This document shows, in pieces, positions 1 through 64,000 of a DNA stretch of 64,000 bases. Where the stretch lies: NCBI RefSeq assembly GCF_036588685.1, contig NC_086382.1, forward strand, positions 57,722,001 through 57,786,000, given 5' to 3'. Numbering within the stretch: the first letter of the stretch is position 1; each line of letters starts with the position of its first letter. The notes under the pieces were generated by a model. The model saw only the letters and a program-made list of their open reading frames with translations, ran no database searches and was not told the DNA's origin. A program made the position numbers and the translations under genes. The DNA is from Mytilus trossulus (lineage: Eukaryota).

Positions 1-913
1 AATAATCTAAATATATTTGGTTATCAAACCTGACATTGTAAAAAGTTTTATATGGAAATAGTGCCCCATGTTCACAGTAAAACCAGGACTTAATGGATGT
101 GCTCAAAAATTTAACTATTTGAAGGTCATTAACATTTATGCCATGTTTGGTTTCATTCAATTCAGTACACCTCTAGAGGCATTTGTATGTATTTCAAATT
201 AGGTAACGAAGTCCCCTCACTGGCAGTCATTTTGGATTATGGCTCGGCTTCAAAGTAACAATATTTAGTCAGCACCTCATAATTCATTAAATATATATAT
301 ATGCCATATTTGGTTTCAATCCATTCAGTGGTTCATTCAAAGAGAAGTAACTGTATGTATTGTCCATAGAATCCTGTTTTCATCATGTCCCCCCCTTGGC
401 AGCCATCAGCTTCAAAAACTTGGTCAGCACCTCAAGGAGCATTCATGCCATGTTTGGTTTCATTCTCTTCATTACCATGATAAAATGGTGTTTTTCTATT
501 TAATTAACCATTCACAATCTTTTCCCTAGTATTTTTGATGTATACTTTTATTTTTGTAAATTTCATAAACTTTATTCAGATCTTCCTTTTGAATGTCACT
601 TATTTTAATTTTTTGGTCCAGCGGTTTCACTCCTCCCACCATTTTCCGTATTTTGCATTGTTGTAAAGGACCCTCACCCAGGTTAATAATTAACTCGATC
701 AATTATACTACTAAGTACCCCCAAATACCATGTAATTGATTTCGCAGGTAAATTGTTTTGTTCTTCAACCTGCAATGAATGTTTTTTAAATATCATAAAA
801 AGACCAGAGACCTTGATTTGGACTTTTTGCTATGACAAGATGTTTTAATATACACTGTACATGTACTTTAATAAGTTCATGTATCATGTGACTATCAACG
901 TCAACATGGAAAT

Positions 914-1108
914 AAAAGAGGGATGAAAGATACCAAAGGGACAGTCAAACTCATAAATCTGAAATAAACTGACAATGCCATGGCTACAAATGAAAAAAGA
1001 CAAACAGACAAACAATAGAACACATGACACAACATAGAAAACTTAAGAATAAACAACACAAACCCCACCAAAAACTAGGGGTGATCTCAGGTGCTCCAGA
1101 AGGGTAAG
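914..1108 (-). mobile_element. 3' tail fragment of Penelope-like retroelement (same family as 15405-15800)
   Basis: Reverse-complement match to 15616-15800 (cttaccc..ggagcacctga..atca..cccagttttggtgggg ... tatctttcgtccctctttt). Confidence 0.65.
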
Positions 1109-2214
1109 AATAAATGAACATGTACACACATGTATACCATAATATTCTACAATTTGGCAAAATCAATTATACTTTATAGTTTTTTATACATTATATTTTA
1201 TAAACTTATATTTTTTTGAGGGGGAAATGGGGGGTTGGGTGGGGTGAGTTTGAGTTCATGTTTTATATAATTTTATTAAGCTCGCGTACAACTGTTAGAG
1301 CGAATCTAAATAGATTTCTACATGAAAATGCTTTGAGAATACATGTAAGCAAAATTTGAACAATGGATTTTTCAGCTTACATGTAGTTCATAGAGCAGTG
1401 GCTTAAAGGGCCAGACTTCCCTACATACAATGTAACAGAGAAGTATAGATTTGAAAGAAAATTATACTCTTCAATAAAATTTTGTACCTTACTGAAAACC
1501 AAAGGTCAGACAGTACATGTTCTCTATTATTGTGTATAAATTTAGTACTTTCATAAATTTACTTTGCATGTAAATTACTCCTTTCATCATGTTCATCTAA
1601 TTCTTTGAAACTACCCTGTGTCAGATGTTTTAATATGCTAGCTCATTGACACTAGATTTTCACAGGAAAGTTTTACCCATTTATGACACAGGAAATGGTA
1701 CCTATACGCTTTTGCAAATTTATGTGGGAATGCAATCCACACCATTTTTTTTGTATCCCGTTTGCATTCTGTTATGAAATGAATGGGTTTATAACAAATT
1801 TTAAGCGACAGATTACAAGTTAGATTTTTGTTCACCTGAAGCACTGTAACACTTAATTAATCTTAATGACATTTTATTGATATTTTTCGGAAATTATAAC
1901 ATGTATGCATCTGTACATGTAAGTATAATAACGAATACAATGTATGTTTTTAACACATGTCCATTTCTGTATTGTGTTTTTATAAACTATAACCGGATGA
2001 TGAAATTAGCTACAATAAGTAATGTCAAGTCCAGTCAATATATACATGATACATCAGTGTTCCAGCTAGGTTTTCAAAAGGGCAGGGTGCCAATCCTGAA
2101 AAAGAGCATTTAACGCGCGATATGATAATATGAAAAGGGCATATTTTAATAAAAGATGTTAATCAAACAGTTGTGTTCATTCTTTGAATCACAGGTTATA
2201 CAAGAACAACATCA

Positions 2215-2467
2215 TTAGCCCATATAGAACTCTATCTTTCTACTTTTAAGGCTGAAAAACTTGTCAAGCAGCTTGTCACACAAGTTTTTTTATCATTGCT
2301 TGGCACAGTTGAACTTTATATGCAGTATGTTTTGAAAGGAGTCCTGTTTCATACTGTTTCTATGGTCTACCACATTTTACCAGTTTCACCTTTCTACGCC
2401 TGCTGTGCTTGATGGCAATACAGCACAAAACAGCTGTGCTCAGTAAATTCACAATTTTAGGATATAA
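2215..2467 (-). pseudogene. Frameshifted remnant of hAT transposase C-terminal dimerisation domain
   Basis: Minus-strand pieces LYPKIVNLLSTAVL / AVLPSSTAGVER / DHRNSMKQDSFQNILHIKFN / DKFFSLKSRKIEFYMG* follow the hATC pattern yP..L..lP.StA..ER...Rn.l....l..l.i..N...F..K.R. Confidence 0.8.
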
Positions 2468-2854
2468 AGCAACAGTGAAAAATAGTATCAAAAATAAAGA
2501 ATACAGAAAAAGATGATCAAGGCACCCTACCAACACTGCTACTAAGACCCTCTTTAACTTTTCCCATAACTCAAAATGAATACCTAAACATATATATTCT
2601 TAAGCATTTGCAAGAAGTATGGAGACATATTTTAGAATATGTAAATGGGTTACTCAATGCTAGGGAAAAAATCAGATTGCAGGGTTCGACACTAACGGTA
2701 GTCCGGTAGTCCGGTGCCCCCCTAAAATCTAGGAGGACTACCAAAACCTGGTTAGTCAGTAGTCCTGTGGACCACCTGGAAATTTGTATATGGTCTGGCT
2801 ATTTCAATTCTAAAACTTGGCATAAAAGTCCTCCCAATAATGTTTAAATTCTCA

Positions 2855-4791
2855 ACCAGATGCTCCGCAGGGCGTAGCTTTATACGACCGCAGAGGTTGA
2901 ACCCTGAACGGTTGGGGCAAGTATGGACACAACATTCAAGCTGGATTCCGCTCTAAATTTGGATTGTGATTAAATAGTTGACACAGCATAGGTTTCTGAC
3001 ACAGAATGAATGTATTCAAATGAACTTAAAATTTTTGTTTTCTCTTAGAGCAATTCACTATGCTGTTGAATATTAATCCTCTCAAAAAAATGTTTGAAGA
3101 AATTTTCTTTTTATTTATGAAATTTCAAATGAGAAAAATTTAACCCAATTTTTTATTCACATCCCCCTTTCCCTTATTCCAAAACTAATTTCAATTAAAA
3201 TATTCTAATGGAGTTTGCAACAATTACTACTCATTTAAATACATGATGTAAAAAAACTGCTTGTTATCACTGAATGGTAAAGATTATTTAAATTTATCAG
3301 TTGGTAGTAAAAAGTGAATATACATTGTATATTGTATATAACAAAGATTTAAGTTGATTCTGGACAAAGAAAGATAATCCAATTAAAAAAAATTCTTGCA
3401 GATATTTCTTGCTTACTATACTGGACAAAGAAAGATAACTCTTAATTAAAAAAAAAATTGCTATTTCACAATATTGTGAAATTAGATATTTCTTGCCATT
3501 GCACAATACTGTGCAACTGAAAAGACTTGCTATTGCACAATAAAATGTACTTAATATAATAATTTTAGATCCTGATTTGGACCAACTTGAAAACTGGGCC
3601 CATAATCAAAAATCTAAGTACATGTTTAGATTCAGCATATCAAAGAGGCCCAAGAATTTAATTTTTGTTAAAATCAAACTTAGTTTAATTTTGGACCCTT
3701 TGCACTTTAATTTAGACCAATTTTAAAACTGGACCAAAAATTAAGAATCTACATACAGTTAGATTTGGCATATCAAAGAACCCCAATTATTCAATTTTTG
3801 ATGAAATCAAACAATGTTTAATTTTGGACCCAGATTTGGACCAACTTGAAAACTGGGCCAATAATAAAAAATCTAAGTACATTTTTAGATTCAGCATATC
3901 AAAGAACCCCAAGGTTTTATTTTTTGTTAAAATCAAACTAAGTTTAATTTTGGACCCTTTGGACCTTAATGTAGACCAATTTGAAAACGGGACCAAAAAT
4001 TAAGAATCTACATACACAGTTAGATTCGGCATATTAAAAAACCCCAATTATTCAATTTTGATGAAATCAAACAAAGTTTAATTTTGGACCCTTTGGGCCC
4101 CTTTTTCCTTAACTGTTGGGACCAAAACTTCCAAAATCATTACCAACCTTCCTTTTATAGTCATAAACCTTGTGTTTAAATTTCATAGATTTCTATTTAC
4201 TTATACTAACGCTGTGGTGCGAAAACCAAGAAAAATGCTTATTTGGGTCCCTTTTTGGCCCCTAATTCCTAAACTGTTGGGACCGAAACTCCCAAAATCA
4301 ATACCAACCTTCCTTTTGTGGTCATAAACATTGTGTTTAAATTTCATTGATTTCTATTTACTTTAACTAAAGTTATTGTGCGAAAACCAAGAATAATGCT
4401 TATTTGGGCCCTTTTTTGGCCCCTAATTCCTAAACTGTTGAAAATAAAACTCCCAAAATCAATCCCAACCTTTATTTTGTGGTTATAAACCTTGTGTAAA
4501 AATTTCATTGATTTCTATATACTTTAACTAAAGTTATTGTGCGAAAACCAAGAAAATGCTTATTTGGGCCCTTTTTGGCCCCTAATTCCTAAAATGATGG
4601 GACCAAAACTCCCAAAATCAATACCAGCCTTCCTTTTATGGTCATAAACCTTGTGTTAAAATTTCATAGATTTCTATTCACTTTTACTAAAGTTAGAGTG
4701 CGAAAACTAAAAGTATTCGGACAACGACGACGACGCCAACGTGATAGCAATATACGACGAAAATTTTTTCAAAATTTGCGGTCGTATAAAA
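2855..4791 (-). mobile_element. Helentron-associated non-autonomous element (HINE/DINE-like) with internal satellite arrays, copy 1
   Basis: Subterminal inverted repeats tttatacgaccgca / tgcggtcgtataaa, an end hairpin, a (gac)n microsatellite, a short palindrome gctccgcagggcgtagc, insertion at AA/TT with no TSD, and central ~259-bp and ~161-bp tandem arrays. Confidence 0.8.
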
Positions 4792-5058
4792 ACAGTGATG
4801 GCATTTGGAAGAACGTAATTTTAATATTGTTATTATGAAAGCACTTTTGAGATCCAGATTTCTGATCAGAATCATTACAGTGTCAGGGTTCGACACTAAC
4901 GGTAGTCCGGTAGTCCGGTGCCCCCCTAAAATCTAGGAGGACTACCAAAACCTGGTTAGTCAGTAGTCCTGTGGACCACCTGGAAATTTGTATATGGTCT
5001 GGCTATTTCAATTCTAAAACTTGGCATAAAAGTCCTCCCAATAATGTTTAAATTCTCA

Positions 5059-6995
5059 ACCAGATGCTCCGCAGGGCGTAGCTTTATACGACCGCAGAGG
5101 TTGAACCCTGAACGGTTGGGGCAAGTATGGACACAACATTCAAGCTGGATTCCGCTCTAAATTTGGATTGTGATTAAATAGTTGACACAGCATAGGTTTC
5201 TGACACAGAATGAATGTATTCAAATGAACTTAAAATTTTTGTTTTCTCTTAGAGCAATTCACTATGCTGTTGAATATTAATCCTCTCAAAAAAATGTTTG
5301 AAGAAATTTTCTTTTTATTTATGAAATTTCAAATGAGAAAAATTTAACCCAATTTTTTATTCACATCCCCCTTTCCCTTATTCCAAAACTAATTTCAATT
5401 AAAATATTCTAATGGAGTTTGCAACAATTACTACTCATTTAAATACATGATGTAAAAAAACTGCTTGTTATCACTGAATGGTAAAGATTATTTAAATTTA
5501 TCAGTTGGTAGTAAAAAGTGAATATACATTGTATATTGTATATAACAAAGATTTAAGTTGATTCTGGACAAAGAAAGATAATCCAATTAAAAAAAATTCT
5601 TGCAGATATTTCTTGCTTACTATACTGGACAAAGAAAGATAACTCTTAATTAAAAAAAAAATTGCTATTTCACAATATTGTGAAATTAGATATTTCTTGC
5701 CATTGCACAATACTGTGCAACTGAAAAGACTTGCTATTGCACAATAAAATGTACTTAATATAATAATTTTAGATCCTGATTTGGACCAACTTGAAAACTG
5801 GGCCCATAATCAAAAATCTAAGTACATGTTTAGATTCAGCATATCAAAGAGGCCCAAGAATTTAATTTTTGTTAAAATCAAACTTAGTTTAATTTTGGAC
5901 CCTTTGCACTTTAATTTAGACCAATTTTAAAACTGGACCAAAAATTAAGAATCTACATACAGTTAGATTTGGCATATCAAAGAACCCCAATTATTCAATT
6001 TTTGATGAAATCAAACAATGTTTAATTTTGGACCCAGATTTGGACCAACTTGAAAACTGGGCCAATAATAAAAAATCTAAGTACATTTTTAGATTCAGCA
6101 TATCAAAGAACCCCAAGGTTTTATTTTTTGTTAAAATCAAACTAAGTTTAATTTTGGACCCTTTGGACCTTAATGTAGACCAATTTGAAAACGGGACCAA
6201 AAATTAAGAATCTACATACACAGTTAGATTCGGCATATTAAAAAACCCCAATTATTCAATTTTGATGAAATCAAACAAAGTTTAATTTTGGACCCTTTGG
6301 GCCCCTTTTTCCTTAACTGTTGGGACCAAAACTTCCAAAATCATTACCAACCTTCCTTTTATAGTCATAAACCTTGTGTTTAAATTTCATAGATTTCTAT
6401 TTACTTATACTAACGCTGTGGTGCGAAAACCAAGAAAAATGCTTATTTGGGTCCCTTTTTGGCCCCTAATTCCTAAACTGTTGGGACCGAAACTCCCAAA
6501 ATCAATACCAACCTTCCTTTTGTGGTCATAAACATTGTGTTTAAATTTCATTGATTTCTATTTACTTTAACTAAAGTTATTGTGCGAAAACCAAGAATAA
6601 TGCTTATTTGGGCCCTTTTTTGGCCCCTAATTCCTAAACTGTTGAAAATAAAACTCCCAAAATCAATCCCAACCTTTATTTTGTGGTTATAAACCTTGTG
6701 TAAAAATTTCATTGATTTCTATATACTTTAACTAAAGTTATTGTGCGAAAACCAAGAAAATGCTTATTTGGGCCCTTTTTGGCCCCTAATTCCTAAAATG
6801 ATGGGACCAAAACTCCCAAAATCAATACCAGCCTTCCTTTTATGGTCATAAACCTTGTGTTAAAATTTCATAGATTTCTATTCACTTTTACTAAAGTTAG
6901 AGTGCGAAAACTAAAAGTATTCGGACAACGACGACGACGCCAACGTGATAGCAATATACGACGAAAATTTTTTCAAAATTTGCGGTCGTATAAAA
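5059..6995 (-). mobile_element. Helentron-associated non-autonomous element, copy 2 (part of the tandem duplication)
   Basis: Duplicate of 2855-4791 at offset 2204. Confidence 0.8.
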
Positions 6996-7493
6996 ACAGT
7001 GATGGCATTTGGAAGAACGTAATTTTAATATTGTTATTATGAAAGCACTTTTGAGATCCAGATTTCTGATCAGAATCATTACAGTGTTTGTAACAGACAG
7101 GATTTCCAATGTAAATAAAAATGTCTGATAACCAAACTGTGAAGAAACTGCTGAATAGACAGCAAAGGTCAGCAATAAAAACGTAGATGAGTTTAAAAAA
7201 TACTTCCCAAATTTGGATAAAAAGTTATTATCCCCCCAAAAAAATAAACAGGAAGAGGTAGTTTGGAAAAAAAGGCAACAATATTTTTTTGGTGGCTTTC
7301 TTATTAAAAAAATCCCACATACATGTCATTCAAAATAATATTAAAGGCATTTTGTTTCAGCAACATATCCACTGAATTGCTTTCAACAGTGATGATGACG
7401 TTGACCTCTAGTACACAAACAAAGACACTGTATCACTACAAAAAAAATCTTATAAACTGATTGAAGAATTAATGAAAACTTCAAACATTGTTA

Positions 7494-7749
7494 GGTCACA
7501 CTTAAAAATATTTTGGTTTGCCCAAACCCTACCCAAATGTTGAGACAGTGGGGCATGTGGGTAGGTAGGTAGGCATTTTCTTTTCTTTTTTTTCAAAAAA
7601 CAGAAATTGAAGTATTAGATGTTTATTGGTCTTCATGCCTATTTGATTAAAAAAAAATCTTTAAATCAGGACAATAAAAGAATTTGAGTGAGCAGCTTTT
7701 TTCTGGGTAGGTAGCGTTTGGGTAAACAAACCTATTATTTATTATGGCC
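7494..7749. mobile_element. PIF/Harbinger-like MITE nested in element B
   Basis: TTA on both flanks; imperfect TIRs ggtca...gtttgcccaaaccctaccca / tgggtaggtagcgtttgggtaaac...tggcc. Confidence 0.6.
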
Positions 7750-8919
7750 TTATTTTTTATCCTTTTTTTTCTTAATAATCCTGGAATAAAAGGTCAAGTA
7801 ACTCCACCTAACAAGGCCTTAAAAATTGTCTCAGATTGCAGATTTTGCATTTAATTTTTCAAAATTTTCTGACAGGAAAAGTTCAGGAGTAATAAAATTT
7901 ATTCACTGAATGTCAACTTTAATTTATCTGAAAAAAAAAACCAAATATTTTCAAAACTCAAATGAACATTTCTGTGCTTTTGAGGTGCTCATCAGATGGC
8001 AGGAAATTGCATCTTATTTCCAAAAATTTTCTTGGGGGGGGCATGCCCCCAAACCCCCCTAGCTAGTTCGGGCCGCGTTGCGGCCCTCACCGGTGATAGA
8101 CGAGGACCACCAGGACTACCAAATTTTTTTTCTTGGTAGTCCTGTGGACTACATCACCTCTAATGTTAGTGTCAAACCCTGGATTGAGTTATCTTTCTTT
8201 ATTCGGGTGTGCTCCTTCTTTGGAGGATTATAAACAGTACGTAAATATGATGTAAATATGATCACAATATGGCGGCCGATTTTGTTATTTTCGTATCAAA
8301 AATGAAGGCAGTCAATGACAAATACGTCTGAATTTTCTGTTTATTTTACAGAAAAAAAGTAAAACAATGTCTTCAACGAGTTTATTATGATTTTCCAACT
8401 TTCTGTCATTACGTTTCCTCCATGAAACTACGGTAAACATCGCAAATTGTGCCCAAGTTGTTGTATGCACATTTCTTCAAAGATAATTGCCGACTGACCA
8501 ATTCTATTTGAATGAATTAATGTTGATGATCATTAATGACCCATCCGATAAACGGAGTACCTATAACAACAGATTATGACACCAGTTGTAACCATTGATT
8601 AGCTTGGGGTCGTAAACAAAGTCATAAACTTTTCCCCAGGTAAAATTTAGTAATTAGCGTATCATATCAATACGCAAATTAATATGCAATCGATCTTCAA
8701 AAAAGGCAGGGCGCCACTCGGAAAAGGGCGGGCGCCGCGCCCTCTGAAAACGGCCTAGCTGGAATACTGTACATGTTCCTGCTTTCACTCAGTTTGTAGT
8801 CAGACATCACAACCACCAATAGGAATTTTGTGGACTACCTGATTTTTGTTGGTCCAGTTCAACAGTTCCAGACAAGACTGTATATGGCGACTGCATGTGG
8901 GACAGGGTGTGAAATTCTT

Positions 8920-9142
8920 GGCCTTCTTTTACTTTAAGAGTCCCTGTACTTTTAGAGTTAGGGTTTGTTCTTGGTTATTGTTAGGTTAGGGAATGTTCTA
9001 GGTTAGAACTGCGGGTTAGGTTTTAGGGTTAGAGCTAGTGTTATGTTTAGGTAGGGTTATGGTAAGGTTCAGGGTTAAGGATAGTTTAGTATACATTTGT
9101 AGCTCTATATGGGTTGGGACCCCTAAAGCAAAAGAATAGACC
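8920..9142. mobile_element. MITE-like element enclosing degenerate TTAGGG-like repeats
   Basis: TIR ttcttttactttaagagtccc / gggacccctaaagcaaaagaa (3 mismatches in 21) flanking gttaggg/ggttag variants. Confidence 0.6.
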
Positions 9143-11223
9143 ATGCACAAAAAATCTTATGAGCACTGTAACTTGTAAGATGTATATGTCTGTTGCTATT
9201 GTTTGTGTTCAATTAACAAATTGAGCATACTTCATTGATAATAAAGTGGTTATATATTCATTGTGATAATACATGTATTGATTGAGATTGCATTATGCCA
9301 TACATAGTATTCCAAGAATACGTAGTATTTCTGGCCCGTTTCTCGAGTTCAGGAATGTGGTAAAACGGTCGATTTTAGCATTCGAATTCATGAAAATTTC
9401 TCAAAGATGTGCAAAAAAAATTATTTAAATGCTTAAATTATCATTATGCGAGGTTGCATACTGACAATGCACTTACGTCTCGTCGTGCAAAGGGTTGTAA
9501 TCCTCATTTGGCGATGCTGACCTGGGATACTTTGTCCCATCAGCCGCCATGACAGATTATCACGGAAAGTCACGCGTGATTTCTATTTTTAGCAACACAA
9601 GGGATTTACCCATTTGCTGTGTTTTTATGTAAACAATTTTTGGGGTTCATTCACCTATGCCAACATTTCAAAAAGAATTGTATGAAAAATTAAAATGTTG
9701 GCATTGGTTGAATACAAATTTCACAAAAACATAGATTAGCGTTTAAGTGTACCCAGAAATAATTTTGTTGCAATATTTATTATCAAAAATCTAGACATGT
9801 AATAATATAGCTCCCTAAATAATAAGTACAGACAAATTTTCATTAGTAAATAACCAAACAATTTTTTTCTCATTTGAGAGATGTATAAAATAAGGACAAA
9901 TACAGTTTATCTCCTTGAAAAATATCTCCCTATCTCATATCGAGATACATGTACAAGTCATCCAAGTATTCGATTGGTCTCATGCTAGGGGCTAATACAA
10001 CTTTACATAAATGGTAAACTATACATATAGAATTAAGAGCCATTCCATACTTGGGGGGGGGGGGGGCAAAGAGAAGAATCGTCATCGCAAAATATCATAT
10101 ATATACTGTATTCATTAAAATTAAGGCCACGGTGACTACGTTTTTGCCAGTCCGCAATCTGTAGTGAAAGTGATATAGTGAAATAAATGTACTAATTTCA
10201 GCTGTTACGCCAGTTTGGTCCACTGAATTTTGTCAAAATAATCCAAGAAACATTGCAGATGATAAATTCACTTGCAAGTAAATAATTCGACATCATTGAA
10301 TCCGTATTTACACAACTTTCAATTTAACCCTTTTTATAACAGATGCATGAGTTAGGCATGTTCAGTTAAAAGTAAGAAAATTGTCGACATAATGTGAATC
10401 ATGAATAAACAATTCGATTGACTTCATCCAACAAAAAAGAATTCTTATGCATGTAAAAAACGACGAATTAATATATCATTTTAAACTTATGATATGAAAT
10501 CAAACAGACCTAGAAACTGATTCAATTGCTATATCTATTTATATCTATGTTTATGTTTCTATCGAGTTATATGGCCGTTGGCAGTCTTCGTATGTCACCT
10601 CAATTGTTGATAACATGACGTCTAGAGAAGAATAAATAATGATACACGTTATCTATCCCAATCATCGTAATATACTTATTTTAGATTTTTTTTTAAACTT
10701 GGACATACGTTCTATGTTATTAATCAAATATGATAATTTGGGTAAAATCGTTGAACATGAGTTTTATAGCTACTACCCCTTTCAGTTGTCTCTTTTTATT
10801 CGAAATTAGATAATAAAACCATAGATATCACATCTATGAATTACATATATGATAAAACCAAGGATTTTTGTTAATTTATTAGAGGAATAATTAAAAAGAA
10901 AGTAACAGTATCATCCTGTCCCATTATTGTGATGAATATAGAACAAAACAAGAAAAAGATATATAATGATAACTTTAACTGCTACATATAACAAAACCTA
11001 TTGTATTTTGTTTGTTGGCACAGGTTGCCAGAATATATATTGACTTCAAATGTTGGCATAGGTTGAGGGCACCATTTTCTTAGACATACATTAATTTCTA
11101 TTATTAATGATAAATTAATAGTACAGCTAAATGGGCTCTGTGTATGTCTGTCTCTTATCATAATCATGATTTGAACCCTGACTTCATATAATATCATTCA
11201 AATGTGAGGTCAACTCCTTAACG

Positions 11224-11250
11224 GAAGAAGAAGAAGAAGAAGAAGAAGAA
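11224..11250 (+). repeat. (GAA)9 microsatellite
   Basis: Direct reading. Confidence 0.9.
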
Positions 11251-11406
11251 GAGAATTAAACAAAGGCGCATGGACCCCCCTCATTTAAAGTTTTGATTCT
11301 TCATCGTCTTAGCTTATTTCACATGTTTCATATATAGTTAATGTGTTTAATGCTATTATCTGCACTGTATTACAGCAAAAGAAGTACTACATTGTTATAT
11401 GATATC

Positions 11407-11499
11407 CAGTGGCGGATCCAGAAATTATAATAAATGGGGGCCCACTGACAGCCAAAGAGGGTGCCCGTGCCCCCTACCCCCCTAAATCCCGGGCCTCTG
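11407..11499. mobile_element. Short internally deleted MITE (CAGTGGCGGATCCAG family)
   Basis: Ends cagtggcggatccag / taaatcccgggcctctg; homologous to 22181-22327; flanks atatc/ctatc. Confidence 0.65.
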
Positions 11500-12163
11500 C
11501 TATCCTGTCTGTCTTAATCATTTTCGACTGCCTTTTCTTATATTTACTGTTTCCTTTTTTATTATTGGTGTTTTTTGTATACCTTTTAGTTGTATATATA
11601 ATTTATTTGTTGTGTACAGTATCGTTTCTCATAACGACCCTATCTATATATGTACATTGGAACAGCCGGACGCCGGAATGATATATATAAGGGCTTATAG
11701 TCGTCAACATCTATATTTAGATCTTTAGTAAGATTTCCAATAAGACACCTATCCGCCAGAGACCAATTGACGTGGATGTAATATAGAAGCAAATGTAAGT
11801 CAATGAACGACCTTCAACAATGTGCAAAACATATTCCGTATCGGTAACTGAGATAATTATTTTGCTAAAACATTGCATTTGATGTTTAAGGGAAGAAAGA
11901 TAAATTCATAACTTTTTTAAAAGAGCATACATTTTTAGTTATTTTTTAAAGCATATTATCTAACATTTTTAAATCAATTCTGCTTTTTGTCGTTCTTTTA
12001 AGTGAAAAAAATGTTGATCTGAGAAGTAATTGTTTTGTATTTTAATTTTGAACAATGTTTAAATTGTGTACGCAATTAATTAGGAGCATGAGGTAAAAGT
12101 GTCTCATATGTCTTTAAAAGCAGGAATCTGATATATTTTTATTCTGATTTTATCTGATGTATT

Positions 12164-12319
12164 TAAGGAATGACTGTAATATTTTTTCTGTCTTTTCGAA
12201 ATAACATAAAAAATGTGGTGCACACTGTTAAATAACCCGCTTTGCGCGTAATTCAGTGTGCACCACATTTTTTATATTATTTCGAAAAGACCGAAAAAAA
12301 TTATTACAGTCATTTCTTA
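12164..12319. mobile_element. Palindromic foldback MITE
   Basis: ~65-bp arms taaggaatgactgtaat...gtggtgcacactg / cagtgtgcaccac...attacagtcatttctta with a short loop. Confidence 0.8.
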
Positions 12320-12349
12320 TAATTTAATTCTAAATTCTAAATGTCACTG

Positions 12350-12580
12350 CACCATGAAAATGAGGTCAAGGACATTGGACATGTGACGGACAGAAACTTC
12401 GAAACAGTGAGGCATCTATATACAAGTATGAAGCCTCCAGGGTTTCCACGTTCCAGACTATAATGCTTTTAAGAAGTAAGCTCACGCAGCCGCCGCCTAC
12501 ACCGCCACAGCCGCCACCGCCGCCGGATCACTATCCCTGTGTCGAGCTTTCTGCGACAAAAGTCTCAGGCTCGACAAAAA
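12350..12580 (-). mobile_element. Truncated Helentron-associated element (one end)
   Basis: End hairpin tgtcgagc..tgcgacaaaagtctcaggctcgacaaaaa next to a (gcc)n microsatellite, same layout as the 4791 end. Confidence 0.65.
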
Positions 12581-12911
12581 TGCAACGTACATACATGGTA
12601 ACTCGTGAGTATTAACACCCCTATAAGTATGCTGGCTTATTACTTTCTTTGGTTTATTTTTGAATCGATAACGCTATTGCTACCAATGTTTACAGAACAA
12701 CAAATGCTAATTGATAAAATAATTCATTGACCAAACAATTAATAATTATTCATAATTGATTTAAACAAAATCATGAAGCGCCTTTTCTATGGAAGTCTTT
12801 GATGTATAAGGCAATTCATGATTTTTATTTATCTTTAATAAAAGTATGAAATATATTTTTGGTATAATAATTGTTTGAAAATATTTTTTTCGTGGTTTTT
12901 TTCTGATTATG

Positions 12912-13110
12912 ATCAGCATTGTCTGGTTGTATGCTAGCGTGTGCCGTTGTTTCTTGTGCGGTAGGTCGTGGGTTCGAACCCTGGTAGGTCAAACCAATGA
13001 CTTGAAAATTGGAAGAATAATGTGTCCAGGTAGGTTGACATGTCTTCCAGCGGAATGTTTACAGAGAATGCTTATAACATGTTCTCGTCTTCTAGAAGCT
13101 TGCAACTGGA
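12912..13110 (+). mobile_element. Degenerate tRNA-derived SINE
   Basis: B-box ggttcgaacc at 12971-12980 in a tRNA-like head followed by ggtcaaaccaatgacttgaaaattgg and ataatgtgtcc..gacatgtct, which I recognise as a mollusc SINE core; decayed minus-strand relatives near 35500-35700 and 45650-45800. Confidence 0.65.
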
Positions 13111-13239
13111 CATAAATATATACATGTATGTACATAAGAACGTGTGCTGAAGCTTTTCAATAGTACAGGTCACAGGAGAATCGGAAAGTTTTGGTTGACC
13201 AACAGAGATTAATTTTAATATTTACTTATAGGCTAGTTA

Positions 13240-13496
13240 GGGAGCTACCATTTGATTTTTATAGGGGGCTAGGATGAAATTTGAAAAAAATAGGCAGGAC
13301 AGGAGTTTTGAGTAAAAAAAAAAGGCAGGATGAGACACGTGCAAAAAAAAAGTCAGGATAAAATAAAAAAAAAAAAGCAGGACCGGATAGAGTGAAAAAT
13401 AAAAAGGCAGGACAGAGATTACAACTAAAAAAAATACAGGACAAAATTTTTCATCCCATTCCCCCCCCCCCCCCTAAATATCAAATGGTAGCTCCC
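13240..13496. mobile_element. PIF/Harbinger-like MITE
   Basis: Perfect 17-bp TIR gggagctaccatttgat, TTA on both flanks, internal A(n)ggcagga repeats. Confidence 0.88.
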
Positions 13497-14991
13497 TTAA
13501 TAAAAAAAACGCATTTCTGTTATATATTTTTTGTTTTTTTTTATTATAATTAGTATGCTGAAATGAGCTAGCTTCTCCCGTTTCAGGCACCCGAACCCCC
13601 CTAAAAAAAGGCTCAAAAATTTTTCGCTTCGCTCCGCTCGGCGATTTGTCTCACTTTAAATGAGCATGCGCTACTGCCTTGTACATTGAATACAAGATAA
13701 AAGCAGAGACAAGATTTTAGATGAGCTATTGCCTACTGATGACACCCGCTTTTAAATGGTCGATAAACAGTGATAAACATTGATTGAATGTTTGTTGCTT
13801 AATTATTATTGGTCGAATGGCATATATTTCATGCATATGCATGAAAATGACGAGCGATGTGAAAATAATCATAAGTTATAGCATGCTCACATTGAAGCTT
13901 GATACCAAATTTCAGAAAGCCTTTGAATGCAGTTCATGGTAAAACGTGATGATAATTTCATGGGACAAAAGGAACATATATTTCTTTTTGAGTGGGGATA
14001 ACATAACAGGTAAATATAGGAAGATGGTTTGAACTTAGACTGAATTCTACAGAATTTATAAAAAGGAAAAAAAATGATTGCATACCTTATAGAAACAGTG
14101 ATGAAACAACAAAGTATTGTCAATAATGCAGCAAGTGACATTCACTTTTAGTAATTAATCATATTTCAATAAATAAAATTTCAAAATAAACACGTGCGAG
14201 TTAGGTTAATTTCTCCAATACTCCGGTCCTCCCAATTTGGCAAGTTATTTTATATTACGTAATATACAAAAGAACCACATGCATAATATGATAAATTATA
14301 GATATATTTTTGTTGTTTGTATTGTCTGGTTGCTGTCTTAACATGCACCATTTTTTTTTATTTACACACGTGGAATTCAAGAAAAAGCAGAGACAACATG
14401 TTTTTGATATTAGCAACACTTAAATTCTGAAAACGAAATGAGCACCAAGCATGCATATACGGTATTCTACATTATAATAATAACAAGTTATAACATACCT
14501 AGTTAAAGATTTAGATCTAAATAGCGCTTTAAGTCTCTTCATGTTTGCTACTTTTTCACATGAGGTTTTTGTTGGAAAGATTTAAAATGAATAAGGGCAT
14601 CTGCCGACGGAAAAAAGGTGCTAATTAAATTTCTATATTATAAAAACAAGGACATATACCAGTTAAAGGCTTGCTTACGTACCATACATGCTAAAATTAA
14701 ATCTGCTGAGGCGAACATAAAAGGAAAAAAATCATTTACGATTTCTACTATAAATATCAGTTCGCTAATAAAATATGTTTTTGCATAAAATGTCAAATTT
14801 AAAGCATTGAATGGTTCATGAACACGAATCGTTTTATGTTTAGAGCCTTTAGATCTATTCAGGTATGACTTTTGTGTTACTAGTCTAGTAGTTTTTGGTA
14901 ACGAAAATGTTCAATGAACTGATTTAGGTTGACCATTGCCCATGGTATCTGTCCTATATTAGAGGGGCCTGATTCAACTTGGGTATTCAAT

Positions 14992-15328
14992 TAAATTAAG
15001 AATGGAAATAGGAAATATATAAAAGAGACATCAACCAAACCATAGAACAAACAACAGCAGAAGGTCACCAACAGGTCTTCTAAGCAGCAAGCAATTCCCG
15101 TACCCGGAGACGTCCTTCAACGAGCTCCTAAACAGATAAATATACTAGTTCATTGATAAAGAAAGCCATACTTAACTCCAAATTGTACAGAAGAAACTTA
15201 AATTAAAAATAATACAAGACTTATCAAAGGCCAGAGGCTCCTGACTTGGGACTAGCGCAAAAATGCGGCCGGGTTAAACATTTTTATGAGATCTCAACCC
15301 TATCAACCCTCCCCTTATATTACTAGCC
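14992..15328 (-). mobile_element. 3' tail of Penelope-like retroelement (same family as 33598-34640)
   Basis: Reverse-complement match to ~34320-34640 (aaaggccagaggctcctgacttgggac...). Confidence 0.7.
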
Positions 15329-15404
15329 TTTTTTACAGAAAAAAAGACATACAGAGCAGAATTCATAAAATAGTCCATTTCACCCTTTCCGTATTTGTAA
15401 ATTT

Positions 15405-15800
15405 ACATTTAACCAAGAGTTCCCTATGGAGAAGTTGTAAGCATCCCTTCGTAAATGTTACGGCCCTCATCACGAGTTGATTGACCGTTTCACAGATGAT
15501 ATATGATATGTCCCTTTGTCGTAACTACAATATCCTTCCCTTTTCACTAATGTGACCTACCGAATGTGAAATAACATAAGCAACACGACGGGTGTCACAT
15601 GTGGAGCAGGATCTGCTTACCCGTTCGGAGCACCTGATATCATCCCAGTTTTGGTGGGGGTATCTTCATTGTCTATGTTGTGTCTTTTAAATTGTACTAT
15701 TATTTTTCTGTGTGTCTTTTTATTTTTAGCCATGACGTTTTCAGTTTATTTTCAATCTATGAGTTTGACAATACCTTGGATATCTTTCGTCCCTCTTTTA
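15405..15800 (+). mobile_element. 5'-truncated Penelope-like retroelement fragment
   Basis: Decayed RT C-terminus LNQEFPMEKL*ASLRKCYGPHHELIDR followed by a tail shared with 914-1108. Confidence 0.65.
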
Positions 15801-17811
15801 AAGATGGAATTTCTATTAGTTTGACTACTTTTTTTTCTGTCTTCTACTTGGACCACCCGGCCACTGAGGCTCCTTTCATAATTGTATTTAATAGGAAGCT
15901 GATTATCAACAATTCTGTCTCGGTGGTGGGATTGTTAAGAAAGGGTTGATGCATGCATGTACTTTTCTGAACAATAATTCGTTTGGTTGTTTAATATTTT
16001 ATAGGTTGTTTTAGATTTTCTGTTGATAATTCGGTAAGATGGTGTATGCCTGAACACAATAAAGTCAGTCTCTTTTATCTTAGACTATATTCAAGGGTAC
16101 TAGCTTGATCTGGCTTAGGTTTGAAGTCATACTAACTGGTTCGTTACTGAAGCTAGATGTTATGAATCATGTTTGCTGCTATTTTCGGAATATTTTCGAA
16201 TTTGTCCTGTATATTAAATAAGATCCTTACTATGCTGGCATATTTATATTTTTAAGACTGATAAAAATAGTCCTGTGTACGTCTGTAGCTTTACTACAAT
16301 AAGGCATGGTGAAATATTTTGTTTTAATATCATAATACTAACCAGGCGTTCTATAAGATTTCTTGCATATATATCTCTAAAGTGTGTTCCCTCATTTTAA
16401 TTGTTAATGATTATGCTGCCCGTTCTCATGTATTTTAATGATTTTTATGATAATTCGAGTTAAATGACTTGCAAAGTGTTCTTAAATTCCATTGGTCTTC
16501 TTTTTGCGAATTAGAGAAATCAGTCATGTTACATTTGACCCCTATACCAAAAGGTGTCTAGGTCTTTCTTTAGCACCAAACAAGCAATATTGGCAGTTGT
16601 TTATTTCTCTATAGCATCATCAGGGTAGAAGATTTGTGTGAAAAGTCACGGATGTCAAAATACGAAAGCCTAGTGATGGCAAAAATAAATAATAACACAT
16701 ATCAGGCTTATAATTTTGTGAGTTGTTAGATGATGAAAAGACAAAATTTGAAGCTGGGGATGTGCTCATTATTTTGAAATCCAGTTTTTCTGTATTTCTT
16801 ATAAATTAAAATACCTGAAACCAAAACCATTGCAAATCATAAAAATAAATATTCTGGTGCAATAAATCTGTAATAAGTCAACAGAGGATTTGAACCGATA
16901 GAGATATTTGCATGCTCATAGTTTTATACAATGTACTTTCCAATTTCTTTTATAATAATTTTAAAATTTTAAAATATGTGCCAAAAGTGCAGTTTAAACC
17001 CATGTTTTGTTTACTTCTATTGCTGAAGAATAACCACCAATGCAATTTATATACTTTACACCAAATGGATCTCAACACTAATTTAATCCAAATCTCTGCA
17101 GCTTTTTCTGCATAATTTTTAAAGTTCGTGTTTCCAGATTTGTGTGAAAAGTTCAAGGTTGGTAGATCCTACCCTGCAAATCATTTGACTTATTTGAGAT
17201 TTAAACTACCAACTACTTTAGTCTCTATTTTGATACAAGCTAAACAAAATTAACATGCTGATTGAATCAAAAACAAATGATCACATGTTGACAGTACCCA
17301 ACACAGCATGTCACTGATGGAACAGTATCTGGTGACCCTTCAAAAGCCTGGGTTCATCTATAACATTTTGATATGTTTTGATATGTTTTGTGTTGTTGAA
17401 TCTTTTGTTTTCTGTTAGTGATTTGTGGACAGTTGCTTTTTGGCTGTTCCTTTTTTTTCTAAGGGCAATGGAGTCTTATTTTGATGGTCAATTTGGTTTA
17501 TGATTGATTTCCCCATAATAGATTTGTCTCTTTTTGAAGATGCATCATAGAAACAGGGATTTATCAAATCAACTGAATAGAATGGTTGACAAATTGAAGA
17601 CAAAATAACTGATGCAAGAAGGGGATCGTGAATAAATTGGATACAATACTGCACAGTAAGAAAAGTAAATTTATTACTTTACCAGTGAGAACTGAAAATA
17701 CCAATCTTATGGATTTGAGAAGGGAAGCAAATTCACAAGATGCTATAATATAAATCAAATCGATGGAAGTAGCAAATAGTTTCACGATGTAAATAGAAGA
17801 CAAATTCACTA

Positions 17812-18142
17812 CAGTCAAACCTGATTAAAGGTCCCAAAACGGTCTCCTCTATTTTAGAAAACACAGCTGACTATGAAGTATGGGGTTTGCTTATTGTTGA
17901 AGGCCATATGTTGACCTATAGTTTTTAATTTCTGTGTCATTTGGTCTCTTGTGGAGATTTGTCTCATTGACACTCATACCACATCTTCTTTTTCATATTG
18001 GCAGAACCTACTACTTTCTCCAGTCTCCACAGTAGTAATACTTAGAGTCTTAGACATTTTGAACCTCAAACTAAAGATCACCTCTCTAGTAAGGTCAGTT
18101 TTTTCTGTTACCAATGGTGACCATTACATACAGTTTTGACTG
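17812..18142. mobile_element. Tc1/mariner-type MITE interrupted by a short interspersed repeat (~17870-18000)
   Basis: TA|cagtcaaacctg ... cagttttgactg|TA; the insert ends cataccacatcttctt, a motif also present near 35470 and 36435. Confidence 0.65.
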
Positions 18143-18193
18143 TATATTGGAGAAGGGATGATAAAACAAAACACAAGAAGTTTTTCCCCAAGA

Positions 18194-18199
18194 TTTATT
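18194..18199 (-). promoter_or_regulatory. Candidate polyadenylation signal of the golgin gene (implies ~2.5 kb 3' UTR)
   Basis: AATAAA on minus strand followed by a GT-rich tract (cttcttgtgttttgtttt); 18200-20712 lacks recognisable transposon fragments. Other AATAAA hexamers occur upstream, so this site is not unique. Confidence 0.45.
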
Positions 18200-20712
18200 T
18201 GATATCACATGTTTATCACTGATATGTTAAGTAAACTGTGACTACTGTAATACATTTTGAACACATTATTTACATATGGCCACAGTTTCATACACAATGC
18301 TGTTTTTTTTCTACTAAATATAACTAATTTATGTATTTTATTTGTAGCACTGTTATCCTTATCCTTCAAACTTTAAATTACTGTATTTGAAGACAATAAT
18401 TATGAAAATGATTTGAGAGCTAACACTGTCATTACAACCTATACATCAACATGATTAAATGATAAAATGATAATTAATGCATCTAAATATAGCTATGTCA
18501 CACAAGTATAGCTATGCCACACACAAGTAAAATCCATCAAAAATATCACTAACCAATCATATTCAAGAATGGGGTTTCCCCCGTTTTTGTGTTGCTGAAT
18601 TTCTGTCTCACTGACATGCATGTGTACTGGAATATCAGGAATATCCTTCTGTCATGGAGGTATTTTGTTGTTCAATTTTTAATCATCATGAGAAGATAGT
18701 GGTTTTAAACCAGCACAAGTTTACTCTATTACCACTATTACCTGTTGCATTGATTTTAATATTTATGATAACCGATTTCATGAGAAACTATAAAACTGAA
18801 TACAAATTATCAACTAGGAAAATAATCTGCTTAGAATTTATCATTTGTATATTTAAATCAAAGCCAATTGGTGTATACAATAAATGAGACAACAATCTAA
18901 CAACACAAAAAAACCCAAGATTTCTATTTTTCAAGAACAGTTATCTATCAATAAATCTATGTATTCAGGCAATTTCACACAAATGCACTTTCAAGCCTAT
19001 GTCAAGAACACAAGAATAAAGTTAAAGCTAACAATACCAAAAATATACTATAAAATAGGTCAGTAATGATTTTTACTGTGGGATGGATAAAAAGGCTACA
19101 ATGTTAGATTATGTCTTTTTTGAAAGCTAACAGCTGGTCATTAAAACCATAAAATATTGGCTTAAATTGCCATGTGCATACATTTAAACAAACCCATGGT
19201 TTATCTTTTTCCATAGTTTTTAGTATTACCTTGTTTGGATGATAATATTTCTTAAACTTATATAAACATACATAATCTTTTAAAAACCAACAGCAGAAAA
19301 ATATAATTCTTAGGTATACAATAAATATAAAGATTAGATATATTAAAGATCATTAAGTACACAGTTTAATGGGTTTTTGTACAGACAAGCTGTTGAAATA
19401 ACTTTAGATCAATATTTATTTTACATGAGCATAGTATAATAAATTATTAAATGATTTAAATGAATTAAATTTTAATTGATTATATACAGAGTTAACAGAT
19501 ACAACTTATATAAATGCAAAAGTTGAACATTTTTTAATATCTATCCTATAATTAAATAAAGTTAAAACTATACATAAATTTATGCCAATCATGATAAAAA
19601 CAGATTTTCTTTCAATCATTTCTTTACTCTCAATTCAATATCCTCATAATTTCACCACCCAAGAAAAAATAATGAGATTATTCATGACAGAAATGTCATT
19701 TCATACAAACAAATTCATTAGCATTTCACACCATTTACATACATATATACATAAAAAGTTTTTAAATATAAGGGAAAAAAATATGAAATGTCAATTGTTA
19801 ACATACATAATACATAATTCATTATTTCATCGTTAGGGTAAACAATCTATTTTGAACTAACCAACAAAAATACTTTCTATGAAAATAAAGTGTCAGAATT
19901 ACTGATAAAAACAACAGCTATGACGTCGTCTACTAGTAAATATAGAAACAACATGAAAAGGTTGGGAAATCTATCACAGAGCTTTTCATAGGAATGTTAA
20001 CCAATATATATAAATAAACTATTTTTTTAAATTTTGATCTCAAATTTGAGCAAGCTTTTAAATTTTAATATCTAACATCAACTTATATAACATGCAAAAC
20101 AGACCTTTAACTAACAACATATAATAAGTTAAAAACAGGGCAGACATGAATGAGGTATGAGTGATAAGGGTCTGATTTTGTTTGTTAAATCTTACAATAC
20201 ATGTACATGTATGTTGAAATCAATATAGACCTACAATTACAAAACATTTGATATTTATATGTATTCAATTTGGGCAATTCAAATACCTTTTATTATTACA
20301 GAAGAAAGCAACATATGAGCCTTATATAGTCTCATTTCTAATTTAAAACTGAAAATCAGTAAGTAATTACTAAATCTACTGATACAGAATTTTATATTTG
20401 GAATGTATAACATTATTCAAAGATTTCCTTTTTTTGTCTCAAAATGTAAAAACAAAACAAAACTTGAAAGCTGCCCAATATATCACAATTTGAAATAAAA
20501 ACAACTTTTGCATCACTTTAGTTTTTGTAGCAAGAGGTATCAACCAATCTATGTACAAATGTACACATGTTTATTTTTCAACAATTCCGGTTAACATACA
20601 GTTTTAACATTTTTTTACAAAACAAAAACAATAGATATCTACAATGAGAGATAATAAATAATTATGCAGGTAACAAATTTTTGATGGATGACTTCTTGAC
20701 TAGATGCATGTT

Positions 20713-20845
20713 TCATATTAAGCCAAATACAGATGCAAACATCATTATATGAAGGAAAACGAAGTAGACCCATATCATTTTCCTTATTCCAGGTCGTTGT
20801 CTCATCAAGCGTGTTAGCTGTCGGCCAGATACACAGTAGTATTCC
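20713..20845 (-). CDS. GOLGB1: Giantin-like golgin terminal coding exon with C-terminal transmembrane tail-anchor
   Basis: Acceptor gatttttag|G; EYYCVSGRQLTRLMRQRPGIRKMIWVYFVFLHIMMFASVFGLI-TGA. Basic segment followed by a hydrophobic helix with Y-x4-H, as in giantin/CASP/golgin-84 anchors. Confidence 0.9.
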
Positions 20846-21328
20846 CTAAAAATCAAAGGGAGACAATTAGCTTACTAACTTTGAGAACATTCAAAAGACA
20901 CAACTTTAATCAAACTACTTTTAATGTGTTAATAGTTTCTTACATTTGTTGCTTACTAAACAAATTAATTCAGATATTTTTTGAAAAACTGAATGCTTGT
21001 AATCATTGGACTTAGTTCTGTGAAACCAATGATCATTAAACTTGATAAATATCAGAACAAATGATATTTCATCATTCTCATGTTTTGATTTTTCCACACA
21101 CTGAAGCAATAAAACCTAACAATAGACACCAATGATGAAGACATCCCAATGTTTCGCTTTACAAGGATTTCATTGCAGACGAGGCAAAAACAGTTAGTCT
21201 TACATCTTCCTTCCAAAGTCCCATGTGTATATATGTGCTTAAAGGATTTTCATGCATATTATTATAAAATTAAATTCAAAATGTTTTCATAAATCTTTAA
21301 GAATAGACAACAAAAATACAATACATAC

Positions 21329-21383
21329 TTCTGTATTCTCAGCCATCTTGTCATTCTGCAGAAATAAGTTGTATCATTTCTCA
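21329..21383 (-). CDS. GOLGB1: Giantin-like golgin penultimate exon (55 nt, phase 1-2), not in ORF track
   Basis: Strong acceptor tttactttcag|TG, donor AA|gtatgt; (L)RNDTTYFCRMTRWLRIQ(K); bridges the phases of both neighbouring exons. Confidence 0.78.
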
Positions 21384-22167
21384 CTGAAAGTAAATCAAAC
21401 AGGGAAGATAAATCTAAAAGGCTTTTTAATATGTAGTGTGAATAATATATTATCTAACAAACTAGGAAAACTTTCAACAGAGCTCACAAGTGTATACATA
21501 CTCTACTTATATAGAGTCTGACAGTGACCCCTAATTGGATAATTATACGTTATTTTTATACGTTGATAAATGTCTGGTAAAGGATAACAAATAACTGTCA
21601 GACACTATATAATTAAAGGCAGGGTTTTCATTAGAGGTTGCCATTTGGTATCTGGCATAAAATATGAAATTTTGGCAAATTACTTCTTTTTTTAGAGGAA
21701 GTTTTTTTACAAAAGAATCATAGCAGTTTGACAGCTTCCATTTTTCAAGTCTCTCCATTTTTTTCTTTATCAGCCTTTTAACCTTAAACTTGTCACATGT
21801 TGTGGTCTTGACAGAACATCAATAATCAGCTGTTTGGAAAAAAAACCCAAGCATTTGATAGATATCAAGATGTTAATTGTATTGCTGAAAAAAATTGTTT
21901 GTACAAATGGCCTCACGTTTCATTTAAATTGGCTGTGTTTACAACTTTAAAAATAAAGTTGGCACTTCCTAATCATTAAAGTCCTTGAACTATAAAATAA
22001 AAATTATCCAATAAATATAATTATTTACAATCCAATAACCCTGGAAAAGGGGATAGGTGGACAGTTTCATTGATTTTGTAATGTCCCTTTATTGAATTCA
22101 TAAATGTATTTTTTTTATTTATTCAAATTCATTGTTTATTTATCAAAATGTTGATGAAGGAATAATT

Positions 22168-22584
22168 AGAGGCTCTAAAGCAGAGGCGGATTTAGGGGGG
22201 GGGGGGGCCCTTTTTGGAAAAAAAATTGGTTGCTTATATAGGGAATCACTGAAGCGTGAGTGGAGCGGGCCCCCTCTTAGATCAGTCAGTGGGCCCCCAC
22301 TAATGAAAATTTCTGGATCCGCCACTGTAAAGAGCCTGTCTCGCTCACCTAGGTCTAAGTGAATATTCAACAAAGGACACAGATGAGATGGATTCATGAC
22401 ACCGGACACAATTTTTAAACTAGATACCCCAATGATGATTGTGGACAAGTTTGATTTTATTTGGCCCAGTAGTTCCAGAGGAGAAGATTTTTGTAAAAGT
22501 TAACAACGGACGAAGACGACGGACGACAGACGATGGATGCCGGACGCCAAGTGATGGGAAAAGCTCACTTGACCCTTTGGGTGA
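22168..22584 (-). mobile_element. Helentron-associated non-autonomous element (intronic)
   Basis: Palindrome ggctct(aaag)agcc plus gctcacct at one end, (gacg)n microsatellite and aagctcac..gtga at the other. Confidence 0.65.
22181..22327. mobile_element. MITE with 5-bp TSD inserted in a Helentron-type element
   Basis: TIR cagaggcggatttag / ctggatccgccactg; TSD TAAAG at 22176-22180 and 22328-22332. Confidence 0.85.
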
Positions 22585-22939
22585 TTTATGTACACCAAGA
22601 CTCCATATAACACATAAATAGAGTTCAAAATTAAAAGTAAGCTTGTTTGCAAAGAGTTCAATAAGTCTGCACGAAATAAAATTAAAGTGGGGAAAAATGA
22701 AATAGTTATCAAAAACCCTGAATAGAGTGCCACTATAAAACGATCATTTTGCCTTTGAAGAAGGTCCATGAAGGACCAAATGGGTCAGGCTATGAATCAT
22801 AAACAGGCACTGTTAATTATTTAATTTCTTCGTTACCCATACTTTTTACTGTTATTTATATACTTTAAACGAAATTTCACTGCTTATCAAAATGACAATT
22901 TATAAAATACAGGTCAAAGTTATAAATAGAGGACAAGTA

Positions 22940-23652
22940 CTGTAAATTCAAAAACTATTGCGTGCATTTATTATTGCCATTTTGTCATTTAAGACTCAAA
23001 TGCAATTTTAACTTTTACAATTTTGAGAAAAATCCTATTTAAAGTCATATGAAAAGAGTGAGTGGTAAAAAATAATGTTTGTCCAATTCTTGAACCAATG
23101 CATGTATACATCATAAACTTAGTCCTCTGTGCACGATTTTATCATTATTTTCGCAAATATATCATATAATCGTCAATTTTTTTTCAATCTGTTTGTAATG
23201 ATTTAACAAATATGGCTGCTCATTAAATGCCATGTTTTGAAGCCGAGCTTTACTGATTGTCACCTTATAGTAAACAAATCACAAAAAGCATGGGTATTGA
23301 GCACGTGTTTAACATGTATAATTAGATATTTGTTTATTTCAATGACAGATCCATGCGTATTGTGGTCACCGGATTTTTACGAGGAGGGTTACGCTCGGGT
23401 CACTATGCATACAGAAAATATGTCGGCTAATTGCTTGCTGGAATTATTAAAAATAAGTAAACTTCTTCTAAATGTGGACAAATTAAAGAATTTTCCTCAG
23501 AAAAAAGTATATGTACATAAGTTGTATAATGAAAACTAACCATTTAGTTATAAAAAACATATGCATATTTTTTTTTTATTTGAGGTTTCTTATGACTTTA
23601 GTTCATATAAAATATTAACAACTTAACCTCGCAATAATTTCTAAACTAACAG
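22940..23652. mobile_element. TA-flanked MITE interrupted by a Kolobok-like element (23043-23597)
   Basis: Outer TA|ctgtaaattcaaaaactattgcg ... cgcaataatttctaaactaacag|TA; inner agtcatatgaaa / tttcttatgact with TTAA and TTAG flanks. Confidence 0.6.
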
Positions 23653-23805
23653 TATATTAGAGATCACCAACATGTATATAAGATCATATAATATAATAAA
23701 AAACAAACACATAAAAGAATATCACAAATCATCATCATTTGAATTAATGTTAAAAAAAGAAATTCAGGTTCTTTATTTAAGCTAAATTCAATTCATAAGA
23801 CTTAC

Positions 23806-23872
23806 ATAACATTGGACTTTCTTCTCTTATTCTGTCATCATCATAATCATCTTCTCCCATATCTATCTTCAA
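23806..23872 (-). CDS. GOLGB1: Giantin-like golgin exon (67 nt, phase 0-1), not in ORF track
   Basis: Acceptor ttttaccaacag|TTG, donor T|gtaagt; LKIDMGEDDYDDDRIREESPML. Confidence 0.8.
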
Positions 23873-24052
23873 CTGTTGGTAAAAGAGTATAACATAACTT
23901 AATTATCATTAATATATACTTTTAAATATAAATTTAATACAAATCTAAGATTGGTTTCACTAATTTTATGGACTTTCTAATAAAGCACATGTATAATCTG
24001 TGAAAAATCATCTAACATTTTAAATACAAAGTTCTCAAAACAATGTTGTTTA

Positions 24053-24520
24053 GGTGTCAGACCACCAATTACTCCCTCCAATTTAGAACGTATGTAAAAG
24101 TAGCCCTACTCTGACACAAAATAGTGCTTTTGATGTCCTTGTTTACTTAAACTAACCAATAAATTTGCAGTAATGAAACTTTTGGTGAAAGAGACATATA
24201 TTTAGACCAATTCGAGCCAAAATTCACTTGTCTATGAGTTTGCATTAAAAAATAAGGATTAATGCGCTACATAGTACACTAATTTAAGATTTCCAGAAAA
24301 CAGAGAGTTATTTTGGTTTTATCTGTCTTTTCAAGATCAGAAATTTGTTACAAGACTTTAAACATTGGTTGAAAATTGGCATGTAGAAAGGTGATACATG
24401 TACAATTCAGCACATACCTGGTTTCCTTGAAATTAAACTTAAGGTAAAATATTTAGAAAGCTGTGAAAATTGCAAAATTTGGTTGAACAGATAGGGATTT
24501 TTAATTGGTGGTCTGACACC
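24053..24520. mobile_element. Non-autonomous TIR element, Kolobok-like
   Basis: Perfect 19-bp TIR ggtgtcagaccaccaatta; TTTA on both flanks. Confidence 0.82.
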
Positions 24521-24740
24521 TTTATACTGTACCTTTCCGTAAGTATTGTTTACAACCAATTTTCTTTTTGATTATTAACAAACAAGTTACAATTTGTATT
24601 TCTAGACCCACAAGATGCATTAACCCTTGATAGATACAATGATTTCATTGATAACTATGACTTATCAACCATAAGACAAAAACTTTGCTATAAATAATCT
24701 TTGAAGTTATGCTAAAGATTTCCTTTGAATATTCACTTAC

Positions 24741-24894
24741 CTCATCTCCCGTCTCTATACACCTAAGCCTAGCCTGGACAGCTGATAGAGCCTCTTCAGT
24801 CTGCAGTCTCTGTTCTCTCTCCATTTGTAATGTCTTTTCCAACCTCTCATTTGTTTCTGTTAATTGAGTTCTCACTCTGGCAAAGTCTGCCAAT
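24741..24894 (-). CDS. GOLGB1: Giantin-like golgin exon (154 nt, phase 2-0)
   Basis: Acceptor cattatag|A, donor GAG|gtaagt; LADFARVRTQLTETNERLEKTLQMEREQRLQTEEALSAVQARLRCIETGDE. Confidence 0.86.
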
Positions 24895-25312
24895 CTATAA
24901 TGAAATATTTCATTGGGTAATTTTAATAGCAATATTTTGTCAATTAAAATTCTATTTCTAACAGCAAAAACTTAGGCAAGTAAGTTATCAGGGGAGATAA
25001 TACATTCATTTATTTATTTATATGCAGAATAAAATTATGCAAATCAAAGTGGTCTCCCCTTGAATAGTTACGAAAGGAATTAACAGTTGGCATAAAATAC
25101 AATTTTAACTTAATTTTTGTTTACCAAACAGGATGAAATTTTAAAGCATTTTCAAGGCTTAAGACATATCTACATACAAACATAGCTTAACCTTTGAGCA
25201 CTTATGCTTTATAAAACTCAGTTGGATTAAACTGCTGACAGTAAAACAGCACACTAATGTCTCATCTACATTGTGTCTTAACAGACCAAACAAAATTAGC
25301 TCGTGCACAAAC

Positions 25313-25485
25313 CTGGCCTCAAATTCTTTGTTTTCCATCCTCATGTCTTCTGATGTCTGTCGAAGTGGTTTGTCATTGATTGAGCTTTGAATAGCTGGCA
25401 ACTTTTCAACTTTGACCTCAGACAGTTCTATAGCATTAGCCTTTTGAATTTTCTCAGATGTAGCTTTTCTTTCAAATGAAATTAA
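25313..25485 (-). CDS. GOLGB1: Giantin-like golgin exon (173 nt, phase 0-2)
   Basis: Acceptor ttttcag|TTA, donor AG|gtttgt; LISFERKATSEKIQKAN...ENKEFEA(R). Confidence 0.82.
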
Positions 25486-26057
25486 CTGAAATATAAAAGA
25501 AATGATTTTACTTCTACATAATCAAAACTGATTATTTGGAACAATATCTCTATTTTTAAGAAATATAAATCAAATAAAAAGTTTCACTGAAAGTCCTACA
25601 AAGTACAAAATAATGTACACCTAAACTCAAATTCATGCAGAGTAGACTATACAGAGATTCAATGAAATTGTCTTTGTCAAATATTATTTTCTGGCAGATC
25701 TAAAAATCACTTGGATAGTAACTCAACTTTATATTATTTAAAATCAAATATCAAATAATTCCATGATACTGAAGCAATATGCCATGTAGTGAAACACCCA
25801 CTTTAATATTAGTGGTACAAAATATGATTGATTGATTATAGATTGATAATTTGATTATTGGCTTCCTCTAATGAAATGAAATTAAGAGCACAAGATAATA
25901 TTCAATTTATGTACACAGATTTTGAACTGTTTTACATTGATGTGTATGTACACACATCTCACTTGCATATTATATAAATATGTCTATTTCTTATCATCTC
26001 AGAAACATCAGTTCATTCTTAGATACTAAGATATCTGTATCATTAATTGGAAAACAG

Positions 26058-26203
26058 AAAGTTTAATAGCAAAATTTAAGATAGAAGAGATGATTTTTCA
26101 TTTTCCTATTGTTAATTATCCATTTTTAGATGATGATGTTCCCCTGTTACCATTTTATTGTGTTTATATATCTTGTGTATGTAAAAATGTATTTGATTTT
26201 AAC
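26058..26203 (+). mobile_element. Penelope-like RT fragment (intronic, antisense to gene)
   Basis: Frameshifted DRRDDFS-FPIVNYPFLDDDVPLLPFYCVYIS, resembling the YDKRDDF.F.IVNfPfl..dvp..psYGVYiSQL region of Penelope-like RTs. Confidence 0.7.
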
Positions 26204-26228
26204 CAAATAAACAAAAAAGCAAACCCAC

Positions 26229-26375
26229 CTTAGCCTGGAGTTCATTGTGTGCCTGGTACAATAATCTGTATTGTTTTTGTAGAGAACTCAGCTCTTGTTC
26301 TCGCCCCCTTAGAGCCTGTGAAAAGTTACCAAGCTGTTTGTTCAGATGACTTCTGTCCTCTGCTAACTGGCTCAC
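26229..26375 (-). CDS. GOLGB1: Giantin-like golgin exon (49 codons, phase 0-0)
   Basis: Acceptor ttttacag|GTG, donor AAG|gtgggt; VSQLAEDRSHLNKQLGNFSQALRGREQELSSLQKQYRLLYQAHNELQAK. Confidence 0.88.
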
Positions 26376-26786
26376 CTGTAAAAATTGAAATGCACATAGC
26401 TTATTCTGGCATGTAAATAGGCTGCAAGAAGTTTCCCTCATAATATAAATTTATTGCTATTTTACGAAATTTCTTTGATCTTACTGACGGATAATTTCCT
26501 TTCTCAGCACAGTAATGTGATATGAAAAATTAAAAAGTTATGGCGCACATGCCATTGTCAATGTAAACATCAAGGGCGTCATACTAGGCAAAATAGTGAC
26601 AGATATATTATTATTGGTCATCTCAACTTGATTGCTTTTCTCATTTCCTACTCTCAATCATTTTTAATAACTACAATAAGTTTACATTTTATGTTTATAG
26701 AAAATTTGAAACAATAAAAGACCACCGCCCCCCTCCCCCACAAAAAAAAAGCAACAAACAAACATAGCAATTGACAATTTACACAC

Positions 26787-29700
26787 CTGTCTTGCAAGCT
26801 GTTGACACCTGGCTTCTCTCTGTTGTAATCTATGGTTTAACTGGTTACTTTCTGTTTGTGCCTGATTCTTCTGTCCCATAGCCACATTAAACTGTTTCTG
26901 TAACTGGTCATAATCTGCCTGAAACCTACTCGTCTGTTTTCCATCCTCATTGGACAGATTTAATTGGGATTGTAGGGAATTTTTATCAAACACTAACTGT
27001 TGTAATTCTCCCTCAACTTTTAGTAATTCCTGATTCACTTGAACGTTTTGATCAGAGTTTGTTTCTATTTGTTTTTCAAGATCTAGAATATGTTTGATCA
27101 GTCTGTCTTTTTCTCTTTCAAAATGGTCTCTTTCTTCTTTGATGATTAAAACATCTTTTTGAGACTCGCCTTGTTTTAACAGTCTTTGATGAAGTTCTTC
27201 TATTTGCTTTGCCATATTTGAATTGTCATTAATGATCTTACTATATTCTGCATTCATACTATTTAAATCAGTTTGTAATTTATCAAACATTGCACTTTTT
27301 TCATCTAACAATTGTTTTAACTTTTCATTCTCTTGTTTCATCATGCCACTTTCTCTTGAACTAGAATCTGGAGATTTTCCAACGTTTCGTACCTGTTCAC
27401 GTTTAATATTTTCATCAACCTCCACAACTTGTTTCACATCTAAATTATTCAGGAGAGAACTTATCTCTAAATTCTTTTCCTTAATTTCATTTTTCAAATT
27501 ATCAACATTTTTCACAGCCTCAGAATATTTTTCTCCCATTTCTTGGAATTCTTTCTGAAGTGAATCAAACATTTTGACCTTCATTTCTTGTGGACTTGTC
27601 CTTGACCTTAACCTTTCATTCTCTGACATCAATTCATTCAGTTCTTCATTGATGATATCTAATTGTTCTCTCAATCCTTCAACTTCTGAGTTATCAGCTT
27701 GAGTGCTTTCAGCAGCTTGCTTGATAAGATTACTATTTTCTTTCTCTAGATTTTCAAATTTCTTGTTCTGTTCTTCAAACTCACTTTGTAACTTGTCAAA
27801 CATTTGTAGTTTCATTTTATCAGGGCCAGCACCTTGTTTTAGATTCTCATTTTCGGACATTAATTCATTTAGTTCCTCGTTGATCATTTGAAGCTGCTCC
27901 TCCAAATCCGTGACCTTGGAGTCATTAGCTGCCACTTGAGGTCTATCAGAATCTTTAGATTTTTCTTGTTCCACAGTTTTAAGTTTTTCATTCTCTTCCA
28001 TTGCAGTACTGTATTTCTCAGCAAGGTCAGAAAATTGTTTTTGTAATGTATCATACATTTGTTCTTTCATTGCTGAAGGGTTAGATTTCAACCTTTCATT
28101 CTCAGACATGACTTCATTGAGCTCTTCATTTATAAGTTCCAATTGTTCTTCAAGGTCAGTCACATGATCATCTGAAGAAGAGGCTGTTTTTCCTTGTTTC
28201 AAATTTTCCAATTCTGCTTCTTTGGTTTTCAGTGATACCTTAGTTTGGTCTAGATCCTCTTTCATTTTTTTCCAATGTTCCTCACTGATACCAGATTTGT
28301 GTTCCTTCCTTGTACTTTCTAGCTCTAACCTAAGATCTTCAATCTCTTCTTCTAGTGATGACATTTCCTGAAGTTTCCAGTCCAGTCCTTCTCTTTCAAC
28401 TTGTTGTTGCTTACACAATGTTCGTAACTTTTCAACTTCCTTTTTCAAATCATCAACATTATCAGCTCCTTGAGCATTTTTAAATTCAGTCTTCAAGTTT
28501 TCTACTTTCTCTTTTGAGTCTTTCTTTTCATTGATCAGATCTTCCCTTAGACCGTCCATTTCTTCCATTATTTGTTCATGTTCTGATTCAAGTTCAGAGA
28601 TTCTAGTTTTTAAAACAGCTAACTGATTATTTTCTTTTTCTAATTCAGATATCTTGTTTCTCAAATCATTGACATCTCCACCCCCACCTTGCATTTGTTT
28701 GATTTTATGAAAATGTTCCTCTTTTTCTCGATTTAATGTTTGTTTTAGATTAGCAACAATTTCCCTGTAGCTTTTACACTCAGATTCGAGTTCATCACAC
28801 AACGATTGATTTTCCCTTACTTGTCTCTCATTTTCACTTTTACTTCGTTCCAAGATTTCAATTTCTGATCGTAATATTTCAGTTTCTACATGGAGTGTTT
28901 CTTTTTCTTTCAATCCTTGGTTCAAAGATTCTGATAATTTAGAATTCTCCTGTTTTAATATTTGACAATCATCAGATAATTTCAGATTTTGAGATTTTAA
29001 CTCTATTAATTGAGAACTTTCCGTTTCAATTTGCTGAAGCAATACTTCGATACGACTTTTATATTTTGTTTCATTTTCTAACACATGTGTATTCAATTTT
29101 TCATTCTTCAATTTTTCTGTGTCTAAAGATTGTATCACTTCCTCTTTTTCTCTTTTAACATTTTTTAATTCCAGTTCATATTTTTCTATTTCTTCTTTCA
29201 AAGCTTTGGTTGATGTCTCTGCATTAACATGGCCACTTTCCAAATTTGTAGTGGTCTCAGCAAGTTTTTCTTTAGTCTGATCTAGTTCAGTTTGTAAAGC
29301 CTGATTTTTAGCCTTGAATGCTTTAAGTTTAGTCAACATCTTCTCACATTTTGTCTCATTTACTGACACTTTCTCATGTAATGTTTTTATTTCATCTTTC
29401 AGAGCCTGAATTTCATGATTTTCTTCAGGGGCTGCTTGCCTAAGAGGCACAACTTGTACTTTTTCGATAGCATCACCCCAACCCTCCTGTACTTGAGAAT
29501 CTAAACCATATTCTGTTGCTGACTCTGTAAGTGGATCAATGGCTACCTTTTCTATTGTATCTCCCCATCCCATGTCTGTAACATGAGCTACATCTTTATC
29601 CATTTTCTCAGTTACTTCTTCTTTTCTTTCATTTATCATGCTATATTTAGATTCTAGTTCATTTTTTTCTTGACTAAGAATATTACATTTCTCTGTCAGT

Positions 29701-31520
29701 TCAACAATACCTTGCTTTAAATTTTCAACATCTGTTTCCAAATCATGAATTTTTTGTTGAGATTTATCCAGTTCACTATTTAATTCTAATTTTACTTGAG
29801 AATCTGTGGCTGAATTTAAAGTTAATGTTTCACATGTACTTTCTAGTTCTTGTAGTCTCTGAAGAGCTTCAGTTTTATTTTCTACTTCTCCTTTCAGATT
29901 AAGAATTTGTTCATTTGCCTGAGATAGTTTTTCCTCTAACTCCTCTCTAGCACTCTCTTTAGTTGATAATTCTGACCTACTAAGATCTAGTTCTTCTTTA
30001 TTACTATTAACCTCTGTTTGTAAATGTTCATTTTGTGCTGTAACTTCACTTAATTTTGCTTGCAGTTTCTGACATTGCTGTACAAGTTCGCTCATAGCTG
30101 TCTCAGAGTCTTTGTTGTTACCTGTTACTGCAGAAAACGATAACTCCAAATCTTGCTTTTCTGTAGTTAGTCTGTCAACACATAATTTAAGTTCAAGATT
30201 TTCCTCTGAAATCTTTTCAAGAGTCAGTGATAACTGGTCCTTTTCTTTAGAAATATTTTCTGTAGACTGTTTAAGTTCTTCAATATGTTTTGAAAGTGTT
30301 TCTTTTTCACTCATAAGATTACTGTTTCCTTCAGCTAAAATTGCAATTTGTTCTTGTAAAGATAAATTCTCTGATTTTAAATTTTCACTATCTGTGACCT
30401 GATTGGTTAATTCCAAAATTTCATTCCTCAGTGTTTCATTTTTTGCTGTCAGTTCATTTAATTCAGATTCTTTAGATTCAATTGTATTTTGAATCATTGT
30501 TATCTGGTCAGAAAACTGACTTTGCAGTAACTGTTTTTCTTCTGTTTGATTGGCTAATTTAATTTCAATATCTTTCATACTTTCCTTATACTGATGATCT
30601 AGTTGTGAGATATTCTCTTGCAGAGACTGATTTTCTTTTATTTGATTGGTTAATTTGGTTTCATAAAAACTTTGCAAGTCTTCAACTTTCTTTTCAATTT
30701 CATCACCTAAAGTCTCTTCACTATTCTCTAGTTTTTGTTTTAGGACACTTATTTCCTGTTCTGATGTTCCGATAACATCTTTTATAATTTCAGAAACTTG
30801 ATTCAGATTTTGGAAATCTATATGATGTAATTGAGGTGTGAGCAGTTTGAGACTGTGAGCAAATTGAGATAAATTTTCTTCATGGAATGCTAACTGATTT
30901 GATAAATCTACAATCTTTGAAGCTGTTTGTTCAAGATTTTTCTGAAGACTTTGCTTTTCTTCTTCAAGTTGCCCTTTTTCTATTTCCCCTTGTTTAACAT
31001 CATTCTGCAGCTGTTCCACTGATGACGTCTGCTTTCTGACTTCCTGTTGAAGAGATTGTATCAGTTCTTCAAAATTTCCTACTCTTTCTTCCATTTCTTT
31101 AACATAACTTTCTTTTTCTTCAGTTATTTTTTCTAACTCTAAAATTTTTGTTGATAATTTTTCAATTTCTGATTGTTTTTCTTGAAGTTCCTGTTTTTCC
31201 TCTTGAGCATCCAACTGAGATTTTTCTAAAGAGCTATTTATAGCAACATGATCATTTGAAAGTTGTTCATATTTTTGTGACAATTCTGACAATTGATTTT
31301 CTAATTCTGATTTTGTTTCTTCTAATACTGTTGAAGATTCAAATAATGTTTTGAACTTTTCTTTGATTTCTGCATATTGATGTTCTTTTGTTGATAATTG
31401 ATTAGATAATGTTTCTATTTCAGATGATTTCTGTTCAAGGAGTTCTTTGACTTCCAATAACTCTGCCTGTTTGCTTTCAAGTTCTTTTGATTTTGTCTGA
31501 CTATCCTCTTCTTCATGACC
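26787..31520 (-). CDS. GOLGB1: Giantin-like golgin large exon (4,734 nt, 1,578 codons, phase 0-0)
   Basis: ORF 26682..31457 extended to acceptor ttattcag|GGT; donor CAG|gtgtgt after EARCQQLARQ. Confidence 0.88.
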
Positions 31521-32214
31521 CTGAATAAGAAAATAATATTAAATACGTTTCTTTACATTTAATAAAAGAATAATTTATTACAATATATTACATTCTTTTT
31601 TTCAATATAATATGTTATTTTGATTGGCTATTAGCTAGCAATCTTGTGTTTTTCTGAAATTAACCTTCATTTTCATGATCACAGCAAACAATGTAGTTAT
31701 AATCATTGAATGCTTCTTTTAGTAATTTTATAGGGTTGTAAAAGTGTTGACTGTGCACACATCTTTAGAAAATGAACATGGGGAAGCTTTTACAATCCAA
31801 TAATTTAACAAAAAATTACAAATAATTATAAAATGAAGTATACTTGAAAATAATGGTAATCTAAATTTTTGTTTTGTTTTTAGGTCTGACATAAATATGC
31901 AAATAACTGTTTTATTTTTAAATGTTTAATGTCAAACAATTTACTTTACAGGGAAAAAATTAATGAAGAACAATGTTGAATAAGTTCATTATTCCCGAGG
32001 GAAGAGTAGCATCTCAAGCCCATGCAATTCTTTATAACATGTGAGAAAAATTTTAAAATTGGATTGACATATAATTGATATTTTCTGGTCACAGAGTTCT
32101 TTTTATCATGATTATACTGAAGTTTAATATGATTTAACAACTGTTTCCATCATAATCTAAATAACTGCTGTAAAGAGCCACCAAGTTTTCAGTATAATTC
32201 AAAATATTACAAAC

Positions 32215-33120
32215 CTCAGCTTTAGCAGCTTCTTCCTTCTCTTTGATTGTTTTCTGTAATTGGAACTTCAATTTCTTAGCAGTAGCAAGTGCTTTCTTAA
32301 ACTGAAGTTCTTTATCATCAAATGCTTTCTTCATTTCTGCAAGTGCTTCCTCTTTCTCTGAGAGTGACTGTTTGATTTCACTTATTTCTGTCTCCCTGGT
32401 CGTAATTGTAGCTGTCAGAGATTCGTTTGCATCAGCCAAGGGAGATAATGTTTCCTCTTCTTCCTGAAGATTTTCAACCAATGATATGATTTTCTGGTCT
32501 TTTTCTGAGACAGTATGTTTTAGTTTTTCTATCGACGTTTGTAACTCTAAAATTGATGAATCCTTTTCTGATAAAGACTGATTAGCATCTTCTAAGGTTG
32601 TTAACTCTTCATCTTTCTCTGTTATGACATCCTTTAAATTATCAATTAACCCTTGCATTTCGTTGATTTTCTCTTCTTTTTCATTTGAAGCCTGAATTAA
32701 ATTTTCTACTATTTTTTTCTGTTCATCAAGGCTAAGCTGTAGTTCTTCAGATAATTGCTCATATTTCAGTCTCTGCTCACCTAGTTCTTTAAGATTTTTC
32801 TCATATTTTTGAATAGTTTCATCTTTTTCAGCTGCGTTTTCATTAAATGTTTCTATCATTTTCCTTTGTTCCTCTACAGTGATTTCCAGTCTTTCTGACA
32901 AGCTTTCATATTTGCATTTCTCTTGTGTTATTTCTGATACCTCATTTCTATATTCATTAATTGTCTTTTTATGTTCGTCCTGTTGAGTAAGTAACTGCCT
33001 CTGAAGATTTTCGATTTCCTGCTTAGAGAGAACACATTCCTCTTTTAGATCTTGAATCTGACTGGTTAACATTGTAATGTCAAGTTTTAGGTTTTCTCTA
33101 TCATTTTTACTGAAACCATT
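32215..33120 (-). CDS. GOLGB1: Giantin-like golgin exon (302 codons, phase 0-0)
   Basis: ORF 32134..33072 extended to acceptor ttttttcag|AAT; donor GAG|gtttgt; contains KKALATAKKLKFQLQK. Confidence 0.88.
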
Positions 33121-33597
33121 CTGAAAAAAAGAATCAAACAGATAAATAATTTGATATATAATGTATATACATATAAACTTTTGCCATCATGACCATCAAA
33201 TAATCTTCAACATTTGTATACAAGTTTTTGTTGTTCAAATATTTTGGCCTTTAAAATATATTTAAGCATCCCAATTGCAGGTGATTGTTACAATTTTACC
33301 TCTTTTTAATTAATTTAATAAATGTCATGCTTTCTTGTTGTTTCATTTTCAACCAAAATATATGTTTAACTTTTTGATTATGTATATCATTGCAGTAAGT
33401 TTTTATTGGGCGGAGGGAGTCCATGCACAACTGACTTTGACTGTCCTTGCAAAGAAATAGAAATGTCTTCATGCCTTGAAGGTATTCATCATATTGTGAG
33501 TTCAATTGTGTCTTATAACTTAAAAGTGCCTTTAATGGTATTTGTTTTATACATCAATTAAAAGCCTAGTTGACAATTTACAGCAGATTTCAGTCGG

Positions 33598-34640
33598 TAC
33601 GGTGTTTATTAATCTCAACTTGTACAATTCGTTCGTGTATGTAACAATGTTTTAGATTTTAACGAGAGAAATTTATGTATAACTGAAAAATTATTACACC
33701 AGGGTTTTCGATATCACAAACTAGTCAAAACATTTACTAAATTTTATCATCGGTATAAAGACATTATTCATAAATATAGCTCAACATGCAGACTTTTAAT
33801 ACGTTCAGGTATTTCACATCCAATTTTTTATGGAAATATTCTTTATAAAGCAAAGGTGTCAGTATTCACCTCAGAAACTTACAAAACCTTTGAATAGACT
33901 TATTAAGAAGGGATATAATTACGATACTGTTGTCAAGTAATTAAAGATTGCATATTTTGGCGTTAATATTGAGTCACTGATAAGGTCTTTGCATCAGAAC
34001 TAAACACATTTATTCTAAAAACAGTTGTTGGCATGACACGGGTGATGTTCTTCTCATATATGTTATGATGATATGATAATAAACCCCTAACGGGAAGGAT
34101 TGTGCCTGATGTTCATATGATGAAATCATAATCTTTCAGTCAGTTTAATTGAAGTCTGGAGCTGGCATGTCAGTTAACTGCTAGTAATCTGTTGTTATTT
34201 ATGTATTATTGTCTTTTTGTTTATTTTCTTTGGTTACATCTTCTGACATCAGACTCGGACTTCTCTTGTACTGAATTTTAATGTGCATATTGTTATGCGT
34301 TTACTTTTCTACATTGGTTAGAGGTATAGGGGGAGGGTTGAGATCTCACAAACATGTTTAACCCCGCCTCATTTTTGCGCCTGTCCCAAGTCAGGAGCCT
34401 CTGGCCTTTGTAAGTCTTGTATTATTTTAATTTTAGTTTCTTGTGTACAATTTGGAAATTAGTATGGGGTTCATTATCACTGGACTAGTATATATTTGTT
34501 TAGGGGCCAGCTGAAGGACGCCTCTGGGTGCAGGAATTTCTTGCTACATTGAAGACCTGTTGGTGACCTTCTGCTGTTGTTTTTTATTTGGTTGGGTTGT
34601 TGTCTCTTTGACACATTCCCCATTTCCATTCTCAATTTTA
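33598..34640 (+). mobile_element. 5'-truncated Penelope-like retroelement (RT C-terminus plus 3' tail), intronic
   Basis: YGVY*SQLVQFVRVCNNVLDFNERNLCITEKLLHQGFRYHKLVKTFTKFYHRYKDIIHKY...GISHPIFYGNILYKA, then a non-coding tail matching 14992-15328. Confidence 0.8.
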
Positions 34641-34644
34641 ATGT

Positions 34645-34832
34645 GTAATATCTTTGGTTAGCTGAACCATGAAGTCATTGTAAGGTTAGGTAAACTACCC
34701 TCCTTTAATAGTAGGCTAGCCCAATAGATCCATCTCTCTGTGGGACTAAGCTACTTTAAAAGGAGGGTAGTATACCTTACCTAACAATGACTTCACGGTT
34801 CAGCTAACAAGCAAACTAACCAAAGATGTTAC
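34645..34832. mobile_element. Foldback (long hairpin) MITE-like element
   Basis: gttagctgaaccatgaagtcattgtaaggttaggtaaactaccctcctttaa pairs with ttaaaaggagggtagtataccttacctaacaatgacttcacggttcagctaac; outer gtaatatctttggttag / ctaaccaaagatgttac. Confidence 0.8.
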
Positions 34833-34913
34833 CATTAGCTACATACTGACTGAAATCTGCTGTAATCATTTATAATACCTAAGAAACATGCATAAACAAA
34901 TCAAGTACATTAC

Positions 34914-34977
34914 CTCAGCAGCAGACTGTAGTGTTTGGACCTTTTCTACCATTACAGCTTCTTCTATAAATGGAACT
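34914..34977 (-). CDS. GOLGB1: Giantin-like golgin small exon (64 nt, phase 2-0)
   Basis: Acceptor tattgcag|A, donor GAG|gtaatg; encodes VPFIEEAVMVEKVQTLQSAAE; restores frame together with 36478-36563. Confidence 0.78.
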
Positions 34978-36477
34978 CTGCAATATTCAAAACATGCTTT
35001 AGTTATGACTATAAAAAAAACACTACAGATGAATCGCACACAAATCATTGTATACATGTACTTAAATTATTAACCAGCTTGATAATAAATGATAATGGAT
35101 GAGTACAAATATCCAGTGGCATTAATTCCTACATACATACCAAGTAGTGAGCATGATTTGAAATTGATCCATGTCTTATGCTAGACCAACCTTTTAAGTC
35201 AGAAATGTGTACTCGCTGCATTTGTTTGTACCTGTCCTAAGTTAGGAACCTTATGTTCAGTGGTTGTTGTTTGTTGATGTGGTTCATAAGTGTTTCTCTT
35301 TTCCCCTTTATTATATAAATTAGAATGTTGGTTTTACGATTTGAATAGTTTTACACATGTAATTTTTGGGGCCTTTCATAGCTAACGGTTTAATGTGAGC
35401 CAAGACTCTATAGTGAAGACTGTACTATGTCCTAATATGGTTTACTTTTACAAATTGTGACTTGGACTCATACCACATCTTCTTATATCTATTCAAAAGG
35501 TAACAGTCTGCATTAAACAACTCATCCCACCAACACAAATAATTCTGACTCTGAGCCAATCAGTTTTTGCTCTCTCATGCCACATGCTTATCTAGAAGAA
35601 GCAGCAATCCCCAATTTTAAGTTGTTTGACACAGCAGTGGATTCAACCAAGTATATCATGTACTCCATGCTAGCATGCTGCTATTTGACAACCAAGGTGG
35701 TTCAGACAAAAAGGATTGATCTCCTGATCTCCTTGTAATTGGCTTCAATATATATGATTTTTGAAGAAAAAAAAATCAAGAATAAGCAACAATAAATCAT
35801 CATACCCTGCTTGCACAATCTCTTCTATCTTCAGTAAACCTTAAAATCTTTGCAAAGTAACCCTTATTTGAATATATTAAACAGTTCACCTAATATCAAC
35901 ATTTGTAATAAATTTCAAGCTGATATGACCACAAACTACTTTGAAACAAAAGTATGAACAGACACACAAACTAGAAAGCATAATGCCCTATTATACAAGA
36001 CAAAATATGAGGAGTGTTCCAAAAGAAATCAAAATACTTTACAAAACATCAAGTCAAACATCCTGACAAAAAATATTGAAATTAAGAAATACAACTTGCA
36101 TACTATAGAAGTAAGCCCACGTATGTAATTACTTGGCTTTCTTTCTTTCTTTTCCTTTTTGTTTAATGTGTTTTAATTTGTAACTATGCTGATTTCCCCC
36201 TTGATACCTCATCTTAGATTATTATTCTTAGGGATATACCTGCCAATTTGAAGGTATACCTATGAAAGACCAGTCCTTTACAAAAGTAGTACTAGTTAGA
36301 TAAACATAGATTCTGACATGTCTAAGCTTTCAGTTTGGTGTAAGCCAAGGCTCTGTGTTGAACACCTTACTTTGACCTAAAATGGTTTTCTTTTATAAAT
36401 TATAACTTGGATGGAGAGTTGTCTCAAAGGCACTCATACCACATCTTCTTATATCTATTGACTGACAAAACTCTTAC

Positions 36478-36563
36478 TTCTGAATCTTTGGATCTGTATT
36501 ACCATCCACCTCTTCTACATTCTCTCTATGACCACCTTGTACAATGTCTGCCATCTGTTGGAT
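36478..36563 (-). CDS. GOLGB1: Giantin-like golgin small exon (86 nt, phase 0-2), not in ORF track
   Basis: Acceptor tattgtag|ATC, donor AA|gtaaga; encodes IQQMADIVQGGHRENVEEVDGNTDPKIQ(K); phase matches the next exon. Confidence 0.78.
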
Positions 36564-38530
36564 CTACAATATACCACACATGTGTCATTTTATATGTTTA
36601 GTAACATATGTGTTTATATATATAAAAATCAATAATTAATAGATATTTAAAAATAATAAATGTACATTACAATTGAATTTGAAGAAATTTTAATCCAAAT
36701 TAATGTTTTTTCTTGACAAATATGTTTAAAATTGTTTAAAATTGAAGATCAAATGAGAAAAAAAATAAATACAATAAAGCTTGGGAAATGCTGGAAAAAT
36801 TAAGCTACATCAAATTCTACAGTAAATTTACAACACCTAAAATTCAATCAGTCATATACAGAAGACAGTCGAGAGGAAGTCAGTGCATGTTCAAAAACTT
36901 TGATGGATCTATGTACTTTAAAATTTGATACAAGATAATGCCTCAGGGATTCTTGTTTAGGAATACATGTTAATACACATGTTTAATGTGTTTTCATTCC
37001 CAAGCATGCATCAACTGTCAATTTATAAAAATAATACTGGTACAGATTGCCATGATCAGCAATCATAGCTAATATATTACAATATGTTGAGAATTTAAAG
37101 ACATTCTATAGATCTCTAAATTCTGTTTAGATTAAAAGTCTCTAACTGAAAGTGATTTTGTGATACAATTTCTATTTCCTTGAAGCAATGGCAATACTAT
37201 TTCCTTAAAGCAATGACAACATAAATGTGTTTTCCATTAAAACCAACATAGACTTCTATCCTAAGCATAAAGCAAGAAAGTTCTGTCTTTTTTCAATACA
37301 CTTAAAATATTTAATAAAATGTTGAATTTCAAAACATTTTCTAAATAAATTGTAACCACTTACTCCCAAATCAAATGACTTACTGAAATTGTATAATAAA
37401 GCCAACAAAATGTTTCTATATTCCCCACTTAAAGATATAATAACCACTTGTACCGATGACTCTGGCCTTGATAAGATAAGAACCATTCACTTTACAATGG
37501 TACTACATATAATTGTGTATAATTTAAGTGTAGGTTTGTATATATGTATAGTAAAACCAAGCATGCAGTTATCACAAGCCAACAAAATCATGCTAATTAC
37601 ACAAGCTAAATATGTGTACAAAAGTATATGAGAGGGTATGTTTAATAGTGATTATATTTTTCAGTAACTATTTATTAGATATAATTCAGGTAAATTAAAT
37701 GCATTTTTAACTTTCCGGGACACTTATTGTTTTAATATATAGCAATGCATCTACATTGATAGTCTATTTGCAGACTATTTTTTAAAGGCAAATAAAACTT
37801 CCTAAAAATTTAAAATAAATTGTAATGTCTGTTAAATATTACATATCACTAAAGATTACTACACTATTTTTATTGCAGCGAACAGTAAGATGGTGTAACT
37901 AAAAGAAAAGACTGCAAACAAAAATCAAAACTAGCTCACTAAAACTTGGAATTGACAATCACAATAGATTTGTGTAAATATAAAAAAGACTTAATCTAAC
38001 GAATTTTATTAGCAATTAGCACTTTTAAACTGCACCAACACACAAATCAATGTCTTTTATCTATTGCAGAACGCTAACAAATACAAATTTGATCATAAAT
38101 TTATCAAGTTATTCAATAAAGCAGAAAAAAAGTAACAAATTCAAAATGAAAATAAGAATTTTCTTTAAAAGAACACTTAAAACATTGATTTGTGATGATA
38201 TGAGTGTAACCAATATGCTCCAAAATGTGCTTTGGGTACACAAAAGTTATAATACATGTACATGACATTGAAAGGTATTCTATTAATTAACTATAAATCA
38301 TCTTTCAAAACACTTGTTCAGTCCATTTATTTTTCGCAACTTAAATTAAACACATTTATGGGGACCCTTTGAAAAGTCGCTGTACATATACTCCACTAAA
38401 AAGGAGAATTTTAGTAAGTTTTGTGTACCCTGTGTTTATCCAATTATGTGATATATCAAACATTAGTACCTACACACAATATATACACACTAGCTATAAG
38501 TATTGAACTGAGTATGCATTTTTTTCTTAC

Positions 38531-41500
38531 ATTTTCTGTTTTTCCAGAAAGGTTGCCATGGGCGTCTGCTGTTTCCGACTGTTTTAGTTGCTGTTTCAAT
38601 GTGGAGTTTTCCAAACAGAGTCTATCAATATTATCTTCCAACATGTGAACTTTCTCTTCATTTTTACGCAACTGAAGTTTTAACTCGTCTTCAATTTTAT
38701 CCTTTTCTTGAACATGCTCTTTTATTTGAGTTATAGTCTGCTCAGCTTCTTGCAGTGAAGTGACAAATGCCATTTTTGATGCCTCTGTCACTTCCAGGAT
38801 GCTCTGTTTGCCATACAACTCTTGCATTAAGTCAGTGATTTTAGCTTCCTTTTCTTGTAACTTTTGAGCATTTGAAGCATTGAATTCTTCAATAGTATTC
38901 ATAATTTTATCCTGATCCTCTGATTGTTTATCGTACATCTCTTGCATTTTTTTCATTTCTTCAATCCTTTTCATCAGATCATTCTGTATATTATTTAGAC
39001 TTTCTGTAAGAGATTTTATTTGTTCATCCTTTGTCTCTATCTGTCCTTCCATTTCATTCACTTTTTCAATATTTTCTCGTTTTGATTGTTCAATAGATAT
39101 AATATAACTATCTTTGTCTTGAATAATTTGTTTTGATTTTTCACATTCAGATTCAGAAGATGACAATCTTTCCCGCAAGTTTGTTATAGCAATTTCTGCT
39201 TCTTCTAGTTTCAGACTAAAAGATTTTTTACAGTCTTCTAAAGCATTTAAAGTACGTTCAAGTTGTTCACATTCATTTTGATACAGCTGTTGAAGATCCT
39301 GCATTTCACTTCCTTGCCTGGACAGGTTGTCCTTTAATCTTGCCAACTGACTTTCAAGTTGGTGCATTTGATTGTCTTTTTCAGTAATTTGTCCTTGATC
39401 TGGGACTACTAACAATTTTTGTTTCAGATCAACCAAACTTTGTTCTTTTTCCTCCAATTTCAATTCATAATTGTTTACAATCATTTCCATAGTTTTGGTG
39501 TTTTCCTTTTCTTGCTGTATTAAGCTCTGAGCTTTTTCTAGTTCTTTTTCAAGCTCTGTAACTTTCTCTTCACTTTTACTATACTTCGAAAGCAAATCTA
39601 ATTGAGATTGTTTTAAATTCGAAAGTTCTAACTTAATTTTTGTCATTAAGTTATTGATATCTTCATTTTGAAGAACATCCATCTCATGTTCAGATACTCC
39701 AAGATCATCAGTAAGCATTTGTACAAATTCCTGCTTCGTTTGTGTAACACTTGAGTTTAGTTGTTCTTGGAGGTAGCTAACAGTGTTGCTTAGCTGGGCA
39801 ATTTCTTCACACTTTGCTTCTTTCTCTGTTACCATTTGTTGCAAATCTGATTCTTTCTTCGACAACATATCTTGGAAATCATCGATAGCTTCAGTCATGG
39901 TTTTGATTTTTGAATCTTTTGATTTCAATGCTTTTTCAGTTTCTTTAACTAGATTTTCTTTCTCTGATTTCAATGTTTTCCACATATCTTTATATAATTC
40001 TTCATTATGACGTAACAAATTTGTATCATTGTTGAGTTCTTCAAACTCTCTTTCTGACTCATCAGCAATGTGTTGTAGGTGCTCACATTTTCTTTCCATC
40101 TCAGTATTACTCATTGCATATGAAGAATTCAATCCCTCTAATTCTTCGATTCTTGATTGCATAGAAGCAATCTGATCATGGTCCCAAACACCTTGCGAAG
40201 CATTTTCTGTTTTTAGAGATAAAATTTCTTGAGTTTTATCTTCAATAGTTTTACATAGCTCCATTTTCTCCTCTTTCAATGAATCTAAATTATTTTGAAA
40301 TATCTCTATATCTTTTTCAAAAGTTTCCCTTAAAGAAAACAGTTCATTTTCCTTACTACTAAAATCAGTTTGTAATTTTTCTATTGTTTGTTTCATTTCA
40401 TTCACATGGAGGTTTTTAGCATCAAGTTTCTGTTTCATGTTGTCAAGTTCACTTTTCATGTCCAGAACTTCTCTTTCTGGGACTACAAGTTCATTCTGTG
40501 GACCTTCACTCCCAGATTTTAGTGGCAACTCCTGTTGTTTTTCATCACTTTCTATAGAAACTACATCTGTTTCAATGGATGCATCGTGTATCATTTCTGC
40601 TTGTGAATTAGATATTTTTCCTTCATCAACAATGAGACTTTCTGGCGAAGTTTCAGTATTTTCCATTGAACTTGGCTCTAACATTTCCTCTATTATGGGA
40701 AGCACATCTGAAGCTCCAACTACTGACACATTTCCTCCAAGATTATTTATATGACCTTGAAGTTTATCTATTTCCTGTCTATACCATATCTCATATGAAT
40801 TCCATGTATTCTGTAAACCTGTTATTTCCTCATTCTTATATCTTTCTATCTCCACTTTTTGATTTTCAAGCTCGGTCTTGTACCACTGTTCCCATGCTAA
40901 CATGTTACTAGATAAGTTTTCAATTTCTTCAGATTTTGCAATGTTTTCAACTTCATATTTAGAAACTTTTTCTTGAAGTTCTTTGATTCGTGTAACATAT
41001 TCCTGACAAAGTCTAATAGATTCATCTAACTCTTTTGATTTTGAAAGCTGACCTTCCTTTAAAGATTCATTTTCTGATTTTAGAATGAGAATTTCATCCT
41101 CTAGTCCAGACACATGAGAAGATTCACTGCTTTGAGATTCGGTTTCTGACATCAGTTTATTTAACTTTGTATCTTTTGCTTTACAAAGTGTTTTCAGTTT
41201 TTTTATCTGTCCATTCATTGCCTCTTTCTCTTTGCTAAATTTTTCTCTTTCACTTTTCATTTCTAACTGAAGATTTTCCAAGTCTATCGAAAGACTGTTA
41301 GCATTGTCAGTTGCTGTTGGTAGCTCTACAGACTGTAAGGGTTCTGAAGCTTCTTGTTTTTGGAAAGTTTCCTGAACAACTGTCTCTTGTACCATTTCTT
41401 GCCTCTGGTATTGCTCTGAGACCATTTTCTCTTCATGTATTGCATGCTGTTTTTGATTTTCATGAAATAACTGTTCAAATTTCTCCTTCCAAGTCAAAGC

Positions 41501-43912
41501 ATCCTCTAGTTCTTGTGACAGCATCCCTACTTCTTGGTCACTATATTCTAACTTCTCCATCAGATGTTGTACTCTCTCATTCAACACTACAACATCCATC
41601 TCTTTATCAGCGATTAAATTCTCCTGTTGAGATAAAATGTCCTCCATTTTAGCCACCTTGGCTGCTTTCCCTTTGCTGACTTTCTTTAACTTTGCTATTT
41701 CTAAATTCAAATGTTCTTTTTCCACAAGGACATTTTGTAATTCTACTTTCACTTTATCTACACTGCCATCACCGTCTGATACCTGTCGACGAACAGAAGC
41801 TACACTTTGTTCAATCTTTTCCTTTTCAATCATCAGTTCTTTCTTCTCACTTTCCAATTTCACAATATGTTCATGATTTACATCTAAATTTTTCTTAAAT
41901 TCTTCAATTTGATAATCCTTTTCATTTATGTTTCTTTGCAACTGATCGATATTTGCTTGTAAGTGATAACACTTTTCCTCCAGATCCTGGAAATGGGCCA
42001 CTGACTCATTCAGTTCATCTCTTAAGGTCTCTTCTTCACTATATAAGTCATCAAGTCGACCATTTAACTCATTTATTTGTTCCTTGAGAATGACAACCTC
42101 AGTATCCTTTTCAACAAGAACTTTTTCTTGGACAACAACAACTTCTTCAAACTTTTTAGCTTTTATATCCCTACTTTTACCTAGCTTTTGAAGTTTACCA
42201 ATTTCATTTACAAATTTTTCTCTTTCTTCCTCCACCTCCTGAAAGTTTTTGTTCATTTCACTAATGTATTCTTCATCTTCCTTTAATTTTGCCTCAAGTT
42301 TTTTAATTCTCACATCTTTTCCTTTTACAAGAGCTGACAATTTTTTATTTTCAGCAATCAATTTATCTCGTATTGAAATGGCTTGTTGTAGTTCATTGTT
42401 TATTTCTGAAATACCAGTCTCCCGCTCTCCTATAACATTTGTGAGTGTCTCTTTGTCATATTCAAAGTTTTGAAATGCTTCTTCATACTGTTGTTTAGAA
42501 GCAAGCATTGAGTCTTTTTCTTCACTAACTCGTTGAAGCTCTGTTTGACTTTCATCTAATCTGTCAGTAAAATCTTGTTTGACTTTATCTAATTCGCCTT
42601 CTAACCAATAACATCTGTCTTTGAGTTCAAAGTTTTCACCCCTCATGATCTCTAAATCTTTTCTGGTCAATTCATCTTCATATAAAACATCATCCATCCT
42701 GTGCTCTAAGTTTTTAATTCTCTCTTTTGACATGAAAATTTCAGCATCTTTGTCAGCAATGAGTTTTTCTTGTTCCGAGACAACTTCCTCAAATTTCTTG
42801 TTCTTAACTTCTTTACCCTTGTAGAGTTTTTGCATTTTCTGTAATTCAGCATTTATTTCATCTTTTTCAGAGAAATTTATTTTCAGTTGTTTTTCTAGTT
42901 CTTCATGCCTAAATTTTGCTTCGTCAAGTTCATAGTTTAATTTTTCAATTGCTGATTCTTTTACTGACAACTGATCTTCACATTCCTGTGTAAAATTTAT
43001 CAGTTTTTCATCTTTTCCTTTACATATTTGTTGCAATTTTGAAATTTCATTCTCCAAATTTTCTTTTTCATGCAACATAAATTTTTCTTTGTCAACCAAG
43101 TCCAAGAGTTCATTTTCCATATCTATTGCTATTTGTTCCTTATCCTGAACAGTCCTTTGCAATGATTCGACATACTGTTCTAAGTATAAGATTTGATCTT
43201 CATGTGCACCTTTAACTTGGTCATGTTCGATTCTGCTATCACTTTGTGCTGACAGTACCTCCTCTTCTAGCTGCTGACATTTCATTTCAAGATGTCTATA
43301 GTCTATTTCATATTGATCATATTTTTGTTGAAGTTGATTATAATCCGCTTCTGATTTAGTCATTTCAGAATGCAAAAACTCCTCATCATAGTTGACATCT
43401 TTCAGTTTACTTTCTAGTTGTATTATATTTTCTTTGAACACAATAATATCCGCCTCTTTTGTGGCAAGTAACTTTTCTTGCTCGTTGACAACATCCTGAA
43501 ATTTCTTTACTTTGGCTTCCCTTCCTTTGTACAGTTTTTGTAATTTGTTTAGTTCTGTTTTAATTTCTTTATTTTCATTTACACTTTTGTCTTTTTCCGA
43601 CCTTAAGTTGTTTATTTCAGATGTCAACAGTTCATTCTCTTTGAGCAGACTATCATTGAGAACAGTCTGCTCTTGTGAAGAACCCTCAAGTCTCCCCTGT
43701 AATTCCGAAACAGTCTGTTCTAGTTTAGATTTTTGAGATTTCATTTCTTCCACATTTGCTGTCACTTCAGACAATCTGATTTTAAGTTCTGATATTTCCT
43801 GTTCTTTAGATAATTTAAAAGCACCAGATTCCTCAACAGCTCGAGATAATTTCACATCTTTTCCTTTGTTTACCTTCTCTAACTTCTTAATGTCAGTTTC
43901 CAGTTGTTCTTT
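38531..43912 (-). CDS. GOLGB1: Giantin-like golgin giant exon 2 (5,382 nt, 1,794 codons, phase 0-0)
   Basis: ORF 38456..43855 extended to acceptor tttcacag|AAA; donor AAT|gtaaga. Confidence 0.88.
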
Positions 43913-45934
43913 CTGTGAAATGAATTTATATTAGAGCATACTCAGCATATAAACAAAAAGGTAAATACTGACCTACTGTTAAGTTCAGAAATTCATGCAT
44001 GCATTTATTAATGTACAAATCCTTGACTTTTGGCTAACTTGAGAAATCTTGTTAATGCAATTGCAAAAAAATGTGTAAAATTATTTTTGTGCTAAACAAT
44101 ACTGTCACATTTTTAGTGTTCATAAACACATACTATACTTAAAATTTAGAAATAATATTTTGGGAGGTTTTCAGAAAGAAAATGTCAAATTACTTAAACA
44201 ATACTTTAAATTTTCAAAGTATTGCAATTTTATTTTTGTAATCATAATTCGATTTTGCATTTTTTGCTAGTGGTCAAGGATTTCTAATAATAAATGCACA
44301 CATTAATTCTTTACTTACAATAGTCCAGTACATTGCAAAATATATAAATCAAATAATTCTTACAATAACTTATACAGTTGCCTTCATTAAATAATTTCAT
44401 AATTTCTATTTATATGAAAATTGAAAGATATGTAACTTTTTCATTTTCAAGAAATATTTCCTACACACAAGGTTCAAAATTCAAAAAAAAAAATTTCGAT
44501 AAATTTAGGATTGTTTTACTATAGGTGAATCAGAAACAGTATTGATAAATATTTTTAAAGAAATAAAAAATATTCAAAAGTAAAAAAATCCTGTTATTTT
44601 ATCATATTTCTCAAAATTTAACATTCAAAGGATTTTAGGTATAGAAAAAGAGTTGAAGCTGTGTGAAACTCAATTCTGCATATAGTAACTTAATATTTTT
44701 AGAAATTTGATAACAAGGTAGATTTAATAGAAATATTTTACAGGTTACTGATAGAAAGAAAAGTGCTGACTGAAGAATAAAGATTTGATAATTCAGTTAA
44801 TACTTAATTTACACTAAAAATTGAATTATGATAAATTATTAGGCAAACAACATAACTAATTTGAGACACTGAGGTGATATTTAGGCATTCTATACTTTGT
44901 AAATGAGAAATATCTGCCAATGCTGAGAAACATCATGGAATATCATTTTGCTATCCATTTCTATCTTAAATGACTGAGTGATTCTCTCCCATTCCTGGCA
45001 TTGTGGTTTAATGAACCAACTTTAACAAAATAACTTAACTACACCTGTATTCTAATTTTCAAAAAATTCATAACATTTTATTTTTTGATGCTTCGGATGT
45101 CTTCTTAATAAGGGTGGAGGAGGGTTGAATAAAATTCTAAACTGCACCAATCATAAACTGAATGAAAATAGCCATAACCAAACTTAAATAAACCTTTACC
45201 AAATCACACAGGATAAAAATATTGAATAACAAAAAAAAAAGATAATTTTTTATAAATGTAAAACAATTAAGTGTACTTTTTTTTCTACCATTTAGAAAAA
45301 AGACTTTAAACCATTTTTATAAATAAAATATTGATCAAGATAAACTGAATACTCAAAATAAAAATAATCTCTTATTTTATCTATATTTCTGATTAATTAT
45401 GCTCCCTTAATCATACAATATTCATTTTTTCTCTCTTTTTTTCCCATCTGTGTGTTTATATGAAATGGGAAAAAAAATAATAAAAGTATCTACTATTGGA
45501 CCTACTGTTTTCGAAAAGAACATGGGTTTGGCTACTCATTTCAAAATAATTAAATTTTATTATTGGCTGAAATTTTGAGAAACAATAAAAACTTTGTTAG
45601 GATTGTGAAAAGCTTAGCACGGGAATACATGTACATGTCACCTAACCAGAAAACATCTGGGCTCTTGAACAGAACCGTCTTTCCTCTTACTCTTAAATGT
45701 CTTAACTTAAAGTAAAAGCAGCAAATAATAAAATTAAATCTTTAGTTTGAACACGACTTGATATAATCCATATGACAGATATTGGTGTGTCACCAAAAAT
45801 CACAAGACCACTAAAGTTATGAAAACAAAATGAAGAAAGAAATTTTCCTGAGAGAAAGGGAATGTTATGCTCATGAAAAAAGAAATGATTTTAAAAGAAT
45901 ATACTGGGTGTTAAGTTGTTAACATGAAAATCAC

Positions 45935-48900
45935 CTTTATGGTCAACAATTTATAAGACTCCTTTTGACTTATGAGTTCAGTCTCCAAATGAGTGAAAGT
46001 GAGGTCTTTCTCTTCCAATGCTCTATCATTCTCTTCATCCTTGGTGGAAATCAGCTGTTCCAGGTCTCTACATTTAGTTCTCCAAGCATCAGTATCTTGT
46101 TCCCTTTCAACTGTTTTCTCCAGTGTTTCTGTCAGTTCAGATATATTTTGCTCTTTTTCTAACATATTTGTATGAGCCTCTTCACATTCCTGAGATAGCT
46201 GATCAAAATCTGTTTGAAGAAGGCTGAGTTTGTCTTTGCATGACTTTAATTCTTCTTCCTTTTGTTGTAATTCATCTTTAACATGAGTAAAATCTTCATT
46301 CAATGTTTGAATTTTCTCCTTCAAATCTGCCAGCAACTGAGTCACCTGTTTATTCTGTGATGACAATAATTCATTATCTTCCATAATTCTGGACACATTT
46401 TCAGTTTTATTGGTCAATCCTTCCTGGGTAGATAATAGCTCTAATCTGAGACCATCCCTTTCTTTTGAAACAGAGGACACCTGTTCAGACAGCAAATGAT
46501 TATTTTTCGATGCAGATTTAATCTCTGCTTTCATTTTGTGTATCATATCTTCTTTTTCATTCACCTTTAAATTGAAAGACTCTATGTCAATTAGCAGCAT
46601 ATCAACAGTCTGCTTCAAATTGTATTTTTCGACTTCTGTTGATTTATTTTCTTCAATCATAACTTCTTTTAAATCTCTTATTTCTTTCAGTTCACATTCA
46701 AGTGTTGCTATTTCTTCACAATTCTTATGCTGGACATTTGACAACTCTTCTGATTTGAGTGAAAGTTGTTGTTCTAGGCTCCTAACTTTTGATTCCAAAT
46801 TTTCCATGGTAACTGCCAAATGAGATAGTTCAGTTTCTTTCTGGCTAAGTTGATCTTGTAAGTAACACACTTTTTCCTCTTTTTCTGATACACGTGTTGA
46901 CATTGCTGTCGTATTGACATTGTGTTCATCCTTAACCAATGCTAGCTCTTCTTCTATCTTATCTTTTTCTTGTGCGACTGCTGACAGATTTTCATTCTTG
47001 ATTAAAAGTTCATCTTTCAAGTTTGAAATGGCTAACATAAAGTCCTCATTTTCCTTTTTGGCATTTAACAACTGGTCTGTTTGTATATTTAGCTGACCTG
47101 TCAGATTAGAAATAGATCCCTCTAAATCCTCCTTTTCTTGGGAAAGGGAAAGTAAATTCTCTTCTTTAATAATAAGTTGATTTTGTAAATCTGCTATTGT
47201 TACCTGAATAGCTTCATATTTAGTTTTTACACATGACAAATATTTTGCCTGACACAGATTTTCATGTTTCAATTTCATGACAGTGTCCCCTTTAATTGAT
47301 TCACTTTCTCTTGTAGTCTCTAGTTCTGTGGATAATATGTCAAACTTGACCTTTGTGTTATGTAACTCTTCTGCAATTGCTTGTTTTTCATCATCCAATT
47401 TTGCAATGTCATCTTTTAAAGCACATACCGTGGACATAAAGTCTTCAATTTCGTTTTGTTGCTTAGATGCTTCTTCACTCTTCTTTTCAAAATCTTCTTT
47501 CAAATCAGACAAGTTAGACATTAGTTGTTCTTTCTGATCAATTAATTCTGTAAACTGTGTGTCTCTTTCAACCAATTGCTTCGTAGCAGTTTCATTATTT
47601 TGAGTAATGGAGGACAGCATGTTTGTTTTGTGAGTCAGCTTCTCCTCAAGGTCATTTATATGTTTAGCTTTACTGACTACATCTTCCTTCAAAATATCAA
47701 GTGAAGATAAAAGTTCCACATTTTCTTGTTGGAAATTTGAAATTTTCTTCTTGTCATCTTTTGCAAATTTCATTAACTGTGAAATCTGATCATTTCTACA
47801 CATTGAATCTTGTTTCTCCTTTTCAATCTCTGCAGACAATACTTCAACTACACTAGACAATTCCTCCTGTTCAGATTCCAAGGAAGATTTGATCTCTTTT
47901 AGTGAGTACAGCTCATCTGTTGTTTTAGTTAGTTCATTCCTTGCCTCAGATAGATTGCAAATCAAGGTCTCTTTTTCCTTTGCTAAATCATTTAGTGTGG
48001 TCTCATATTGCTTAACTTTCTCTTCAAGGCTATCAACTGTACATTCAATAGTTGCCTTTTCCTGATATTGGTTTTCTATCTCCTCTGACTTTTTAGCATT
48101 TTCTGCTTTTAAACTGGCCAGCACATTATCTTTCTCTTTCAACATTTTGTTATTTTCATCTTTCATTATTTTCATGTTAAATTTAAGTATTCCAACCTGA
48201 TCAAATGTGCTTGTCACAATGTCAGATTTTGTTTCCAATTCACTGGATAAAACTTGTATCACTGTTTCCAGTTCTTTAACATTCTGTTCTAAAATAAGTT
48301 TCTCCTGTGAGAGGTTTACATTTGATGACGATTCTGACTCAAGTTTAGAGATAAGCTCATGAATCTCCTCTGATAATTTAGACTTTGACAATGCCTCAGC
48401 TTCCAGTTGTGGGATCATCTGTTCATTCTCTTTTAATAGTGTCAATTTAAATGAAGACTCAGTTTCAAGTTCTATTTTTAACTCATCTTTCTCTTTTGAC
48501 AATGAAGATTTTTCATCTGTAGTTGTCATTAATTCTTCTTTCAAAGTAGACAAAACAGCTGTCATTTCATCTTTTTCATGCTGAATATCAGATTTTTTTT
48601 GTGTGATATCTGATAGCTCTTCCTTTGCAACTGAAAGGGATAGATTTAAATCATCTTTTTCCTTAACAAGTTCTGAAGTTTTTTCGTCCAGCAAACATAT
48701 TTGTTCAGTTAAAGAATTAATCTTGCCTGTCAGAATTTGTACTTCCCCAATTGATGCATCAAGTTGGTTTGATCTTGTTGTTAGTTCCTCCCTCAAAGAT
48801 GAAATATCCAAAATGAGATTATCCCGTTCTTGTGTGAGTGAAACAAGAATCTCATCTTTCTTTGAATCATTGTCCATCATACTAACTAACTTTGCCTCCA

Positions 48901-51900
48901 AATGTTCTTTCTCTTTAACAAGAACAGACATTTCCTCAGCTTTCATTTCCATTTCAGACTTGAGAGATGATACTGTCGTTACAAGGCTATTTCCTTCCTT
49001 CCTCAATGTTTCAACTTCTACCACTTTTTCTGACACAAATCCTTCTTTTTCATTAACAAGTGCTGCCAGATCTTCACACTTCCTATTTAATTCCTCTTCC
49101 AAACCAGTTGATCTTGTCATTAAAAGGTTGTTTTCTTCTTTCAAACTAGTAAGAGATTCTTTTAGACTAGTAATTGTGGATGCTAATTCATCTTTTTCTT
49201 TTTTAATGGATATCAAATTCTGAGAGTTGTCTTCCTTGTCTTTCTCAAGATTTGCAATAGAAGACAACAAATTGTTTTTCTCCTCTGACATAAATGCTAA
49301 GTCTTTTGTAAGGTTAGAAATATCAACTAATGACTTCTCATTTTCTATTTTCAAGAATGAAATTTCTTCATTTTTTTCAGCTAGTTTTCCTTTTAATCCT
49401 TTTATGTCATTTGTCAATTTGCAAACTTTCTCCTTATTTACAGATTTCTGTTTGGATATCAAATCTTCTTTTGATGATAGACTTTGTTTAGTTAATTCAT
49501 TCTCATTAGATAACACAAATAAACTTGTTGACATTTGTTCAAGATCATGTTCCAGTTTAAATTTTAAATCTGTTTGTAAATTTACGTCTTCTTTAAGGGA
49601 TTCCATATTTGATAAAAGACAATCTTTTTCAGCTGAAATTGAATCAATTTGTTCAAGTTTGTTTGCTAATTCAATTTTGAGTTCTGACACATTTGTTTGC
49701 ACACCATCTGTCTGTTGCATCAGCAATGACATTTTTTCTGTAGCTTTTTCAAGCTCACATTTCAAATTGGTCTCAGAAGATATCAATTGATCTTTTTCTT
49801 CAGTCAAAGCAGCTACAGTCAACATTAGTCCATCTTTTTCTTTTTGCAAAGAAACAAATTCAGTTTTAATAGTTTCATTACGCTCTTTAAATTTTGATGC
49901 TGTTAACATTATTTGTTCTTTTTCTTCCAATAATTTATTTCGGTCTGTATTTTTCAATTCTAAATTTGTCATCAAAGTTTCATTTTGTTCGGTGATGATA
50001 TCTACATCTGTGGATTTAATTTGCAATTCATCTTTGATTTCTACAATTGTGGCCTTCAAATTTTCCTGATCATGTGTCAAGTCAGCTATAGTTATATTTC
50101 TTGTTGACAATTCGTCTTTAACATTGGAGAGATCAGATAATAACCCATCATTTTCTTTCATTAAGCTGCTTATGTTGTCTGCTTTACCTAATATCTCATC
50201 TTGAAGACTTGATATTTGAATCAGCAGGTGCTCTTTCTCATTTTGAGTTTTAGTCAGTTTTACTTTGTGTCTCATCAGCTCAGATTTCAGTTTTACAGAT
50301 GTGTCTTCTTTTGCAGCAACATTCTGCACTGCTGTGTCTAATTCACTAGACAATATATTAACAGATGACAAAAGCTTTTCCACTTCTTTTTCTACAACCT
50401 GCTTCTCATCAGCTAACTGTAATTTCAGAGTTAACAAAAGTTCCTCATTTTTGGTCACTGCATTAGTTAGTTCTTTTGATTTATTAGACAATTCTTCCTT
50501 CAAACTAGACACAGTTAACATTAGGTCATCTCTCTCATGTGAAGCTGTTTCAATGTTTTCTTTTAGACTGGAAACAAGAGATGACATATCACATTTATCT
50601 TGTGTCAATGTGGCCAGTTCTTCCTTTAAACCTGTCACAGCTGAAACAAGATGCTCCTTTTCTTGTGATATTGTGGCTTCTTTTTCAGATTTAATGGACA
50701 ACTCTTCTTTAAGACAAGAAATAGTTGACACCAGACCATCTCTTTCTTGTGTCAAAGTTTCCAGTTCTTCATTAAGACTTGAAACAGTTGACATCAGATT
50801 GTCTTTGTCTTTAGTAAAAGTGGCAAGTTCTTCCTTGAGAAAGGAAATAGTTGACTCCCCACCATCTTTGCTCTCTGTCAAAGTGGCAATTTCCTCTGAC
50901 TTGACATTCAACTCTTCTTTCAGAAGGCAATTTGTGGCTAACAGGCCATCTTTTTCTTGTGTCAGTGTGACAATGTCTTCTGATTTGTTGGTCAGTTCTT
51001 CTTTCAGACTAGAAACAGTCGAAACCAGACCATCTTTTTCTTGTGTCAGTGTGACAATATCTTCTGACTTGTTGGTCAGTTTTTCCTTCAGACTAGAAAC
51101 AGTTGAAACCAGACCATCTTTTTCTTGTGTCAGTGTGACAATGTCTTCTGACTTGTTGGACAGTTCTTCTTTCAGACTAGAAACAGTTGAAACCAGACCA
51201 TCTTTTTCTTGTGTCAGTGTGACAATATCTTCTGACTTGTTGGTCAGTTTTTCCTTCAGACTAGAAACAGTTGAAACCAGACCATCTTTTTCTTGTGTCA
51301 GTGTGACAATATCTTCTGATTTGTTGGTCAGTTCTTCCTTCAGACTGGTAACAGTTGACACCAGACCATCTTTCTCTTGTGTCAGTATGACAAAACCTTC
51401 TGACTTGGTGGTCAGTTCTTCCTTCAAGCTAGAAACAGTTGCCACTAGACCATCTCTTTCTTGTGTCAGTGTGACCATACCTTCTGATGTGCTTGACAGT
51501 CCTTCCTTCAGATTAGAAACAGTTGACACGAGACAATCTTTTTCTTGTGTCAGTGTGATATTGTCATCTAGTTTGCTGGCAAGTTCTTCTTTAAGAATTG
51601 AAAGAGTTGACAATAAGCCATCTTTTTCTTGTGTCAATGTGAGAATGTCTTCTGACTTTGTGGTCAGTTTTGCCTTGTGCCTTATCAGCTCAGATTTCAG
51701 TTTCACAGAAGTGTCTTCTTTTGCAGCGACATTCTGCACTACTGTGTCTAACTCACTAGACAATATATTAACAGATGACAAAAGCTTTTCCATTTCTTTT
51801 TCTACAACCTGCTTCTCATCAGCTAACTGTAATTTCAGAGTCAACAAAAGTTCCTCATTTTTGGTCACTGCATTAGTTAGTTCATTTGATTTATTAGACA

Positions 51901-54900
51901 ATTCTTCCTTCAAACTGGACACAGTTGACATTAGGTCATCTCTCTTCTGTGTAGCTGTTTCAATGTTTTCTTTTAGACTGGAAACAAGAGATACCATATC
52001 ACATTTCTCTTGTGTCGATGTAGCCAGCTCTTCTTTCAAACCTGTCACAGCTGAAACAAGATGCTCCTTTTCTTTTGATATTGTGGCTTCTTTTTCAGAT
52101 GTAATTGACAACTCTTCTTTAAGACAAGAAATAGTCGACACTAACCCATCATTCTCTTGTGTTGATATGATAAGTTCTTCTGACTTTAATGCCAGTTCCT
52201 CATTAACATCAGAAACAGCTAATTTCAGACCATTTTTTTCTTGTGTCAATGTAACTATCTCTTTTGATTTGATTGTCAGTTCTTCATTTAGATTAGAAAC
52301 AGTTGACACCATATCATCTTTGTCTTGTGTCAATGTTGCAAGTTCTTTCTTAAGAATGGAAATAACTGACTCTACACCATCTTTGCTATCTGCTAATGAG
52401 GTGATCTCTTCTAACTTAATAGCCAACTCTTCTTTCAGAATAGAAACTGTGGCCATCAGGCCATCTTTTTCTTGCATCACTGTAGCTAGCCCTTCTGCCT
52501 TGCTGGATAGTTCTTCATTAAGACTAGAAACTGTAAACTTTAATGTATCTTTTTCTTTTGTCAATGTGATAATTTCATCTTGTCTGTTTGACAGTTCTTC
52601 CCTTAGACTTGAAACTGTGGACACTAGACCATCCTTCTCTTGAGTTACTACAGCAATGTCTTCTGTCTTAGTACTCAGTTCCTCCTGAAGATTAGATGCA
52701 GTTAATGCTATCTGATCTTTCTCTTTTTTGGCTGTCATTAATTCTTCTATCTTGTTAGCCAGTTCCTCCTGAAGGTTAGATGCAGTTAATGCTAGCTGAT
52801 CTTTCTCTTGTTTGGCTGTCATTAATTCTTCTATCTTGTTAGCCAGTTCCTCCTTTACACTGGAAACATTTAGTATAAGGCCGTCTTTTTCTTGATTCAT
52901 GACTGTTCGTTCTTCTTCAAGACTAGAAACAGTTGTTAACAGGCTATTATTTTGTTGTGTCAATGTGTTGATATCTTCTGATTTGTTAGTTAGTTCTTCT
53001 TTCTGGTTAGAAACAGTTAATACCATTTTCTCTTTGTCTTGTTCTGATGCTGCCAATTCTTTCTTGAGAACGGAGATAACTGACTCTACATCATCTTTGC
53101 TATCTGCCAATGAGGTGATCTCTTCCAACTTGATAGCCAACTCTTCTTTCAAATCAGATACTGTGGACGTCAAACCATCTTTTTCTTGCTCCAGAGTTGT
53201 TATCTCTTCTGACTTGTTGAATAGCCCTTCCTTAAGAGCTGAAACAGTAGATATGAGCCCATCACTTTCAGTTTTCAGTGTGACAATATCATCTGCATTG
53301 TTAGACAGTTTATCTTTGAGAGTACAAACATTTAACATCAGATGATCATTCTCTTGTGTCACTGCCATTAATTCATCTATCTTTTTAGCAAGTTCTTCCT
53401 TAACACTAGAAATAGTTAATAACAAGCCATCCTTTTCCTGTGAAAACATTGCCAGTTCCTCTTTAAGACTAGAAACAGTTGACATAAGACCATCTTTTTC
53501 TTGTGTCAGTGTGACAATGTCTTCTGATTTGTTGGTCAGTTCTTCCTTCAAGCTAGAAACAGTTGACATCAGACCATCTCTTTCCTGTGTCAGTGTGACA
53601 TTATCTTCTGATTTGTTGGTCAGTTCTTCCTTCAAGCTAGAAACAGTTGACATCAGACCATCTCTTTTTTGTGTCAGTGTGACATTATCTTCTGATTTGT
53701 TGGTCAATTCTTCCTTCAAGCTAGAAACAGTTGACATCAGACCATCTCTTTCTTGTGTCAGTGTGACATTATCTTCTGATTTGCTTGACAGTTCTTCCTT
53801 AAGACTAGAAACAGTTGACACCAAATCGTCTTTTTCTTGTGTCAGTATGACAAAATCTTCTGACTTGGTGGTCAGTTCTTCCTTCAAGCTATAAACAGTT
53901 GACATGATACCATCTCTTTCTTGTGTCAGTGTGACATTGTCATCTAATTTGGTGGCAATTTCTTCTTTGAGACTAGAAACAATTGACACCAGACCATCTT
54001 TTTCTTGTGTCAATGTGAGAATGTCTTCTGACTTGGTGGTCAGTTTTGCTTTGTGTCTTATCAGTTCAGATTTCAGTTTCACAGAAGTGTCTTCTTTCGC
54101 AGCAACATTTTGCACTGCTGTGTCTAATTCACTAGACAATATATTAACAGATGACAAAAGCTTTTCCATTTCTTTTTCAACTTCCTGCTTCTCATCAGCT
54201 AACTGTGATTTTAGAATCAAAAAATGTTCCTCATGTTTGGTCAGTGCATTGGTTAGGTCATTTGATTTATTGGACAGTTCTTCCTTCAAACTGGACACAG
54301 TTGATATTAGGTCATCTCTCTCATGTGTAGCTGTTTCAATGTTTTCTTTTAGACTGGAAACAAGAGATACCATATCACAATTCTCTTTTGTCAATAGAGC
54401 CAGTTCTTCCTTTAACCTTGTAACAACTGAAACAAGATGATCATTTTCTTGTGTAAATGTGGATTCTTTTTCCGATTTAATGGATAACTCTTCTTTAAGA
54501 CAAGAAACAGTTGACACCAGACCATCTCTTTCTTGTGTCAAAGTTGTCAGTTCTTCATTAAGACTTGAAACAGTTGACGTCAGATTGTCTTTGTCTTTAG
54601 TCAATGATCCAAGTTCTTCCTTGAGAACAGAAATAGTTGACTCCCCACAATCTTTGCTCTCTGTCAAAGTGGCAATTTCCTTTGACTTGACAATCAACCT
54701 TTCTTTCAGAAGGGAATTTGTGGCTAACAGGCCATCTTTCTCTTGTGACAGTGTGACAATGTCTTCTGACTTGTTGGACAGTTCTTCTTTCAGACTAGAA
54801 ACAGTTGAAACCAGACCATCTTTTTCTTGTGTCAGTGTGACAATATCTTCTGACTTGTTGGTCAGTTTTTCCTTCAGACTAGAAACAGTTGAAACCAGAC

Positions 54901-57900
54901 CATCTTTTTCTTGTGTCAGTGTGACAATGTCTTCTGACTTGTTGGACAGTTCTTCTTTCAGACTAGAAACAGTTGAAACCAGACCATCTTTTTCTTGTGT
55001 CAGTGTGACAATATCTTCTGACTTGTTGGTCAGTTTTTCCTTCAGACTAGAAACAGTTGAAACCAGACCATCTTTTTCTTGTGTCAGTGTGACAATGTTT
55101 TCTGATTTGTTGGTCAGTTCTTCCTTCAGACTAGAAATAGTTGACACCAAACCGTCTTTTTCTTGAGATAGTATGACAATGTCTTCTGATTTGTTGGTCA
55201 GTTCTTCTTTCAGACTAGAAACAGTTGAAACCAGACCATCTTTTTCTTGTGTCAGTGTGACAACGTCTTCAGATTTGGTGGTCAGTTCTTCCTTCAGACT
55301 AGAAACATTTAATTTGAGGCCATCTTTTTCTTTTTCCAAAGTAGCCACTTCTTCTACAAGTCTAGAGATAGATGACAATTGACCATCTATTCCTTGGGTC
55401 ATTAAAGCTAAATCTTCTACCTTTTTAGTCAGTTCTTCCTTGAGACTAGAAACAGTTGACACCAGACCATCTTTTTCTTGGATCATAACAGCCATTTCTT
55501 CAGATTTGTTGCGCAGTTCTTCATTATGACTAGAAACAAGACCATTTGTTTCCTGTGTCAAAGATGTCAGTTCTTCCTTTAAACTAGAAACAGTTGACAC
55601 TAGACCGTCTTTTTCTTGTGTCAGTAAGACAATATCTTCTGATTTACTGGTCAGTTCTTCCTTCAGACTAGAAACAGTTGACACTAGACCATCTTTTTCT
55701 TTTATCATTACAGCCATTTCTTCAGATTTGTTGCTAAGTTCTTTATTAAGACTAGAAACAAGACCATCTTTTTCTTGTGTTAGTGTGATAATGTCTTCTG
55801 ATTTGTTGGTCAGTTCTTCCTTGAGACTGGTAACAGTTGAAACCAGACCATCTTTTTCTTGTGTCAAAGATGTCAGTTCTTTCTCCAGACCATCTTTTTC
55901 TTGTGTCAGGTTGACAATGTCATCTGATTTGTTGGTCAGTTCTTCCTTCAGACTAGAAACAGTTGACAACAAACCATCTTTTTCTTGATTCAAAGTTGAT
56001 AGTTCTTCATTTAGACTTGAAACTGTTGACAGTAGGCCATCTTTACCTTGTGATATTGCTTCAAGATTACTTTTTAAAGTTGATATATTTTTCTCTGTCA
56101 TCTGAACATCCTCTAATAACTTTTTATTCAACATTTCTGCTTGTTTACTTAATTTTTGTTCATGCTCATACTTTTCAGTCATTGTTGCAAGTTCATGTTT
56201 AGCTTGTTCATGCTCACTATAAAGAGAATCAAATTTGGCAGTTAAAGTCTCTACTTGTGATTCCAAGTCTGATGCATGCTGGGCAAAGGTCATTTTATTT
56301 TCAGCCAATTGAGTTTGTAATTTGTGAATATCACTCATGCATATCTTGTTTTGTTTATTGATGCATGCTGTGAGAGACTTGTACTCAGTATCATGCATAA
56401 TAAAATGATTTTCTGAATCAGCGAGAGTTTGAGACAGGGTATCTATCTGTATTCTTCTATCGTCACATAAAAGTTTAAATTCACTGACCTGCTTCTGTAG
56501 ATTTGCATTCTCTGTTTCTAAGGTTTCAAACTTTGAAGAAAATCTTTGCTGCTCGTTTTGTAACTGTTGCTCTAATTCTTCAACCTTTTCATCTTTCAAT
56601 CTAAGTTCATTTTGTAATTCTCCAATGGAATGTTCTAAAGTGTTTTGCTCTTTTTGCAATGTTTTTACTTTTAACTCATAATCTTGTTCCTCAGATCCAT
56701 GTTTTTGTCTGAGTGCATCTGTCTCTGTCTCTTTAAATTTGATTTCATTCTGTAAAGCTTCAACTGATTGTTCTATATTTTTAATTTCACAATTTTTCTT
56801 GTCTTCAAGTTCTTTAAGTTGCAATATGAATTCTTCCTTCTGATTCTTACATTTATCCTTCCACTCCTTCACTAGACTTTCCTGTGACTTTTCACTACTT
56901 TGGATGTCACTGATAAGTTCCTTTGATTCCTTCAAATCATTGTGTAGTGTCTCTATATCCTTTTCTTTTGCATTCAGTGCCTCATCTAATTTATTTTTTT
57001 CATTTTGAATTTGTTTTATGTGTTCATCTTTTTCATTAACATCCTTGGTTACTTTGTCCATTTCAGTTTTAAGTTTGTTTAACATTTCAGTTTTAGCAAA
57101 TATTTCTTCCTCGATTCTTGATTTATCTAGTTCTAAAGCTTCTAGGCTTGTAAAATTTTCTTCCAGTTTGAGTTGAAGAGCAGATTTTTCCTCTAACATT
57201 TTATCATTAGTTTGTTTTAAAGATTCTAAATTGGAATTGAGTTTTTCAGTTTCAATTTTCACACTTTGAATTACATTTTGTTGTTCATCAACTTGAAACT
57301 GTAATGTTTTAACTTCATCATCTTTGTCATTTAATTTTTTATCAAATTCACTTGTTAAATTTAATTTAGCTTTTTCTGATTCATTGATTTTTTCGTTTAA
57401 ATTTTTAATTTCATTGTTTGTGTCAGCTAATCTTTCATCTTTCTCGTTGATCACTTTTTGAAGGGAGACAACTCTATCCTCTGCATTGGATGAAAGGGAC
57501 ATAATGGTAGCCTCCTTTTCACTACAAAGTTTGTTTACTTGTTCAATCTGTAAGTCCAGCTGTGACTTTTCATAAGATAATTCTGATAATTGATTTTTTA
57601 GTTCAGAAAGTTCACTTTGGTATTGTTTAGATTTTTCAGTCACCTCTTCCATTCTCTCATTTAGTTGCTCTTCCGTTAATTTTGCCTGCTTATAGTAAGA
57701 TTGTAATAAGTCGTCACTATGTTTAAGATCGTCGAATTTTTCATTTAAATTATCATAATTGGTCTGAAGTTGATCTTTCTCACTTTTAACTGTTTCCATG
57801 ACTACTTGTAATTCTTGGAACTGCTGTTTAAATCTATTTTGTTCGTCACTTGACTTTTCTTTAGTCTCATTATGAGTTTCCTCTAATTTCATTAATTCAT

Positions 57901-58618
57901 CCTTTACTTTTTCCAGCTTGTTACTCTCAGAATTAAGTTCCTCTGTTTTACATTTTAATTCCTCTTTAAGATCTGCAATAACTTTTTCAAACTGATTTAT
58001 TTCAGAATTAAGTCCTTCAGATTTAGCACAAACCTCCTCATGTTGTATCTGTAAGTTGCTCTTTTCATTAGAAATCTGATTAATAGCTTCATCTTTAGCT
58101 TTTATTTCTTGGTTTAAAGTTTCAATTTCTTGTACATTCATGTCAAATTCTGAATTTCTTTCTATCAACTGATTCTTTACTTCATCTATTTCAATTTTAC
58201 ATTCCTTTAGATCTTCTTCATACTTTTTATTACTACTTTCTAAACTATTAGTCAAAGTTTTCAATTTTTCAGTCTCTTCTGACAGAATTTCTTTTTCTTT
58301 TTCTAATACCTCAATTTTATCTTTTAAACTTTGAACCTCATTGTCATTTTCATTGGATTGTTCAGTTACTTGATTAAGATTTTCAAGAGATGAAGATAAT
58401 TTAACATTCAAAATTTCAATATCATTTTGCAAATTTTTGTTATCAGTTTCAAGTTTACTATATTCTTTTTCTTTTCTTATGAAATCTTGATTCTTTTCTT
58501 CCAACGATGTTTCATATTCACTAATTTTTTGCTCAAGCTGTGTTGAATTATTATAAGCTTCCTGGAGTGCTTTCTTGTGATCCTTTTCCAGTTGTTCAAT
58601 AAACTCCTGTTGTTCCAC
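45935..58618 (-). CDS. GOLGB1: Giantin-like golgin giant exon 1 (12,684 nt, 4,228 codons, phase 0-0) containing 28-aa repeat array
   Basis: Uninterrupted ORF 45911..58618 bounded by acceptor gtgttttag|GTG and donor AAG|gtgatt; E/K/L/S/T-rich heptad pattern throughout. Confidence 0.88.
50255..56050 (-). repeat. Coding tandem repeat, 84-bp/28-aa unit (LTQEKDGLVSTVSSLKEELTNKSEDIVT) with 21-aa variants and higher-order blocks
   Basis: Directly visible in DNA (cagactagaaacagttgaaaccagaccatctttttcttgtgtcagtgtgacaat...) and protein; degenerate units continue toward ~46400. Confidence 0.95.
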
Positions 58619-60142
58619 CTAAAACACAAATTTCTACTATTTACAAGCAGTTAGTATGGCTACACACGTGCAGTATATAAAATAAATATTTAAGAAGTGA
58701 AGCATGCTGGGTAATTACTAGCATTGAATCATTTGTCTCTTTAGTATGCACAACCATGATGGTCTATCACATATCACTGCAAACAAGACTAACAAGATGA
58801 CCTCTTCCAAATAAAAACCAAGTTCTAATACTTGTATAGTAAATTTCATTTGTGGTTGATGAGTTTTAAGTAACTGTTAATATAAATAAGTGACCAACAT
58901 TTAAAAGAAATAAAACAAGGGTTTGCAGCATAAGAATTTTTGTTTTTGAAAGCTTAGTCCTTTAAAAATTAATAAGAAATGAGCAACCATGAAAACAATT
59001 TCTACCATATAAATTAAAAAACTTTTTTGTCTAAAATTTAAAAAAAACAAACTTTAAATTATACACCATTAAAATATTGATGACTTTGGTTTAATTTATG
59101 AGAAATTGTGATAATTAAAAATTATAAAAAAGGGCTATGTTCATGATGTTAATTATGTTAGATTAGAGTTCATGAAGTATGAGATGATACCTATTAAACA
59201 TAGGTTAAGGCATTCTAACATCCATATATATGGGCAAGAACTTATGTCTGATAAGTATATATAAAACTGATACAATGATAGCTTAAATGAATATTAATAA
59301 AAAATCCCTGTCCTTCCCTTGGCTCATATACTGATATACATGTAAATGGCCAAATGAAATTGACAGGTAAATGTATAACCAGTTCAAAATAGTCGGTCAA
59401 ATACATTTTATACATCATGTACATGTATATATCTATGTTTATATGTTTAAATGTATATACATGTATAAGAGTACATTACAATATCTGTATGAATGAATAT
59501 ACAATAATAATACTTGTTCATAAAGTTGATGACAGAAACCAGTAAGATGAATAAAGAGAAACAAGAGTATGATTTTAATATTTGAGTGTGAAGACTTCAC
59601 TAACCTGAGGTGACTTCTAACCCACATAATCTTTATTTAAAGAAATACATTAATTGCACATATCTAAAAAAGTCTGCATTTTAAGTTTTTCATAATAAAT
59701 TTCATGAAAATGCCACGTAAAATAAAACTTTTTTTTACCATTATTAACTATATATGTTAAAACAGTATGTTATATATAAACCATTGTCTTGTTCTTTACA
59801 GTAAAACCACTATCATTGGAAGTATGTTAAAATTGTGTCACCAGCTGGATACAAATAGTAACAAAAAAACGGGTAAAAAAAAATCGGGACTGACATTATG
59901 AGAACACAGGATTTATATTTGTATATCTCCTTACAGATCAAACAAGAAGGTTATACTATGTAATGCAACTAAAGATGGATTCTGAGATTCAAGTTATAAA
60001 TTCGCTTTCACAAGTCAACAAAATGCAACAACATTTAAGCAAAGGAATTGTGTAATTCTGGAGAAATCATGTGCAACAAAACATGAATATTTATCCTATC
60101 CCACAATTATACATAGATATAAACTCCCCAAAGACACCTTAC

Positions 60143-60457
60143 CTTTAGTTTCTCAAGGCTATCTTCTTTTGATTCATTCTCTTGGTTAACATCATGGATC
60201 TGATTGGTTAGTTGTTCAATCTGTTTCTTGTATTCTGTGATTTGATTGGTCAGTTCATCTGATGTCTGCTTAGAGGATGTTAATTCTTGTTGTAAGTTAT
60301 TCAACTGGTCTTTCAAGTCCTTTGAACTATTTTTCTCCGACTCCAACTGGACATTTAAACTTTCTATTTCTTTTGATAATTCCTGAACTTTCTTGTTGGC
60401 AGCATCCAGATTAATTTTAAGTTCATTTGATTCATTCGATGGTTGGTCCTTCTTTCC
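60143..60457 (-). CDS. GOLGB1: Giantin-like golgin exon (105 codons, phase 0-0)
   Basis: Acceptor ttttag|GGA, donor AAG|gtaagg; includes most of ORF 60107..60346; heptad-rich. Confidence 0.88.
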
Positions 60458-60999
60458 CTAAAATTTACAAATTATATATTTTTTTATCTACCTTTCACTT
60501 AAGTACATGACTTTGTATGTGTACCTTCAAACAATGCAATATTTTTTTTAAAAGTTAGTCATTCAATACTCCCATAGATGTTATAATATAGGATCATTCT
60601 CTAAACAAAGGTATCCAAGTATTATAATAGATGGTTTTGTTCAGGAGATGTTATATCATTTTTTGTAAAACTTTTAAATACTTATTGCCAATTCCATTTT
60701 ATTATTTTGTTTGACCAATTCTATATGCATCATATATGTAAATATAAATAAGAAAATGTGGTATAATGAGCCAAAGTTATTGACGTATGTTTCAATAAAT
60801 AAAAAAAATAAGTATTTATTAGGGTGCAATGATTTTGTCTGCATAGTATACCATATTACACAAGGACATAACTAATATGGTGTTAATATAGCGGATTTAT
60901 ATAGCTTGATTGACCAATACACTTTCCGATTACAAATATGAATGCATCTTTTTTTTAAATCCAGACTATAGCTTGGTAATTTTATTTCTAGAAAATTAC

Positions 61000-62076
61000 C
61001 TGTTTCAACTTCTCTACCTCCTTTTCAAGAGATTTAATCTTGGATGTCATTTGTGCCTTCATTTTCAACATTTTAGGATCTGACTTCCCACTACTAGAAG
61101 GTGCTTCTTCCTTTTTCAGAGAATTCATTTCAGTTTCTAAATCTTTTATTTTCTGTTTCATTTTATCATTATCATTATTCAGTTCATCAACTATTTTATT
61201 CTTTTCTTGAATTTGCTTTTCTAAATCTAATACTGTTTTATCATTTTGTTCAGAATTTTGACTTGTGCTGCCATCTTGCTGAGTTACTGGAACAGCGCCC
61301 CCTGGTGTCAGTGTCTGCTGGAATCTAGCCTGCAGTTTGTTATATTGTTCCATGGCCTGTGTATAGAGAGCTTGATATTGTGTTAGTTGACTTTGCATTG
61401 AATGTGTCTGTAATTCTTTCTCAGATTGTTCATGATCATGTTTCTCAATAAGTTCCCTCATTCTTTCATTTAAACGACTTTTTTCTTCTTTCCATTGCAT
61501 TTCCATATCAACTTGATCTGCATTCAGCAACATCAATTGTTCAGATGTTACTTGCAATTTTTCCTTAAAATTTTTTTGAATATCTAAATTTTCATTTATT
61601 TGCTTCTCTTTTTCTTTATTCTCCTTTTGCAGAACCTCAATGACTTTAATTTTACCTTCTAAAACTTCATTTGTGTCTTTGAGATTTTGTTCCAACATTT
61701 TTAAAACTTGATCCTCAAGATTTATTTCACCTTTAGACATAATTCGTTGAACATCTTGTTCATGCCTTGAAATAATTTCCTTAAGATCCCCATCCCTCAT
61801 TGAAATTTCATCGTTTTTAACCTGAACAAGATTCCGTAAGTTTTGAATCTCATCTTCACGTTCTTTTAACGATTCTTCGAAATATCTCTGAGATTCTTGT
61901 AGTCTGAGATTGAATCTTTCTGATTCTTGTTTGAGTTGATGTTGAGATTTGTCCACTTCTTCTTTAAGAGTATCCTGTGTTTCTTCACCATGTTCTACTT
62001 TTGATGACAGTTTGGCAATAAGAGCATTCTGATCATGGACAGTCTGATCTTTTTCTCTTATTGATGTCTGTAGAAT
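61000..62076 (-). CDS. GOLGB1: Giantin-like golgin exon (359 codons, phase 0-0)
   Basis: Extends ORF 60988..61956; acceptor attactag|ATT (second in-frame acceptor ctacag|ACA would start at 62067); donor CAG|gtaatt; coiled coil ending KMLKMKAQMTSKIKSLEKEVEKLKQ. Confidence 0.88.
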
Positions 62077-62946
62077 CTAGTAATATATCAAAAACACAAT
62101 ATTAAGTAAAGCACTACTCAAATTTAAAAGCATCAATAAATAATGTGATTTAATAAACAAAACAAAACTTAACAAGAGTAGAACTATATTTCAATTAAAC
62201 CAAACAAAATTTTTGTTTGCACATAGCATTTGATTAGGGACTTTCCGTTTTAAATTTTCCCCAAAGTTCAGTATTTGTGTGATTTTACTTTTCAACATGT
62301 ACATGTAAGACTGGGTTTAAATTCCTATATGCAGATCCCCAGGTAGGACAAAAGTTTCACTAAAATCCATCAAGCTAGGAAGAGTGGTGCTGAAGAGTGT
62401 TTATTATATTGTAATATTGCAATGTTGAAGTCAAGTTAGTTTGATTATCTCCCCTTAAACACATAAGACTGAGATCAAATTTCTTAAAGCACATCTGGTA
62501 GAGTTCTACAGCATTGTGAAGTTTGGGACTAAAGTTTTAGACTGATCATTTTCAACTAAAGCTGACTCTGAAAAATGCCAAATTGACTTTATTTTCACTT
62601 TTTCGTGAATTGGATGACTACACGCTACTTTTCGAAACAGTTATTAAGTGAGTCTTAAGCTTACAGCACTGAAGTTATGAACAATTATCATTATTGATCA
62701 TCCAATTTATTCTGATATGCATAACATCATTATGATATTCATGTATACAATATGGAAGGAAACTTTTTTTGCTTCAATTGTTTTCTTTTTTAAAAACCAA
62801 TTTTTTCCATCAGATGTTTGCCTTGAATAATCTTAAAAATCATAGCAAAGCAATGGTTTTTGAAATAAAAAAATGTTGAATCCCACTGAAGTTTTTTCAA
62901 CATAATGTATATTTCTGTTTTTTATATAGTTATCGAAAATTCATAC

Positions 62947-63105
62947 CTCCACTACTTTATCTCTTCCTCTTATCACTTCATTTTTCTCTGAAATATATTC
63001 CTGCAAATCCATCAATTTCCCTTCCATTTCTAGAATTTTGTTGTTTAGTTCTAATAAGTTTTTGTCTTTATATACCATTTGTGCATACATAGCCTGCATA
63101 TTTCC
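62947..63105 (-). CDS. GOLGB1: Giantin/lava lamp-like golgin, most 5' coding exon found in window (53 codons, phase 0-0)
   Basis: Acceptor tttttgcacag|GGA and donor GAG|gtatga; encodes GNMQAMYAQMVYKDKNLLELNNKILEMEGKLMDLQEYISEKNEVIRGRDKVVE; in frame with next exon. Start codon lies outside the window. Confidence 0.85.
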
Positions 63106-63370
63106 CTGTGCAAAAAAGAACAAAAAAATGGAATAATTAATTATTAACCTGCAACCAGAATAAATGAATAGAAATACAATATGACAGAAAACAATGTGGT
63201 ATATATAACAAATCTCAATTTAATACATTTTCAATAAGATGATGTCTCCTACTCTGGATTTTGAAAAGTGGACATCCATCATATTACATGTGAATGACCT
63301 GTAACTCTATTTGCATGTAACAGATCTAAGAGTACTTCTGAGATTTTATAAGACAAAGAACAGCCATAAC

Positions 63371-63490
63371 TTCATGGTTTATAACTACTGAATCCCAAAA
63401 CATGGACCTGGGAGTGTACTAGATTCTATGTTCATGGTTTATAACTACTAAATCCAAAAACTTTGACCAAAGAATGTATTAACTTCTATG
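63371..63490 (+). repeat. Diverged ~60-bp tandem dimer
   Basis: ttcatggtttataactact...ttctatg occurs twice at ~60-bp spacing. Confidence 0.7.
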
Positions 63491-64000
63491 TAATGTAAAA
63501 TGTGTAATTGAGGTCAAATGGTAATCTGTCATACAATTCAAAAAGATTACATCAAGGTGATTTTATACTACGTTTCAAGTTGATGTGACCTCAACTTCAT
63601 GGTGAACAATCAAACAAAAAACTTTAACCTGATAGAGGACATACTAAAGAATGTTAGTCACAAAAATAAATGTTTCCAAATATAGTTGGTTGACAGAAAA
63701 CATGAATACAGAAATCTCCCTCTTTTATCTGATCAGTTGATGAATGTAACAAAATCACAAAAGAGGGACCTACAGAGAGTGGGTATAATGATAGATATAT
63801 AGGGCCATATAATTGTACTAATATTAATGTGTAAAACTAAAAATAAAAATTGTGATTAATGTTAATTTGTTTAGATTTAACCCAAATGATCTAAATAACA
63901 TGTACGGTCAACTCATACTGGACAATACACGTATACTCATATGGTCGGACAGTACGAGTATACGTTTACGGTCCAAATACTCATATAGTCTGGAACATAT

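What the first reader, a model, noticed from the sequence alone, without database searches (positions are those of the whole stretch)
20713..63105. A supersized giantin-like Golgi tether: at least ~8,700 aa with a tail-anchor
Seen in sequence: 15 GT-AG exons join in frame to about 8,711 aa with the N-terminus still outside the window, and end in IWVYFVFLHIMMFASVFGLI*. Established: the Tyr/His tail-anchor marks giantin, CASP and golgin-84, and human giantin is about 3,260 aa. Inference: if all exons are co-spliced this golgin is over 2.5 times human giantin. At ~0.15 nm per coiled-coil residue it could reach ~1.3 micrometres, far more than ordinary vesicle tethering needs, which suggests an organelle-scale spacer or cytoskeletal linker. 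Automated annotation would probably split it into several uncharacterised coiled-coil ORFs.
Basis: partly seen in the sequence, partly recalled or inferred. Interest (0 to 1): 0.78.

Follow-up and report, generated by a model that had tools for sequence, protein, structure and literature searches.

The report
Giant tail-anchored Golgi-type coiled-coil gene
A bivalve gene is predicted to encode a roughly one-megadalton rod-shaped protein with a Golgi-type membrane anchor, a much longer version of a protein family already annotated in snails and octopuses.

Summary
On the minus strand, 14 GT-AG exons (13 supported, one 18-codon exon unsupported) run from 63105 to the stop at 20713. They include stop-free exons of 4,228, 1,794 and 1,578 codons and end in the quoted hydrophobic tail. 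Three more 5' exons lie just outside the window, and a start codon there matches the start of mollusc homologues. The model sums to 26,511 nt, 8,837 aa and about 1.01 MDa.

Single proteins of Lymnaea, Octopus, Argonauta, Biomphalaria and Patella (3,670-5,722 aa) are colinear with both the head exons and the tail exons. Some are named 'golgin subfamily B member 1(-like)'. So this is one gene of that family.

Spliced transcript contigs from 4 of 4 runs join the last six exons down to the membrane-anchor exon. The same genome has separate CASP and golgin-84 genes.

Not shown: splicing of the two largest exons into the same mRNA, and direct similarity to a vertebrate giantin (none retrieved). The extra length sits in the central rod, including about 63 copies of a 28-residue unit.

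The 'organelle-scale spacer' idea remains speculation.

The scan had noted the 28-residue repeat on this same window (s1-824030). It had not noted the gene on other DNA.

The parts
62947..63105 (-). Exon D, 53 codons, phase 0-0. It is the first exon inside the window; three earlier exons lie beyond base 64000.
   Evidence: AG/GT at both ends. 54-78% identical to residues about 130-227 of 5 mollusc homologues.
61000..62076 (-). Exon E, 359 codons; conserved head region.
   Evidence: 37-45% identical over its full length to P0037, P0043, P0040, P0042 and P0041, E 1e-84 to 1e-101; tblastn. Single copy in the genome.
60143..60457 (-). Exon F, 105 codons; rod.
   Evidence: Stop-free, with AG directly before 60457 and donor AAG|GTAAGG. 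Only generic coiled-coil similarity. No transcript test.
45935..58618 (-). Exon G, 4,228 codons; central rod.
   Evidence: 0 stops against 407 in a shifted frame. 58 of 59 windows show 3.5-residue periodicity above the shuffled 95th percentile, with 1 proline. Pfam gives only coiled-coil families. No transcript test.
50253..56070 (-). Array of 28-residue (84-bp, four-heptad) repeats inside exon G, about residues 850-2620 of the exon. Includes a 1.3-kb block repeated at an offset of 3,786 nt.
   Evidence: TRF arrays of period 84. Lag-28 identity reaches 0.92. Block copies are 91% identical and the others 70-86%.
38531..43912 (-). Exon H, 1,794 codons; rod.
   Evidence: Stop-free, phase 0-0 splice sites. 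18 of 24 windows are heptad-periodic. No transcript test.
36510..36563 (-).
   Evidence: AG/GT sites and an open frame only. 0 of 12 homologues match. H joins J in frame without it.
32215..33120 (-). Exon J, 302 codons; conserved rod landmark.
   Evidence: Matches 12 of 12 homologues. In the long ones it falls at the colinear place, for example P0037 1600-1880 and P0038 3811-4107.
26787..31520 (-). Exon K, 1,578 codons; rod.
   Evidence: Stop-free; 16 of 21 windows are heptad-periodic. A phmmer search with its last 1,200 residues found 31 proteins.
26787..27341 (-). Conserved membrane-proximal rod segment, the last 185 or so residues of exon K.
   Evidence: Best-matching stretch in 14 of the 31 hits begins at query residue 1015-1148 and ends at 1200. 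33-50% identical.
26229..26375 (-). Exon L, 49 codons.
   Evidence: Joint 26229->25485 in 4 of 4 runs. In the 10 of 12 homologues that match exon L (all 10 also match the K end), the match begins at the residue right after the K match ends.
25313..25485 (-). Exon M, 173 nt; ends in phase 2.
   Evidence: Contig pieces 25313-25476/85, contiguous in the record with exon N (X2 record 9, X3 record 19).
24741..24894 (-). Exon N, 154 nt.
   Evidence: Pieces 24741-24894 in 4 of 4 runs. Joint 24741->23872 in 4 of 4 runs.
23806..23872 (-). Exon P1, 67 nt.
   Evidence: Acceptor fixed by the joint at 23872. Donor TAT|GTAAGT chosen. Peptide matches P0007, P0003 and P0037 near their C-termini.
21329..21383 (-). 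Exon P2, 55 nt; boundaries inferred.
   Evidence: Depth in bin 21316-21515 in 4 of 4 runs. Of 5 GT-AG combinations that fit the 122 nt missing from the contigs, 3 keep an open frame; this is the one that uses the GTAAGT donor at P1. Peptide matches P0003 and P0005.
20713..20845 (-). Last exon O, 130 nt plus TGA; the final 21 residues (20716-20778) are the membrane anchor.
   Evidence: Pieces 20716-20844/5 lie in the same contigs as exon N (X2 record 9, X6 record 22) and, in X2 record 9, exon M. 44-62% identical to the C-termini of 9 homologues. Weak CASP_C match to the anchor part, E 0.019. 7 nt differences in 'organism A' contigs give 1 conservative change.

Best explanation
This is a single bivalve gene of the mollusc 'golgin subfamily B member 1-like' family, that is, giantin-like tail-anchored golgins. 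Its open reading frame sums to 8,837 aa and about 1.01 MDa.

Shown:
- The exon structure.
- A conserved head of about 570 residues (exons A-E).
- A heptad-periodic rod of about 7,800 residues.
- A conserved membrane-proximal segment, and a 21-residue hydrophobic anchor at the very C-terminus.
- The anchor has the R-x-P-x-x-R...Y-x4-H pattern seen in this genome's own golgin-84.
- The last six exons are spliced together in transcripts.

Inferred from what is published for giantin, golgin-84 and CASP:
- The protein is inserted after translation through its tail by the TRC40/GET route.
- It leaves the ER with the help of the anchor tyrosine and sits at Golgi cisternal rims.
- It pairs into a parallel coiled coil that holds the conserved head away from the membrane, or lies along the rim in golgin bands.

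The centre of the rod acts as a length-variable spacer. In this lineage it has grown by tandem gain of a 28-residue (four-heptad) unit and by larger block duplications, both of which keep the coiled-coil register.
For: - Gene structure.
- One gene: exons A, B, C, D, E, J, K, L, P1 and O hit P0037 (Lymnaea, 3,670 aa) in the same order, at residues 11-39, 40-60, 83-158, 170-217, 218-567, 1600-1880, 3039-3446, 3447-3495, 3592-3607 and 3628-3669. P0043 (5,711 aa) is likewise colinear for A-E, J, K and L.
- Start codon: the homologues begin at the same place.
- Transcripts: joints 26229->25485 and 24741->23872 have CT..AC ends in 4 of 4 runs. Single contigs carry M+N+123 nt+O (X2 record 9) and N+123 nt+O (X6 record 22). 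Most intron bins are empty.
- Coiled coil.
- Repeats.
- Anchor family: CASP_C E 0.019 on the anchor. Same motif spacing as the own golgin-84 exon. The Atlas places the Pecten C-terminal fragment next to golgin-84 (0.93) and CASP (0.90) clusters.
- Separate CASP and golgin-84 genes.
- Names of relatives.
- Purifying selection on the anchor exon.
- Literature passages: anchor similarity and the conserved tyrosine (PMC5840792); histidine in the anchor and TRC40 binding (PMC6633398); rim position and filament bands (PMC11974933).
Against: - No read or contig evidence was obtained for junctions E>F, F>G, G>H, H>(I)>J, J>K or, directly, K>L. The one read-laying run covered 20716-26715 only.
- The runs are Logan contigs labelled 'RNA?' (a guess), not raw reads. 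They held only 0.20-0.23 of the sampled words of 20700-30699.
- Exon G found no relative in the 2,325-7,399 aa length band; its only hit was a fish CENP-E at 25% identity.
- No vertebrate giantin appeared. The 31 hits include no protein of about 3,200 aa.
- No Pfam family reaches its cut-off except a generic coiled-coil one.
- No protein of this species itself turned up, so there is no independent gene model.
- Golgi localisation, pairing and function are untested.
Confidence: 0.8

Rival explanations
1. It is one gene, but the giant exons G and/or H are cassette exons that are usually skipped. The common protein would then be about 2,800-7,000 aa, like other molluscs, and the 8,837-aa form would be rare or absent.
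For: Every exon from A to L starts and ends in phase 0, so any of them can be skipped in frame. Homologues have only 1,032 aa (P0037) to about 3,131 aa (P0043) between the E-like and J-like parts, against 6,127-6,145 aa here. Exon G found no relative. No transcript data for G or H.
Against: Stop-free frames of 4,228 and 1,794 codons in AT-rich DNA, against 407 stops in a shifted frame, show that both exons are translated. Their splice sites are as good as those of the confirmed exons. Repeat copies are 70-91% identical yet all in frame.
Confidence: 0.3
2. Two or more separate same-strand genes have been merged: a head gene, one or more rod genes and a short tail-anchored gene, as the short bivalve database entries would suggest.
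For: Pecten (401 aa), Ostrea (477 aa), Tegillarca (476 aa) and Pinctada (915 aa) entries hold only the C-terminal part, under unrelated names.
Against: Gastropod and cephalopod proteins contain both head and tail. The giant exons begin at AG acceptors without a start codon and end at GT donors without a stop. Homologue sequence runs straight across the K|L boundary in the 10 of 12 homologues that match exon L.
Confidence: 0.05
3. The length is inflated by an assembly error in the repeat array of exon G.
For: The array spans 5.8 kb of 84-bp units and contains a block repeated at an offset of 3,786 nt.
Against: The best pair of copies is only 91% identical and the rest 70-86%. There are no N runs in the window and the frame is never broken. 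Even without the whole array the model would be about 6,900 aa.
Confidence: 0.05

Closest known systems
Mollusc 'golgin subfamily B member 1(-like)' proteins: Lymnaea stagnalis 3,670 aa, Octopus sinensis 4,163 aa, O. vulgaris 4,923 aa, Argonauta hians 5,060 aa (partial), Biomphalaria glabrata 5,722 aa; also Patella caerulea 'hypothetical protein' 3,989 aa
   Same: The start, head, J landmark, membrane-proximal segment and anchor are colinear. The small cassette before the anchor is also shared; Patella has it in one of two isoforms. The Biomphalaria protein has its own tandem repeats in the rod (seen in its sequence).
   Different: This gene is 1.5 to 2.4 times longer. The excess lies between the E-like and J-like parts: 6,127-6,145 aa here against 1,032 to about 3,131 aa. 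It includes a 28-residue array that tblastn with five of these proteins did not match.
Vertebrate giantin (GOLGB1), 376 kDa in human (PMC11974933, passage)
   Same: A very long coiled coil with a C-terminal membrane anchor that contains a histidine (PMC6633398) and resembles the anchors of golgin-84 and CASP (PMC5840792). Databases name the mollusc relatives after it. I also recall a resemblance in the first 60 or so residues; this is recalled, not tested.
   Different: About 2.7 times the mass. No vertebrate sequence was retrieved by any search here, so orthology is not demonstrated. PMC5840792 states that giantin is chordate-specific.
Golgin-84 (Pfam Golgin_A5) and CASP (Pfam CASP_C)
   Same: The same kind of tail anchor, with the R-x-P-x-x-R...Y-x4-H spacing. 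The Atlas neighbours of the Pecten fragment belong to these families.
   Different: Both have their own genes elsewhere in this genome (C3 and C8/C65). No exon here reaches either family's cut-off. In the translation of the own golgin-84 exon the anchor is followed by about 17 more residues; here the protein ends with the anchor.
Drosophila lava lamp and the insect 'giantin orthologue'
   Same: Long coiled-coil Golgi proteins that have been called giantin's closest fly relatives (PMC4707255; PMC11974933).
   Different: The melon fly protein is 120 kDa and has no transmembrane domain. PMC5840792 found no giantin homologue in Drosophila. Not compared here.

Membership tests
Tail-anchored golgins (giantin / golgin-84 / CASP class) | A single hydrophobic anchor at the extreme C-terminus, after a long cytoplasmic part | tested here: met
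   The last 21 residues are hydrophobic and are followed directly by TGA. The exon is spliced to upstream exons in contigs.
Tail-anchored golgins (giantin / golgin-84 / CASP class) | Conserved Tyr and His in the anchor and a basic/Pro motif before it | tested here: met
   Same spacing as the golgin-84 exon of this genome. CASP_C profile positions 215-246 match at E 0.019, 14.8 bits, below the 28-bit cut-off. Tyr and His are kept in the 'organism A' contigs.
Tail-anchored golgins (giantin / golgin-84 / CASP class) | Predominantly coiled-coil cytoplasmic part | tested here: met
   3.5-residue periodicity above the shuffled 95th percentile in 58/59 (G), 18/24 (H), 3/3 (J) and 16/21 (K) windows, but only 1/4 in head exon E.
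Tail-anchored golgins (giantin / golgin-84 / CASP class) | Localisation to Golgi membranes | not testable with these tools
   Needs tagging or antibody work in cells.
Mollusc GOLGB1-like family | Colinear similarity of head, landmark, membrane-proximal segment and anchor to one protein | tested here: met
   E values run from 1e-84 to 1e-101 for exon E, and 1e-34 to 1e-86 for the last 400 residues of K.
Vertebrate giantin (GOLGB1) orthologue | Significant sequence similarity to a vertebrate giantin, ideally reciprocal best hit | tested here: inconclusive
   0 vertebrate giantins in 4 of 4 searches. Three of the four use a word index with length limits. The full HMMER search used only the last 1,200 residues of K. 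Only database names link the family to GOLGB1.
Vertebrate giantin (GOLGB1) orthologue | It is the third tail-anchored golgin, beside CASP and golgin-84 | tested here: met
   CASP_C matches at C8:77.13 Mb and C65:0.74 Mb. Golgin_A5 matches at C3:19.20-19.24 Mb. This gene is single copy on C10.
Vertebrate giantin (GOLGB1) orthologue | Binding of p115, Rab1 and ACBD3/GCP60 | not testable with these tools
   Known for mammalian giantin (PMC3605407 abstract start in listing; PMC4707255 passage).
Golgin-84 (PF09787) | Match to the Golgin_A5 profile | tested here: not met
   No Golgin_A5 hit for any exon. The profile finds another locus in the genome.
CASP (PF08172) | Match to the CASP_C profile over its length, above the cut-off | tested here: not met
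   Only positions 215-246 of 252 match, at 14.8 bits against a cut-off of 28. The profile finds other loci above the cut-off.

The most novel reading that the evidence does not exclude
The full 8,837-aa, 1-MDa protein is made as one chain. That would make it the longest golgin described, with a theoretical fully extended length near 1.3 micrometres, against the 50-500 nm quoted for golgins. It would also be a true giantin orthologue, so giantin would predate chordates, contrary to a published survey. Molluscs would then offer a natural length series (3,670 to 8,837 aa) produced by register-preserving 28-residue repeats. With that series one could test whether the length of a rim golgin sets any dimension of the Golgi.
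Probability: 0.35. Interest if true: 0.7.

Novelty: new member of a known kind. Interest (0 to 1): 0.5.

Why it matters
How a golgin's length relates to its job is unsettled. Passages I read give two pictures. Golgins span about 50-500 nm if fully extended, and giantin failed to capture vesicles in a relocation assay (PMC4707255). Rim golgins may instead form filament bands around cisternae (PMC11974933).

A tail-anchored family whose head and tail stay conserved while the rod varies 2.4-fold among molluscs is a ready-made comparison for that question.

The locus also bears on a published claim. A survey calls giantin chordate-specific (PMC5840792). Its text names no Lottia, Crassostrea, Capitella or lophotrochozoan. 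I could not see its supplementary taxon tables.

On the practical side, the locus shows how annotation loses such genes. Four bivalve entries keep only a 401-915 aa C-terminal piece. The Pecten one is named 'CAP-Gly domain-containing linker protein 1-like' and the Ostrea one 'Rad50 ATPase'.

Tried and rejected
- A word-index search with exon G returned only a fish CENP-E at 25% identity.
- A search with the head of P0043, in a length band reaching about 10,000 aa, returned only two molluscs besides the query itself, no vertebrate and no longer orthologue.
- Pfam gave nothing specific for the head exons, the conserved end of K, or the homologues P0037 and P0039.
- A PDB sequence search with P0037 gave 0 matches.
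- Rfam gave 0 matches in the window.
- There is no ORF of 110 aa or more in 1-20700.
- Three intronic or flanking ORFs had no Pfam match.
- Cluster look-ups of 10 unnamed hits gave no names or taxa.
- The paper search was badly framed (20,727 papers) and gave nothing. One search ('giantin' plus 'mollus', 10 papers) found no paper on a mollusc giantin; I judged that from the listing for all 10 and from passages in one.
- I considered golgin-84 and CASP identity and rejected both.
- I considered an assembly artefact and rejected it because the repeat copies have diverged.
- I ran no structure prediction, because a helical rod would not separate the readings.

Full report
**What is in the sequence**

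The minus strand between 63105 and 20713 carries a chain of stop-free stretches with strong coding-strand skew. The largest are 4,235, 1,824 and 1,618 codons. All exons from D to L begin and end in phase 0. As a control, the 12.7-kb exon read one base out of frame has 407 stops, and the true frame has none (error text). The window contains no N.

**The 3' end, fixed with transcripts**

The look-up of sequencing runs listed 24 runs, all kept as Logan contigs and labelled 'RNA?'. They held 0.10-0.23 of the sampled words of 20700-30699. I laid four of them (X1 and X6 of 'organism A', X2 and X3 of 'organism B') on 20716-26715, which is 6,000 letters.

- Two joints with CT..AC ends, meaning GT..AG on the minus strand, occur in 4 of 4 runs: 26229>25485 and 24741>23872.
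- X2 record 9 (669 nt) carries 25476-25313, then 24894-24741, then 123 nt not listed, then 20844-20716, and runs 99 nt further.
- X6 record 22 carries 24894-24741, 123 nt, then 20844-20716.
- X3 record 19 joins 25485-25313 to 24894-24741.
- Most intron bins have zero depth. Bins 23716-23915 and 21316-21515 have low depth in all four runs.

Because these records skip introns at canonical sites, they behave as spliced RNA.

The missing 122-123 nt is explained by two small exons. Of the five GT-AG combinations that fit this length, three keep an open frame. I chose the one that uses the GTAAGT donor at P1: 23872-23806 and 21383-21329. Both peptides match homologue C-termini.

Exon K lay outside the stretch, so K>L was not tested directly. 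Pieces of exon L run 4 nt past the acceptor, to 26379, and then leave 3 loose letters (X6 records 27 and 28). That is what a K-L junction would give, because K and the intron both end in ACAG.

**The 5' end**

The next 10 kb of the contig (L002) holds three more exons, at window-equivalent 66240-66124, 64648-64541 and 64255-64007. The first has an ATG five bases after an acceptor. Its peptide aligns with the first residues of P0037, P0043, P0040 and P0042, so the start codon is found.

**Size**

I summed exon lengths without joining them. This gives 26,511 nt, which is 8,837 aa and about 1,013 kDa. Of these, 8,679 aa lie in the window. Without the unsupported 18-codon exon I the total is 8,819 aa. 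Exon B has a second possible donor 9 nt further on.

I did not build or search a joined protein. Every search was made exon by exon or with database homologues.

**Nature of the protein**

- Exons G, H, J and K are rich in Glu, Lys and Leu. Exon G has one proline in 4,228 residues.
- Hydrophobic 3.5-residue periodicity exceeds the shuffled 95th percentile in 58/59, 18/24, 3/3 and 16/21 windows of G, H, J and K. In head exon E only 1 of 4 windows does.
- Pfam reports only coiled-coil families. Nucleoprot-TPR (63 bits in G) is the sole one above its cut-off.
- Residues about 850-2620 of G form an array of a 28-residue unit. Lag-28 identity reaches 0.92 and TRF finds period 84.
- Inside the array a 1.3-kb block is repeated at an offset of 3,786 nt at 91% identity. 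The other copies are 70-86% identical.
They also argue against an assembly duplicate.

**Relatives**

A full HMMER search with the last 1,200 residues of K found 31 proteins at E <= 0.001. The conserved part is the last 185 or so residues. The named hits are molluscs:

- Patella caerulea, 3,989 aa, 'hypothetical protein'
- Pinctada imbricata, 915 aa
- Pecten maximus, 401 aa, 'CAP-Gly domain-containing linker protein 1-like'
- Tegillarca granosa, 476 aa
- Ostrea edulis, 477 aa, 'Rad50 ATPase'

Searching with the Patella C-terminus added more: Lymnaea (3,670 aa, UniRef name 'Golgin subfamily B member 1'), Biomphalaria (5,722 aa), Octopus sinensis (4,163 aa), O. vulgaris (4,923 aa), Argonauta (5,060 aa, partial) and two unnamed Logan proteins.

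tblastn and per-exon blastp show strict colinearity. In P0037 the exons A, B, C, D, E, J, K-end, L, P1 and O hit residues 11-39, 40-60, 83-158, 170-217, 218-567, 1600-1880, 3039-3446, 3447-3495, 3592-3607 and 3628-3669. Ten of the 12 homologues match exon L, and all ten also match the end of K. In each of them the L match starts at the residue after the K match ends. This supports the K>L junction independently of the contigs.

Head and tail therefore belong to one gene. The in-frame, same-strand exons between them have no start or stop of their own and are most simply its rod.

The part between the E-like and J-like segments is 1,032 aa in Lymnaea and about 3,131 aa in P0043. Here it is 6,127-6,145 aa.

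Exon E occurs once in the genome.

**The anchor**

The last exon gives a weak CASP_C match confined to the anchor (E 0.019).

The genome has its own CASP gene, on C8 with a second copy on C65. It also has its own golgin-84 gene, on C3.

The golgin-84 anchor exons of this genome show the same spacing of Arg, Pro, Arg, Tyr and His as the anchor here.

In the 'organism A' contigs, 7 nucleotide differences in this exon cause one Val>Ile change.

The Atlas places the Pecten fragment next to golgin-84 (0.93) and CASP (0.90) clusters; this is a lead only.

From passages I read:
- The three tail-anchored golgins share anchor similarity and a tyrosine needed for ER exit (PMC5840792).
- Giantin's anchor has an unusual histidine, and these golgins bind TRC40 (PMC6633398).

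PMC133590, the original CASP/giantin paper, is not held.

**Is it giantin?**

This is not settled. No vertebrate sequence came back, and the 31 hits include no protein near 3,200 aa. The link rests on database names, on the anchor, and on the fact that this is the third tail-anchored golgin of the genome. I also recall a resemblance at the N-terminus, but I did not test it.

PMC5840792 states that giantin arose in chordates. Its text names no lophotrochozoan genus that I searched for. I could not see its supplementary tables, which may list the taxa sampled.

PMC11974933 speaks of a 120-kDa melon fly 'orthologue' without a membrane domain.

**How it probably works**

Shown: the architecture, and splicing of the tail.

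Inferred:
- tail-anchored insertion and Golgi rim residence;
- pairing into a rod that presents the conserved head;
- a central rod that tolerates gain of whole four-heptad units.

At about 0.15 nm per coiled-coil residue (textbook value) the chain could reach about 1.3 micrometres. The range quoted for golgins is 50-500 nm. Whether it is ever extended is unknown. The rim-band model would let a long rod lie along the rim instead.

**Limits**

- Splicing of F, G, H, I and J into the same mRNA is untested.
- Other agents' notes call this genome a mussel. I did not test that. My closest named hits are bivalves.

**Verdict**

This is a real, single, expressed gene. It is a new and unusually long member of the mollusc GOLGB1-like tail-anchored golgins. 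It is of moderate interest, and more so if the full-length form is made and orthology to giantin is shown.

Noticed in passing
window 22116-23715 (intron between exons P1 and P2): Thousands of contigs from all four runs lie here at mostly 90-99% identity, with summed depths up to about 186,000. Many loose ends start ATGGCGGCCATCTTGG... This looks like a high-copy, transcribed repeat element. Two ORFs in it have no Pfam match.
   Followed up: partly
L002 5659-6242 and 7444-8027 (window-equivalent 69659-70242 and 71444-72027): Two pairs of ORFs (46 and 57 aa) have identical translations 1,785 bases apart. This suggests a near-identical tandem duplication a few kb upstream of the gene's first coding exon.
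   Followed up: no
G000 C8:77128607-77129791 and C65:738830-739609 (L004-L007): The CASP_C profile matches two loci with near-equal scores (39.4 and 38.9 bits; 25.3 and 25.9 bits). This is either a duplicated CASP gene or an uncollapsed second haplotype.
   Followed up: no
window 25313-25485 (exon M): Contigs differ from the window at 10-15 of about 155-173 bases here. In exons N and O the 'organism B' runs differ at only 1-2 bases. Only one homologue (Pinctada) matches this exon weakly. It appears to be a fast-evolving linker between conserved parts.
   Followed up: partly
P0007 versus P0033 (Patella caerulea), and window 20825-20845: The two Patella isoforms differ by a 7-residue cassette just before the anchor motif. 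The window's last exon, and the Biomphalaria, Lymnaea, Argonauta and Tegillarca proteins, carry the long form. This may be a conserved alternative acceptor.
   Followed up: no
window 1-20700: Downstream of the gene there is no ORF of 110 aa or more on either strand. The whole window has no Rfam match.
   Followed up: partly
one search hit list: The best hit to the end of exon K is only 41% identical (Pinctada). The closest fragments are 56-88 aa at 69-76%. No protein of the window's own species appears, so this gene may have no usable model in the public protein sets searched.
   Followed up: no

Follow-up and report, generated by a model that had tools for sequence, protein, structure and literature searches.

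An internal splice donor and optional giant coding segments in a putative giantin gene of the mussel Mytilus trossulus

The locus and the identity of the gene

The window analysed here is a stretch of 64,000 nt (about 32% GC) from the 1.30-Gb genome of Mytilus trossulus. A single minus-strand gene spans 20.7-66.2 kb, counted from the start of the window, and was modelled from sequence and RNA contigs as 18 exons with GT-AG ends and 0 internal stops. Exons 1-3, which hold the ATG and the N-terminal KLRLQAKAK motif and encode 161 aa, lie just beyond the window, and exons 13-18 come from sequence prediction alone. The RNA evidence consists of assembled contigs from five runs of two studies (X1, X2, X3 and X5 on 30,201-50,200; X1, X2, X4 and X5 on 56,100-62,150). 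Only their splicing at GT-AG ends marks these five as RNA, none of the 24 listed runs being recorded as such. X1, X2 and X4 belong to one study and X5 to another, and X1 and X5 are different organisms by code. The features within the window are:

Exon 4, 62947..63105, minus strand; loose ends at 62078 match it in 3 of 4 runs.
Exon 5, 61000..62076, minus strand; 359 aa, joint 61000->60457 in 4 of 4 runs, homologues.
Exon 6, 60143..60457, minus strand; 105 aa, donor joined to 58618 in 4 of 4 runs.
Exon 7, short form, 56489..58618, minus strand; 2,130 nt, 710 aa, internal donor CAG/GTCAGT, X1 contig continues into exon 9.
Optional extension of exon 7, 45935..56488, minus strand; 10,554 nt, 3,518 aa of coiled coil with 1 proline, predicted distal donor AAG/GTGATT at 45935.
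Repeat array of 84-nt units within the extension, 50241..56052, minus strand; from sequence and pN/pS.
Exon 8, optional 5,382-nt cassette, 38531..43912, minus strand; 1,794 aa, skipped in X1, joined to 36563 in X5 (by record arithmetic), homologues.
Eight basic motifs E..KLxKLxKGK[DE]xKxxK in exon 8, 41111..43909, minus strand; from profile and HMM comparison.
Exon 9, 36478..36563, minus strand; 86 nt, acceptor common to short and long forms, joint 36478->34977 in 4 of 4 runs.
Exon 10, 34914..34977, minus strand; 64 nt, RNA joint from exon 9.
Exon 11, 32215..33120, minus strand; 302 aa with the conserved KKALATAKKLKFQL anchor, homology, joined to exon 12 by an X1 contig.
Exon 12, 26787..31520, minus strand; 4,734 nt, a third very large exon, RNA contigs and homology.
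Exon 13, 26375-26229, minus strand; predicted, joined frame without internal stop.
Exon 14, 25485-25313, minus strand; predicted, joined frame without internal stop.
Exon 15, 24894-24741, minus strand; predicted, joined frame without internal stop.
Exon 16, 23872-23806, minus strand; predicted, joined frame without internal stop.
Exon 17, 21383-21329, minus strand; predicted, joined frame without internal stop.
Exon 18 (last), 20713..20845, minus strand; C-terminal transmembrane anchor WVYFVFLHIMMFASVFGLI and stop, CASP_C E 0.011, alignment to Lymnaea.

Giantin appears to be the best name for this gene, judged by the automatic label of a Lymnaea stagnalis model, colinearity with that model and the tail anchor. 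A search with exon 12 returned the 3,670-aa L. stagnalis model CAL1543522.1 (P0001; one of 2,844 candidates) as the sole long homologue, which UniRef labels automatically as 'Golgin subfamily B member 1'. The 3,560-aa short form of the mussel protein, described below, aligned colinearly with it (1-3382 vs 1-3510), and five of the six intervals between anchors were close in length, the sixth being 1,159 vs 1,309 aa. The last exon shared 21 of 42 residues with the Lymnaea model and encodes a transmembrane anchor at the C-terminus that belongs to the CASP/golgin-84/giantin type and has hardly any lumenal tail, although the CASP_C match itself was weak (positions 215-246, below cut-off). Anchors of this type carry a conserved Tyr/His. 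The coiled coil exceeds 3,000 residues already in the 3,560-aa short form; the heptad signal was 4.1-6.6 vs 2.5-2.8 for shuffled sequence, and proline made up 0-1.1%, in the protein parts measured.

Exon 5 is the best-conserved part of the gene, with 56 homologues at E<=0.001 that include abalone, limpet, snail and amphioxus proteins. An exon matching the first 60 aa of the homologous amphioxus protein was not found in the 57 kb searched upstream. Homologue searches returned no vertebrate giantin, Pfam and an Atlas look-up gave generic coiled coils only, solved structures gave no match to exon 5, and a metagenome scan with the 710-aa short part of exon 7 yielded none among 426 candidates. Exon 6 and the 5,382-nt exon are each single-copy in the genome. 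Mollusc gene models at this locus appear to be split or mislabelled (CENP-E-like, kinectin-like).

Splicing of the giant exons

The sequence-only reading of the window had described two giant open frames on the minus strand, 58618-45935 (12,684 nt) and 43912-38531 (5,382 nt), with AG/GT ends and phase 0 at both ends, and this description was confirmed. Its four lengths (2,689, 4,483, 6,917 and 8,711 aa) could likewise be reproduced as full lengths of 2,850, 4,644, 7,078 and 8,872 aa minus the 161 aa encoded outside the window. Phase symmetry, which it took as a sign of cassettes, turned out to be largely uninformative, since 13 of the 17 introns are phase 0 and 10 of the 16 internal exons are 0/0.

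All four runs covering this region contain the joint 60143->58618 and use the first 2,130 nt of the 12.7-kb exon, whose start is therefore not skipped. In X2 and X4 this joint was flanked by at least 255 unbroken letters on either side, and no loose end at 60143 was among those listed. A 250-nt contig of X1 covers 56710-56489 and then continues for 28 letters that equal the first 28 nt of the exon beginning at 36563, a string that occurs once in 123 kb. The short 56489->36563 junction was thus observed once, in a single X1 contig. Ends at 56489 were also found in two contigs of X2 and in one X4 alignment, all from the same study as X1, and X5 had no contig at this position. The donor at 56489 (CAG/GTCAGT, phase 0) scored highest of the 577 GT sites in the exon with a simple matrix, at 5.8 vs 3.0 for the donor at 45935. 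From the X1 contig and this internal donor it follows that the first giant exon consists of a 2,130-nt common part and a 10,554-nt optional extension, and is not the single skippable unit previously proposed. The 56489->36563 splice removes the 10,554 nt together with the 5,382-nt exon, that is 15.9 kb of coding sequence.

That the 5,382-nt cassette is included can be read from record arithmetic in X5. In that run, record 26 (431 nt, depth 7.72) has 38531-38800 at letters 162-431, after 161 letters that equal 86+64+11 (exons 9 and 10 being 86 and 64 nt long), and it has the same depth as the one X5 contig found over the joint 36478->34977; on this reckoning the cassette is joined to 36563. Record 10 of X2 begins at 38531 with 16 unplaced letters. 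Contig pieces of 224-922 nt cover the cassette in 4/4 runs, and the joint 36478->34977 was also found in 4/4. Among the joints listed for the RNA contigs on 30,201-50,200, none lay at 45935 or led into 43912. Of the junctions singled out in the sequence-only reading, 60143->58618 was recovered in all four runs covering it, and 60143->43912, 60143->36563 and 45935->36563 were not seen among the contig joints listed.

Neither of the two stretches on which contigs were placed reaches from 60143 to 36563, and assembled contigs lose rare forms and cannot rank parts of one gene. Contig depth was 0-4 in the covered part of the extension, 0-4 in introns, 0-9 in the cassette and 4-33 in most bins of the common exons; for the reason just given, it was not taken to show how far a segment is included. 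X1 also holds a contig that begins 30 nt inside exon 6 and one that stops 28 nt inside exon 9. These ends fit a minor 60143->36563 path in a 31-mer graph, a weak hint that variants or unspliced RNA explain equally well. As the short junction comes from X1 and the cassette junction from X5, the difference may be between species and not between tissues.

Four products follow from these choices: a short form of 3,560 aa, whose junction was observed, and likely longer forms of 5,354 aa (with the cassette), 7,078 aa (extended) and 8,872 aa (with both). An alpha-helical coiled coil rises 0.148 nm per residue, which gives upper bounds of 0.52, 0.79, 1.04 and 1.31 micrometres for the respective rods. 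Taken together, it is probable that the 56489->36563 splice yields an ordinary 3,560-aa form and that giant forms of 5,354, 7,078 or 8,872 aa are also made. The earlier proposal that in-frame giant segments alter rod length by splicing is thereby upheld for the short form, in one contig, with a different geometry: an alternative 5' donor plus one cassette.

The optional extension and the motif-bearing cassette

The 3,518 codons of the extension include 0 stops (log10 P about -126), compared with 343-349 when the DNA is read in either of the other frames. Its heptad signal is about twice that of shuffled sequences. Its repeat unit is 84 nt (28 aa, four heptads), with variants of 63 and 126 nt, and the array holds a 1,294-nt duplication at 91% identity. 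The extension is under protein-level selection, with pN/pS values of 0.28 for pairs among 18 repeat units, 0.33 when distinct variants are compared and 0.49 for the 1,294-nt duplication. No database homologue of its unique 3' part was found among 7,970 candidates.

Two animal contigs from marine metagenomes bear on the way in which the extension is joined to the cassette. In one (L008), a frame of at least 1,973 aa is followed by a predicted phase-0 intron of 3.2 kb and then by a homologue of the cassette; in the other (L009), a single frame of at least 4,763 aa holds both parts and has a 14-aa repeat of its own. The frames upstream of the cassette in the two contigs are homologues of one another (528 bits). 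The mussel extension did not match these upstream frames above reversed or shuffled controls, and a likeness seen by eye near the start of the repeat was dropped, its scores lying within the controls. The layout of the two contigs favours an in-frame join of extension to cassette combined with fast turnover of the spacer, as far as can be judged by comparison of sequences. We infer that the distal donor at 45935 joins 43912; the product would be a tail-anchored protein of 8,872 aa, its rod measuring at most about 1.3 micrometres vs about 0.5 for the short form.

The cassette is likewise open throughout, with 0 stops in 1,794 codons (log10 P about -70). It has seven homologues, two at 60% identity with the same ends and the others at 26-30%. 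A Crassostrea virginica model joins a cassette homologue to an exon-12 homologue (129 and 82 bits vs controls <28), and the Lymnaea model lacks both the cassette and its motifs. The check for orthologues suggested in the sequence-only reading gave an oyster homologue for the 5,382-nt exon and no database homologue for the unique 3' part of the extension. Its view that each giant exon carries a separate lineage-specific repeat holds for one of the two: the repeat of the extension does look lineage-specific, and the motif of the 5,382-nt exon is common to oyster and other animals. By treating these exons as a matter of length only, that reading overlooks the eight conserved basic motifs of the second one.

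The basic motif is present in eight copies in the mussel cassette, seven in the oyster model and six in L009, and an HMM found none above 8 bits in the short form, the extension, the L008 upstream frame or Lymnaea. An ungapped profile of the cassette motifs ranked the N-terminal KLxLQAKAK motif, a basic motif conserved in six homologues, first in 6/6 giantin homologues (0.7-25 bits; true copies 31-55), and the amphioxus N-terminal stretch aligns to motif copy eight. With the reverse profile, cassette motifs took 5/6 of the top places in mussel, 6/6 in oyster and 5/6 in P0004; in L009 a cassette motif came only sixth, and an unrelated Lymnaea stretch scored 10.7. Since lysine is abundant in both motifs, some of the match may reflect composition. 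Given that the motif is common to oyster and other animals and matches the N-terminal motif, the cassette repeat is likely an old, multiplied N-terminal motif and not a lineage-specific expansion.

Rod length, tethering and comparison with known systems

In mammals, the first 70-448 aa of giantin bind the acidic tail of p115, as described in the accessible text of PMC2175190 and PMC2173270. The p115 encoded in the mussel genome also ends in an acidic tail, IEDDDDDDDLGDDLDDEDEES, with a tail exon of 21 aa, which would make p115 the first candidate partner of the motif by analogy. Giantin captured no vesicles in an in-cell assay (PMC4707255, PMC6611411), so 'tether' is to be read loosely here and 'tether length' is uncertain, and it may instead link or space cisternal rims (PMC4707255, PMC6611411, PMC6732663, PMC11974933). 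What giantin tethers is described as unresolved in the parts of the literature available to us (PMC6611411, PMC4707255). It is described as the longest coiled coil, with conserved length and unconserved sequence (PMC5082667), and this retention of length without sequence is the main argument for giantin as a spacer.

Splicing from the donor at 56489 takes out extension and cassette together, and suppression of this donor, or use of the acceptor at 43912, would likely lead to longer tail-anchored rods. The extension may act as a spacer that sets reach, growing in whole heptads and changing fast between lineages, and the 5,382-nt exon may set valency through its eight copies of the basic N-terminal motif. 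If the motifs dock p115, the long forms would gain multivalency as well as length as tethers; this docking step, taken by itself, is a minority prospect that depends on the mammalian analogy. Control of the splice choice by cell type is a guess. The full proposal is a cell-type switch in bivalves, from a 0.5-micrometre giantin rod with one docking motif to one that measures up to 1.3 micrometres and bears nine p115-type docking motifs, built from a conserved motif cassette and a heptad spacer lengthened by lineage. It is speculative, and we regard it as unlikely to be right in every part.

Several other explanations have to be weighed against a short form made at donor 56489 with longer forms beside it. 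If the exons of 12,684 and 5,382 nt were each a complete cassette that could be skipped from donor 60143, this would agree with the phase 0 of both exons' ends and with the weak graph hint from X1 described above, and contigs do drop rare forms. Yet the presence of 60143->58618 in 4/4 runs and the lack of any loose end at 60143 among those listed argue against such cassettes, as does the length of the product. Skipping both exons had been thought to leave an ordinary giantin, but the KAQMT-KKALATAKK spacing would then be 449 aa, where the internal-donor form has 1,159 and Lymnaea 1,309, and we consider whole cassettes very unlikely. The extension might instead be an alternative last exon, with a stop 7 codons past 45935 and a poly(A) site in the next intron, yielding a soluble rod of about 4,900 aa without anchor. 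The missing 45935 junction among the joints listed would fit this, as would the score of only 3.0 for that donor and four AATAAA in the intron 45934-43913, though such hexamers are common in AT-rich DNA. Against it, the E/K-rich sequence ends at the GT of 45935 and the next 7 residues look intronic, a GT-AG pair in phase 0 sits at the corresponding position in L008, and a single frame continues through both parts in L009; an alternative last exon is accordingly improbable.

Two further explanations accept the splicing observed at donor 56489 and differ on what it means. The long forms could be spacers or rim filaments only, the basic motif being structural or binding a partner other than p115 (Rab, lipids, microtubules). 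The extension behaved as a sequence-free spacer in every test, golgins bear Rab sites along their length (PMC4707255, in its accessible text), and the motif match is modest, at 9-25 bits vs 31-55 for true copies; on the other hand, no part of the cassette is better conserved than the motif among oyster, mussel and L008/L009, and neither the extension nor the remainder of the short form contains it. We see this as a real possibility, if the less favoured one. Alternatively, there may be no regulated switch, the long forms being normal in some species or alleles, or rare by-products. The occurrence of the short junction in organism A and of the cassette junction in organism B points this way, but X2, also from organism A, combines contigs that end at 56489 with one that begins at the cassette donor, a single assembly carries both donors and the cassette, and the extension is under purifying selection, all of which make the absence of a switch quite unlikely.

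The mussel gene resembles giantin/GOLGB1 in its coiled coil of >3,000 aa and its C-terminal membrane anchor, and the 3,560 aa of the short form are near the 3,259 of human, 3,356 of zebrafish (PMC5082667, as far as accessible) and 3,670 of Lymnaea. It differs in the optional 1,794 and 3,518 aa, reaching up to 8,872 aa, whereas vertebrate giantin is conserved in length according to the accessible part of the same paper. Splicing events described for GOLGB1 include a 123-nt mouse exon (PMC9550651) and an event in a human tumour, its size unstated in the text available (PMC4446417).

The closest parallel among giant exons may be found in the giant ankyrins (AnkG/AnkB, Drosophila Ank2 L and XL; PMC5135030). 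The accessible text of that study describes optional exons of >3 kb, sometimes two in tandem, with rapid sequence change, repeat arrays in some species, intron gain and loss between exons, and giant exons missing from gene models. An optional exon of >3 kb is also found here, the 5,382-nt exon being skipped in X1 and included in X5 (the latter by arithmetic). In contrast to the ankyrins, the larger insert is an alternative-donor extension and the 12,684-nt exon is not a whole cassette. The ankyrin exons are also rich in Ser/Glu/Thr/Asp/Lys/Pro, whereas the mussel inserts are a nearly proline-free coiled coil (E+K+Q+L 44-47%, proline 0-0.5%). Ankyrin giant exons are neuron-restricted in the same source, and the runs used here carry no tissue labels. 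Among golgins, GMAP-210/TRIP11 is known to be spliced differently in different cell types, with loss of functional regions (PMC6611411); in what could be consulted of that paper, the events are deletions from a protein of about 2,000 aa, with no addition of thousands of residues or of a repeated N-terminal motif. Our literature search gave no description of giant or mollusc giantin isoforms among the matches listed, subscription journals and supplements lying outside its scope. The gene described here is a real variant of a known protein, and one that has apparently not been described before.

A single gene with a 3,560-aa form and likely forms of 5,400-8,900 aa would mean that the length and the motif number of a giantin vary naturally, and the repeated basic motif marks the N-terminal KLxLQAKAK stretch as a possible functional site. 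If the full proposal is true, the mussel would possess a golgin coiled coil more than twice as long as human giantin, and with it a natural test of how length and valency shape the Golgi in heavily secreting cells.

Ends of the gene and its gastropod homologues

The protein models of Haliotis, Lottia and Biomphalaria (P0047, P0049 and P0052) match the N-terminus of the mussel giantin-like protein and stop at mussel residues 574-627, directly ahead of the giant exon; it may be that gastropods too carry unannotated long exons at the same place. At exon 1, which lies in the DNA beyond the window end (L002), the homologous amphioxus protein P0093 begins ~60 aa earlier than the mollusc homologues, and a search of 57 kb upstream yielded no match to this additional N-terminus. 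At the other end of the gene, six AATAAA signals are spread across 3 kb downstream of the stop (17675-20712), possible alternative 3' ends.

Repeats, possible mobile-element traces and an unusual RNA contig

A tandem duplication with a 2,204-bp unit occupies 2680-7087; its copies are exactly identical (100%) and contain tandem arrays of 135 and 161 bp. It represents either a very recent event or an assembly artefact. Introns 9-10 (33500-36460) are rich in genome-wide repeats, which swamped the RNA contig comparison over 30,201-50,200, and a short frame at 33613-33894 may be a fragment of a retroelement. Broken frames occur on both strands ~9-14.5 kb past the window end (L003), those on the plus strand seemingly akin to an LTR retrotransposon and those on the minus strand to a LINE-type reverse transcriptase.

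Separately, one low-depth contig from RNA run X2 departs exon 7 at 56777, where there is no GT, and continues with 151 AT-rich letters absent from the window sequence; it may stem from an allele with an insertion, or be chimeric.

A repeat array in a positional counterpart of the extension

Near the start of its long frame, the animal metagenome contig L009 carries an array (574-2254) whose repeats are 42 nt (14 aa, two heptads) or 21 nt long; its counterpart L008 has no such array. The L009 array is independent of that in the mussel, and steps of whole heptads are common to the repeat expansions of the two lineages.
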